Part shown: positions 1-64,000 of the stretch, one piece after another
Numbering within the stretch: the stretch's first letter is position 1
Layout of the letters: each line of letters starts with the position of its first letter
DNA from: Pristiophorus japonicus
Lineage: Eukaryota
Direction of reading: 5' to 3'
Assembly: GCF_044704955.1 (NCBI RefSeq)
Contig: NC_091984.1
Span: 177,754,001 to 177,818,000 of the forward strand
DNA: 64,000 bases
Position numbers and translations under genes: made by a program
The notes under the pieces: model-generated
Database searches by the model: none
What the model saw: only the letters and a program-made list of their open reading frames with translations
Told to the model about the DNA's origin: nothing

Positions 1-410
1 ATCAATAAACAGCTGAACGCACTGGATACATTAAGGGCTATGGGCCTCAATATCAATCCAACTATAGTGCTGATGACTTGTCCTCCAGAACGATCTGTGC
101 CTCCAGCCAAGCTGTTCCAGTGCAGCTGCAACACTGGCATATACCCAACAAAGCGGGAAATTGCCCAGGTATGTTCTGTCCACAAAAAGCAGAACAATTC
201 CAATGTGAACAATTAACGCCCCATCAGTGTACTCTCAATCATCAGAAAAGTGAGGTGACATCGGCAGTGCTATCAAGTGCCACTTGCTCACCAATAACCT
301 GCCAACTGATGCTCAATTTGTGTTCCACCAGGATCATTCAGCTCCAGACCTCAAAAGAGTCTTGGTCCATTCATGGATCAAAATGTTCAAAATCCAGACT
401 TTCCAACAGG
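1..410 (+). mobile_element. LINE RT-region fragment, same family as 40830-42470
   Basis: Decayed match to KAMGPD..CAPEL..AQVCPVHKK coding sequence at 40940-41300. Confidence 0.75.
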
Positions 411-641
411 TGTTTCTTAGTAACAGAACACCCATCATAAGCTGGTTACACACTTTGGCTACAATAGCCCTATGCTTTCTGCCTGTGTGCTCTCTAGACC
501 ACAAGTTTCCTGGCCATTAAAATGATTGAGGGGGAATCACGGGCTACCGAGTGTACTAGCAGAAACGCAGACCGGTTGTCCAAAAGTTGATAACTCATTA
601 AAAGGGGAGAAATCTGCAATGAACGGAATTAATTTACTTAC

Positions 642-754
642 TTTGGAGTGCTTAAATAACTTGTACCATCTTCCCAACGCCACACACCTTCATTTATCAT
701 GTCAGTGAGTCCAATCCAATAAAACTGGGAATCGGCTTGATTAACAAGGAAATC
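642..754 (-). CDS. CTLD exon 2 DFLVNQADSQFYWIGLTDMINEGVWRWEDGTSYLSTP(K)
   Basis: WIGL and WxWxDG motifs; 113 nt phase 0/2; cacag acceptor, gtaagt donor; absent from the ORF track. Confidence 0.95.
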
Positions 755-3700
755 CTGTGATGCAATTGGATATCACTTTAAGTACACCAAGTTCAAGCAT
801 ATCCAATAAAGAATGACAATAAACAAAGGAGTAGAAATTCATTTTCGGGGGGATCCCATTATATGCTGTGCCCGACACAATATTCAGTTCTTCTTACTTG
901 CATTGACAAAAGGGCTTAAATTCCCTTCTTCCACACCTCCCATTGGAGCCTGGGGCACGGGGTGGTGGGGGGACGTGCGCTAATGGGGCACGGAAATTGG
1001 CTAGTGCCCTGTCAGGCTGGCATGGGTGATGCTGGTGCCAGCCTCACAGGTCTCGAACCGGGCTGGTGACCCATCGCGGAGTTAAACTTAAAGGGGAGGT
1101 GTGCTGCGCCATGCACGGCCATTTTCGTTTTCTCCAGACTCATTGGTCGGGCCGATCACCGCTCCTTTCTTCGGGTCCGGGACACCATCGTGCAGCCCGG
1201 CACTCCACTTGGTGACAGACTGTGGCCACGTCACCCCTTAGCCCTGGTCGCCCAGTGGAGGCCTTCAACTAGCCTGTAAAGTTCTCAGCGTCCCTCCCCT
1301 AAATGGAAGGTGAGGGCCGTTGTAATGAGTCAATGCTACGTGGAGAAGATGCACAAGTAGCGCCCCCGAAACCGCCACAAAGGAAACTGGAATGTAATGT
1401 CACATGCTCCACTTTCCTTTGTGGCGGTTTCGGTGGTGCTACGTGTGCAGCTTCTCCAGGTAGTGAGGGGCAGTAACTGCAATTTTGCAGCTGGGGCTGG
1501 AGTTCCACCCTGGGTGCAGGAAGTCCCATGCCCCCGCCAAACAGGGCATAACCGAATTCTGCTCCCTAAGCATTTAATTTAAATAAACAATATGGTTAAT
1601 ACCAATAACCCAAATGTAAAGTATGCCTTATGTGCTGTCGTCGATAATGTCAAAAATCTATTGTTTCAGCCAGAGATTAAATGGGCTCTAAGTACTTCCT
1701 TTGCTGTTATGTGTCATGTTCTCCCTTTCTTACTTAAAGAACTGACTTTTTGCATGGCTCACGATTCCACCAGAGGATTTCAGTACTTGACCTAATTGAC
1801 CCTTCAACACGAGAACCTATAGGTTCAAAGCTGATAGTCAACACAGATCAATCCCATATCGTTTTTCCCGTGCATTAATGGACGGACATCAATCAAGACT
1901 GAGACCAACAGTGGGAATAATTTCCACTAGTTTCATATGAAATAGGACAATGGCAGAGATGCAAAACAGACAGAATGGTGAGGGATTAAAATGCCGTCGA
2001 ATTCCAAGGGGAGGTGTTTAGACTTTCTCTTGTTGGAGATGGTCATTGCCTGTCACTTGTATGGTGTGAATATTACTTGCCACTTATCAGCCCAACCTAA
2101 ATGTTGTCAAGGTCTTGCTGCATGCAGGCATGGACTGCTTCATTGTCTGAGGAGCTGAAAATGGAACTGTTTCTGCCATCCCTTTCCTGCCCTCCACGTC
2201 TACGCTTATCTGGTTCCCACAAAGAGAATCTGTTTGCTTTCAAAATTCAACCTGCTAATTCGAAGAAAATCAAATTACTGCAGGAAAAAAAAAAGATAAA
2301 AAAACATTAGGAGCGTAAGGTGCAGACTTGAGAGAGAGCATGGCCCGGGAGCATCAGGGAAAGAGGTAAAAGAAATAAAGTGAGTTCGGCACAAAGGAAG
2401 AATCTGATTAGTGAATAGCTGATGAGTATTCTTTTGCCCAGATAAGGAACCATTCTTAGTTTATTTCTGGTAAGTAGTCTAATAAATAGAGGCATGGCAG
2501 GGAAACTCAGTCCAGTCGAATGCACATCCTGTGACATGTGGGAACTCCAAGGCACTCCTCGTGTGCTGGATAATCACGGGTGCAGGATGTTTCACTGCAG
2601 TGCATCCGCGAGGCTGAGAGTTAAGTGTATAACATGTTTCAGGAGGTGGTCACCCCCAGCTTAAGAGTGTGCAGGCAGAGAGGAAATGGGTGACCACCAG
2701 ACAGATAAGGAGTTTGAGGCAGGTAGTACAGAAGTCCATTGCATGCATCTTGCTGCCGAACCAGTATTCAGTTGTGAATATTGATGAGGGCGATGGTTCC
2801 TCTATGGAATTCAGGCACAGCCATGTCTATGGCATCATTGGTGGCTCAGCTCTCCACGTGGAGGATGAAGGGCAATAAGGCAAAAGTGATAGGGGGTTCC
2901 ATTGTTAGGGGAACAGAGAAGTGTTTCTGTGGTCGCAGACGTGACTCCAGGATGGTATGTTACCTCTCTGGCACTAGGGTCAAGGTTGTCACTGAAAGAC
3001 TGCAGAACATTCTGAGAGGGGAGGGTGAACATTCGGTACCATTGACAGAGGTAGAAAGAGAGATGAGTTTGTGCAGGCAGATTTTAGGGAGCTAAGAAAT
3101 AGATTAATAAACATGACCTCAAAGGTTGTAATCTCCGGATGACTCCTGGTGCTATGTGCTAGTGAGTAAAGAAATAGAAGAATAGAGCAGATGAATGTGT
3201 GGCTGGAGAGATGGTGCAGGAGAGAGGGATTTACATTCCTGAGTCATAGGGGCTGGTTTTAGGAGAGTTTGGACGTGTATAAGCCAAATGGATTGCAGCT
3301 TAACGGGGCCAGGACCAATAAACTCCAGGGGTGGGGGTTGCTAGTACATTTCGGGAGGGTTTAAACTAGCTTGGTGGGGGGATGAGAACCTGAGCATAGA
3401 TTCAGAAGGGAGAGAAGCAAAACTGAAAATGGAAGGCAGAAAATTAGTAAGCGAGTATGAATGGCAGAGGAAACAAAGGCTAGAAAATAGACATCAATGG
3501 AGTTTTGTAGTGCTTAATGGAATATACTTCATGTAAGGAATCTGGTGAATAAGGCAGATGAGCTGAGGACACCGGTAGACACATGATATGATATAACTGC
3601 TATTATTGAAACATGGCTTAAAACAGTGTTTTCAGACGAGATATAGAGAGGGTGGATAAAAAGAGGAGGGGGGTCACAATATTGGTTAAGGGAACAATTA

Positions 3701-6700
3701 CAGCTGTGACGAGGGATGATATGTTAGAAGAATCATCAAATGAGACCACATGTGTTAAACTGAAGAACAAAAAATGGGCAATCACACTGCTGGGAGTGTA
3801 TTATAAACCCTGAACAGTCAGAGGCAGATAGAAGAGCAAATATATAGGCACATTTCTGAGAAGTGCAAGAACAATATGGCAGTAATAATAGGGGAATTCA
3901 ATTAACCTAATATTAACTGGGATAGAATCAATGTAAAAGGTATAGCGAGCGAAAAATGCTTAAACTGCATTGAGGAGTTTTATTATAGCCAGTACGAAGC
4001 AAGCCCAACAAGAATGGCGTTGGGGGTTCGGGGGGAACGGGTAGTGGCGGCGGGCTGGGGGACACGGGGGTAGTTTTAGGGAATGAAGCTGTAGAAGTGG
4101 AAGGGGTATCAGTGGGAGAAAATTTTGCTGGTAGTGATCATAGTTCAGTTAGTGTAGATATGCAAAAGGACAAAGATAGACCAGGAGTAAAAGTTCTCAA
4201 TTGGGTGAAGGCCAATTTTACGAAGCTGAGATGTGATTTAGCAAAAGTGGACTAGAAACAGCCACTTGAAGGTAAATCATTGTCAGATCAGTGGGAGGCA
4301 TTCAAGGGGGAGAGAGTGAGGATTCAGAGCAAGTATGTTCCCTGGAAGAAAAAGAGTGGAAGTTCCAATTCTAGTGCCTGCTGAATGTCTAGCAACATAC
4401 AGACAGGGTAGGATATGGAAAAAATGGAAGGTTTGTCAGACGCCATGAGCTCAATGCTGCAGAAAGCCTATAGAACTATAGAAAGTGCGGGAGTGAAATT
4501 AAAAAAAGGAAATTAGTAAAGCAAAGAGAGGCATGAAAAATTATTGGCAAGTAAAGTCAAGGAAACTCAAAAATGTTTTATAAATACATAAATAGCAACA
4601 GAATAATTAAGGAAGGGTTAGGGTCTATTGGAGACCATAAAGGTAACATGTGTGTGAAGGAGGAAAGCACAGGTATGGTGCTTAATGAATACTTCACGTC
4701 GGTCTTCAAAATAGAGGGATAATGCAGACATTGTAGTTAAGGAGGAGGAGTGTGAAATATTAGAGGAGATAAACGTAGTGAGAGAGGAAACATTATGGGG
4801 GTTGGCATCCTTGACAGTAGATATATCGCAAGGACCAGATGAAATATATCCCAGGCTGTTAAGGGAAGCAAAGGCGGAAATGGCAGAAGCTCTGTCCATC
4901 AATTTCCACTCATCTCTGGCTACTGGCATGGTGCCAGATGTCTGGAGCACTGCTAATGTTGCACTATTATTTTAAAGGGGAGAAAAGGGTAGACTGAGTA
5001 ATTACAGGTTGGTCAGCATAACCTTGGTGGTGGGCAATTTATTGGAAAACATTCTGAGGGACAGTACAAATCGTCATCTATAAATGCACGGATTACTCAA
5101 GGACAGTCAGCATGAATTTGCTAAGCAAAGCTCGTGTCTGATTAACTTGATTAAATTGTTTGTGGAAGTAACGAGGAGAGTCGATGAGGGTAGTGCATCT
5201 GCTGTAGTATACATGGATTTTAGCGAGGCATTTGACTAGGTCCCACGAGGCAGACTGGTCAGAAAGGGAGAAGCCCATGGGATCCATGGGAGAGTGGCGT
5301 TAGATCCAAAATTGGCTCAGTGGCAGGATGCAACGGTTTTGGTGGTGGACTGCTGTTTTTGTGACTGGAAGTCTATTTTCAATGGGGTTCCGCAGTGCTC
5401 AGTTGTTGGCCCATTGTTTCTTGTGGTATATATCAATAATTTAGACTTGAATGTAGGAGGCATGATTATGAAGTTTGCAGATGAAACAAAACATAGGCAT
5501 GTGGTTGATAGTCAGGAAGAAAGCTGTAGACTGCAGGAATATATCAATGGACTGGTCAGGTGGGCAGAACCGCGGCAAATGGAAAACAATCCTGAGAAGT
5601 GTGAGATAATGCATTTGGGATGACACAATAAATGGTAGGATACTGAGAAGTGTAGATTAACAAAAGGATCTTGGAGTGCATGTCCACAAATCCCTGAAGG
5701 TAGCAGGACAGGTAGATAAGACAGTTAAGAAGGCATACGGATTACTTTCCTTTATTATCCGAGACATAGATTATAAGAGCAAACGTTATGCTAGAACAGT
5801 ATGAAATACTAGTTATGCCAAAGCTGGAGTACTGCGTACAGTTCTGGTCACCACATTATGGGAAAGATGTGATTGCACTGGGGAGGGTACAGAGGAGATT
5901 TATGAGGATGTTGCCAGGACTGGAGAATTTTAGCTTTGAGGAAATATTGGATAGACTGAAGTTGTTTTCTTTGGAATAGAGGAGGCTCGGGGGAGATTTA
6001 ATTGAGGTTCATAAAATTCTGAGGGGCCTAGATAGAGTGGATAGTAAAGAACTATTTCCCTTCGCAGAAAGGTCAACCGACAGGGTGCATATATTTAAAG
6101 TAATTAGTGGAAGGATTATAGGGAATTTGAAAAGAAATGTGTTCATCCAGAGGGTGGTCGGGGTCTGCAAAGGCCTGAAAGGGTGGTTGAGGCAGAAACC
6201 CTCGTCACATTTTAAAAATATTTGGCTATGCACCTGAATGCCGTAACCTACAAGAATACGGACCAAGAGCTAGAAAGTGGGATGCTAGCTGACTCTTCCA
6301 AAGCCGAATGGCCCCTTCTGTGCCTTAAACCTCTATGATTCTATGAATGTTACTTTAAACTGACATTTCCTTGCAAGCTTAACTTTGTCTGTAAGGTTTT
6401 GTCGACCTAATCAAAACCATGTGTTAGTCTGTATCACACAGAATAAATTCATAATACAGATATATTGATACTTCTGTATTGTTAAACTATTTACATCATT
6501 TCACACTAGATGTTCTGAGCCTCCTGCTAAGTCATGCCCCATGTACCTCTGTGATTTGTACACTTCCTCCTTTACTATAATATTCTATGTTAACTATCTC
6601 AATATTCCCTTTACATTTGCAAAGCTTTTAACATATTATACAATACACTATCCTACATAATGCTTTTGTTTTCTACTGGTCAACAAAACACAGGCGGCAC

Positions 6701-9700
6701 ATTTAGATATTTCCTTTCAGTTTCAGACTTAAATTCGTGGTCATTTTGGAAAGTAAATTATAAGGAAGAGGAAGAACATGCTGATGTAATATTTCCATAG
6801 AAATAATGTCATGCGGGATGTATGTGTAGACTCCTTTTTTCTGTATGGGGGGTCTTGTTTTTTGTGTATGTGGAGAAGTTTCACCTTTTGCTTATGCTTT
6901 AATTATTTGGAGGTCTTGCATTTTTATGTAGGAGGTCTCATAACTTTGACTGTGGGGTGGTTACATTTCCGCATCACCTTGTACAGTACACTCACTACGT
7001 TTGATGTGTGAAACCAGCCTTTCGCTCATACGGCTGGACATCACTGACACGCTTTGTAGCAAAGCCACAGCGATGGCCTACTCACTTGCTGTTCTCTACG
7101 TGACTAATTTCTGCAGTACAATTTACACATAGAAACACATACTTTGGTTTACGAGCTAATTAGTAGAATTACAAAGATGTATTTCTCTCCAGAATTATGA
7201 GAAATAAATGATTATTTTCAAGATGTTTATATGTATCGTTTATTTAATTTGACCAGAGAAAATTACCAAATATTCAACATATTTACGTAATAAAGCAGCA
7301 AAGAATAATTATCCCATCAACGAATTTGAAGTTCACAAATATAATTCCAAGAGCATAGTGAAAACTGGATGTGAAAACAACTTCTCACCGAACAGAAAGA
7401 TAAGTAAAACGTTAAGTGAAAATGTCGATAGAATTATTTTCAGATAGTACATGTAAATCGTATTATGGAGAATATGTATCATACCTGTTCCATTCTACTG
7501 TTAATCACAACCATATTCGATAGGCTTGATTGGCAAGCTTTTCTTGCATTTGCAAAGTTTTCTTTGGATGTCGAAAAGAAATAGCATTTCCCGGCTAACA
7601 ATATCCAATGTTCCGGACACAGATTCCTAGCTATATAATGAATCATTATGCTTGTTAGTATCACTGCATGTTGTACATTACATTATGTTGATTTCATCCT
7701 TCCCAATCTTCCTCACGGCTGACTCTCTTTTATTGCTAATAATTCCTTCAGTGACATCCTCTCTCATTCTGATAACTATAGATTCAATTTCAATAAGCAT
7801 CTCTACTGCATCTCGTTGTATTATAATTTGTTTGCCTTTTCGAATCTCTCTTTAGCAACCTTTATTACCAGTTGACTGGAACTTCTCTGCGTCTATTTAA
7901 TGTGACACTTGCCAGGTAACTGACAGACAAAGAGTTGGACCATAAACAAACGTTTCATCTTCTGGGCAGAATTTTTTTACTTGCTGGTATGAATCAGCGA
8001 CGAGGTAATTATTCTGATAGGCTGTGTATTGTCGGAGCAAGGGATCAAGAAGTGAGCTTCATTGCTGAGTGTGGACAAATGGTAAAGAAATCTCATCATG
8101 ATTTCCTCTAGTCGGTATTTCTTGAAAATTCACAGATGCCTCACTTTTAAAAACAGAATTTCAGCTTACTGAGATATACAGGCTGCAGGAAATCTTCATG
8201 GTCACATTTACCAAGTTGTTTCAGGTCACAGTTTTATAGAAAGCAATCCTTCCCCGTATCTCCCTCATTGTGAACACTGCTCCCAATTTTGCTCCTGAGC
8301 CCCACACCATTCTCTGAATGTTTGAATGCGCAGAAAAATTGAATTTTAAACCTCATAGTAGCCTGTGTTGTTAAAGCTGAGTTTTGTTTAAAACTAAATT
8401 CCCAGAATTATCGCGAGGGGTTTTCCGTTCTACTGCTGTAACTTTGGCGGAAACCTTGGAGAAACAGCTAAAAACGGTGGTTTAGGCCACTTCTCCAGGA
8501 TTTCTGTCGAATTACAGTGGGGGAACAGGAGTACGCCACATAAGGTCTCCCCATCAATATTACTATAATGATAAATTCAATATCGTTCCTCAACAATTAA
8601 CATAATCTGCTGTTGAATTGAATCACCATGAGGACTAATATAAAACGAGACCCCGTTATTATCTTGTCAATAAGTCACAACTGTATTCTAAAAAACTGTA
8701 TATTCACAACTTTTTAAAGGTGCAAAAAAAAACAAATGCTATCACTTTGCTTACCATGTGTAAGCAGTTTTCCTCTTTGCACCTGTGACCACAATTCAAA
8801 GTACGGAACTAAGTAAATTTCACCTTATTGCTTCACCATTCTGCACTTTGAAGTTTGGAATCTATAATTTGATCTTGTAACAAAGGTTCTAATTTTATTT
8901 TCAAAATGGCCAAACCATTGAGAATCGGTGTAGGGACATCATGATGATTTAAATCAAAAGCATATTATCTTATGTTGTGTTTGGCAGCACTTTCACCAGG
9001 ATCACTCATGGCATCAAGTAAAGGATAATGGTAAAGAAAAAATAGCCACACGTCACTTCAATTCTATCATTTATGCTAAGAGGCCATTATTCGAGTGCAT
9101 TTGATGCTCTCTAGTATCATCTAACACCAACAAAGTTCATTTTTGGTAAGGAATTTATCAACTTCCTTGTCAAATGTTTAATATAGAAGCCCTGAAATTA
9201 CCGTGTATAATACTAACGCTTAATTGCCACTTGAATTCATTTCTTCCTGATTCCAGCAAGAGTTTGGCGGAGAAATTTAGCTCTATTGCGCCCATTTTTA
9301 GGCAGTCACATAGCCTGCCAATGCTTGAAAATGGGGTCCGAAATGCGCATGCGCACTTCTGATGGGCAGTGCAACGGATTCCGTCTTGATAAGCGGGTTT
9401 GAGCAAGCAGATCTAACGCCCGCCGGCAACAGCAGAGCAGGCAGATTATGACGTCAGTGTGCAATGCTGATTTGACACCAGCACCTCCATTTTTGAACAC
9501 CGCTCCAGCTTACACCCTGTCTTAACATAAAGCTGAACATGATGTTAAATGGCATGAAGGCCCCACCCCCACCAGCGCTACTTAAAAGATCATATACTAC
9601 TTACATGTTGGTTACTGGATTAGTTCTTCTAGCTGCTGGTGAAATTGTACCTGTTTTTTGAGTTTTCCAATAATTGCCTTAAGTTTGAATAATCTACAGG

Positions 9701-12700
9701 GAGTGGCCTGGCTGGTTCTGTGTTGATTTATAAGCTTATGCTGAAACAAGTTGCTTTCAGTCATGGGTGAGCTGGCAGGCGTTCCTCTTGGAATTAAGCA
9801 TGACTGGGAGAATGAACAGAGGCCACGCAGAGCAGGAAAAGCTGTCAGAAGAGGAAACCAGAGTAGGATGGGGAGAAGTGTTCTCAGAAGGCGGCCATAT
9901 CGGTCAAGTGTCTTTAGGGAGCAAATCTTTTACCTCAACTTCAGTGATGAAAAATGCTCGAGACTTCTTCACTTCACAAAATAAGTCGTGAAAGAAATCT
10001 GCCAACTTCTGCAGCCTCAACTGCGCCCTCAAAACAGGTCAATGACCGCATTGCCTGTGGCTGTCAAGGTGACTGGCATTTTTCCTTTAAGCATCTTGCT
10101 ATTTCCAGGCTGATGCTGGAGATATAAGCAGCATCTCGCATTTTCATTGCACTGGTGCACCTGGGAGATCACTGCGGCTCTCCATTCAAAGAGAGCTTCA
10201 TCTCATTCCCGTTTGCCAGAGACAAGCAGGCGGAGTGAGCATAAGGGTGAGCATGGATTGCAGGCTTCACCATGGTGCAGGGTGCCATTGACTGCACACA
10301 TATTGCCTTGCATGTGAACTCATGTGAACTCTGCCATATTCATGAATCAAAAGGGATTCCCCTTCCTCAATATGCAGTTGGAGGGCAACCACAAGCAGTG
10401 CATCATGCAGATTAATGCTGATTATCCTGGCAGTATTCATGAATACTTCATTCTGTGGACGTCCTGTGTCCCAGCTATATTTGATCCACCATGACAAGTC
10501 ATTGTCTGTCTACTTGGTGACAAAGGTTAACCACTGACGTCATGCATCATGGCTCCAGTCCGGATCACGCACACAGGTGTTCAACATGCCTAAAATGAGA
10601 GCTATGATACCAGAAGGAACATTATAGAGCTCACCATCGGCATCCTCAAGCAATGCCTCCACTGTCTGGAACACTCTGGAGGAGCCCTGCAATTCTCAGC
10701 TGAGCGGGTATCAAGATTTGTGGTAATATGCTGCATGCTTCACAACCTGGCCATTAAGAGGGAATAGTCGTTGCCACAAGCTATCAGGAGAGCAGCTGAG
10801 GAGCAGGATCCCGAGGAGGAGGAGCAGGAGGTAAAGGAGGAAGTGAAGGAAGAGCAGGTACAACACAAAGTGAAGGAACAAGAACAGGAAGGGTGGCTAC
10901 ATCACAGCAATCCCATTACAGCCCGGGCTCTAGGTGATGAAATAATTAATGATCGATACCAATAAGCTCAATGATTCCTCGCCATCCAACAACATTACCA
11001 CGTCCCTTTCCTTTCCTCTAACACTGACCAGCAGGATGGTGGCCCCGAAGTGCAAGGAAGCATCTGCAGCAGATCGGGCCTTAAAAGGAGCATACCACTA
11101 CAGGGTACAGCGCGAGCTGGTGCAGGAGGGTGATGGCTATGAAGAGGGTGATTGGATTTGATGTCACCATAAGCCAGGTCGGTGATTGGAGCATGGAAAG
11201 GTACAGCAGCAGCAGTGAGGTCGGGACGAAGAAGCAGCGAAAGATTGCAGAGCGATGTGATTGAGGCCCAGGCGAGGCGTGAGTTTGGGACCCAGATGAG
11301 GCATGGGCCCAGGGGCAGAACGAGCCAGCCCACACTGTGATATGTGTGCGCACTAGGACCATGCAGCAGAGCTGGTCTCCAGTAGTCTTGGTTAACCCGT
11401 GCCACTGGACCAAGACCAAGCTCTGTCAAGTCCGTGTGGTGGCAGGTGTGCAACGGCCACCACATGTTAAAAAAATCCACGCACAGGATCTTCCACCATT
11501 CAATATGCATTTAGGGTCCTTCATTGAAACACCTGTGAACTCATTGAACTCATCCATTTTTGGTGTGAAAGCGGGTCATCCTCGATCCGAGGGACCGCTT
11601 AAGAAAAAGAACATTTATACGACAACATTAAAGTAAAAAGCTCCAGAAAATGCATATTCCAATCCAAATGTACGAATTCAATCATGCCATAATGCAGAAA
11701 AAAATCAACGAATCTACTTTTGCAATCCCTTAGTGCCGTGTGTTTTTGCCTCTCCTGCTGTTCCAATGAGGTGCTTCCCCAGTGGCTGCACTTGCATGGT
11801 GGTAGAAGGCTGCGGTCCTGTAATTGAGGAGACTGCAGAAGGCTTCAGACTGTATCATCTCGGTCTGGACTGCAGCAGTCTCGGCTGGCTGGATGACAGA
11901 CAACATCATGGGCAGACTGACAAGGGTGAGAACAGAAATGTTGTCATCGACAGCGAGGAAAGCAAGTTTGTTCTCCATGGAGCCATTGACTCTCTCCCAA
12001 GGTGGCGCCATAGCAATCCTACTGATCTGTTGCAGAACAGATTGGTGAACTGCAGTGATACCCTGGAATCTGTTTTGAACAGTTGTATCCAGAGTCATGA
12101 TGAGCTTTCACTACAGCACTCATGTCGTTGATGGAAGTTGTTTGTGCTGCAATGGAAGTTGTGACTTCGCTGCATCATGGTGGGTTTCATGATGACAGAG
12201 GTGACCACCTGTTCCATGTTGGCAAGGATGGGCTCCAAGCTCTGTGCAAAGGCCTGTGCCACGTTGGTGCTGGTCTCCTCCATTCTACTTGACATTGAGT
12301 GCAGGCTTTCTGGCAGGCCTTCCAGTGCACCAAGCATTTGGTTATGCACAACCATCAGCCTTCTTCTCTAGCTGGTCAATTGAAGTCCTCATCTGAGCCT
12401 TTTGCAGCAGGACTAGTGAGCGACTTTGCCCTCAATCAAGCTGGTACATGCGCTATCCGTCTCCCTGCCCTGGTTCCTGTGCACTTGTGGCCATTTTCTT
12501 ACCGTGTGCCAATTCCTCCTCGATCCTAGCATCTAAAATACGTGCTGTGCCTGTCTCTGAACCAGTGGCTGTGATTTTAATATTTACTATCGGTATCACT
12601 TCATCTGCACTATCTTCATCCTCTTCCTTTCCTGACTTGGAAGGCTCCAGTTATTGGGTATCAGAAATGCTAAAAGACAATGGGTGGGTTCTGGGGAGGG

Positions 12701-15700
12701 GATATGAGAAAGTAAAAAGTGCGTGCTTGCACCATCTGAAGCTTCTAAGTTAGAAGAGGTTGCGGATGAGGGAGAGGTGGGTTGAGAGAAGAAGAATTAG
12801 GTATACAGAGACCATCAACATCGATCGTTTCAACCCCGTTGGTGGCCACTGCCTCAGGGATGCTCCTTGCCATGATGGGTAGCACTGTCTCCCCCTTTGG
12901 GGTTAAAAAATGCAGGCGCACTTCTTCTCCTCCAGTTCGTTGCTGGTGCCTCCTGTTATCTACCATCTACTCCTCTAATAAAGAGGGAATCGTGACAATG
13001 AGCATCATGAAATATGTTTGGGGATGTGGCTGTCATGGTTGAATAGTTGCCAGCGTGTGCGACCTCTGAGTTGTGGGGATGAAGCTTGAAACAGTGCTAC
13101 ATGTCTGAGGGTAAGGAAACGCATAAGAATTGAAGGGTTGAGTAATAATTGACAGATTTTTCGTAGGTGGATGATGGATATGAAGTGAATTGAACACTGG
13201 ATGAGGCTTGTGTTGCAGTTGGTAGGATGTACCATTTGAAGATGAACTCACTGACCGTGACAACTCGGGCCAGAGTGTTAAACTTTTTCCTGCACTGCAT
13301 CAATGTTCTTGGAGCAACACCTCTGGCATTGATCTCCGCTGTTACTTCTTCCCACTGCCTCCTGAGCATCTGTCTGGAAGCTATCTTGTTTCATCCCGGG
13401 TAGAGGATGTCACTCCTTCTCGCCACCTGTGTAGTGCCCTAAAAGCTTGGGGCGTGATCTCTCGCATGTTCAGCTACTGCACAGAGTTTCAGAGCAGAGA
13501 TTCATTTTTGAAATGACTCCCAGCACTTGTTGTAGCCAAAATACACCTTCCTTTTAAGAGGAGCAGCTTGTCTTTAAGTAGTATGAGTCACTCTTGATAT
13601 TGTACCCCTGCTGATCTGTGCAACCAATGAAAGCATGGGTAGTGCTGGCTGCACACAGCAATCAATAGGCACGAGTTAAGTACCACGATCCCCATGCCCG
13701 TTTTCGGGTGGTTAGCCAATTTCTCCCGCAGTAATTCAAATAAATAGGTGAAATTGGACAAGGGCGGGATTCAAAACAGGTGGAATCACTTTTGGCGCTG
13801 CTAATGCAACACGCCCGATATTCAATTCTATTAAACTCAATGAAACTTAACACCCTGTAGGGTATAAAGGATGACCAATGTGATACCGGCCCCTTTGAAG
13901 CGCCACCCATGCCATTTTCAATATTGGACATGTTTTCAAATGCATTGTGGTTTTGTAATTAAAACCTTTTATTATCAATACAGCAACATAAAATATTTAA
14001 ATATCACTGTTGTCCATTGTTTTAGCTTAATAAATCCCGAATCATTTCAGCTCAAATGCCACAGCCTTAGACCTGGAAACTGAGCGACATTTGTATTGAG
14101 ATCAGGCTGAATTTAATACCCGAATAATTGGATTAACATCTCTGCTATCACAGGAGAGACGAATTTCAGACACGGTGTTAAAGTTGGCATCTGGTATCCC
14201 TTAGTACTCTTTCAGGCCCAGTTTTCTGACCAGGCAATTAAAAAAAGAAAGAAAGATTTGCATTTATGTAGCGCCTTTCCCGACCACTGGATGTCTCAAA
14301 GCACTTTACAGCCAATGCAGAATTTTTGGAGTGTAGTCACTGTTGTAATGTGGGAAACATGACAGGAATATTGCGCACAGCAAGCTCCCACAAACAGCAA
14401 GGTGATAATGACCAGATAATCTGTTTTCTTTATATTGATTAACTGCTGTTGTCTTACCGTATTTCTGCAAAGTCTGTCTGACAGTTGAAAGCGATTGTTC
14501 CAGCTTTTGAATTTTGTCAGATATCCTTGCAACTAAATGCAAAGAAACATTAATGCACAGTCACGTGTTCGATGAGGCATTCATATAATAACATGTGTAG
14601 TATTAATTGTTGATTTGAAAAGGCGTAAACTTTCACTGAGGACAATTGAACAATGAAAGCTATATTTCTATTTATGTTCTGCATATGTCCCAGCAAGCTA
14701 GTAACCAAGATTAGATTTAAAGTAAACGGTGTCATCACATTACACATGCCCATATAAATGGAAATGATCGTGAATGTAAAGTAGCTGGGGTAAAGGTGCC
14801 TCTTTTGGGATAATAATGTAACATTTCTATTAATCTTAACTAAGTCAGCATCAACATATTGAGCAAATTCCTTTCGAGTTATATCCAATATGGTCCTAAA
14901 AGCCTGCGACTATGGCGCCCTGCACACGGTATCACAGGAACAGAAAGCTTGGTATCACTGAGGCGAAATTGAGATCTGCACAAATCTCTGTGCTCAGACA
15001 GCAGTATGAAAGCAGTTTGAAACCGAGGATTCATACAGAAAAATTACTACTAAATAAGCAGCTATGTAGCCACGGTTAGGTCACTTTAAATGTTGACCAT
15101 TATGTGTCAATTTAAGTAAATACAAATTCCCATTATATTTACATGCAACTCCATTTCAACGATGTGATTTCATAGTCCCTTACATCCAACATATTTGAAG
15201 ATACAAAATTAATGAATTCCTTCCAAAATAGAGGAACAGTTTTCTCAGCTATAATGTTGCCTCGTTATTAAGTCAGCACAATTATTTTGCATCTTTATTC
15301 TTTAATTGTTGAAATAGTTATCCTTACTCAGTTAACACAGTCCATAAGCAAGTTAACGGTTGCCTTTTGTACCTAAAGCAGCTTACATGCCAATCATGTT
15401 TCTTACCATTTGGTTTTACATCTTTGAGCTCGGATAATAGCGAAGCTTTGAGAGCCTTTATGGAGTCAGCGTTCAGTTTTTGTGTGCTCACAATCTGGTA
15501 ATCTGGAAATAAAGAATATTTAACAAAAATGTTTCACCCCACTTCATTGCTTATATGCAAGCAGCAACATTGATATCCAGATGCTTGACCAGGACATTTT
15601 ACCTCTAAGCAGTGATACTTTTCTATTCTGCCTATGCTGGCTATGAGAAATTGTTGGGCGAAGTAAAGAGAATGAAACGAGGTAACTGTAAATTAGGAAA

Positions 15701-18700
15701 CAGCGGAATTCGGGTTCGTTCAATCGAGAAACATTGTAAGACATGCAACTACAATTCGCAGAAAATTTAATAAAAAATATTCTCTACTTTGTCTTACCGT
15801 GTTTCTGCAAAGTCTGTCCGAGAGTTGAAAGCGATTCTTCCAGCTTTTGAACTTTGTCAGATATCCTTGCGACTAAATACAAAGGAACATTGAGACACAG
15901 TCATGTGTTCGATGAAGAATACATATCAAGAACATGTGTAGTATTTAATTGTTCATTTGAAAAGACGTGAACTTTCGCTGAGGGCAATTGACACCTATAT
16001 TTCTATTTATTTTCTGCATAGGTCCCAGCAAGCTAGTCGCCAGAACAACATTTAAACTAAACCATGTCATTAAATTGCATATCAAGTTATAAGTGGAAAC
16101 GTTCATGAACAAAAAGTAGCTGGGGTAACTTTACTTCCTTTCAGATAATAATGTAACAATTCTATTGATCTTAAATAAGTCAGCATCAACATATTGAGCA
16201 AATGTAACGGTACATAATGCTCAAATTGATGTGAAGGAGGCGATGGACAGCAATCCAGAACAATGCATGTTAGTATTGATACAGTCTGTTCATCATAGTT
16301 GCTATTTTTCTGTGTCTCTATATTCTCTATATGGAACTTTCCTTCAGTAGGTAGTATTAACATTAATCATCATCATAGGCAGTCCTTCTGAATTGAGGAA
16401 GACTTGCTTCCATTCCTAAAGTGAGTCCTTTGGTGGCTGAATAGTCCAATGCGAGAGCCACAGACCCTGTCACAGATGGGACAGACATTCATCAGTGGAA
16501 GTGGGGAGGGGTGGGACTGATATGCCGCAGGCTCCTTCCGCTGCCTGAGACTGACCTCTTCATGCTCGCGCCATTGAGATTCAAAGAGCTCAATGCCCTC
16601 GCGGATGCACTTTCTCCACCTAGGGAGGTATTCAGCCAAGGACTCCCAGGTGTCAGTGGTGATGTCGCACTTTACCAGGGAGGCTTTGAGGGTGGCCTTG
16701 TAGCATTTCCGCTGCCCACCTTTGGCTCGTTTGCCATGAAGGAGCTCTGCATAGAGCAATTGCTTAGGGGGCATCGTGTCTGGCATGCGAACTATGTGGC
16801 CTGCCCAGTGAAGCTGATCGAGTGTGATCAGTGCTTCAATGTTGGGGATGTTAGCCTGGGCAAGGACACTGATGTTGGTGTGCCTGTCCTCCCAGGGGAT
16901 TTGCAGGATCTTGCGGAGACATCGTTGGTGATATATCCCCAGTGACTTGAGGTGTCTTCTGTACATCGTCCATGCCTCTGATCCATACAGGAGGGTGGGT
17001 ATTACTACAGCCTGTAGACCATGAGCATGGTGGTAGATTTAAGGGTCTGGTCTTCGAACACACTTTTCCTCAGGCAGGCAAAGGCTGCACTGGTGCACTG
17101 GAGGCGATGTTGAATCCCCGCATCAATGTCTGCCTTTGTTGATAAAAGGCTCCCGAGGTATGGGAAGTGGTCCACGTTGTCGAGGGCCATGCCGTGAATC
17201 TTGATGACTGGGGGGTAGTGCTGTGTGGCGACAACAGGCTAGTGGAGGATGTTAAGCGTAAGACCTATGCTTTCATATGCCTTGGTGAATACATCGACTA
17301 TATCGTGGAGTTCAGCCTCAGAATGTGTGCAGGCACAGGCGTTGTCCGCATACTGCAGCTCAACGACAGGGGTTGGGGTGATCTTGGACCTGGCCTGGAG
17401 GTGGCGTAGGTTAAACAGCTTCCCACTGGTTCTGTAGTTTAGTTCCACTGCAGTGGGGAGCTTGTTGACTGTGAGGTGGAGCATGGCAGCGAGGAAGATT
17501 GAGAAGAGGGTTGGAGCGATGACGCAGCCCTGTTTGACCAAGGTCCAGACATGGATTGGGTCTGTAATGGAACCGCTGTAAGGATCATGGCCTGCATGTC
17601 GTCGTGGAGCAGGCGAAGGATTTTGCCAAACTTTTGGGGGCATCCAAAATGGAGGAGGATGCTCCATAACCCTTCACAGTTGACAGTGTCAAAGGCCTTT
17701 GTAAGACCGAAAAAGGCCATGTATAAGAGCTGGTGCTGTTCCCTGCATTTTTCCTGCAGCTGTCGCGCTGCAAAGATGATGTCCATTGTGCTCCATAGGG
17801 AACGAAATCCACACTGTGATTCTTGAAGGAGCTCCTCGGCAACAGGGAGAAGACGGTTGAGGAGAACTCTAGCGACAACCTGCCCAGTAGTTGATAGCAG
17901 GGAGATTCCCCTGTAGTTGCCGCAGTCAGACTTGTTCCCCCTTTTACATAAGAACATAAGAACATAAGAATTAGGAACAGGAGTAGGCCATCTGGCCCCT
18001 CGAGCCTGCTCCGCCATTCAACAAGATCATGGCTGATCTGGCCGTGGACTCAGCTCCAGTTACCCGCCCGCTCCCCGTAACCCTTAATTCCCTTATTGGT
18101 TAAAAATCTATCTATCTGTGATTTGAATACATTCAATGAGCTAGCCTCAACTGCTACCTTGGGCAGAGAATTCCACAGATTCACAATCTTCTGGGAGACG
18201 AAATTCCCTCTCAACTCGGATTTAAATTGGCTCCCCCATATTTTGAGGCTGTGCCCCCTAGTTCTAGTCTCCCCGACCAGGGGAAACAACCTCTCTGCCT
18301 CTATCTTGTCTATCCCTTTCATTATCTTAAATGTTTCTACAAGGTCACCCCTCATCCTTCTGAACTCCAATGAGTAAAGACCCAGTCTACTCAATCTATC
18401 ATCAGAAGGTAACCCCCTCATCTCCGGAATCGTGGGCCTAGTGAATCGTCTCTGTACCCCCTCCAAAGCTAGTATATCCTTCCTTAAGTAAGATGACCAA
18501 AACTGCATGCAGTACTCCAGGTGCAGCCTCACCAATACCCTATACAGTTGCAGCACGACCTCCCTGCTTTTGTACTCCATCCCTCTCGCAATGAAGGCCA
18601 ACATTCCTGATTACCTGCTGCACCTACAAACTAACTTTTTGGGATTCATGCACAAGGACCCCCAGGTCCCTCTGCACCGCAGCATGTCGTAATTTCTACC

Positions 18701-21700
18701 CATTCAAATAATATTCCCTTTTACTGTTTTTTTCCCAAGGTGGATGACCTCACATTTTCCGACATTGATGGTCACGATCACTGCATCTCTGAGATCTCCC
18801 GGCATACTCTCCTCCCTCCAGATGAGAGAGGTAAGATTATGTATCCGCGCCAACAGCGCCTCTCCACCAAACATTAGTGCATCAGCAGGAATTCCATCCG
18901 CACCCGTAGCCTTGTTAGTCTTGAGCTGTTTTATGGCTTTGCCTACCTCATGCAGCATTGGGGTTTCACTGAGGTGGTGGCGGGTCGCATGCTGTGGGAT
19001 GGAGCTGAGAATACTCGAGTGAAATGCAGAGTCTCGATTGAGGAGATGTTCAAAATTCTCCTTCCAGCGGGCCCTGACAGCCTCGGTGTCCTTGATGAGT
19101 GTTTCCCCGTTCTTGGCCAGAAGTGGGGTGGGGCCTTGGGAGTTTGGACTATAGGTGGCCTTGACTGCAATGTCGAATTCTCGCACATCATGGCTATCGG
19201 CCAGTTGTTGCATCTCCTGTGTTTCTCAATCCACCACCTGTTCTTTAGGTCCAGGGTTTTTTATTGAACCTCAGCCTTGAGCCGTCTGTAACGTTGCTTT
19301 GCAGCTCAGATTTGGGATGTTGCTTGAGGCTCAGAAATGCTTTGCACTTACGATCTATTAGTTCTTGGATCTCCTGATCATTTTCATCAAACCAGTCCTG
19401 GTGTTTTCTGTTTGAATAACCAAGTGTCTCTTCACAAGCACTGGTTATGGAGACCAGGAGGGCAGAACAAGCACTGTGGCTACTCAGCATCTCAGGGACA
19501 TCAATGTACCCCAGATTAGCTGTGAGGCACTGGCTGTATAGGACTCTCTTAACTGAGTCTTTAAGTGCCCCGGCATTAACTTTTTTGCGGCACTGCTTCT
19601 GCTGTCCCCTCTGCTTTGGGGCTATGTTTATATTTATGATGGATCGGATTACGCGATGGTCCATCCAGCAGTCATCAACTCCTGCCATGGCGCAGGTGAT
19701 GTGCACATTCTTGCGATCCCCGGCTTGGAAGATGATGTAGTCGAGCAGGTGCAAATGTTTGGAGCGAGGTTGTTGCCATGATGTCTTGTATTTGTGCCTC
19801 TGGCGGTACAGGGTGTTGGTGATGTGGAGTTCTTATTCTAGACATTTTGTCAGGAGTAGGGTACCGCTGAAGTTGGCTTTCCCTACCGCCTCTCTCCCAA
19901 TCATGCCTCCCCAGAGGGCTGTGTATTTGCTGACCCTGGCATTAAAGTCACCTAGGAGAATCAATTTGTCGCCTGTGGGAACGCAGGACAGGGATGTCTC
20001 GAGTTTGAAATAAAAACCCTCTTTAGCCTCATCCATTGCATCGAGTGTTGGGGCATACGCACTGATGACTGTGGCGCATTGGTTCTGGGATAGGGTAAGG
20101 CAAAGAGTCATGAGGCATTCATTAACCCCACAGGGGGAGTCTTTGAAGTAGTCGACCAGTTAATTTTTGACGGTGAAGCCGACTCCTTGAAGGCAGTGTT
20201 CTTCCTCTGGTTTTCCTTTCCAGAAAAAGGTGTAACCTCCACCATGTTCGTTGAACTGGCCTTCCCCTGCTCGCCAGAGCGGCGATTTCAATGTCAAAAT
20301 GTCTAAGTTCCCGGGCAACTATGGTAGTGTGGCGTTCTGGTCTGTTGTGGTTGAAGTTGTCCATGAGGATCCTGATGTTCCATGTCCCTAACTTAATATT
20401 CGTGAAGTGGAAGATGCTTGTGCATGAGTTCTTTTAATGTGGGGTGGCCGCTGCACACCGGCAACCATACGGGCTTAGCTGAGCAAAGTCTTAGTCCAGT
20501 GGCGAGCGGGTTCAAGATGACTGGAGACCAGGCACTGCTGTGTAAGCCTAATTGCCTACGGCAAGATTTTGGCCGCAAGCTCGGCGCTGAGTAGCGCCAT
20601 TGATGGTAGATGGCCCGAAGCTTGGTTGGGGGGCAGGCATTGGGAAGGTCAGCTGCCCGCTGGGGTTCCAAGGGATGTTTTGGGAAGTTTCTTCCAAGGT
20701 TAAAACATTTCCCGAGAAGGATGGGCCCCCGGACAGGCCCACTTGTATCCCAGGCTGAAGGGACCCCGCACCGGCCCGCTTCTATCCCAGGCCGAAAGGA
20801 CTCCTGCAGCGGCCAGTTTCTATTCTAGGCCGAAAGAAACCCTGCACTGGCCTGCTTCTATCCCAGGCCGAAAGGACCCCGAGGCCCGCTGGCTATTCTG
20901 GGGCCCACCGGCTCTTTCAAGGCCTGCCGGGTCTCGCCGACTCTTCTGGGGCCCACCAATACTTCGGGGCCCGCTGGCTCTTCGAGGTCAGCTGGCTCTT
21001 CAGGCCCCAGGACCTGCGACTCTTCCAAGGCCCGCCAGCTCTTCGGGGCCCACCAGCTCTTCTGGGCCCGCCGACTCTTTGAGTCCAATCAGCCACAAGG
21101 AAGATTCTGGAGTGAAGTTTTCCGGCAGTACTGTGAAACATTGTGCCCGGGGCCGGCGGTGAACCGGCCGAAGGGAATTCAGGGCCGGCATCGAACAGGA
21201 CGAAGGGACTCTGAGGCCGGCGATGAACAGGCCTCAGGAACTCAATTTTTAAATTTGTAATCAACTTTTAAACTTCTTAAACAATTCGGAAAAACTTTAA
21301 CATTTTTAATTAACTTGGAAAACTTTTTTTCTATAACTTATAATCAACTCTTAATCTATTTATTAAACCTTCAATCAACCTGTGTAACTTTTCTTTAAAA
21401 AATAAATTGGAATACTTTTAAACTCTTAAACTTTTAACATTAGTACGGGTTTAGTGGAAATACTTGTGTCCAATCTTCTCTGCTATAGTACTGTCAAATT
21501 CCTTTGGAGTTACATCCAATATGAACCAACATTTCGGCGACCATGCCTCCCTACACACGATATCACAGGGTGTGCGAGTGTTTGTTCTTTAAATTTTTTT
21601 TTGAGCGATTTGTGATTGGAAATATTTTTTTGTTTTTTTTAAAGCTTTATCCCCACCCGCCAGGCCTCTCTCTGAGCGCACATGACCCGGCAGGTTAGTT

Positions 21701-24700
21701 CACGAGTTTCCCTACCTTGCACCACGATAAGTGTACAATGCCTCTCTTTCTACTGCACTCCCTGATGCAGGGCCCAAATGCTGAAACTTCCTTACCAAAG
21801 CTCAAACTATTACTGGCCAATAACTTTTCCGCCCCGCCTCCATTTTTTGTCGTGATGGAGTACTGCATCGGAGCAGGCCGGGGATTGGAAAGAGCAGCAT
21901 GGCGGCCTGGCCCAGCAGTCTGCATGGCACCCGGCTTGTGTGCACCATCGGAGCAGGCTGGGGAGCGGAAGGAACAGCGTGATGGCATTCCACTCCAGGG
22001 ATCAGCATGTGCTAGTGCAGGAGATGACGACAGCGACAAGGGCGACTGGATTGGACATCACCAAGATCCAGGTCAGTGATTGGAGCGTGGGCAGGTACAG
22101 CAGGAGCGGCGAGTTCGAGGCGAAGGAGTGGCGAGAGATTATAGAGGGATGTGATCGGGGCCCTGTAGAGGAATCAGTTCGGGACGTAAAAAAGGCAAGG
22201 GCCCAGGGGCTGCACAGGCCAGCCCACACTGTGATATATGTGCGCACTAGGTATGTGCAGCAGAGCTGGTCTCCAGGCATCTTGGTTAATTCTTGCCACT
22301 TGAACAAAACCTAGCTCTGTCAAGCCCGCGTGATGGTTTGTGTGCAATGGCCAACACATGTTAAAAAAATTCACGCACAGGCATCTTCCACCCTTCAACA
22401 TGTAGTTTGAGGCCTCGAATCTTAGGTCCTTCATTGAAACCGCTGTGAACGTTTTGGCGTGGAAGCAAGTCATCCTCGATTCGAGGGACTGCCTATGATG
22501 ATGATCACAAGAACAGAAAGCTTGGTGTCACTGAGGCGAAATGGAGTTTACAGAAATCTCTGTTCTCAGACAGCAGTATGAAAGCAGTTTGAAACCGAGG
22601 TTGCATTCAGAAAAATGACTACTCAATAATTAGGCATGTAACCACGATTAGGTCACTTTAAATGTTGAATATTATGCGTGAATTTAAGTAAATACAAATT
22701 CCCGTTATATTTACGTGCAGCTCCATCGCAACGATGTGTTTTTATAGTCCCTTATACCCAACGTATTTGAAGATACAAAATTAATTCCTTCCAAAATAGA
22801 GCAACAGTTTTCTCAGCTGTAATGCTTCCTCATTATTACGTCAGCACAATTATTTTGCACCTTTATGCTTTAATTGTTGAAATAGTTATCTTTACCCGGT
22901 TAACACAGTTCATAAGCAAGCTACATGTCGCATCTTGTACCAAAAGAAGCTTATTTCCAATCATATTTCTTACCATTTAGTTTCACATCTTGGAGTTCAG
23001 ATAAAAGCGAAGCTTTGAGAGCATTTAGCGAGTCAGCGTTCAGTTTTTGTGTGCTTGCAATCTCGGAATCTGGAAATAAAGAATATTTCACGAAAATGTT
23101 TCACAGCACTTTAATTGTTGACATGAAAGCAGCAACATTGGCATCCAGATGCTTGGCCAAGACATTTTACTTCTAAGCACCGTTACTTTTCCATTCTGCC
23201 TGTGCTGGCCATGAAGGAATTGCTGGGTGAAGTTAAGAGAATGAAACGAGGTAACAGGAAGATGGGAAAAAACGGAATTCTGATTAATTTAATCGAGAAA
23301 CATTCATTGCAAGAGATGCAACTTCAATCGGCAGAAAGTTTGATAAAAATAATTTCTGCTTTGTCTTACCGTGTTTCTGCAAAGTCTGTCCGAGAGTTGA
23401 AAGCGATTCTTCCAGCTTCTGAATTTTGTCAGAAATCCTTGCGACTAAATACAAAGAAACATTAATACGCAATCACGTGTTCGATGAGGCATACATATTA
23501 AAAACATGCGTAGCATTAATTGTTCATTTGAAAAGACGTAAACTTTCGCCGAGGACAATTATCACCTATCTTTCTATTTATTTTCTGCATAGTTCCCACC
23601 AAGCTAGTCGCCAAGGTAACACTTAAAATAAATGGTTTGATCAAATTACACATAACGGTATAAGTGGATACGGTCATGAACGAAAAGTAGGTGGGGTAAC
23701 GTTAGCTCTTTTTGGAAAGTAATGTTACATTTCCATTGATCATAAATTAGTCAGCATCAACATATTGATCAAATGTAACGGTACATAATGCTCAAATTGA
23801 TGTGAAGGAGGCGATGGACAGCAATCCAGAAAAATGCATGTTATTATTGATACTGTCTGTTCAGCATAGTTGCAATTTTTCTGTTGCCTGCCCGTAGCAT
23901 CTGATCAATGCCAACGGAAGATGATTACCATAAAGTTTCCTTCAGTTTTTATTCTTTGAATGCAGCGCCATAATTGTGCCAGTGACCTTGAAGTTCACAT
24001 GTGCCGGTAAAAAGGTTGTGTGCACTTCATGAACTCTTGTTGAATAATTTGCTAGTTGCTTTGTTATTGTTCACAGTTTGCTTCTGGAAAGAGAACTGTA
24101 CTATATTATCGCAAATATTATACAGAAATGTATGTATTATTTATAGATTCTCTAATAGGAAGTTTCCTCAGTTTGTAACATTAAAATTGGTGCTTGAAGC
24201 GGATTTATTGGACATACTTGTGTGCAATCTTCTCTGCTATAGTATCGAGTTGCATCCATTATCAACCAGAAAGACTGCGACCAAGCCTCCCTACACACGC
24301 CATCAAAAGAACAGACATTTTGTGACACTGATGCGAAATGGAGATCTGCACAACTCTGAATGAAAGATATTTTATACCGAGGATTTACTCAGAAAAAGAC
24401 TACTACATAATTAGCCAGAGCCACGATTAGCTCACTTCAAATGGTGACCTCTTTGTGTCAATTTAAATAAATATATGTTCCTATTAACATTTTCATATAG
24501 CTCCATTTCAACGATGTGATTTTATAGTCCCCTATATCCAACGTATTTGAAGATACAAAATTGAGGAATTCCTTCCAAAATAAAGCAAGTTTTCTCAGCT
24601 ATAATGTTTCCTCATTATGATCTGAGCATAATTATTTTGCATCATTGTCCTTTAATTATTGAAGCAGTTATCGTTGCCCAGTTAAAACATCCCATAAGTA

Positions 24701-27700
24701 AACTAAAGGTGGCCTCTTTACCTAAAGCAGTTTACTTACCAATCATGTTTCTTACCATTTGGTCTCACATGTTGGAGATCGGATAAAAGCGAAGCTTTGA
24801 GAGCCTTTAGGGAGTCAGCATTCAGTTTTTGTGTGCTCACAATCTGGGAATCTGGAAATAAAGAATATTTCACGAAGATATTTCACAACACTTTCATTGC
24901 TTTCATGAAAGCAGCAACACTGGCATCCAGACGCTTGATCAAGATATGGTACTTCTAAGTACCATTACTCTTCTATTTTGCCTTGCTGGCCACGAAGGAA
25001 TTTTTGGACCGAGTAAAGAGATTTCAACGAGGCAACATTATGTTATGAAAGAGCCCAGTTCTGGTGAGTTTAATCGAGAAACATTGCAAGAGATGCAACT
25101 ACAATCCGCAGAAGGTTTCATAAAAATATTCTGAACGTCGGTTGGAATGTATCTGTTTTAATGAAGTATGGCGGAAAATAAGAATCGCTGACAAAGCGTT
25201 TTTAGTAATGTAACTTGTAGATAGAAGCGTGTTATATGACGGCTTCATAAATATAGTTCCAATACTATTACATTGTTTTCTTCGCCCATTCTTTAAGTAT
25301 GATGAGGCACCGGACTATTCAACCACAGGTGCAGTGGCAGCATGGAAGCCCCAATACTCAATCAATACAAACAATTGGAAAACACACCTGCAGCTCTAAG
25401 CAACATTTCGTCTCTCTAATTAGGCGGAAATATTACTCTTGGTGTAACCTTCAGACGAACAAATGAACTCAATACTTCAGCGATAGTGGCAAGGTGCTCC
25501 TCTCCTGCCAATGTCCGGCACAACGGGTGGATTTTGAACTTGCCACCCGACAATAGCATTGGCGTCGGGAGGGCTGCCCAGTGCAGAAAACAACTCATTG
25601 TCATTTGCATCGATTCTAACATCATCTACCCCATGAAGTTTGAGCACAAATCCAAGGCCCGACTTTTGGTCAGAGTAACGAATTGTTTATAAAACGACAC
25701 AGTTATGGACCCTGTGTGTGTGTCCAGAATTGTAAATAGATACATATTTTTCAGCTTAGAGGAATGATAATATCAGTGGCCAGACGTTCTGGGTGAAGTG
25801 TGCAATAGAAATTCCTTATTAGGAAATCGGTTATTCTGTCTCACCTGTTTCCCTCAGAGTCTGAAATGTCCGTCTGATATCTGAGAGAGATTCTTGCATT
25901 GTTATAGCTGAAACAGACATGTTCTTAAAATAAATGCACAGTACACTTTTAGTGAGGCATAGAATCATATAACGATACAACAAAGAAGGAGGCCATTCAG
26001 CCCATCGTACCTGCACCAGCTCTTTGGCAGAGTTACCTAATTTAAACAGTCACTCCCTCCACCATCGGTGCAACGTGTCTGCAGTGCGTACCATCTACAA
26101 GATGCACTGGATCAACTCACCAATGCTCCTTCGGCAGCACCTCCAAAACGCACGACCTCTACCACCTGGAAGGACAAGGGCAGCAGGGGCATGGAAACAC
26201 CATCACCTGCAAGTTCCCCTCTAAGTTACATACCAGCTTGATTTGGAAATATGTCGCCAATCCTTCATCCTCGCTGGGCCAAAATCCTGGAACTCCCTCT
26301 CTATAAGCACTGTGGGAATAACTACACCACACGGACTGCAGTGGTTGAAGAAGGCGGCTCACCACCATCTTCTCAAGGGTAGTTAGGGATGGTCAATAAC
26401 TGCTGGCCATTCAGCAACGCCCACATCCCGGGAATGTATAATGCATATTCCCAGTCTCCTGCTCTTTTCCCATAGCTCTGTATTTTTCCCTTCAATTATT
26501 TATCCAAATGTTACTGTCACATCTGCTTCCACCACCCTGTCAGACAGTGCATTCTGATTTCAACAGCGTGCTGTGTAAAACAATGTTTCCTCATGTCATC
26601 TGTTGTTCATTTCCAATCACTTTAAATCTGGGGCTCCTCGTTACTGACCCTTCTACCTTTAGAAACAGTTTCTCCTTATTTACTCTATCAAAACCCTTCC
26701 TGATTCTGAACATCTCTCTCAAACCTCCTCTTACCTTTCTCTGCTCCAAGGAGAACAATCCCAGCTTCTCCAGTTTCTCTACATAACTGAAGTCCCTCAT
26801 CCCTGGTACCATTCCAGTAAATCTCTTCTGCATTCTCTCCTGTGCCTTCACGTCCTTTCTAAAAGTGTGGTGTCCAGAACTGAACAAAATACTTTAGCTC
26901 AGGCCCATGTTTTATGAAAGTTTAGCCTTGTTTTTGCATTCTATTCTTCCATTACAAAGCCAATGGTACCATGCGTTTTTTAACAGCCTTCTTAACTTTT
27001 CCTGCCACTTTCAATGATTTGTGTGCATCCATCCCAAGAGCTCTTTGTTCCCATACCTCCTTTAAAATTGTACAAATTTGTTCATATTACCTCTTTTCAT
27101 TCGTCCAGCAAAAACTATCACTTCACACTTTTCTGTGTAAAATTTCAATTGACATTTGTCTGGCCATTACACAAGTTTGTCTATGTTCACCGAGTTACTG
27201 TTACTCTGCGCTCCATTGTTTACAACATTTTAGAGTTTCGTATCATCTGCAAACTTGGAAATTCCATTCTGTATACCCAAGTCCAGCTCATCCAGCGCTA
27301 TATATCAAATAGAGTAGTGGTCAGAATCCAGTCTCATGGTGAATACCACTGTTTACATCCCTCTGATCTGAAAATCAACTGTTCACCACTACTCTCTGAT
27401 TTATACACATTAGCCAGTTTCGTATCCACATTGCCACTGGTCATTTAATCCAATGGACTCGGATTTTAATAGGAACTCTATCATGAGGTACTTTGTCAAA
27501 CACCTTTTGAAAGTCCATATACACAACATCATTAGCACTACTTCAGCAACCCGCTCCATCAAAGAACTGAAATAGTTTAATCAAACAAGACCTGCCTTTA
27601 ACAAATACGTGCTATATTTCATTTGTTCGTGTATACTTTTCCAAATGCCAATTCAGTTTGCCCCGGAATATTGTCTCTAAAAATGTACCCACCCTTACGT

Positions 27701-30700
27701 TAGGCTGACTGGCCTATAATTTTCGGAATTTGGGGGATTATGCCTCTTTTTTAAACAGGAGTGTAACTTTTGCTGTCCTCCTGTTCTCTGGCATCACCCC
27801 ATATCCATGGAGGATTGGAATTGTGGCGAGAGTCTATGCAACATCTACCCTTCGTTCCCTCAAACTGGGTAACGTTTCTTCTTTGAGGACTGCAAACCTT
27901 TCAATTACCTCCTCTTTGTCTATTTTTATCCTATACAATATTGCTACTGTCTGTTACTTTACTGCTATATTGACAGCGACCTCTTCTCTCGTGAAGACAG
28001 ATGCAACGTTTTAATTTAGCTCCTTAGTGATGCCCTCTGCCTCCATAAGAAAATCTCCATTTACTCAGAAGTATTGCACACTATTAGCTATCTTCCTATA
28101 TAATTAGTCTTTTATCGTGCATATTGCAGAATTTATTTTTACATTCAGTTTCTGCATGGATAAAATGTTTATTTTGGAACTGTTGTTGACAGCTTAATTA
28201 AATTTAGGTAAGAATTCATCAGCCGGTAACCCAAAACACATGGTTTAATATCTTCTCCCAATATTTATTTCCATTGACTGCAATAAAACTGAACATTGAG
28301 TGTGGCATATAACAGGCAGCCGATGGGATACCGCCCGTTTAGCGCCAACAAGACATATTTCTAGAAGGCCTGACAAACAGGAGCACTAAAAGATAGCAGT
28401 GCATGTATAATATGCCAAAGTATTTTGCTAGAATTCAGTGAAATATTTAAGCATAAATGTCTACATATGTGTTATAGGCGTTTCAGTTCCAGTGTGCTTG
28501 AAAATAAAGGGCTAGAACTTCTGTGTCGCCCCGGGTGGGACATTAACTGTTGAGAAGTTGGAAGTATAGCGCCAGGCGCGAATCATTCTCACTGCCTGCT
28601 AAATTCTGTCTCAGCGCTCAAAGAATGCAGGGGGATGTTAAATCACATGCTAATGGCATAGATGAGTGGCGTTACACTCCGTGCGATAATGAATATAAGG
28701 TGTGTAATCGGGAGTGAGCATTGGCCAAGGCGCCTTCCAGTCATTACGGGTTAAAGGGGAGGGTCACTGGAGTCTGCCTAGCAGCCCCCAATGATTGAAA
28801 GAGTGCAGAATGGCGATATGCAATGGGATGAAATGCAAAATCCTCTGACTGCCCGCCACACTCTGGGGACTAACTAGCTTTTGTTTGTCTGCAGATATAT
28901 TGTGCACTCTCTGCCACTCATAACTGATCTTTGGAACGAAAGTTCCTTGACAACAGAGCTGCATCCCTTTAAGTAGCACCCCACTGCATCTGCTACCTAA
29001 CGTTGTCAGTGTGAGGTGGTAAGGTGGGTGGGGGGGGGGTGGGAGTGCTCCGACTGACGTTTGCACCAGTCACCCAGCGAAAGATGCCCAGGCGCTAACT
29101 GTTATTTCCGGCACTACAACGCCAGCGAATTTGCCATGCCTCGGCATGGCGCTACTGCCTGAATGCTTCCGCCAGGGTCTAACTGGGGGCGCTTGCATGT
29201 TGAATTTCTCCCCCAAAGCTCTTTGAAACTGAACAGGAGTTGGTCAACAGATTCATAAAAATAACTGAGCATAATTATATTACATTAACGAGTGATGTAG
29301 TAACTCTTTTCCACGGAAGTACAATTCACAGGCTTGATTTATTTAATCCATTTACTTTCGAGCGCGTTTCTTACCATTCTGCTGCATATTCTGAAGTTGG
29401 GATGAAAGTGAAGCATTCAGAATCTTTACAGAATCAGTGGTCCATTTCAGGTTATCAGCAATCTGGGAATCTAGAAAGAAAGAAAACTATTTGGCAAAAA
29501 TCATTTCAGAGCACTTCCCACCATTAGATGAAACCTGTTGAGGTAGCTTCCAAGTAATTAATAACAGTGGAGATTTAGTACAATTAAACTAGGAATTATA
29601 GGCATAGATTTTAAGAAAGCGTCGATAAAGTGTAGCCTTTTCAATCGAACAGGGATGAAATGGGATCTAATAAAGTCGATGAAAGCTTTTGAGAGTGAAA
29701 TTGGTAAATGATTACTTCAACTTGGCTGATGATAACAGGAGGGGTATACTGATTATTCATTGGAACAATGAAGGGAAGACAATGCCTTTTCACACAAAAG
29801 GTTATTAGAACATGAAGGGCAGACGTTCCCCAAACGTTCGCCCAATCATTTGCCTTGCCTTTGGCAGAAAAGCCGCTGAAACCAGGGGGGAATTGATTTA
29901 AACCGTATGTACATCATTGTCCAAAGTCAACGCGATTCTCCTGTCGATGCTATGGCAGACAATCGAGAGAAGTCAGGTAGAAATTCACCCCCATGACATT
30001 TTACACGTAGCCAGTGCAGGAATAACACAATATGTTCGATATTTTAAATGGATAACTATTTGAAAATTAAGAACATGAAAAGGGATAAGCAAAAGAAAAG
30101 GACAGGAAATGTGATATAGAGAAGATAGCTCCAATTAAAGAGCTAGCACTAGTAGAGGCCTGATGTGTTGTTGGGTTTTACATTGGATATTCTAATCAGA
30201 TTCAGTATCACCAACCATTCCATTTAAATTGACACATAATGGTCAACATATAAAGGTCACTTCAAATGTTGACCATTATGTGTCAATTTAAATAAATACA
30301 AATTCCCACTAATATTTACACGTTGCTCCATTTCAACAATGTGATTTTATAGTGTTAGAAACTAAAGATGCCTAAAAATGTATAAAACTGATATGAATGC
30401 TGTGTTTGACATCGTTTTTTTAGAACTGGAGACGAATTGTCTTTTCAGAATACTTAGAAATGTTAATGTCTTGTTAACCTGTTGAGATGTTATAACATTC
30501 TGGACTTTCGCAACCATTATATGTGGTTTTCAAATTAAAGCTTCAGTTTGTTTTATAATAAAATCAGAAAATACTGGAAATCTCAACGGGTCAAGCAGTA
30601 TCTGCGGAGAGAAGCAGAGTTAACATTCTGGTTCGATGACCCAAATTCACATGCCGAGTTCACTATAAGCCACTGACTCCCACAGCTGCATGGACTACAC

Positions 30701-33700
30701 TGCCTTCCACCATGCATCCTGTAAGGACTCCATTCCACTCTGCCAGTTCCTCCGCCTCTGTCGCATCTGCTCTGGTGACGTCACCTTTCACACTAGTGCC
30801 TCTGATACGTCTTCATTTTTCCTCAACCGAGGATTCCCCTCCACCATGTTTACCATGTCCCTCGACCATGTCCATTCTATTTCCCACACCTCTGCTCTCA
30901 CCCTTTCCCCTCTCTTACAGAACCACAACAGGGTCCCCCTTGCCCTCACCTTTCACCCCATCAACCTCCACGTTCAACGGATCATCCTCCACCATTTCCG
31001 TCACATCCAGTGTGGTCCCAACAGCAATCACATGTTCCCCTCCCCCCTCAGCATTCCTAAGTGACCACTCGCTCCGTGAAACCCTGGTCCATCCCACAGT
31101 CACCCCCAGCAGCCCCTCCCTTGCCATGGCACCTATGCACGCAAGTGCAGGAGATGCAATAGCTGCCATTTACCTCCTCTCTTCCCACTGTCCACGGTCC
31201 GAAATACTCTTTCCAGGTGAATCAGCAATTTACTTGTACTTCTTTCAATTTAGTATACTGTATTCGCTGCTCATGATGTGGTCTCCTTTACATTGGGGAG
31301 ACCAAACACAGATTGGGTGGCCACTTTGCAAAACACTTCCATTCAGTCCCTAAGCGTGATCCCGAGCTTGCGGTTGCCTTAATTCTCTGTTCCACACCCA
31401 CTCTGACCTCTCCATCTTCGGATTCCTGCACCTTTCGAATGAAGATCAATGCAAGCTTGAAGAACAGCACCTGATCTTTCGTTTAGGCACTTTACAGCCT
31501 TCTGGACTCAACATCGAGTTCAACAATTTCAGACCTTAACCTCTGCCCATATTTTGCTCATATATTTTCTCTCTCTCTCTCTCTGTTTACCATGGCAGCT
31601 GGTAATTATCCTGCCATTCATACCCTAGCTAAACGAATCTTATTCTAACTTCTGCCATTAACATCTCAAGTTGGCCCATCATCCCTTTTGTCTCTCAAAT
31701 CTCTCCTGTCTTGCACCTTCTATTTTGTTACTTCCTCCCCTGCCCTTTCAGTGCTCCTTAACAATCTGTTCATTTCGAACATTCGCCAGTTCTGACAAAG
31801 GGTCAACGACCCAAAAATATTTACTCTGTTTCTCTCCACAGATGCTGCCTGACCCGTTGAGATTTCCAGCATTTTCTGTTTTTATTTCAGATTCCAGAAT
31901 CCACGGTATTTTGCTTTTGCTTCAGTGTGTCTATTTGTCTTGAAGACAATTTGTATAAAAAGACTGAGAATGGAAGGAAGTTTGGAGAAGTTACTGTAAG
32001 CACCTTGCTATGTTGTAAAAAAGTTAAAGACTGGTTAAGGCGAGAAAGCTCTGGTTTGGCTTCATATGTTCAAAAGGTAGAGAGGACGAGGCTTTGTATT
32101 TATTGTACCCAAGAGAATAGGCAAGAGAGGTAATGAAGGAATTCGATCAAAACACGTCTTTGAGAAGGTATAAACGAAGACCTGTGGCTAAAATCAGAAG
32201 ACATCTTTAAAGCAACAAGAATCGAGACAAAGAACCTGATACGGTATTGGATAGCAAGTTGTTAGGAGAACATCTCTAGGTCAAAAGGTCATGTTAATAT
32301 TCCGGTTCAGGCCCACCCCTAAAAATAGATTAAAGGTGAGCTCCCAGAACCTTGTTCTCACAGACGAGAGAGAAGGAGGAACAAAGGCGGAGGATAGAAT
32401 AAGAGTGAAGAAAGCCCTGGATGAAGGGAAGAACAGATTTGCTCACGTGTGTCAAACTTCTGTCCAATTGGATCGATTTTAACATTGCTATGGTCACAAA
32501 TTTTGGCTGTATCACTAATGTTTGATATTAAACTCTGATTAAACACCATATATCCACCATATTGGTTCGTACTCGAACCTGATTATTTAAAGTTACCATA
32601 GATAGCCGTAAAGAGGTTATTTCTAACAATAGTCCTTACACCCAACATATTTGAAAGTACAAAATGAATTAATTCCTTCCAAAATAGAGCAACCGTTTTC
32701 TCAGCTGTAATGGTTCCTCATTATTATGTCAGCACAATTATTTTTCATTTTTATGCTTTAATTGTTGAAACAATTATACTTGCCTGATTAACACATAAGC
32801 AAGCTATAGGCCGCCTCTTGTACCTAAAGCAGCTTGCTTACCAATCATATTCCTTACCATTTAATTTCACATCTGCGAGTTCAGATAAAAGCGAAGCTTT
32901 GAGAGCCTTTAGTAAGTCAGCATTCAGTTCTTGGTTGCTCGCAATCTGGGAATCTGGAAATAAAGAATATTTCACAGAAAATGATTCGTAACATTGTCAT
33001 TGCCAACATGAAAGCAGCAACATTGCCGTCCAGATTCTTGACCAGGACATTTTACAATTAAGTACCATTATTTTTCTATTCTGCCTGTGCTGGCTCTGAA
33101 GGAATTTTGGAGCAAAGTAAAGAGAATGAAACGAGTGTACAGTAAGTTAGGAAACAGCGGAATTCTGATTAATTTAATCGGGAAACATCGCACGAGATGC
33201 AACTGGAATCCTCAGAAAGCCTGATAAAAATATTATCTACTTTGTCGTACCGTGTTTCTGCAAAGTCTGTCCGAGAGTTGAAAGCGATTCTTCCAGCCTT
33301 TGAATTTTGTCAGATATCCTTGCGACTAAATGCAAAGAAACATTAATACACAGTCACGTGTTCGAAGAATACATATCAAAAACATGCGTAGCGTTAATTG
33401 TTCATTTGAAAAGACGTAAACTTTCGCCGAGGACAATTGACACCTATCTTTCTATTTATTTTCTGCATAGTTCCCACCAAGCTAGTCGCCAGGGTAACAT
33501 TTAAAATAAATGGTTTAATAAAATTACACATAATGGTATAAGTGAAGACGGTCATGAACACAAAGTTGTTGGGGTAACGTTAGCTCTTTTTGGAAAATAA
33601 TGTAACATTTCCATTGATCATAAATTAGTCATCATCAACGTATTGATCAAATGTAACGGTACATAATGCTCAAATTGATGTGAAGGAGGTGATGGACAGC

Positions 33701-36700
33701 AATCCAGAGTAATGCATGTTATTATTGATACTGTCTGTTCAGCATAGTTGCAATTTTTCTGTTGCCTGCCGTAGCATCCGATCAATGCCAACGGAAAATG
33801 ATTACCATAAAGTTTCGTTTAGTTTTTAGTCTTTGAATGCAACGTCATAATTGTGCCAGTGACCTTCAAGTTTTGCATGTGTCGGTAGAAAAGGTTATGT
33901 GCACTTCATGAAATCTTGTTGAACAATTTGCTAGTTGGTTTGTTACTGTTATTGTTCATTAGTTTGCTTCTCGAAAGAGAACTGTGTTATATAATCACAA
34001 CGATTATACAGAAATATACGTATTACTTATAGATTCCCTATATGGAGTTCAAGTGTGCATCTTGTAGCTTAAGCAACCTACTTACCAAACTGGAGTACTA
34101 TAAGATAGCAGTGCATGTCTAATATGCGAATGTATTTTGCTAGAATTCGATGAAATATTTACACATAAATGTCTACATATATGTTATAGGTGTGTAAGTT
34201 CCAATTAGCTTGAAAATAAAGGGCTAGGAATTCACTATCACCCCAGTTGGGGCGTTAACGTTTGAGAAGTTGGAAGTTTAACATCAGGTGCAAATCAATC
34301 TCGCTGCTAGCTAAATTCACTCTCAGCGCTCAACCAATGCAGAGGGAGCAATAAATCAGGCGCTAATGGCGTAGGTGAGTGGCGTTAGACTCCAAGCGAT
34401 AATGATAATGAAGTGTTGTGTAATCGGGAGTGAGCAGTGGCTGAGGCACCGTCCAGCCATTAACGGGCAGGGTCACTGGAGTCTGCACAGCAGCCCCCAA
34501 TGATTTCAGGAGTGAACAACGGCAATATGCTATGGGATTAAATGCAAAGTACTGTGACGGCCCACAATATTCCAAGGACTTAGCAGCCTTTATTTGGTTG
34601 CAGATGAATCTCGCGCTCTCTGACACTCATAACTGACCTTTAAAATGGAAGGTCCTTGAGAGCAGGGCTGCATCCTTTTAAGTAGCGCCCACCAGTCAGC
34701 TGGTTCATGCATCTGCTGCCTGAGTGTGAGGTGGTAAGGCAGGCAGCGCTAATGCAGTTTGCAGACATTTATGTGTAAATATTTCACAGAATTCTAGCAA
34801 AATACATTGGCATATTAGACATGCGCTTCTATCTTATAGTATTCCAGTTTGTTAAGTAGGTTGCTTAAGCTACAAGATGCGCAGTTGAGCTCCATATCGA
34901 GAATCTATAAATAATACGTTTATTTCTGTATAATATTTGTGATTATATAATACATTTCTCTTTCGAGAAGCAAACTAATGAACAATAACAATAACAAATC
35001 AACTAGCAAATTGTTCAACAAGATTTCATGAAGTGCACATAACTTTTCTACCGGCACATGCGAAACTTGAAGGTCACTGGCACAATTATGATGTTGCATT
35101 CAAAGAATAAAAACTAAACAAAACTTTATGGTAATCATCTTCCGTTGGCATTGGTTGGATGCTATGGCAGACAACAGAAACATTGCAACTATGCTGAACA
35201 GACAGTATCAATAATAACATGCATTGTTCTGGGTTGCTGTCCATCACCTCCCTCACATCAATTTGAGCATTATGTACCGTTACATTTGATCAATATGTTT
35301 ATAATGACTAATTTATGATCAATGGAAATGTTACATTATTTTCCAAAAAGAGCTAACGTTACCCCACCTACTCTTTGTTCATGACAGTCTTCACTTATAC
35401 CATTATGTGTAATTTGATGAAAGGTGCCGAGGCGCTAACTGTTATCGCCGGTGCTACTGGGTCAGCAAATGTACCATCCAGCACACGATTTGCCCCGCAA
35501 CGGCACTATTGCCTGAGCTCCTCATTAGCGCCCTGCCAGGCACTAAATTCATTGAATTTCTCACCCAAAGTTCTTTGAAAATGTACTGGGGTTGGTCAAT
35601 AGTTTTTCGAACAATAATTGAGCATAATTATGCTACGTTAATGAGGAAAATAGTAACTCTTTGCCACGGAAGTATGATAGAGGCTACCTTTTTTATTTAA
35701 GTCCATTTACTTGCGAGTACATTTCTTACCATCCTGCTGCATATTCTGAAGTTGAGATGAAAGTGAAGCATTGAGAATCTTTACAGAATCAGTGGTCAGT
35801 TTCAGGTTATCAGCAAGCTGGGAATCTGGAAAGAGAGAAAACGACTTGGCAAATTCATTTCAGAGCACTTCCCACTATTAAATGAAACCTGTTGAGGTAG
35901 CTTCCAGATAACTAATAACAGTACAGATTTAGTACAATTAAACTAATAATCATAGGCATAGATTTAAAGAAGGATCGATATATTGAGGCCTTGTCACTTA
36001 AACGGGCTGAAAGAGGATCTAATACAGGGTATGAAAGCTTTTGAGAATGAAATTGGTAAATGATTGTATCAACTTGGTGAAGATAACAGGAGGTGTTGAC
36101 TGAGCATTCTTTAGAACAATGAAGGGAAGACAGAATACTTTTTCGCACACATATTAGAACATTAAGGGGAGACTTTCCGCAAATGCTCGCCCGATCATTT
36201 GCCTTAACTTTCGCAGAAGAGCCGCTGGCACCACGGGGGAATTGACCTAAACCATATGTAAATCGTTGTCAAAGGTTACCACGATTCTCCTGCCGATGTT
36301 AGGGTGGACTTTCGAGAGAAGTCAGGCAGAAATTCCCCACGGTGGTTTACAAGTAGCCAGTGCAAGGATAACACAACATGATCGATATTTCAAATGGATA
36401 AATACTTTAAAATTAAGAATATGAAGGGGACAGGGAAAAGAAAAGGACAGGAAATAGGATTTATGGCAGATAGCTCCAATTGAAGAGCTGGCCATCGCAG
36501 AAGTCTGATTTGTTGTTGGGTTTTACATTGGATAGTCTGCTCAGTTTCAGTGTCACCAACAATTCAATTTAAATTGACACATAATGGTCAACATTTAAAT
36601 GTCACTTTAAATGTTGACCATCATGTGTCAATTTAAAAAAAATACATATTCTCGGTAATATTTATTCTAAGATGTGATTTTATAGTCCCTTATACCCAAC

Positions 36701-39700
36701 ATATTTGAAGATACAAAATTAATTAATTCTTCCTAAATAGAGCAACAGTTTTCTCAGCTGTAATTTTCCTCATTATTGAGTCAGCCCAATTATTTTGCAT
36801 CTTTATGTTTACATTTTTCAAACTGATATCCTTGCCGGGGTAACACATTCCATAAGCAAGCTCTTGGACCTAACGCAGCTTACTTACCATTCATGTTCCT
36901 TACCATTTGTTTTCACACCTTGGAGTTCGGATAAAAGCGTAGCTTTGAGAGCCTTTAGGGAGTCAGCATTCAGTTTTTGGGTGCTCGCAATCTGGGAATC
37001 TGGAAATAAAGAATATTTCACGAAAATATTTCAAACATTTTCAATGGGTACATGAAAGCAGCAACATTTGCGTCCAGATGCTTAGCCAGGACATTGTACT
37101 TCTAAGTACCATTATTTTTCTAATCTGCCTGTTCTGGCCATGAACGAATTTTTGAGTGAAGTAAAGAGAATGAAACGAGGTAACAGTAAGTTAGGAATCA
37201 GCGGAATTTTGATTCATTAATCGTGAAACATTGCAAGAGATGCAACTGCAATCCACAGAAAGTTTGATAAAAATATTCTCTACTTTGTCCGAGATTTGAA
37301 AGTGATTCTTCCAGTTTTTGAACTTTGTCAGATATCGTTGCGACTAAATTCAAAGAATCATAATGCGCAGTTATGTGTTCGATGAGGCATACATATCCAA
37401 AACATGAATCGTATTAATTGTTCATTTGAATAGATGTAAACATTTGCCGATGACATTTGACACCTAGCTTTCTATTTATTTTCTGTAAGGTCCCAGTAGG
37501 CTAGTCGCCAAGATAAAATGTTAATTAAACTGTGTCATCAAATTACACACAATGGTATAAATGGAAACGTTCATGAACGAAAAGTAGCTGGAATAACGTT
37601 ACCTCCTTTTGGATACTAATGGAACATTTCTATCAATCTTAAATGTCAGCATTAACATATTGAGCCAATGTAACGGTACATAATGCTCAAATTGGTGTCA
37701 AGGAGGCGATGGCCACCAATCCACAACAATGCATATTATTATTGATACTCTCTGTTCAGCATAGTTGCTATTTTCAGTTGTCTCTATATTGTCTATATGG
37801 AACTTTCCTTCAGTAGGTAATATTAACATTAGTACTTGAGATGGGGTTGATGGAAACACTTGTGTGCAATCTTCTCTGCTACAGTATTATCAAATTCCTT
37901 TTGAGTTGCATCTAATATAGACCAAAAAGACTGCGACCATGGCGCCCTCCACACGGTATCATCGGCACAGAAAGCTTGGTGTCACTGAGGCGAAATGAAG
38001 ATCTGCACAAATCTCTGTTCTCAGACAGCAGTATTAAAGCAGTTTGAAACCGAGCTGCATTCAGAAAAATGACTACTAAATTCTTAGCTACTTAGCCACG
38101 ATTAGATCACTTTAAATGTTGACTATTAGGCATCAATTTAAGTAAATACAATTCCCTTTATATTTACACGTAGCTCCATTTCAACGATGTGATTTCATAT
38201 AAGTCCCTTATACCCAACATATTTGAAGATACAAAATTAATTAATTCCTACCAAAATAGAGCACTGTTAAGTCAGCACAATGATATTGCATCTTTATGCT
38301 TTAATTGTTGAAACAGTTATCCTTGCCCGGTTAGTACTATCCATAAGCAAGCTAAATGTCACATTTTATACCTAAAGCAGCTTCCTTACCAATCATGTTT
38401 CTTACCATTTGGTTTTACATTTTGGAGTTCGGATAAAAGCGAAGCTTTGAGAGTCTTTACTGAGTCAGCGATCAGTTTTTGTGTGCTCGCAATCTGGGAA
38501 TCTGTAAATAAAGAATATTTTACGTAAATGTTTCACAACACTTTCATTGCTTACATGAAAGAAGCAACATTGACGTCCAGATGCTTGATCAGTGAGTTTG
38601 GACACTGCGGAATTCTGGTTAGTTTAATCAAGAAACATTGCAAGAGATTGAACTATAATCCGCAGAAAGTTTGATTTAAAAAAAAGCAAGCTACTTTGGC
38701 TGGAATGTATCTATTTTAACGAAATATGGCGGAAAATAAGAATTGCTGACGAAGTGTTTTTAGTAATGCAAATTGTAGATATAAGCGTGTTATATGATGG
38801 CTTCATAAATATAGTTTCAATACTATTGCAATGTTTTCTTAGCCCATTCTTTAAGTATGATGAGGCATCGTACTATTCACCCACAGGTGCAGTAGCAGCA
38901 TGGAAGCTCCATTCCTCAATCAATACAGACAATTGTGAAACATGCCTGCAGCTCTAAGCAACATTTCTTCTCTCTACCGATAGGCGGAAATATTACTCTT
39001 GGTGTAACATTCTGACGAACAAATGAACTCAATACTTCAGCCATAATGGCAAATTGCTCCTCTCCTACCACTGTCCGACACAACCGGTAGGTTTTCAACT
39101 TGCCAACAGAGACTAACATTGGCGTCAGGTTGGGCTGCTCATTATAGAAAACGATCGATTGTCATTTGCATCAATTCCAGCACGAGCTTTACGCCAGGGC
39201 GGGAAGATGAAAATCAGCCCCATCAAGTCTGAGCACAAATCCAAGCCCTAATTTTAGTTAGAATAACGAATTGTTTATATAATGACAGATTTGTGGACCC
39301 TGTGTATGTGTAAGTAGATAAATATTTGTTAGCTTGCAGAAATGGTAATATCAGGGGCCAGACATTATGGGTCAAGGGTGTATTAGACATGTCTTATCAG
39401 GTAATCGGTTATTCTGTCTCACGTCTTTCCCTCAGAGTCTGAAAATACGTCTGATAATTGAGAGAGATTCTTGCATTGTTTTAACTGAAACAGATGTGTT
39501 CTTAAAATATATGCACAGTACACTTTCAGTGAGAGCTAGAATCGTAGAATGATACATCAAAGATGATGACATTCAGCCCATCGTACCTGTGCCGGCGCAG
39601 GTTCCATTATCTAATTTAAACATTCACTCCCTCCACCACCGGTGCAACGTGTCTGCAGTGTGTATCATCTACAAGATGCATTGAATCAACTTAAAGTCTT

Positions 39701-42700
39701 CTTCAGCAGCACTCCCAAATCCGCGACCTCTGTCACATAGAAGGACAAGGGCAGCAGATGCATTGGAACACCATCACCTGCATGCTCCACTCAAAGTTAC
39801 ACACCATCCAGACTTGGAAATATGTTGCCATTCCTTCATCCTCGCTTGGCCCAAATCCTGGAATTACCTCCATAACAGTGCTATTGGAGGGCTGTTTTCC
39901 TGTACCCCCTTTAAAATTGTACCAGTTAGTTCATATTGCCTCTTCTCATTCGTCCAGAAAAATCTATCGCTTCACACTTTTCTGTGTTAAATTTCATTTG
40001 CCATTTGTCTGGCCATTACACCAATTTCCGTATGTCCACCTGAAGTCTGTTCATATCCGCACCAGTGTTTACTACATTTCCGAGTTTGTATATCAGCAAA
40101 CTTGGAAATTGTGCTCTCTATACACAAGTGCAGTTCGTTAAATGATATCAAAAACAGCAGTGGTCATAATATAGATTCTTAGGGAAAACCACTGTTTCCA
40201 TCCCTTTGGTCTAAAAAACAATTGTTGAGCACTACTCTCCGATTTATATATCTTAGGCAGTATCGTAACCACACTGCCACTGGCCCTTTAATCCTATAGG
40301 CTTTGATTTTGCTAGGAGGTCTTTTATGAAGTACTTTGTCAAACACATTTTTAAAGCCCATCTCCACAACATCAATAGCATTGCCTCATGAACCCGCTCC
40401 ATTATTTCATCAAAAAATTGAATCAGGTTAGTCAAACACGATTTGCCTTTAACAAATCCGTACTGACTTTAATTTGTTAGCCTATACTTTTCCGAATGCC
40501 AGTTAATTTTGTCCCGGATTATCATCTCTAAAAATATCCTCAGTACTTATGTTAAGCTGACTGTCCTGTAATTGCTGGGGTTATGCCTCTCCATTTTTTT
40601 AAATGGGATGTAACAGTTGCTATCCTCCAGTCCTCTGGCATCACCCCATGGAGGATTGGAATTGTGGCCAGACCCTTGTAAATTTCCACCCTTCCTTCCC
40701 TCAGAATGGGTAACGATTCTACTTTGAGCACTGCTAACCTTTTCATTACTTCCTCTTTATCTATTTTTTTCCTATCCAATATTGCTACTGTCTGTTCCTT
40801 TACTGCTACATTCACAGCATGGCGGGGCCTAGCATGCAAGTGCAAAATACAAGCATTTGCCACCATCTTCAGCCAGATGTGCCAAGTGGATGATCCACAG
40901 TCTTCGGCCAATTCTATTCACTCCACGTGATATCAGGAAGTGGCTGAGCGTACTGGATACAGCAAAGGCTATGGCCCCCGACAACATCCTGACTGTCGTG
41001 CTGAAGACTTGTGCTCCAGAACTAGCCATGCCTTTAGCCAAGCTGTCACAGTACAGCTGCAATACGGCCATCTACACGACAATGTGGAAAACTGCCCAGG
41101 TATGTCCTGTCCACAAAAAGCAGAACAAGTCCAATCCAGCCAATTACTGTCCCATCAGTCTAGACTCAATCAACAGCAAAGTGAAGGAAGGCATCATCGA
41201 TAGTGTTACCAAGCAGCACTTACTCACCAATAACCTGCTCACCGATGCTTAGTTTGGGTTCCACAAGGCCCACTCAGCTGCAGTCATCATTGCAGCCTTG
41301 GTCCAAACATGGACAAAAGAGGTGAATTCGGGAGGTGAGGTGAGAGTGACTGCCCTTGATATCAAGGCAGAATTTGACGAGTATGGCATCAGGAATCTTA
41401 GTAAAATTGCAGTCAATGGGAATCAGGGGGAAAACTTTCCACTGGCTGGAGTCATACCTAGCACAAAAGAAGATAGCTGTGTTTTTTGGAGGGCAATTAT
41501 CCCAGCCCGAAGACATCGCTGCAGGCGTTCCTCAGGGCAGTTTGCTCAGCCCAACCATCTTCAGCTTCTTCATCAATGACCTTCCCCCCATCATAAGGTC
41601 AGAAGTAGGAATGTTCGCTGATGATTGCAGTGTCCAGATCCATTTGCAACTGCTCTGAAAATGAAGCAGCATATGCCTGCATGTAACAAGCCCTGGACAA
41701 CATACAGGCTTGGGCTGATCAGTGGCAAGTTATGGTCCCGCCACACAAGTGCCAGGCAATTAACATCTCCAACAACAGACAGACTAACCTGCCCTTGATA
41801 TTCAACAGCATTGCCATCGCCAAATCCCCCGCCATCAACTTAATGACCAGAAACATATCTGCCACATAAAAGCTGTGCTAACAAGAGCGGGTCAGAGGCT
41901 GGGTATTTTTTGGCGAGCTTCTCACCTCCTGACTCCCAAAAGCCTTTCCACCATCTACAAGTCACAAGACTTGTAATGTGATGCAATATTCTCCACTTGC
42001 CTGGATGAGAGCAGCTCCAACAATGCTCAAGCAGCTCGACACCATCCAGCACAAAGCAACCCACTTGATTGGCACCCCATCCACCACCTTCAACATTCAG
42101 TCCCTCCACCACTGGCGTACCTTGGCTACAGTGTGTACCATCTACGAGATGCACTGCAGCAACTCGCCTCATCTTCTTTGGCAGCACCTCTCCAACCCGT
42201 GACCTCTAACAATTAGAAGGACCAAGGGCAGCAGGTGCATGGGAACACCATCACCTCATTTTCCCCTCCAAGTTACATACCATCCTGACTTGGAAATATA
42301 TCACCATTCCTTCATCGTCGCTGGGTCAAAATCCAGGTACTCCCTCATCAACAACACTGTGGGAGTGTCTTCACCACAAGGACTGCAGCTGTCCAGGGTG
42401 GCGGCTTACCACCACCTTCTCAAGGGCAATTAATGCTGACCTTGCCAGCGATGCCAACATTATAGAACAAATAAAAAAAGCTTCCCTCCTGGAGCGCTAA
42501 AGCAAAAGTTCCCAGGATGAAAAAAAGATTATTGTCTGGCGATAGTTTCACACTTTTCAAAAGTTATCGTCCCAAATGGGGTGGAACGGAATTTCTAGCC
42601 CTTTAAGATTTTGCCCACATGCAACATTAGATGAACTGATCCGTTCAATCGCCCTGTTGCTTGAAATAGTGCTGGCACAGAGGACTGCTGCAAAACGAAG

Positions 42701-45700
42701 GTAGATTTACTGCTGCTGGAATATTGTAGTCATTTGCATTATTTTGTTCATATGACAGGACAGCACCTGTACGTAGAGTGAAGCTATTTCCTATTGACAT
42801 ATCTGGGGGAAGTTTTGGCCCTGCACTTTAGGTAAACCTACCACGTGATGGACGTGTTGCACCCTCGCATGCTGCGATGGCTTGAAAAGATCGAGTGGTG
42901 TCAACGTTTATTGAGGTGGTAATCTTCATAGCAACATTTAGGACCATCTTCTTCTCCAACTTATTTGCAGGGCAGGTTCCAGAGGATGGCATAATTTCAT
43001 GGCAGCCAGTCACATGAAGCAGCAATGGTAAAGCCAGTTCTTCAAAAACATTGCCAGCTAAGTGTATAGGTCTGTAAACGTGGGTCCTGGGGTGATTCTT
43101 TGCTGGTACGAGATGCCTGAAGTCCATGTTTACTTGCCTGACCACGTTTCCTTGCCTTTCCTCACTCTACTTGATCTCTTCCTCCTGGAAATCTACAACA
43201 AACCTTAGAAGATGCAGTCGAATAGTCAAGCTTGGCTATGTGATTTCAGTGTCCAAGAAGGAAGAGGTGGAAAATGTATAAAAAAGAGAAAAATAAACAA
43301 GATAACGATAGATGGTTAGTTTGTCATTAGTGCTTATTAACAATGCAAAAATGTTACAATACAGCATATTTTCCATCAGCAACATTAAGATCAGTAGAAA
43401 TATATAACATTACAAAGAACAATGACTCGATTAATACATTATTCTCTGCACCGTTTGACATTCATAATCACATTCGATTGAATGAATGGCCAATTTCCGA
43501 TTATCACTTGTTCTAATATTTACCTTTCAGGCTTTGCAGTTCAGTGTTCACTTTCTTGAAAGAGGCTTGCAATTGCTTTATTTCCTTCGAAATGTGTAGG
43601 TCTTGAAAATGTTAACACAATTAATTGTACAAAAAGAAAATTCTTACAATTCAACGAGTTTGGGTTAACTAATAACTAACCATCCATTTAACAATTGAGA
43701 TAGCAATATAACGGGATAAATAGTCCACCTGACAATTGGGTGTAAAACCTGGTTTGTGGTGTCCATCAGAGAAACCATCCGATTTACATATCATTGGCCG
43801 TGATCTTGGTCTCAACTGACAAAGTGGGCAGCATGTCAGGAAGGAGTGCACGAATATGTGTACCCAAGGCTGGTTCCAAATTGGATCCTGGGCCTGTTTT
43901 CCAGAATACGTGCGAGCTGCAGGCACCAGTCAAGCATCTGGATGCAGCTCCCCAAAACTTGCCGGCTCAGGCACCTAATCCACCCACAGTTCATTCCTAG
44001 GGGGAGGGGTGTCAGGTGAATGAAAGGGGGCGAGCTGGTTAGGCCACAGTAGATTCGGAAAAAGTAATCTGTGGCGCCAGAAGCAGGCGTTAACCCGCCT
44101 GATTAGCATTAGTGACTGTTACGGTTGGGCGCCCAAACCCTTCAGGCATGGGAGATTGCACCCATAATTCGGCCCCCAACTTAAAGCTTGTGCCCCTAAA
44201 ACAGACATAAAGCTACCAATTTCCCCATCAGTGATTTCAATCGAAATATAAATCGTGTTGTTTTTATAATGACAGTTTTACACCCAGGCATAAGTTGAAA
44301 ATCTATCTATCTGTTGGTAAACTAACACAAGGCTCCAATGTTCACTTCATTAAATGCGCACAGAAAAAAATTAACTGCTGGCCACTGTCTAAAAACGAAC
44401 AGTATGCTATTTACATAAGCAGGACATTAGAAATGTAATAATTTGTGTTCTGGATTACTGAATACAGAATGATGACCAACATCTTACCATAGGTTTTAAT
44501 TTTTTGCTCTGAATTAAATTCAATCCTGTAGTCAGAACTTTGCCCAGCTGGCATCGCTATCTCAGACTCTGAAATTTAAAGAAACATAATGCTCACAACA
44601 TAGGAACGAAACGACTTATACACCAAATAATCGACTCATCGGAGGTAGTTACTGTATGAGAATTGTGTGGGGGTGGCATGAAACTCAACTTCAGCGGTGA
44701 GGAAATGCAGGCAGTAATGAATAGATCATCCGTTAGAGGCAGTGGACTCGCTATTGCCCATTTTGCGTCCCTCCGAAATTGAAATTCACCCCCATCAAGT
44801 AGAAATTGAGCTTAAACAATATGCTGAAGCTTGAGGAAGAGAATGTCGAACAAGAAAGTAATGCTTTGTCAAACTCGTGCGTGATCGCTCCTGGTAATCT
44901 GGATAATGCATTCTTTTATAGCGATGGGGCATTACGTTGCATGAGGGGCACAATGAATGATTCTGCTACTCAGGCGTTTTAATTGATACTCAACGCTCGA
45001 CGCCAATCATATATGTGCTTGACGACTTTCAGAAGCGTGTTGTTAGTTCATAGGTAATAAATTGAAGACATTACAATTTGTCCGAAATCTCAGATTTCTC
45101 TCCGCAAGTGACGGCAGTCTCCATTCCGCCACTCTTTCTCACTGATCTCCAGTCCCCCAGTCTCCCTCTCTTCCCCTGATTCCCGTTCAATGACTCGCAC
45201 CACCCCTCCCACCCATCTTCCATGCTTCTCCACCTCCATCCCCCGAAACCTCAATCTCCCTCTCTCCGATTCTCATACTCTAGCCAACATTTCTCGCCCT
45301 GTGCATCCATCCCTCGAACACCAGTCTCACTCTCTATCCCGACTCCAGATTAACAATTCTCCAAACCCCTTCCTTCCTAATTCCCAAGACCCCACATCCT
45401 CACTTCAGGAATCACGACCTTCCATCTTCTCCCCCAGCCCTGCGATTCCTAAACCCCCAAAACGACCCCGCTCACAAGCCGGTTCAAGCTCTGTGCGGCT
45501 TGTGTGTGGAGCCGGGTTGGGGAGACATCAAGCTGGAGGCTTCTTTGCGGCTGTAGCCCGTGACTCCACGGAGGGACGTTGCTGCGCCGGGAAATTTACA
45601 GGACACATAGACGAGCAGCAGTGCTTCGGCGATCAATGCCACATTCAACGAGACTGGCAGGCAATTCAGGAGGGCTGGCAGTCCTAGACTCCACAGAATG

Positions 45701-48700
45701 TAAAACAACATGTTTCAAAAATATAACTTTATTTGCTGGCTTACAGTTGCCCACTTATGCCGAAGACACTTATCACGAAGGGATCCTTCAACAAGCAGGG
45801 CCCTGATTAACATATTAAGGGGCCTGTCGTCTGTACTTGTTGCCGGTCAGGATGCCTATAAAATGGTCCCCACGAATTTGCAGATTGAGTGCAAGTGTCC
45901 CCGAGAACCGGAAGCCACGGTAACTAATTTCTGCTCCCGAAGTTTACAGAGACGATCAGATCCATTGAGGAAGATTTTCAACATTCCGCCCTGGCGTAAA
46001 ACCTGAGTTGTGGATGGGCCACCTATTGTTGAAAGTGCTAGATTTTCATCTCTATTGATTTCAATGAAAATTTAAATCTGGCAGTTTTTATTTTGAGTGG
46101 CCGATACCAAACGCCATTTTTATTGCAAATCTAACCAGTTGTGTCTGTGCCAGGTCTCACCTGTACAATGCAAAACTAATCATACTGTCTACTCCGCCCA
46201 GCTCTGTATCTTACACTCTTTCAAATATTTATAATTTTTTTCTGGAAGGATACAATGGTTTCCCCTCCTCAATTCATCCATCTGACAAGAGATTCCATAC
46301 TCACGTGGCGGTCTGCATGAAGTATCGGTATCATGGTCACCATGAAAATAATAGATTTTGGTAAAACCCCATCTGGTTCACTAATGTCTTTTAGGGAAGA
46401 AAATATATCGTCCTTACCTGGTTTGGCCTATATGATACTCCAGACTCACAGCAATGTGGTTGACTCGTGGTTGACTCGTAACTGCCTCCTGAAATGAACT
46501 AGCCCGTCTCAAGGGCAATTAGGAATGGACAATAAATGCTGGCTTTGCAAGCTACACCCACGTCCCATGAACGAATAAGAAAATAAGTTTCTCCAGTCCT
46601 TTCTTCTCACTGTCTTAGCGATCATTTAAAATTGATTACCCCTTTGTACTAATTCCAGAACTGCAAGTAATATACTTTCCTTATTTACTCTGTCAAAAAC
46701 CTTGATTTTTTTAAATTAAGTCTTCTCAGCCTGGTATCCTTGTGGAAATATTCCCAGGACCTCAATACTGTCTCAAAACCTTAACTTACCGTTCTTGGCT
46801 TCACCTTGCTGAATTTGCTTTGCTTTCTATTACCCTAGAAATTCATGTCACACAGTGGCGCAAGACGGGCGGCATTAGATCGGCCACCCATTATACACAT
46901 CACCTGATATTCAAGTCCATTTACTGCAAGGCAACTGAATATCAGTCGCTGCATATAACAGGCGGCTGATCAGATACTTTCCCTATTGCACTGCTCCCCG
47001 AGACGAATTTCTCTGCCTTTGGGTGTCAATATCCTTTCTATAATGGGATTTTCAAAATTGCACATTGTGGCCGAACCAATGATTAGCAGAAATATGTCAT
47101 TATATCTTTATCTTGTACTCCATGCCACTATTTTTAAAATCCAAAATGATGTCAGTCTGTTTGTGGCTTTATCTGCCCACACTAGCACGTTCAACCTATT
47201 AGATATTTCAAATCCTATGTCCGTCTGTTCATCCATATCTTTCCTTCCATGAAGTGTATACTGCCATTCATTATTTCCCTCTCAAACTGTATTACCTTAC
47301 ACTTATCCAAATTAAATTGTATGTGACATTTATCTTTCCATTCTGCTAACTCCTCTATACCATTCTGGACTTTGTTGTTCCCTCTACTTTTGTGTCAGCA
47401 GAAAACATCGAAATGCTGATCCTTGTACCCAGATCCAAATCATCCATACAGACTTAGAAAATAATTGGACCAAACACGGACTCATGCTGTGTCCACTTCC
47501 AACAATGGGAGAACCGTCACTGCAAAGACTGCAGTGGTTCAATAAGAACGCCCATCACCACCTTCTCAAGGGTAACTGGCCAACAAATGCTGGCCAGGAT
47601 GTGCAATGCAAGGATGGAAGTTGGGTGTCCCAGTGTGGCAGGAACCTACAATATTTTTGCAAGGCCCAGAGGACCACTTATCACAAGAATTGTTCCAAAT
47701 TTATCTTGGCAGTGCCTCTTGGCCTTCACCATCATGGAACTGGTTGAAGTGTGCATGGTGCACGCTCCAACCAGTTTCAACCTAAAATGGCAAATGGTGT
47801 CCTAGGATTTGCATATTGAAAAGGACATACCAGTTGAACCAGGTATGCGCTAAGATGACCAGACATAGGTTTTGGACAATCTGGAGAGATGTTCATTGGA
47901 TATCTTGGCGATTTAGGGTTAACATTCCATCTAATTTGTACCTTAAAGCGACAGGTTTTCCAACATATAAAAAGGATGAGATTGGAGAGGAGAAGCATGG
48001 TTTGTCTGCTGATATATAATGTGCCTGTGTAAGGAAATAAGTGTTGGATAATAAAACAGGGGCAGCGAGTCAATTTGCTCAAGATAACAGTAGGTAAAGA
48101 AAGTCTTGTTTAAGGGATGTGGTTCTCAGGTAAACAATTGCACACTGTTTACATAGGTGGTCTGTTTTCAAAGGATTTGGGAAACACATACATCAATTTG
48201 ACATTTTCCTTTGATGTAGTCAAAATATGGTTTATAAAGGGTATTGTTTTTTACAAATTTGTCAGAGTGTACTGGAAAGGTACAGAAACCGGTAAAGTCA
48301 CTCTCTGTACACAGTTCAAGACCAATCCCCTTTCTGTGTATCAATAAAATCTGTTCAGTCGAGACACTAGGAAGTCTTGTGCTTACTGGAAATGTGTTGT
48401 TGTGCACCAGAGGAGAATGGAAGTTGCTTAACAGTAGGCACTTTTCAAAATGTACCAGCTTCTTTATAAGTATTAAAGGGATAGTAAGGTTGGCGATCCA
48501 ACTTTGACGGCATGAGATAAGAATATTTAGCCACACTAAGCGCACACAGTCAGTTTTCCTCTAGAGAGAGTAAAAAACATGGCTAGTTATGGAAAGGACA
48601 ATTGAAAAGATAGGATCATAAAAAGTCAGAGAGAAAAACAGGAGATGGAGGAAAGACAAATAGAAACACAGAGAGCAGCAGTGACAGAAGTTAGATTGCA

Positions 48701-51700
48701 AACACAACAGCAAGAGCTGTGCAAACAGAGGTGGGAGAATCTGCTAAACAATGAGGCGACAGGAATTTGTTGAGAGTGGTCATTGACTGACAAGTACTGC
48801 AGATAGCGTGTTGTTCTCAAAGTGAAATTTAGTGTAGTTTTCATACTTAAAACATTTTCTTTACTTCTGCAAGTTAGCAGATAACAATCAATCAGCTGTA
48901 AGTGTGTTTCTGCCTCGGTGTTAAATGTAGTGCTCTGACGAAGGATCATCGAACTGGAAAGTTAACTCTGTTTCTCCCTCCACAGATGCTGCCTTGCCTG
49001 CTTAGTATTTTCCAGCATTTTCTGTTTTTAGTTCAGAATTGCAGCATCCGCAATATTTACTTGTGTATGTTAATTATTGGGGCTGGATGATGATCGACCA
49101 GTTGTAACTAACGTGTTTCTGAAAGGTATATATTAGAGGGATATCTACTAACGTACACAGATCTGGGAAAATCTATTAAACAGAGTGACTTGCTAAACAG
49201 AATGGTGACAGGAATTTAATGAAGTTGGGAATTCGGTGCAGAGGGGCGTAGGGGAGGTGGTGGTAATTACTTTAAACCAAGAGGCAAGAGTAAATAAATA
49301 AATATAACAATTAGACTATTTAATTAGATCCAAGGAGATAACATTTAAATTCACTAAGTAAAGGATAGCGTCATTAAAGTGATCCAAATTGCGTTATATA
49401 AAAAAATTTGTATACCTAAATAGTTGAAAAATAAATAGGAGTAAGGAAGTACTAAATTAAAAACATATATAACATAAGTAGATATAATTTTAAGTAAAAT
49501 GATGGGACAGTTGTGATCCGTTCCCTGCAATTCACATGCCTTGTGGGAACTCCAGGATGCTTCATGTGCCCTGAATAACATGTGTGTAGGAATTGTTGCC
49601 TGTTTCTCGAATTTAAGTTCGGGGTTCCTGAGCTTGAGGAGCTGTTGGAATCGTGGCAGGCTGTATGGGAGGTTGAGAATTTCCTGGAGTGCATGTTTCC
49701 AGAAATGGTCACGCCGTAGCTACAGCGATTTCAGGAGGATAGTACTGGATGGTCATCCAACAGGGTAGGAAGTGTCAGCAGTACAGGAATCCTCTGGGTG
49801 TAAGGCATTCTAAAACCAGTTTTCAATGCTATATACGGGTGAGGATGATGATACCTTGGGGGAGTGCAGAATAGAGCAAACCCACGGCCCCTTAGGGCAA
49901 ATGAATGCACTGGGACAATGTATAGAAATACAGTGGTCAAAAAGGAAACGACAGTCAAGCTGATAGGCAGGCGTTTCTACAAGTGCCAACGTGAGTGCGG
50001 CATGGTGGGTTACCTCCCTGCTGCCAAAGTAAACTCTATCACTGAAAGGGTGCAGAACATTTTGAGGGGGACGGGACGGGGGAAGAAGAACAGGCAGAAG
50101 TCGTGGTCCATGTGGGAATAAATGAAAGATGAAAGAAAATGATTGAGGTAATACAGGCAGAGTTTCCAAAGATTGTGAGTAAATGAAAGAGCAAGATTTC
50201 AAAGGCAGAAAGCTTTGTCTTATTCCCATTACCATGCGCTAGTGGGTGTACAATAAGGAATGTTAACGATTGGCTCGAAAAAATGGTCTAAGAGGGAGGA
50301 CTTTAGATTCCCAAAGAACAAAAGGCAGGAGGGACCTTTTCAAGGTGGACGGATTGCACCCCGATAGAGCAGGAACAATTGTCTTCATGGGAAGGTTAAC
50401 TAGTACAGTGAAGGAGGGTTTAAACTTATTTCGAAATAAGGAACAATAGAGGAACTATCAGTGGAGGGTGCATGCTATAGGCCACAATATAGGGCAAGGA
50501 GAAAATTTGCTTGAAAATTACAGAAATACGCAAGGACTACAGAGCAGTGATAATGGGATATTTCAATTATCCAAATATAGACTGGGATAGTAACAGTATA
50601 AAGAGTGAAGGGGAATGAATTCCTGAAATGTGTAAACGAGAAGTTCCATGAGCAGTATTTTTCCATACCAAAGAGGAAGGAAGAAGTGCTGGATCTAGGT
50701 ATGGGTGTTGAAGTGGGGCAAGTGTTGCATGTTTAAGTGAGGGAGCAACTGGGGAAGAGTGATCACAGTATCAGCAAGTTTACAATAGTAATGGAACAGG
50801 ACAATGAATAGTCAAAAGTAAAAATACTTAACTGGAGGAGGGCTAACTTCATTGAATTGAAAAAGTATCTGGCCCAGGTGCATTGGAATAAAAATTGGTA
50901 GGCAAAACAGTAATTGAACAACGGGAGACCTTCAAAGAGGATATCATTCGGGTATAGGATAGACACATTCCCACAATGGGGAAAGGACGGGCGTCCAAAG
51001 CTCGAGCTCCGTGGATGACTAAGCTTATATAGATTAACATGAGACAGAAAAAGGAGGCTTATGACAAATATAAGGTTCTTGATACAATAGAGAGCCAAGT
51101 TGAATAGAGAGGTGATATAAAAAAGGAATAAAAGGGGCAAAGGCACATTATGAGAATAGATGAGTGGATAATATAAAAAGGAATTCAAAAGTATTACATT
51201 TACTTATAAATAATAAAGGGGTATTCAAAGGAAGAGTGGGTCGGATTAGGAACCAAAAAGGATATCTTCTTGTGGAGGCAAAGGGTTTGGTAAGGTACTA
51301 AATAAGTACTTTGCTTCTCTCTACTCTGGAGAAGAAGATGATGCCAATGTAGCAGTAAAAGAGGATGCAGTAGCGATATTGGATAGGATGAAATGGACAA
51401 AGAGGTGGTACTTAAAAGGTTGGCAGTCCTCAAAGTAGAAAAGCCACCTGGTACGGATGGGATGCATCTTAGGTTATTGAAGCAAGTAAGGGTGGAAATT
51501 CGGAGGCTCTGGTCACAATCTCCAATTCTCCTTAGATATGAGGGTGGTACCAGAGGACTGGAGGATTAATATTTTTACAATCACTTTAAAAATGGGGAGG
51601 GGATAAAGCCAGCAACTACAGTTTAGTCCTCCTTCTTTGCTGTATCATTCTATGGTTCCATGATTCTATTTTAGATGCAGTATGAAGACAATGCACAAAA

Positions 51701-54700
51701 TGTCCATCAACAAACTTAAATTCAACTGAGAGTTACAAAATGTTCACATGGATTTTAATTGAACATCTGTACAATTGAGGGTTGATTTCTAATTCGTTAA
51801 TTTAGTTGGTTCACATATCTTGGAACAGTAACCAAAGTAGTCTTCTCGCCCTAATCACTGTCTGATTCTCATGATAATTCGCACTAGAGAAGTCCTTTGA
51901 AATTATCATTCCAGCAGAAACACATCAAAATCAGTTTATGTATAGTCAAGTTAAAAAAATATGTGAGTATTGAATTCTTGTTCCTAACAAAAAATAATTT
52001 TGAGAGTGAAAGATCAGCAACATATCAATTTTCGTGATTTTGAGGGGCCTCCTGTTCAACTGGCGTAAAAGGCATTGAATTGCTTGGGATTTGAAACTCA
52101 AAGAGTCACGTTCTGAAGACAACGTTGCTGCTCTTTCCGCTATAGTGGCTGTTTTCTTACCATTTGCAGATTTGTCAGTTCCAACGATATTTCCAACTGA
52201 GTTCCGTAGTTCTTTGATATCAACAGTTATCTTTATGTCTGCGAATTAAAATGTATTTTCAAAATTCATAAACAAACCCTGCTCAACGTATGAGGAATGA
52301 ATATACGTTTGCCTGCTGCGTGTACTACACGCAGGATGGACTGCACAAACTCAATAAGGCTTCTTTAAAAGCACCACTCAAACCCGCAACCTCCACAACG
52401 CAGGTGCTTGGGCACGTAATCACCTACAGATTCAATGTGCATTCGTATCCTACCATATCAGTTTGCTATCTCCATCATTAGGTCAGAAATACGCATGCTC
52501 GCTAATGATTACACAGCGTTCAGTTCAATTCTCAGATCATCAGCTAATGAAACTCTATGCACTCATGCAGCAAGAGCTGGATAACATCCAGGTTTGGGTT
52601 AATAAGTGGTAAGTAACATTCGCGCCACACAAGGCAAGTCGATCTCAATCTCTAACAAGCGAAAGTCTAACCACTGTCGCTTGACATTCAATGGCATTAC
52701 CATCGTCAAAGCCCCGCCATCAACAGCCTGGTACTCACCATTAACCAGAAACTTAACTGGTCCAGCCACATAAATATTGTGGCTACAAGAGCAGGTCCGA
52801 GGCTGGGAATTTTGCAGCGAGTGTCTCACCTCTTGTCTCCCCAAATCCTTTCAACCATCTACAAGGCTCATGTCTGGAGTGTGAGGAAACACTCTCCACT
52901 TCCCTGGTTGAGTGTAGCTCCAACAAAACTCAAGAAGTTCTAAGAAAATCCAGGGCAAAGCAGCCCACTTGCTCAGCAGCCCATCCACCACCTTAAACAT
53001 TCACTTCCTCCATCACCAGTACACCGTGGCACCATTTACAAAATTCATTGCAGCAACTTAACAACGCTAATTTGACAGCCCGTCCCAAACCTGCTATCTC
53101 TACCGCCTATCTGGACAAGTGCAGTCGGTGTATGGGAACAACATCACATCCAGGTTCCTCTCCAAGTCATACACCACCCCGGCTTCGAAATATATTGCCT
53201 TCTTCGTCATTTGGTCAGAATCCTGCAACTCCATATCTAAAAGCATTGTTGGTGCCCTTTCGCCACGTGGACTGCTGCGGTTGAAGAAGATGGCTTAACT
53301 TCTCAAGGTTATTTATGAATGGGCAAAAAATGCTAGCTTTGTCAGCGACACCCATATACCCATATACCATAAATGAAAAAGCTCAGACTGCTGCCATTGT
53401 GTCGCTGGATACCACTGTTCGAGTGGGTTTCCAGGGCAACACAGCAGCTCATCAATCTGTTCTCCAATGGATCAGTAGGATTGATGAGGCACTGCCTCGG
53501 GAGAGTGGCAATGGCTCCATGGAATACGAACGTGATGTTCTCTCTCAGAATGACATCATGCCTACTCCCTGCCCTGCCACTCCACCAATACCCTTCCTGT
53601 TACCTGTCAGACATTTGCCCAGACAGCTGCAGCCCAGGGCGAGATGGTGTAGTCTGGAGCCAGGCCTTCTAGGCTGAGAAGATCTCGCGGTCATCCTTCA
53701 AGGACATTTGCAGTCTCTTCTGGGGACGCACCTCATAGGAGCACTAGGCTAGGTAAAGCCACGCGGAAGAAAGACACTCATGGAATACGCTTGTGTGATT
53801 CGTATATTTTTGTAATGATTGAATTTATAAAATTGGTTGTGCAATTTCTGGTGATTTTAGTGTTTGTGTTGTCAGAAAGAGAATGACATGATGTTCTGTG
53901 ACAGAGGAAAGGTAAGGAGTGTGGGACTGTTGGGGAATAGGGAGGTGTGGTTAAGGTCACAGGTATCACCCAGCAGCCAGCATCTGGCTTGCCACGGTGG
54001 GCCAAATAGAGGTGGCACAGAGGACTGCTGCTGAATGAAAAATACCGTGAGGCTGCCAGGATAACGGCCATTCACATGCATAATGCACTACCTGTGTTCA
54101 GATACCAGCTGTACATTGAAGGAGTGAATTGGTTTTCCATTCATGAAAATAACCCAGTTCACATGAGCTGCATGCAAGGCACAGTGCATCCAGTCAATGG
54201 CACACTGCACCATGGGGAAGCCGACAATTTATACAAAGCCTCATTCTCGCTCTGCCTGCTTGTCTCTGGCACCAGAGAATAAGGCTAAACTGTTGTCCTG
54301 TGTATAGAGAGCCCCCGTAATGCCCCTTGCAGTGCGCTGCTAGATGTTGCATATATCTTCACCAGCAGCCTGGAAGGAACCAGCCGCATAAAAGTTAAGA
54401 GCCATGGTCACCTTGCCAGGCACAGATAATGCTGTCATTGCCCTGTTTGAGAGTGCACTTATGGCTGAGTTGCCCGGTGGCAGAGTTCAGTCACAACCTC
54501 TTTTATGACGTATCAAGCGTTGATTCCTCCTCCTTCTTCTCGCGTCTAAACTCTATTGAAAAAACAGACTCTTCGCCAACATAGATAGACTGAGTGGAAA
54601 TGTTATGGTAACTTCAGTGGGAATTTTCGTAAATTGAAAATGGCCATTCACGCAGTTTCTCTGGGGGTTCTGACGGTCTTCCGCACCCGCATGAAACATT

Positions 54701-56473
54701 CAGGTCACAGAAATTTTACTCCCGTTCATCCTAGCAGGCTGACCAGGATGTGCTACAAATGCTCTCTGCTCCTGCACGAAATATTTTAATGCGTTTGAAC
54801 CGAGGGAGCAAGCTCAGCAGTGCAAACCGTAGTGTCTAATTTCCGCGCTAGTTCCCCAACGAAAATTTGAAGGCATCACAGGAGAAGGTTAAAAATGGCC
54901 TTTTCTGCAGGGTGTCCACCGTTTTTTTGTGTGTAAATAATTCGGGAAATGGGAAGCTAGCCTGCGGATATTCCCTTTACTAAAGGAATTCCCAACTTGC
55001 TGATAAACTGTGGCCACAGGAAATTCAGTCCCACAGTGCAGAAGATGGGGGAAATTTGGACATTTGGTGATGCCGGGAAACGGGTGATATCGGTTCATCC
55101 GTTCTTTACATCTGACTTCCGATATTCATTTCCAGAGACGCTCTCCACCCAATCATATTCACGTCTTGCATTCAGATTCGAAATAGGTTTGCTAAGATTC
55201 ACCCCAGAGAAATTGTAGAGATGTTTTAAAATAAAACTTTGCGGTTTTCTGGCAGTGCAGATCAGCCCATATGTGCATTTGCGATGCTTCTACATAACAA
55301 CCAGCGGAATCCGCACCCGCCTCCATACCCCGGTGAGCAAACCATTTGGCTGTTTTTCGTTTCCCTCACAAATTACTAAAAGCTGCGGACACTGTCTGTA
55401 CACAAACGTTAAAATGAATCATACAGCAGTATGAGTAGAAATTCCTCGTCAGTGACTCATTTTTTAGTTTAATTCATGGGATGTCAACGTCATTGGTATG
55501 GTCAGGAATTATTGCCCATCCCTAATTGTCTTGCGAAGAAGTTGGTGAGCCGCCATCTTGAACCGTTGTAGACCATGAGGTGAAGGTTTGTCCTAGTGGT
55601 TTTGTGTGGCTTGCTGGGCCATTTCAGTTAGCAGTTAATGTGGGTCTGAAGTCACATGTAGACCAGACCGAGTAAGAACTGCAGGTTTCCTTCCCTAAAG
55701 GACGTTAGTGAACCAGATGGGGTTTTCCAACAATCCTGTAATTGCATGGTCACCATCACTGACACAAACTTTTTATTCCAGATTTAATTAATTAACTGAA
55801 TTTCAATTCTACAATTGCCGTGGTGTGATTTGAACTCATGTCTTCGATCACTAGTCCAAGTCTCTGGATCCCTAGTCCAGTTACATAAGCACCACGCTAC
55901 CATTTCCATCATGTAGAAATTGTTAGAGTGTTAGCGCCAAACGGGTGGTATGCTATTGATAACGGAACTGAATATTGGGTGGGGAGTATAACTGGAGATT
56001 CATACTATATCGCCGGTTTTGTGCTATCGCCACAGACCAATTTCTAAATGAGTCACAGACGAGCAATGTCTACCGGTTCAAGCGCAGGCCGACACATATC
56101 TTCTTAGGGTTCAGTAATGTAGCAGAACGTAAGTCAATTGTAGTATCAATACTTACAAGCAATAATGGCCATTGCTGTCACAACTCCTAGGCAAGTAAGA
56201 ATAATGCAGAAATTTACGTCTCTTTTCTTTGGTCGAGTCAATCGAGCCCAGTCCAACCCTAAGTGAGAACATATAGATGGAAATAAATAAAGCAAAGTTA
56301 AAAATGAAGCAATGAACAATGTAAAGCTGTTTACAAAATTAAAATCTATACATAACGTTTGAATATTGTTAATTACCTTCTTTGACCAGCACACTGTTTT
56401 CATTATCACACATGTCTAAACTCTGGATGGTGTTTGCAGGAGGTCCTTCGTCCATTGTACTTGATTGATTCAT
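642..56473 (-). CDS. Multi-exon type II transmembrane C-type lectin receptor (group II, CD209/CD23/CLEC4/CLEC17A-like) with a very long repeat-exon coiled-coil stalk; 3' end (last CTLD exon) is outside the window
   Basis: 21 AG/GT-bounded exons join in one frame (1880 nt in window): cytoplasmic exon, TM exon, 17 phase-1/1 stalk exons (one tentative), CTLD exon with CPEHW..KCYFFS, CTLD exon with YWIGLTD..EGVWRWEDG. Orthology cannot be assigned by eye. Confidence 0.9.
1341..1458. repeat. Inverted repeat with 51-bp arms, inside a GC-rich MITE-like segment (about 910-1566)
   Basis: Arms 1341-1391 and 1408-1458 match at 46/51 positions, with a 21-bp perfect core ccgaaaccgccacaaaggaaa. Confidence 0.9.
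2310..6346 (+). mobile_element. Near full-length decayed CR1 LINE
   Basis: ORF1 CTSCDMWE and SGNH-esterase remnants (VIGGSIVRGTEKCFC..), APE and RT remnants (GPDEIYPRLLRE, YINNL, KFADETK, LEYCVQFWSPHY), 3' tail ctctatgattctatga. Confidence 0.9.
7485..7630 (-). CDS. CTLD exon 1 (A)RNLCPEHWILLAGKCYFFSTSKENFANARKACQSSLSNMVVINSRMEQ
   Basis: Long-form C-type lectin N-terminal motif CPxxW...CYFFS...A...C; 146 nt phase 1/0; tatag acceptor, gtatga donor. Confidence 0.95.
8755..8808 (-). CDS. Tentative CTLD-proximal stalk exon (V)PYFELWSQVQRGKLLTH
   Basis: tttacttag acceptor, ATG|gtaagc donor, 54 nt phase 1/1; no paralog support and other AGs nearby. Confidence 0.45.
9763..10965 (+). pseudogene. Harbinger DDE transposase remnant
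   Basis: TALPVAVKVT, VQGAIDCTHIAL, LLGDKG*PL, IELTIGILKQ and CCMLHNLAI motifs with stops and frameshifts. Confidence 0.9.
11030..11605 (+). mobile_element. RTE-tailed SINE-like element nested in the Harbinger
   Basis: Homologous to about 21900-22500; ends gtcatcctcgatccgagggaccgc. Confidence 0.75.
13255..13470 (-). pseudogene. Harbinger Myb/SANT-like DNA-binding protein remnant
   Basis: QWEEVTAEINARGVAPRTLMQCRKKFNTLAR trihelix motif. Confidence 0.85.
14245..14440 (-). mobile_element. 3' part of a Deu-SINE/L2-tailed SINE (SacSINE-like)
   Basis: ggcgctacataaatgcaa L2-type tail on the minus strand; homologous to 58375-58500. Confidence 0.65.
14458..14532 (-). CDS. Type-A stalk exon (V)ARISDKIQKLEQSLSTVRQTLQKY
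   Basis: 75 nt, phase 1/1, canonical sites. Confidence 0.85.
15407..15502 (-). CDS. Type-B stalk exon (D)YQIVSTQKLNADSIKALKASLLSELKDVKPN
   Basis: 96 nt, phase 1/1, canonical sites. Confidence 0.85.
15798..15872 (-). CDS. Type-A stalk exon (V)ARISDKVQKLEESLSTLGQTLQKH
   Basis: 75 nt, phase 1/1, canonical sites. Confidence 0.85.
17946..18766 (-). mobile_element. 5'-truncated CR1 nested inside the RTE ORF
   Basis: Interrupts RTE DAVIVTI|..GNKSDCGNY; KCEVIHLG, LEYCMQFWS; (TTCTTATG)n tail. Confidence 0.92.
20720..21245. repeat. GC-rich degenerate tandem repeats in the RTE 5' leader
   Basis: About 36-bp units (..ttctatcccaggccgaaagga..), about 17-bp units (gggcccgccagctcttc) and about 31-bp units (ggccggcg.tgaac..gaaggga). 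Confidence 0.8.
21570..22502 (+). mobile_element. RTE-tailed SINE-like insertion
   Basis: Ends ggaagcaagtcatcctcgattcgagggactgcctatgatgatgat like the RTE tail; flanked by an atcaca(g/a) duplication; absent from the paralogous site at about 14930. Confidence 0.8.
22974..23069 (-). CDS. Type-B stalk exon (D)SEIASTQKLNADSLNALKASLLSELQDVKLN
   Basis: 96 nt, phase 1/1, canonical sites. Confidence 0.85.
23370..23444 (-). CDS. Type-A stalk exon (V)ARISDKIQKLEESLSTLGQTLQKH
   Basis: 75 nt, phase 1/1, canonical sites. Confidence 0.85.
24756..24851 (-). CDS. Type-B stalk exon (D)SQIVSTQKLNADSLKALKASLLSDLQHVRPN
   Basis: 96 nt, phase 1/1, canonical sites. Confidence 0.85.
25845..25907 (-). CDS. Type-C stalk exon (A)ITMQESLSDIRRTFQTLRET
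   Basis: 63 nt (21 aa, three heptads), tgtttcag acceptor, CAG|gtgaga donor. Confidence 0.85.
25960..28060 (-). mobile_element. Old CR1 remnant (minus) with a nested plus-strand LINE 3' fragment at about 26040-26440
   Basis: LEKLGLFSLEQRK..LREMFRI; tail near 25960; duplicated at 39535-40815. Confidence 0.8.
28509..29214. mobile_element. Non-autonomous Harbinger-type MITE; paralog at 34221-35567 (split by an inversion), relative at 58625-59179
   Basis: GGG..GAA(A/C)TTC / GAATTTCTC(C/A)CCC termini, shared internal sequence, AAA on both flanks. Confidence 0.7.
29375..29470 (-). CDS. Type-D stalk exon (D)SQIADNLKWTTDSVKILNASLSSQLQNMQQN
   Basis: 96 nt, phase 1/1, tttctag acceptor, gtaaga donor. 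Confidence 0.85.
30353..32628. mobile_element. Solo LTR (about 0.9 kb) interrupted by a Penelope-like element
   Basis: TGTTAGAAA...TTTCTAACA termini, 4-bp TSD ATAG (30349-52, 32629-32); paralogous modules carry the empty site ttttatagtccc. Confidence 0.8.
30557..31918 (+). mobile_element. 5'-truncated Penelope-like element with GIY-YIG remnant and inverted terminal segment
   Basis: FTCTSFNLVYCIRCS*CGLLYIGETKHRLG at about 31230-31320; 30560-30640 is an inverted copy of about 31800-31885. Confidence 0.88.
32858..32953 (-). CDS. Type-B stalk exon (D)SQIASNQELNADLLKALKASLLSELADVKLN
   Basis: 96 nt, phase 1/1, canonical sites. Confidence 0.85.
33251..33325 (-). CDS. Type-A stalk exon (V)ARISDKIQRLEESLSTLGQTLQKH
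   Basis: 75 nt, phase 1/1; donor gtacga is weaker than gtaaga in the paralogs. Confidence 0.7.
34762..35420 (-). repeat. Inverted duplicate of 33520-34176
   Basis: Reverse complement aligns colinearly over about 650 bp; it splits the MITE at 34221-35567. Confidence 0.92.
35730..35825 (-). CDS. Type-D stalk exon (D)SQLADNLKLTTDSVKILNASLSSQLQNMQQD
   Basis: 96 nt, phase 1/1, canonical sites; diverged relative of type B; internal NAS sequon. Confidence 0.85.
36904..36999 (-). CDS. Type-B stalk exon (D)SQIASTQKLNADSLKALKATLLSELQGVKTN
   Basis: 96 nt, phase 1/1, ttccag acceptor, gtaagg donor. Confidence 0.85.
37290..37343 (-). pseudogene. Type-A stalk pseudo-exon lacking its splice donor
   Basis: Compared with 15798-15872, 25 nt (ttaccgtgtttctgcaaagtctgtc on +) including the GT donor are deleted between TGTC microhomologies. 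Confidence 0.85.
38406..38501 (-). CDS. Type-B stalk exon (D)SQIASTQKLIADSVKTLKASLLSELQNVKPN
   Basis: 96 nt, phase 1/1, tttacag acceptor, gtaaga donor. Confidence 0.85.
39423..39484 (-). pseudogene. Frameshifted type-C stalk pseudo-exon (62 nt)
   Basis: Paralog of 25845-25907 with a 1-nt deletion; reads (V)KTMQESLSIIRRIFRL-stop; donor GAC|gtgaga versus CAG|gtgaga in the paralog. Confidence 0.75.
39535..40815 (-). mobile_element. Duplicated CR1/LINE remnants paralogous to 25960-27980
   Basis: Same order of fragments next to the type-C exon. Confidence 0.75.
40830..42470 (+). mobile_element. 5'-truncated CR1-clade LINE (HER1-like, shares its tail with the HE1 SINE)
   Basis: KAMAPDNI..CAPELAMPL, GVPQGSLLSPTIF, MFADDC; tail caccaccttctcaagggcaatt. 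Confidence 0.85.
42830..43200 (-). mobile_element. Harbinger transposase N-terminal remnant
   Basis: HVYRP and VLNVAMKITTSINVDTTRSFQA resemble ALPVAVKVT..LNFYA.GSFQA. Confidence 0.55.
43524..43601 (-). CDS. Unique stalk exon (D)LHISKEIKQLQASFKKVNTELQSLK
   Basis: ttttcaag acceptor, AAG|gtaaat donor, 78 nt phase 1/1, clear heptad pattern. Confidence 0.8.
44488..44568 (-). CDS. Unique stalk exon (E)SEIAMPAGQSSDYRIEFNSEQKIKTY
   Basis: tttctttaaatttcag acceptor, ATG|gtaaga donor, 81 nt phase 1/1, open frame. Confidence 0.75.
46320..46582 (+). mobile_element. HE1-type SINE, 5' truncated
   Basis: catctggttcactaatgtc..agggaag..ctccagac..ctcaagggcaattagg body and tail. Confidence 0.75.
49490..51670 (+). 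mobile_element. Internally deleted CR1 LINE (ORF1 and APE joined to the 3' tail)
   Basis: CNSHALWEL and MVGYLPAAKVNSITERVQNILRG similar to 2500-3030; jumps from the NY..SL region to the cattctatggttccatgattctat tail. Confidence 0.8.
52161..52238 (-). CDS. Unique stalk exon (Y)IKITVDIKELRNSVGNIVGTDKSAN
   Basis: ttcgcag acceptor, ATG|gtaaga donor, 78 nt phase 1/1, open frame. Confidence 0.8.
52480..53365 (+). mobile_element. HER1-like LINE 3' fragment
   Basis: Homologous to 41600-42450. Confidence 0.75.
53375..54510 (-). mobile_element. Collapsed Harbinger remnant
   Basis: MTALSVPGKVTMALNFYAAGSFQAAGEDICNI on minus; 53380-53700 is an inverted match to 11800-12090. Confidence 0.75.
55470..55905 (-). 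mobile_element. HE1-type tRNA-derived SINE
   Basis: Head with ggactag..gagttcaaatc B-box, HE1 body, tail shared with the 40830-42470 LINE. Confidence 0.8.
56157..56258 (-). CDS. Lectin transmembrane exon (G)LDWARLTRPKKRDVNFCIILTCLGVVTAMAIIA
   Basis: cacttag acceptor, gtaagt donor, 102 nt phase 1/1; basic KKR cluster before a hydrophobic stretch indicates a type II signal anchor. Confidence 0.9.
56377..56473 (-). CDS. Lectin coding exon 1, cytoplasmic tail MNQSSTMDEGPPANTIQSLDMCDNENSVLVKE
   Basis: ATG at 56473 with an in-frame TGA 14 codons upstream; 97 nt ending AAG|gtaatt in phase 1, which fits the TM exon. Confidence 0.75.
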
Positions 56474-57629
56474 GTTTGCGAATGTGACAGGAACAGTTGA
56501 ACCTGTCTGGTTTCAATGCTGATAGCAAATGATCTGTTTGCCGTCTTAGCGATTCTCACGTGGGGATTTTGCTGAGTGTCATTTCTGATGAACTACAGTT
56601 GCATTGAGAAAAAAAAACAAATATGACACAGTGAAAGGAACTGAAAAAGTGTGAGTCTAACCAATGCATTTGTACTTAAAAAAACCGCTATTACTGAACC
56701 AAATTAAGGGTCGGCCAACCGTGCACTACCACTGCCTTAAAAGACGTGACTCCTGTGGGCAAGGTCATGATTGAGTTCTAAGCGTCGTCAAGCAGGAAAC
56801 CACTGCTGTTTTATTTTTTGAGCAATGCGAAGCAAACAGGCTGGCAGAATGTCCTTATCTACATTGACCCTGTTTCAGCGCTGGTCATGACCTGCATTGG
56901 AAAGTTAATACGGGGCAGAGATATGTCAGTGATTCGTTTTTTGCAAAAACAATTTTTATAGCCACTTTCAAAATCTGACTCAGCTATATCTGAAACTGCT
57001 AACATATGTATATTGCCCCCCCCCCCCCCGCCCCCACTCTTAATGACACAGCGTTCAGTTGTTTATATACTGCTCGGTCAAAGACTGCTTTCGATTTCCC
57101 GCAGATAATTATAATTTCCAAGATCTTTTTAACTTGGGATAACGTTGTGTAAGATCGCTCATCCTGTAACTGTATAGAACAATTTCACAATAAATCCCCA
57201 CATATAACAGGACTTGTTAAACAAATCATTGGGCTATGAAACACTGTTGGGATGAAGGAGGGGGCGTTGTGAGCTATTCTGGGCTGTCCTTGGTGGTGAC
57301 TTGTGGGGACAACTTTCAAAAGAACTACTTCACACCCAAGGTTGACATCTTGTAGTATGCTGACCAAAATATTTACCGCTTCGAGCACCACCCAAAGCAG
57401 TTTACATATTCCAACTTTTTGCTGGAATAGGTATTAAAAAAGTAGCTTTAAAATTAATAAGAAATAAACCACTTGTTTTAATTCTTCACCCACTCCCACT
57501 TTTCTGTCCTCGGCCTCTTATGCTGTTCTAATGAAGCTCAACAGAAGCTCGAGAAACAGCACCTCATCTTTCAATTAGCCACTTTACAACTCATCGGACT
57601 CAACGTTGAGTTCAGGAATTAAAGATTAT

Positions 57630-58370
57630 AACCACTATTCCCATTCACCAGGCTCTCCCTCCTCTGAGTTCACTCACCTCCTATCCTCCCTTAATCTCTC
57701 CCTCCATGTAAACTCCCCAACCCACATTCACTGTCATCCCCTCGACCTTGCCATCTCTCGTGGCCACGCTACTCCCATCATATCAAACGCAGATAAGTTC
57801 ATCCCACAGAACATCCACCGAACACTCTCCACCCACATTCCCCTTAAACCACCCCTAACCCTACTTCCTTCTGTGTCTGCCACTGGAAAAAAATCTCTCC
57901 TAACTCTCTTATGAAATCTCAACTGTTCAACCATTAAACCTCCATTCACCATAAAATTTCTGCAGCAATCGATCGACTCAACCATACCCTCACCACCACC
58001 TTTGATGCCATAGTCCCTATTAAAACAATTACTCTCTCGCAACCTGGCTGTTTCCCCTAGTACAGCCCTTAGCTTTGCTGCCATAAGTCCACGGGACGCA
58101 GACTTGAACGGATATGGTGTACAACTGGTTTAGCCAATCACCACCAGATCTGGCTGCACAACATAAAGCATTTTTGGGTCCTGCTCTCGTCTGCCAAAGT
58201 TGCTCACTATTCCAGAATCATTTTGGAATCCAATGATAAACCTGGCTTCTATTCACCACTGCTAACCATCTTCTTAATCCCCTCTCCCCTATCTACTCCA
58301 CCCTCACCTCTGACAACAACTGTGAGGAGCTCATGGACTTCTTTGCCTCTAACATTGAGATCATCCGTTC
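57630..58370 (+). mobile_element. L2 LINE endonuclease-region remnant
   Basis: LLSSLNLSLHVNSPTHIHCHPLDLAISRG. Confidence 0.7.
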
Positions 58371-58374
58371 AGAA

Positions 58375-58630
58375 TCAAGTACTTTTAGTGTGTAGTTACC
58401 GTTGTAATGTGGGAAACACGGCAGCCAATTTGTGCACAAGCAATCTCCCACAAACAGCAATGTGAAAATGACCAGATAATCTGTTTTTGTTACGTTGATT
58501 GATGGATAAATATTGACCAGGACACTAGGAATTACTCCCCTGCTCTTCTTCGAAATAGTGCCATTGGATCTTTTACGTCCACGTGAGAGAGCAGACTGGC
58601 CTCAGTTGAACGTCTCATCCGAAAAACGGC
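58375..58630 (-). mobile_element. Deu-SINE (SacSINE-like) fragment
   Basis: Homologous to 14330-14430 plus cttcttcgaaatagtgccat..aacgtctcatccgaaa core. Confidence 0.65.
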
Positions 58631-59699
58631 GATCGCAAAGAGCATTGATGAAGGCCCCTTCCAGCCATTATAGGTGTGGGTCACTAGAGTCTTTACAGCA
58701 CCGCCAAATTATTCGAGGAGTGCAGAACGGCGATATGCTGTGGGATGAAATGCAAAGTTCTTTGATGGCCCGTAACACTCCGGGGAGTACGCAGCCTTTA
58801 TTTTTCTGCAGCTACATCCTGTGCTCTCTGCCACTCATTAACCTTTGGAACGTAAGTACCGTGACAGCAGGGGGACATCCCTTTAAGTAGCGCCCGGCCA
58901 ACCACTAGTCAGTTGGTTCATGCACCCGCTCCATAGTCCTGTTGGCGTGAGTTCGTAAGGCGGAAGGCGTCATTGAAGTTGGCAGATCGGGCGCCCACCG
59001 AGCCGTGCACACTCACTGACATCACGATCTGCGTGGCGTAAGGTGCCGAGGCACTAACTATTATTGCCTCGGGCCTCGTGAATTTGAAGTGCAGCGCTTT
59101 AATCGCCTCACCAAGACGCTGCTGCTTGCGCGCCCAGTTCGTGCTCCGCCAGTTACTAACATGTTGAATTTCTCTCCCCATAATTTTTCCAGTTCTGATG
59201 ACAGATTATCGGCCTGAAATGTTCACCTGTTTTTTTCCTACACAGATTCTGCCTGACCTGCTGAACATTTTCTGTGTTAATTTAAGAAAGAAACCAATTT
59301 TGACCCTTGAAATATAGCAGCGGATCAGTTTTTGCCAGCCAGGTATAATTAACGTTTATTTTGAACTTTCAAGCAAATTTGATTTCTAATACTACAATTG
59401 TTCCCATATATAGAAAATGATAAGGGATTAAAAGCTGCCATCGAAATTATTGGGCTACTTCAGTTTGTTAACTATTCTACTGGCGAAATACTGGTTATAC
59501 GCAAAAAACAGGTAGATCCAATCAGGTCGATGCTATCCTTTAACCCAGGTTGCTTGCTATATGTGCGAAACTACATGCATTTTAACTCAATAATGATATA
59601 AACTAACAGTTGAATATTGCCAGAAATGGCGTCTTCAACCAAAGTGTGTCCTCCGACTTTCATTTGTACAATGCCCCTCTCTTGAACTCACTTTTATCC

Positions 59700-60000
59700 T
59701 AAATGTTCAATTTCAGCATGACGCTTCAGTGTCACTCTCCACTTGTTACTAACCTATAAATACCACCTGCTGAAAATGACTAAGTAAGTCAAAACCCGAA
59801 ATAACGTAATTGTTAAACTTGTGGATTCTGTCTGGGGAGCAAATATCTCCAGTTTACTCACAGCTGCGCTCGCGCTCTCTTATTCAGTTGCGGAATATTG
59901 CATTCCTATTTGGGCTCACTCAATGCACACTAATTGGTGGATACTCAAATGCATTCAAGTTTTTGGAGTGCATCATGGGTCAGCTGCCTCTTGTGTAGCT
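59700..60000 (+). mobile_element. Ingi/Vingi-like LINE remnant
   Basis: WGANISSLLTAALALSYSVAEYCIPIW resembles the post-RT WGA..ALAL.YS.AEYC.PVW block. Confidence 0.55.
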
Positions 60001-62214
60001 CCCTCTCTCTTACAGATAGCACATTGCACCTGCTTAAAGTTAAATACAGAATTTCTAATAATGTATATCACTACCGTATTGTTGGATTATGTACTGAACT
60101 ATTAATATACACTCAATAAAACTAGAAATTGAACTGACTGGTAAAGGAAATTGTTTCAACTCGAGTATATTAAGCACATGGGAACAGAAATAGTATATTC
60201 AGCGCATCGAGCCTGATCCGCCATTCAATGAAATCTTGGCTGCTCTACATCCTAACCCGCCTTGGTTTGAAGAATCTTAAATCTACTCAATAATACCCTT
60301 ATTTAATAATTTGCCATAATTTGTAATACAAGGACTACTCTGAGAGCAATAACAATAGCATAATGGCATCATGAAAAAAGTTAACTCCGTTTCTAACAAT
60401 GCTGTACAGTTAGTTGAATTATAATTCAATATCGCAATAATATATTCAGCGTTGATTTAAAAAATGGTACTTTAGTTTTCAGAACTAACGATTCGATTTG
60501 TTACGTGGAAAAAAAAAACGGAAGCAAATGTGAAAACAGTTTTTGGAAATGATCCGAAATTCTGCAATGATCGCAAACAGAAATGGTCGTTACACGTCTG
60601 TTCCAGAGGGTGGCGCTGTTACACAGCATAACTGAGAAAGAAGTTACCAATACATACCACAAAAAAGTTTCTGTTGCAGAGGTGCTCATTTAAAATATGT
60701 TACGTTGACAGATTGGTCCGTAAGACGAAACGTGTCATTATATTTATGAGCACGAGATAAATGTTCCTTCAAGCAGGAAGATCCTGCAAAATATATGTTG
60801 CTGTGAAATATAGGTAGTGGAAAGAATTGGAGCGAGGTTTTCAGAACCTTTCGCTCTTCCATCAACCTTTCCATACATATTCGTTAGTTCATTTACACCT
60901 CAGAGATCACAGTACCAATCAGATGAACTTTCAGTACAAAACGCTTGCAACCCTTATAGAACAAAGACAAAAGCACGCAACAGATTTGTTTGAGATTCTA
61001 ATTAAGTTATTCTCTCAGTACCATTGTAACGCACCATTTTCCATCACACCTTAAACTCCAATAGAGGCGCAATTAGGGTGCTAAATAAATACGCGGCCTA
61101 AAATAATTGGGGAATTTTAGGCATAAGTTAGTATAACTCATCTGTATAACGTACCAAATCGCCTTCATCCTTTACGACTATTTGCCGATCCCTGTGGTCC
61201 CGCCCCTAAGTGACAAATGTGAGTTGCTTGCAAATCCCTTTCATCGCATGATCTCTTCAAATTGATACAAGATTTGCAGCTTCAGAGGCTGAAGAAGGCA
61301 CAAATCAGCTCCTCCAGGAACCATTCAAGATATTCTGTTCTATTACCACGGAAAGCCATTTTACACTCGAGTGTAGAAATAACAAATGCCTCTTTTCCTA
61401 TCTCTGACCTCTGCTTTTTAAAATAATAGAGGAAGACGATGACCAGAGATTGGCGGCGCGGAGAGTGATATACCACAAGCGGATACAACACAGCTATCGC
61501 AAGCACCCCGCCCAGAGAGTGCCTAGGCCTCGACTGGCATTCCAGGCGATATCTTGGGTGCTGACTGTGTGGCAACTGCACTGTACAAAGAAAGACATCA
61601 GCTGACTTTGTGACTTGCTCTGAGTCACCCTACATCTTCTCCTCCTCAATCTCCTCCTTGTCCGTTAGATCCTCAAACACTGCATTCCGGCGTCTTGGCC
61701 GACCACTGGCTGAACATAGAATGTTAGATTGGTTGTCCTTCCCAGTCCTGAAATGCCCCTTGAATGTGACGGGGGGGGGGGGGGGCGGGAGGGGGGTTGG
61801 GGGAATAAAAACAGAACATAATGGAAATCTCAGCGGGTCAGACAGCATCTGTGGAGAGAAAAACAGAATTAACGTTTCAGGTCGATAAGCCGTCGTCAAA
61901 ATGGGCGAATATTTGAAATTAACCAATTCTTAAGGAGCTTGGGGAAATCGGGACTGTTGTCGTTCCCTTGAGCACTGAGAAATAACAAGCACGCACGCAC
62001 GCACTCAACTCGTTCTGGACTCACTCCCTCACCCACATTGGTGTCCAACGCAGCCACAGTGGTACGGAAGCCCTCAGCTCCACATCCTTCTATTTGTGGG
62101 GGTGGGGTGGTCAGAGAACACAGGGTTATGACACCCCACGCTACTCTTTGTCCTCTCCCTGGGTGTGATGCATATTCTTGCCCTACAAAGGCAAGAGAGA
62201 AAGGTTAGACTTAC

Positions 62215-62460
62215 GAGCAAGGAAAGTAGAGCATGGAGAGTGTCTTAGCTTCCAGGCTCTGGTAAGGTAATTGAATTCCTTGTAGCTCTGTTCCACTTTT
62301 CTGGGCACTATGGTTGTGGCACTCAGTACCTTTGTCACCTCCATGCACGCCAAACTTTCAATTGCATGTAAGGACTGGGATTTCTGGGGTCTAAGGAGTG
62401 TTCTCGCCCAGGAGGGACTGCAGGTCTCGGCCAGTAAAAGTGAAAGCCCTTTCTCTGGTA
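62215..62460 (-). mobile_element. Harbinger Myb/SANT remnant
   Basis: EVTKVLSATTIVPRKVEQSYKEFNYLTR resembles 13255-13369. Confidence 0.5.
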
Positions 62461-63387
62461 GGTTTCTCCTGTGATTCAGTCATCTGTGAGAATGGGACAG
62501 TTCGGGAAAATTAGGAGCAATTTAAGTTAATTAATTTCAAATCTTTATGACAGAGCTATGTGCTAATTATGTTGTACTCTCCAGCCTGGTCTGAAGAAAA
62601 ATATTCTTGTTCCCCCACTATTGTAGTATTCTAACCTGGCACCGTGAGACTCGTTGCTTTAGTTCCAATTACATTAAAACCAAGCTCGACAATTACACGT
62701 ATTCATGTTAATCTAATGAGATTGGCATGACATTTGAACGTAATTTGACATCGACAGAATGGGCGAATATTTGGGTCTAACTTCCAGGTTGAATCTACGA
62801 AGGATATTGCAGGCAATTTTCATCAATATATACATGTCAGATATGGAAGGATCCTCGTCCCCCTTTTACTGTGTTCACAAGGCTCACTCCGTTCGCTCAG
62901 AGTTACCTCAACCGAGTAGCCGCGATTAACAAAATGACCGTAATAAGAGAAGTTGCTGGGTCGATTGGATCGCAATGGGCATCACATCGCAGCCAATCCC
63001 TCAAAACACTGGCATTGGCACTTCAGAATGAAATGCTGGATGATGACCAAGAGCCACAAGCTTGGAACCTAACCGTGGTCCTGCCTCTGTGCTAACTCAA
63101 AGCAGCCAACCCAACGCATGTATGGAGTGATTCTGGGATCTTGCTGCTCACTGTCTGTCGTGTCTGAGCCATCAATGCAGCCTCCATACATTTGCGTACC
63201 TGGCAATTCATCACTGAAGATGACAAACAGGATTGGGTGGAACATGATTCCTTCTTCATGTGCTTCACTACTGGTGTTGCGATTAATACTGACAAGTCAA
63301 TCGAATATTTATTGTTTGACAAAATTCCCGAACGGCCAACGCTTTTCATGGGTAGCATCACTCCATTGTATTAAGATTGTCCAAAAT

Positions 63388-64000
63388 TACATAGGAACAT
63401 AGGAACAGGAGTTGTTTGTCGGCCACTCGAGCCTGTTTTGTCATTCAATGAGATAATGGTTCATCTGTGTCTGAGGTCCATATAACCTGCCATTGCCCCA
63501 TATCCTTTAATAACTTTGGTTAACAAAAATCTATCAATCTCCGAATTAAAATTAATAATTGACCTACTATCAATTGTCGTTTGCGGAAGAAAACACCAAA
63601 CGTCTGCCACTCTTTCCATGTGAAGTGTTTCCTAACTTCACTCCTAAAGGGCATGGCTTTAATTTTTAGACTATGCCCCCAAGTCCTAGACCCACCAAGC
63701 AGTGGAAATAGTTTTTCTCTATCTACCCTATCAGTGCCTCTTAATAGCTTGAAAACTTCGATCAAATCACCCATTAACCTTCTAAATGCCAAGGAATACA
63801 ACCTTAGTTTGTTTAATCTCTCCTCTTAAATTAACCATTGCGGTTCAGGTATAATTCTGGTAAATCGAGGCCAATATATCCTTCTTTTCGTGTGTGGCTT
63901 AGAAGTGCTCACAGTAACCAGGGTTTATATAGCTGTAGCATAACTTCTACCCCATTGTATTCTATTCCTCTAAATATAAAGGCCAGAATTCCATTAGCCT
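63388..64000 (-). mobile_element. CR1 3' end
   Basis: YSLAFRRLMGDLIEVFKLLRG..SRTWGHSLKI; (TTCCTATG)n tail. Confidence 0.85.

What the first reader, a model, noticed from the sequence alone, without database searches (positions are those of the whole stretch)
642..56473. Hidden C-type lectin receptor with a giant exon-modular coiled-coil stalk
Seen: between the TM exon and the CTLD lie 16 intact stalk exons plus one tentative, totalling 1368-1422 nt (456-474 aa). Thirteen are intact copies of four module types, and all 13 keep exact length, open frame and AG/GT sites while their introns carry indels and TE insertions. Established: group II CTLs have coiled-coil necks, for example CD23 with three 63-nt repeat exons and DC-SIGN/L-SIGN with 23-aa repeats inside a single exon. 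Inference: this gene lengthened its neck by amplifying whole exon+intron cassettes. At about 0.15 nm per residue, a continuous coiled coil would hold the lectin head up to about 70 nm from the membrane. This may be an undescribed chondrichthyan long-reach pattern-recognition receptor.
Basis: partly seen in the sequence, partly recalled or inferred. Interest (0 to 1): 0.85.

Follow-up and report, generated by a model that had tools for sequence, protein, structure and literature searches.

The report
Shark lectin receptor, multi-exon stalk
A real membrane sugar-binding receptor gene of a shark-like fish, whose long rod-like stalk is encoded by 16 small exons, 13 of them recently duplicated copies; relatives are already auto-annotated in other sharks and rays, and no RNA data could be found to show how many of the exons are used.

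Summary
On the minus strand, 20 exons chain into one open reading frame: start codon at 56473, a transmembrane exon, 16 stalk exons (1368 nt, 456 aa) and two C-type lectin domain (CTLD) exons ending at 642. The last CTLD exon lies off the window. Every intron from exon 1 to the CTLD is phase 1.

Thirteen stalk exons are copies of four module types: Q1 (six copies, 96 nt), Q2 (two, 96 nt), L (four, 75 nt) and M (one, 63 nt). They sit in duplicated exon+intron cassettes that differ by 12-22% in their introns and carry retrotransposon insertions. Two further copies are damaged.

Intact copies are about half as diverged as their flanks and have no indels. A neutral-decay simulation gives P about 4e-6 for 13 of 15 staying intact.

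The modules are real coding exons in RefSeq models of other elasmobranchs. Heterodontus has one Q and one L. Pristis has a 566-aa stalk whose isoforms differ by sums of 26- and 32-aa modules. The gene belongs to an already auto-annotated family, and I found no paper describing it.

A relative's Q+L neck is predicted to form a parallel trimeric coiled coil.

Not shown: transcription, how many exons one mRNA includes, the 70-nm reach, and ligand specificity.

The parts
56377..56473 (-). Coding exon 1 (97 nt): ATG at 56473 (a second Met at 56455 is where relatives start). Encodes the cytoplasmic tail, including an ExxxL[V/F]-like motif. Ends in phase 1.
   Evidence: aligns to the N-termini of P0014 and P0084.
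56157..56258 (-). Transmembrane exon (102 nt, phase 1-1): basic stop-transfer stretch, then an 18-residue hydrophobic segment with no charged residue.
   Evidence: 68% identical to the same segment of P0014.
52161..52238 (-). Stalk exon E3 (78 nt), unique, next to the membrane.
   Evidence: matches residues 63-90 of P0084 and the same region of P0155 and P0078.
44488..44568 (-). Stalk exon E4 (81 nt), unique; contains Pro and Gly and is not coiled-coil-like.
   Evidence: 57% identical to P0084 residues 91-118.
43524..43601 (-). Stalk exon E5 (78 nt), unique; regular 4-3 hydrophobic spacing.
   Evidence: 73% identical to P0084 residues 119-144; matches the 26-aa Pristis modules.
39423..39484 (-). 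M' damaged copy of the M exon (62 nt): 1-nt deletion and in-frame TGA, but it keeps its AG and GT, so inclusion would truncate the protein.
38406..38501 (-). Q1a stalk exon (96 nt).
37284..37343 (-). L' damaged copy of the L exon: a 25-nt deletion removed the 3' end and the donor. An in-frame cryptic GT (GTAGAG) after 60 nt might rescue it; this is tentative.
36904..36999 (-). Q1b stalk exon (96 nt).
35730..35825 (-). Q2a stalk exon (96 nt); carries an N-A-S sequon.
   Evidence: 47% identical to Pristis P0078 residues 451-480.
33251..33325 (-). La stalk exon (75 nt); donor GTACGA.
32858..32953 (-). Q1c stalk exon (96 nt).
29375..29470 (-). Q2b stalk exon (96 nt).
25845..25907 (-). M stalk exon (63 nt, 21 aa, three exact heptads).
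   Evidence: 58% identical over 19 aa to Pristis P0078 residues 490-508.
24756..24851 (-). Q1d stalk exon (96 nt).
23370..23444 (-). Lb stalk exon (75 nt).
22974..23069 (-). Q1e stalk exon (96 nt); 29 of its 31 full codons match the single Q module of Pristiophorus P0014.
16376..20433 (-). Retrotransposon (LINE-like) remnant inside the Q1e-Lc intron.
   Evidence: Long ORFs; Pfam RVT_1 E=5e-16 for 17442-18017.
15798..15872 (-). Lc stalk exon (75 nt).
15407..15502 (-). Q1f stalk exon (96 nt).
14458..14532 (-). Ld stalk exon (75 nt), the last one before the CTLD, as in Heterodontus and Pristis.
7485..7630 (-). CTLD exon 1 (146 nt, phase 1 in, phase 0 out): the first conserved Cys and the C-Y-x-F-S motif.
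   Evidence: (Lectin_C profile positions 2-28).
642..754 (-). CTLD exon 2 (113 nt, phase 0 in, phase 2 out): the WIGL motif. The third CTLD exon (sugar/Ca2+ motif, WND) is beyond the left edge of the window.
   Evidence: (Lectin_C positions 29-64, E=1.3e-5).

Best explanation
This is one intact gene on the minus strand, at least 56 kb long, for a type II membrane C-type lectin of the ASGR / MGL / DC-SIGN / CLEC4F-langerin group. It belongs to an elasmobranch family that RefSeq auto-names 'CLEC10A-like', 'CLEC4M/F-like', 'CD209-like E' or 'hepatic lectin-like'.

The stalk between the membrane and the lectin head is built from small phase-1 symmetrical exons of 63-96 nt. Any of them can therefore be added, lost or skipped without breaking the frame. 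The ancestral series is E3-E4-E5 ... Q2-M-Q1-L-CTLD. Here, segmental duplications of exon+intron cassettes raised this to 16 intact stalk exons (eight Q, four L, one M and three unique), encoding up to 456 residues.

Inferred, not shown: the modules form a parallel, in-register, probably trimeric alpha-helical coiled coil with a register shift in each module. This coiled coil clusters three heads and holds them tens of nm from the membrane. The uncharged transmembrane segment and the ExxxL-type tail motif suggest an endocytic receptor. Relatives suggest Gal/GalNAc-type (QPD) binding. Most copies are kept intact by selection, so they are probably used, possibly as alternative cassette exons that set stalk length.
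For: - One ORF runs through 20 exons, with all introns up to the CTLD in phase 1.
- The two CTLD exons match contiguous positions 2-28 and 29-64 of Pfam Lectin_C.
- Colinear matches to P0014, P0084, P0078 and P0155 cover exon 1, the TM exon, E3, E4, E5, Q, M, L and the CTLD. No other TM or CTLD exon lies in between.
- The Heterodontus model reads TM-E3-Q-L-CTLD. Pristis ends in Q2-like, M-like, Q1-like, L-like, CTLD.
- Pristis isoforms differ by 26, 58 and 84 aa, which are sums of 26- and 32-aa modules.
- Cassette duplications are 77-88% identical, with one inverted pair at 93%.
- Exons are 4-13% diverged against 12-22% for their flanks. Exons have 0 indels against 5-10 events per pair in flanks.
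- Neutral-decay simulation: P(13 or more of 15 intact) of about 4e-6.
- All 16 stalk exons have a pyrimidine tract plus YAG or AAG (E5) acceptor and a GT donor; eleven of the donors read GTAAGA.
- Modules show 3-4 hydrophobic spacing and contain no Cys. Q = 21+11 residues and L = 14+11 residues.
- Three copies of Heterodontus P0155 residues 96-281 give ipSAE 0.69 against a best control of 0.00. The runs share at least 95% of contacts and pLDDT is at least 83. The in-register interface covers residues 98-153, which is exactly the Q and L modules. The tool's calibration: 21 of 30 solved one-chain pairs reached the mark against 0 of 23 single chains; its eukaryote caveats apply.
- The nearest single-CRD solved structures are DC-SIGNR, DC-SIGN, MGL/CLEC10A, SRCL, CD23, langerin and ASGR1.
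Against: - There is no transcript evidence: no RNA run was listed.
- The last CTLD exon, with the sugar-binding motif, is off the window, so I could not check that the gene is complete.
- Two copies are damaged. M' keeps both splice sites and would introduce a stop if spliced in.
- dN/dS among copies is only 0.41-0.89, from few sites.
- In the four-cassette alignment, exons have no more fully conserved columns than introns (0.70 against 0.71, counting the L' deletion).
- The closest annotated relative (P0014, 226 aa) has only one Q module.
- The trimer prediction was made on a relative, not on this protein, and may reflect memory of solved lectin trimers.
- Pro occurs in three Q1 copies and in E4; Gly occurs in E3, E4, Q1b and three L copies. 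These residues may break the helix.
Confidence: 0.78

Rival explanations
1. The gene is real, but only a subset of the repeated exons is used. The upstream block (about 40.8-34 kb, holding M', Q1a, L', Q1b and Q2a) is decaying or skipped, or the modules are alternative cassette exons. On this reading a typical protein has a much shorter stalk than 456 aa.
For: - Both damaged copies (M', L') lie in the upstream block.
- M' keeps its splice sites, so it must be skipped for a productive mRNA.
- dN/dS is 0.41-0.89.
- P0014 has one module. RefSeq lists Pristis isoforms that differ by 26, 58 and 84 aa, sums of 26- and 32-aa modules.
- Symmetrical phase-1 exons can be skipped without penalty.
Against: - Q1a, Q1b and Q2a in that same block are intact, with strong splice sites, and are less diverged than their flanks: 10%, 11% and 6% against 19-22%.
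- The simulated chance of staying intact is only 0.18-0.25 for each of them.
- Pristis models include 19 or more modules in one protein.
Confidence: 0.4
2. The locus is an unexpressed or dying gene (a pseudogene), and the intact exons only reflect how young the duplications are.
For: No RNA evidence. The last exon was not seen. Two module copies are already broken. Introns are large and full of transposons.
Against: - Twenty exons spread over 56 kb keep one frame and canonical splice sites.
- Exon divergence is about half that of the flanks, with no indels.
- Neutral decay is rejected at about 4e-6.
- The CTLD exons keep the conserved Cys, the CYxFS motif and WIGL, and are 75-87% identical to a relative.
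Confidence: 0.08
3. The cassette array is an assembly artefact: falsely duplicated haplotypes or mis-joined repeats.
For: Repeat-rich region.
Against: Copies differ by 7-23% and by many indels. They have different neighbours and different transposon insertions, and there are no N gaps. Haplotype or assembly duplicates would be nearly identical.
Confidence: 0.03

Closest known systems
Elasmobranch RefSeq models: Pristis pectinata 'CLEC4M/CLEC4F-like' X1-X5 (XP_051887780-4, 637-721 aa), Heterodontus francisci 'CD209 antigen-like protein E' X2 (281 aa), Heptranchias perlo 'CLEC10A-like' (XP_067862378, 326 aa), Pristiophorus japonicus 'hepatic lectin-like' (226 aa), and skate models of 340-451 aa
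   Same: They share the same tail, TM, E3, Q, M and L modules and CTLD in the same order. The window's CTLD exons are 75-87% identical to Pristiophorus and 50-73% to the others. The Pristis stalk is also long and repetitive.
   Different: None is the product of this locus. The number and kind of amplified modules differ by lineage: here Q1 and L are amplified, while Pristis amplifies 26- and 32-aa modules of other types. These are automatic models, and I found no published description.
Rodent/bovine Kupffer cell receptor CLEC4F (and its paralogue langerin, CD207)
   Same: Type II receptor. A long neck forms a trimeric alpha-helical coiled coil. Gal-type CRD encoded by three exons (PMC6422238).
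   Different: In CLEC4F the whole neck is one exon (PMC6422238). Here it is 16 exons. Orthology was not tested and is not implied; DC-SIGNR and MGL score slightly better.
DC-SIGN / DC-SIGNR (CD209 / CLEC4M)
   Same: Closest solved CRDs by sequence (E=1e-30). The neck is built of repeats whose number varies and sets oligomerisation and reach (PMC2971551, PMC5794141).
   Different: Their repeats are 23 aa (69 bp) inside a single exon 4, vary as a VNTR, and form tetramers (PMC5794141). Here the modules are 21-32 aa, each is its own exon with its own intron, and a trimer is predicted.
CD23 (FCER2)
   Same: Trimeric heptad-repeat stalk (PMC6791321). From my own knowledge, not checked here: three (human) or four (mouse) 21-aa repeats are each encoded by a 63-nt exon. 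This is the nearest precedent for a stalk with one repeat per exon; the M exon here is also 63 nt.
   Different: CD23 has 3-4 repeat exons against 13 here. The module sizes are mixed here (63, 75 and 96 nt), and the introns are kilobases long and carry transposons.

Membership tests
Group II C-type lectin receptors (type II membrane protein, neck, one C-terminal CTLD) | N-terminal cytoplasmic tail followed by a single signal-anchor TM segment | tested here: met
   Exons at 56473-56377 and 56258-56157 encode a tail, a basic stretch and an 18-residue hydrophobic segment. They align to the N-termini of P0014 and P0084.
Group II C-type lectin receptors (type II membrane protein, neck, one C-terminal CTLD) | C-type lectin domain (Pfam PF00059) with conserved Cys and WIGL | tested here: met
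   Exon 2 alone passes the Pfam cut-off (26.3 bits against 22.6, E=1.3e-5, profile positions 29-64). Exon 1 matches positions 2-28 (15 bits). Only positions 2-64 of 107 lie inside the window.
Group II C-type lectin receptors (type II membrane protein, neck, one C-terminal CTLD) | Ca2+/sugar-binding motifs (EPN or QPD, and WND) | not testable with these tools
   The third CTLD exon lies beyond the left edge of the window, and no such motif occurs on the minus strand. Relatives carry QPD+WND; Pristiophorus has QPN.
Group II C-type lectin receptors (type II membrane protein, neck, one C-terminal CTLD) | CRD split over three exons, with the neck joined in phase 1 | tested here: inconclusive
   Two CRD exons of 146 and 113 nt with phases 1/0 and 0/2 fit the usual three-exon layout (PMC6422238, PMC5794141). 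The third exon was not seen.
Group II C-type lectin receptors (type II membrane protein, neck, one C-terminal CTLD) | Neck that oligomerises as an alpha-helical coiled coil | tested here: inconclusive
   The modules show 3-4 hydrophobic spacing. The Heterodontus relative's Q+L+CTLD in three copies gives ipSAE 0.69 against a best control of 0.00. This is a prediction on a relative, not a measurement on this protein.
Elasmobranch 'CLEC10A-like / CLEC4M-like / hepatic lectin-like' family (RefSeq automatic names) | Colinear tail, TM, E3, Q and/or M and L modules, then CTLD | tested here: met
   tblastn of P0014, P0084, P0078 and P0151-P0157 hits exactly these exons in order.
CLEC4F (Kupffer cell receptor) orthologue | Neck encoded by one large exon; gene in tandem with CD207 | tested here: not met
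   The neck here is 16 exons, against one exon in CLEC4F (PMC6422238). Synteny was not testable. The RefSeq 'CLEC4F-like' names are automatic.
DC-SIGN / DC-SIGNR | Tandem 23-aa repeats within a single neck exon | tested here: not met
   The modules are 21, 25, 26, 27 and 32 aa, and each is a separate exon, against a 69-bp repeat in exon 4 (PMC5794141).

The most novel reading that the evidence does not exclude
Elasmobranchs carry a family of Gal-type lectin receptors whose stalk length evolves quickly and independently in each lineage, by gain and loss of phase-1 cassette exons (about 30 aa in one Pristiophorus model, 456 aa here, 566-592 aa in sawfish). Selection keeps the extra exons intact. 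This would give the longest coiled-coil stalks known for a C-type lectin receptor (60-80 nm if fully helical) and, through exon skipping, a receptor of adjustable length.
Probability: 0.3. Interest if true: 0.6.

Novelty: new variant of a known kind. Interest (0 to 1): 0.42.

Why it matters
Neck length and oligomer state set how C-type lectin receptors present their heads. In DC-SIGNR, repeat number affects tetramer stability and has been linked to disease (PMC5794141). This locus shows a different genetic route to a long neck: whole exon+intron cassettes are duplicated and then kept intact. That route also makes length adjustable by splicing.

It adds a cartilaginous-fish example to the history of the ASGR / DC-SIGN / CLEC4F group, and gives a clear test case for exon-cassette amplification under selection.

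The novelty is limited. Variable repeat necks, long trimeric necks (CLEC4F) and stalks with one repeat per exon (CD23) are all known. Related long-necked proteins are already present as automatic models in RefSeq.

Tried and rejected
- **RNA evidence.** The look-up of sequencing runs (kind rna, window 29300-38600) listed no run. Read laying could therefore not be used, and the single search is spent. This says nothing about expression.
- **Genomic loci of relatives.** I could not read the exon structure of relatives directly and inferred it from isoform length differences.
- **Protein searches.** The search for homologous proteins with P0078, whole and with region 540-695, found only one further relative, from Rhinoraja. 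No protein encoded by this very locus turned up.
- **Earlier scan notes.** None for this place, and none for 'lectin' in this genome.
- **Other conserved cassette segments.** I considered the 'F' and 'V' segments as exons and rejected them. F is phase 2-2. V is 85 nt in one copy and is stopped, lacks a donor or is frame-shifted in the others. No phase-1 open exon is shared by the copies there.
- **The 54-nt tentative exon.** No candidate has support from any relative.
- **Weak hits set aside.** Pfam Trimer_CC for an L exon (E=0.07) is too weak to use. NCBIfam hits are irrelevant. Rfam found nothing.
- **Joined model.** Exons were searched one by one by reference. Frame continuity was checked only inside a script.

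Full report
**Where the gene is**

The feature lies on the minus strand. A motif scan of all six frames found the CTLD start (C-x-x-W ... C-Y-F-F) at 7619-7575 and WIGL at 718-704, both on the minus strand. With splice sites read from the sequence, CTLD exon 1 is 7630-7485 (146 nt) and CTLD exon 2 is 754-642 (113 nt).

Their translations match contiguous positions 2-28 and 29-64 of Pfam Lectin_C. Exon 2 alone passes the curated cut-off. The third CTLD exon, which carries the sugar/Ca2+ motif, is beyond the left edge of the window.

At the other end, an ATG at 56473 opens a 97-nt exon. It is followed by a 102-nt exon at 56258-56157 that encodes a basic stretch and an uncharged 18-residue hydrophobic segment.

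**The stalk exons**

Self-comparison shows a nest of direct duplications between about 14.3 and 40.8 kb, 77-88% identical, plus one inverted pair at 92-93%. Clustering of minus-strand ORFs and alignment of the copies revealed two repeated exon families with conserved AG and GT borders:
- a 96-nt family with eight copies, six of type Q1 and two of a more divergent type Q2;
- a 75-nt family, L, with four copies.

A search of the 1.84-billion-protein library with CTLD exon 1 returned elasmobranch relatives:
- P0014, Pristiophorus japonicus, 226 aa;
- P0084, Heptranchias perlo, 326 aa;
- P0078, Pristis pectinata, 695 aa, with isoforms of 637-721 aa.

A further search added relatives from Heterodontus, Leucoraja and Amblyraja, and the searches with P0078 added one from Rhinoraja; sequences are.

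tblastn of these proteins against the window located three unique stalk exons: E3 at 52238-52161, E4 at 44568-44488 and E5 at 43601-43524. It also located a 63-nt exon, M, at 25907-25845.

All 20 exons chain into one ORF of 608 codons inside the window. Every intron from exon 1 to the CTLD is phase 1. Every stalk exon is a multiple of 3 nt long and ends on a G that starts the next codon.

Two more module copies are damaged. M' (39484-39423) has a 1-nt deletion and an in-frame TGA, yet keeps both splice sites. L' (from 37343) lost 25 nt including its donor, although an in-frame cryptic GT after 60 nt might rescue it.

Two other conserved cassette segments, which I call F and V, look like relic exons but cannot be read in phase 1.

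**Are the exons real coding exons?**

Yes, at the level of the family.
- The Heterodontus RefSeq model reads TM-E3-Q-L-CTLD.
- The Pristiophorus model has one Q module that matches 29 of the 31 full codons of copy Q1e.
- The Pristis and skate models end in Q2-like, M-like, Q1-like, L-like, CTLD. This is the order of exons Q2b-M-Q1d-Lb in the window.
- The Pristis isoforms differ by 26, 58 and 84 residues, which are sums of 26- and 32-aa modules.

**Are the extra copies kept by selection?**

- In pairwise comparisons of nearest paralogues, exons are 4-13% diverged against 12-22% for 300-nt flanks. Pooled over seven pairs, this is 58/630 against 711/3970.
- Exons have no indels, against 5-10 events per pair in flanks.
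- I simulated neutral decay on terminal branches at the flank rates. Each copy then has a 16-45% chance of keeping its length, frame, AG and GT, and P(13 or more of 15 intact) is about 4e-6.

Evidence pointing the other way:
- dN/dS among copies is only 0.41-0.89, from few sites.
- In the four best-aligned cassettes, exons have no more fully conserved columns than introns.

My reading is that selection acts mainly on frame, length and splice sites, as expected for a low-complexity coiled coil.

The copies differ too much to be an assembly artefact.

**How it probably works (inferred)**

- The modules have regular 3-4 hydrophobic spacing, are rich in Leu, Ser, Gln and Lys, and contain no Cys.
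- Q is 32 residues (21+11) and L is 25 (14+11), which means one register shift per module. M is three exact heptads. E3, E4 and E5 are 26, 27 and 26 residues.
- Pro occurs in three Q1 copies and in E4. Gly occurs in E3, E4, Q1b and three L copies. The rod is therefore more likely segmented than perfectly continuous, as shown for DC-SIGNR (PMC2971551).
- 456 residues at about 0.15 nm each gives about 68 nm. This is an upper limit that assumes all exons are used and all residues are helical.
- Three copies of the Heterodontus relative's Q+L+CTLD (residues 96-281) were predicted to form a parallel in-register bundle. The contacts run through residues 98-153, exactly the two modules. ipSAE was 0.69 against a best control of 0.00; the runs share at least 95% of contacts and pLDDT is at least 83. 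In the tool's calibration, 21 of 30 solved one-chain pairs reached the mark against 0 of 23 single chains. The pass may be from memory of solved lectin trimers.
- The tail has a conserved ExxxL-hydrophobic motif and the TM segment has no charged residue. This suggests an endocytic receptor rather than one that signals through an adaptor; this is inference only.
- Relatives carry QPD and WND (Gal/GalNAc type). This gene's own motif is off the window.

**Comparison with known systems**

The CRD is closest by sequence to the solved CRDs of DC-SIGNR, DC-SIGN, MGL/CLEC10A, SRCL, CD23, langerin and ASGR1. It is a group II receptor with no clear mammalian orthologue.
- CLEC4F has a long trimeric neck, but it is encoded by one exon (PMC6422238).
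- DC-SIGNR varies a 69-bp repeat inside exon 4 (PMC5794141).
- CD23 has a trimeric heptad stalk (PMC6791321). From my own knowledge, it has three or four 63-nt repeat exons, which is the nearest precedent.

What is new here is the scale (13 repeat exons), the mix of module sizes, and growth by kilobase-sized exon+intron cassettes. I found no paper describing this family in cartilaginous fish. Automatic RefSeq models of relatives exist, including a longer stalk in sawfish.

**Limits**

- No RNA run was listed, so inclusion of the exons in mRNA is untested.
- Exons were searched one at a time by reference.
- The species of the window was not identified. All best hits are elasmobranchs.

Noticed in passing
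window 16310-16190, 23881-23770, 33759-33650 and 37776-37660 (minus strand): The best-conserved 120 nt of the four V-L-Q1 cassettes (89-97% identity, above the Q and L exons) looks like a 3' splice region (TACTAAC in one copy, pyrimidine tract, AG) followed by a coiled-coil-like ORF. It cannot be a phase-1 exon in any copy: it is 85 nt in one, stopped or without a donor in two, and has a 2-nt deletion in the fourth. It may be a relic exon or an intronic control element.
   Followed up: partly
window 33514-34177 and 34760-35422: A 664-nt inverted repeat (92-93% complementary, 582-nt loop) lies wholly inside the intron between exons Q2a and La. It would form a long double-stranded stem in the pre-mRNA.
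   Followed up: partly
window 14700-14909 (minus strand): Just upstream of the last L exon, the F-type and V-type relic segments are fused at a short shared ATTTG. This looks like the junction of an unequal crossover or deletion that removed one cassette.
   Followed up: partly
window 39423-39484 (minus strand): The damaged M' exon keeps a strong acceptor and a GTGAGA donor but contains an in-frame TGA. If spliced in, it would act as a poison exon.
   Followed up: partly
window 20723-20881 and 21150-21244: GC-rich minisatellites (38-nt unit x4, 32-nt unit x3) lie beside the retrotransposon remnant in the Q1e-Lc intron.
   Followed up: no
window 58296-58900: Upstream of the gene, about 600 nt resemble intronic segments at 14324-14440, 28374-28981 and 34086-34690 (76-85% identical). 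This is probably a dispersed short repeat element.
   Followed up: no
window 5240-5620 (+ strand) and 1-440, 40830-42430: More retrotransposon remnants: RVT_1 E=1.6e-4 at 5240-5620, inside the intron between the two CTLD exons. Related copies lie at the window start and at 40.9-42.4 kb.
   Followed up: partly
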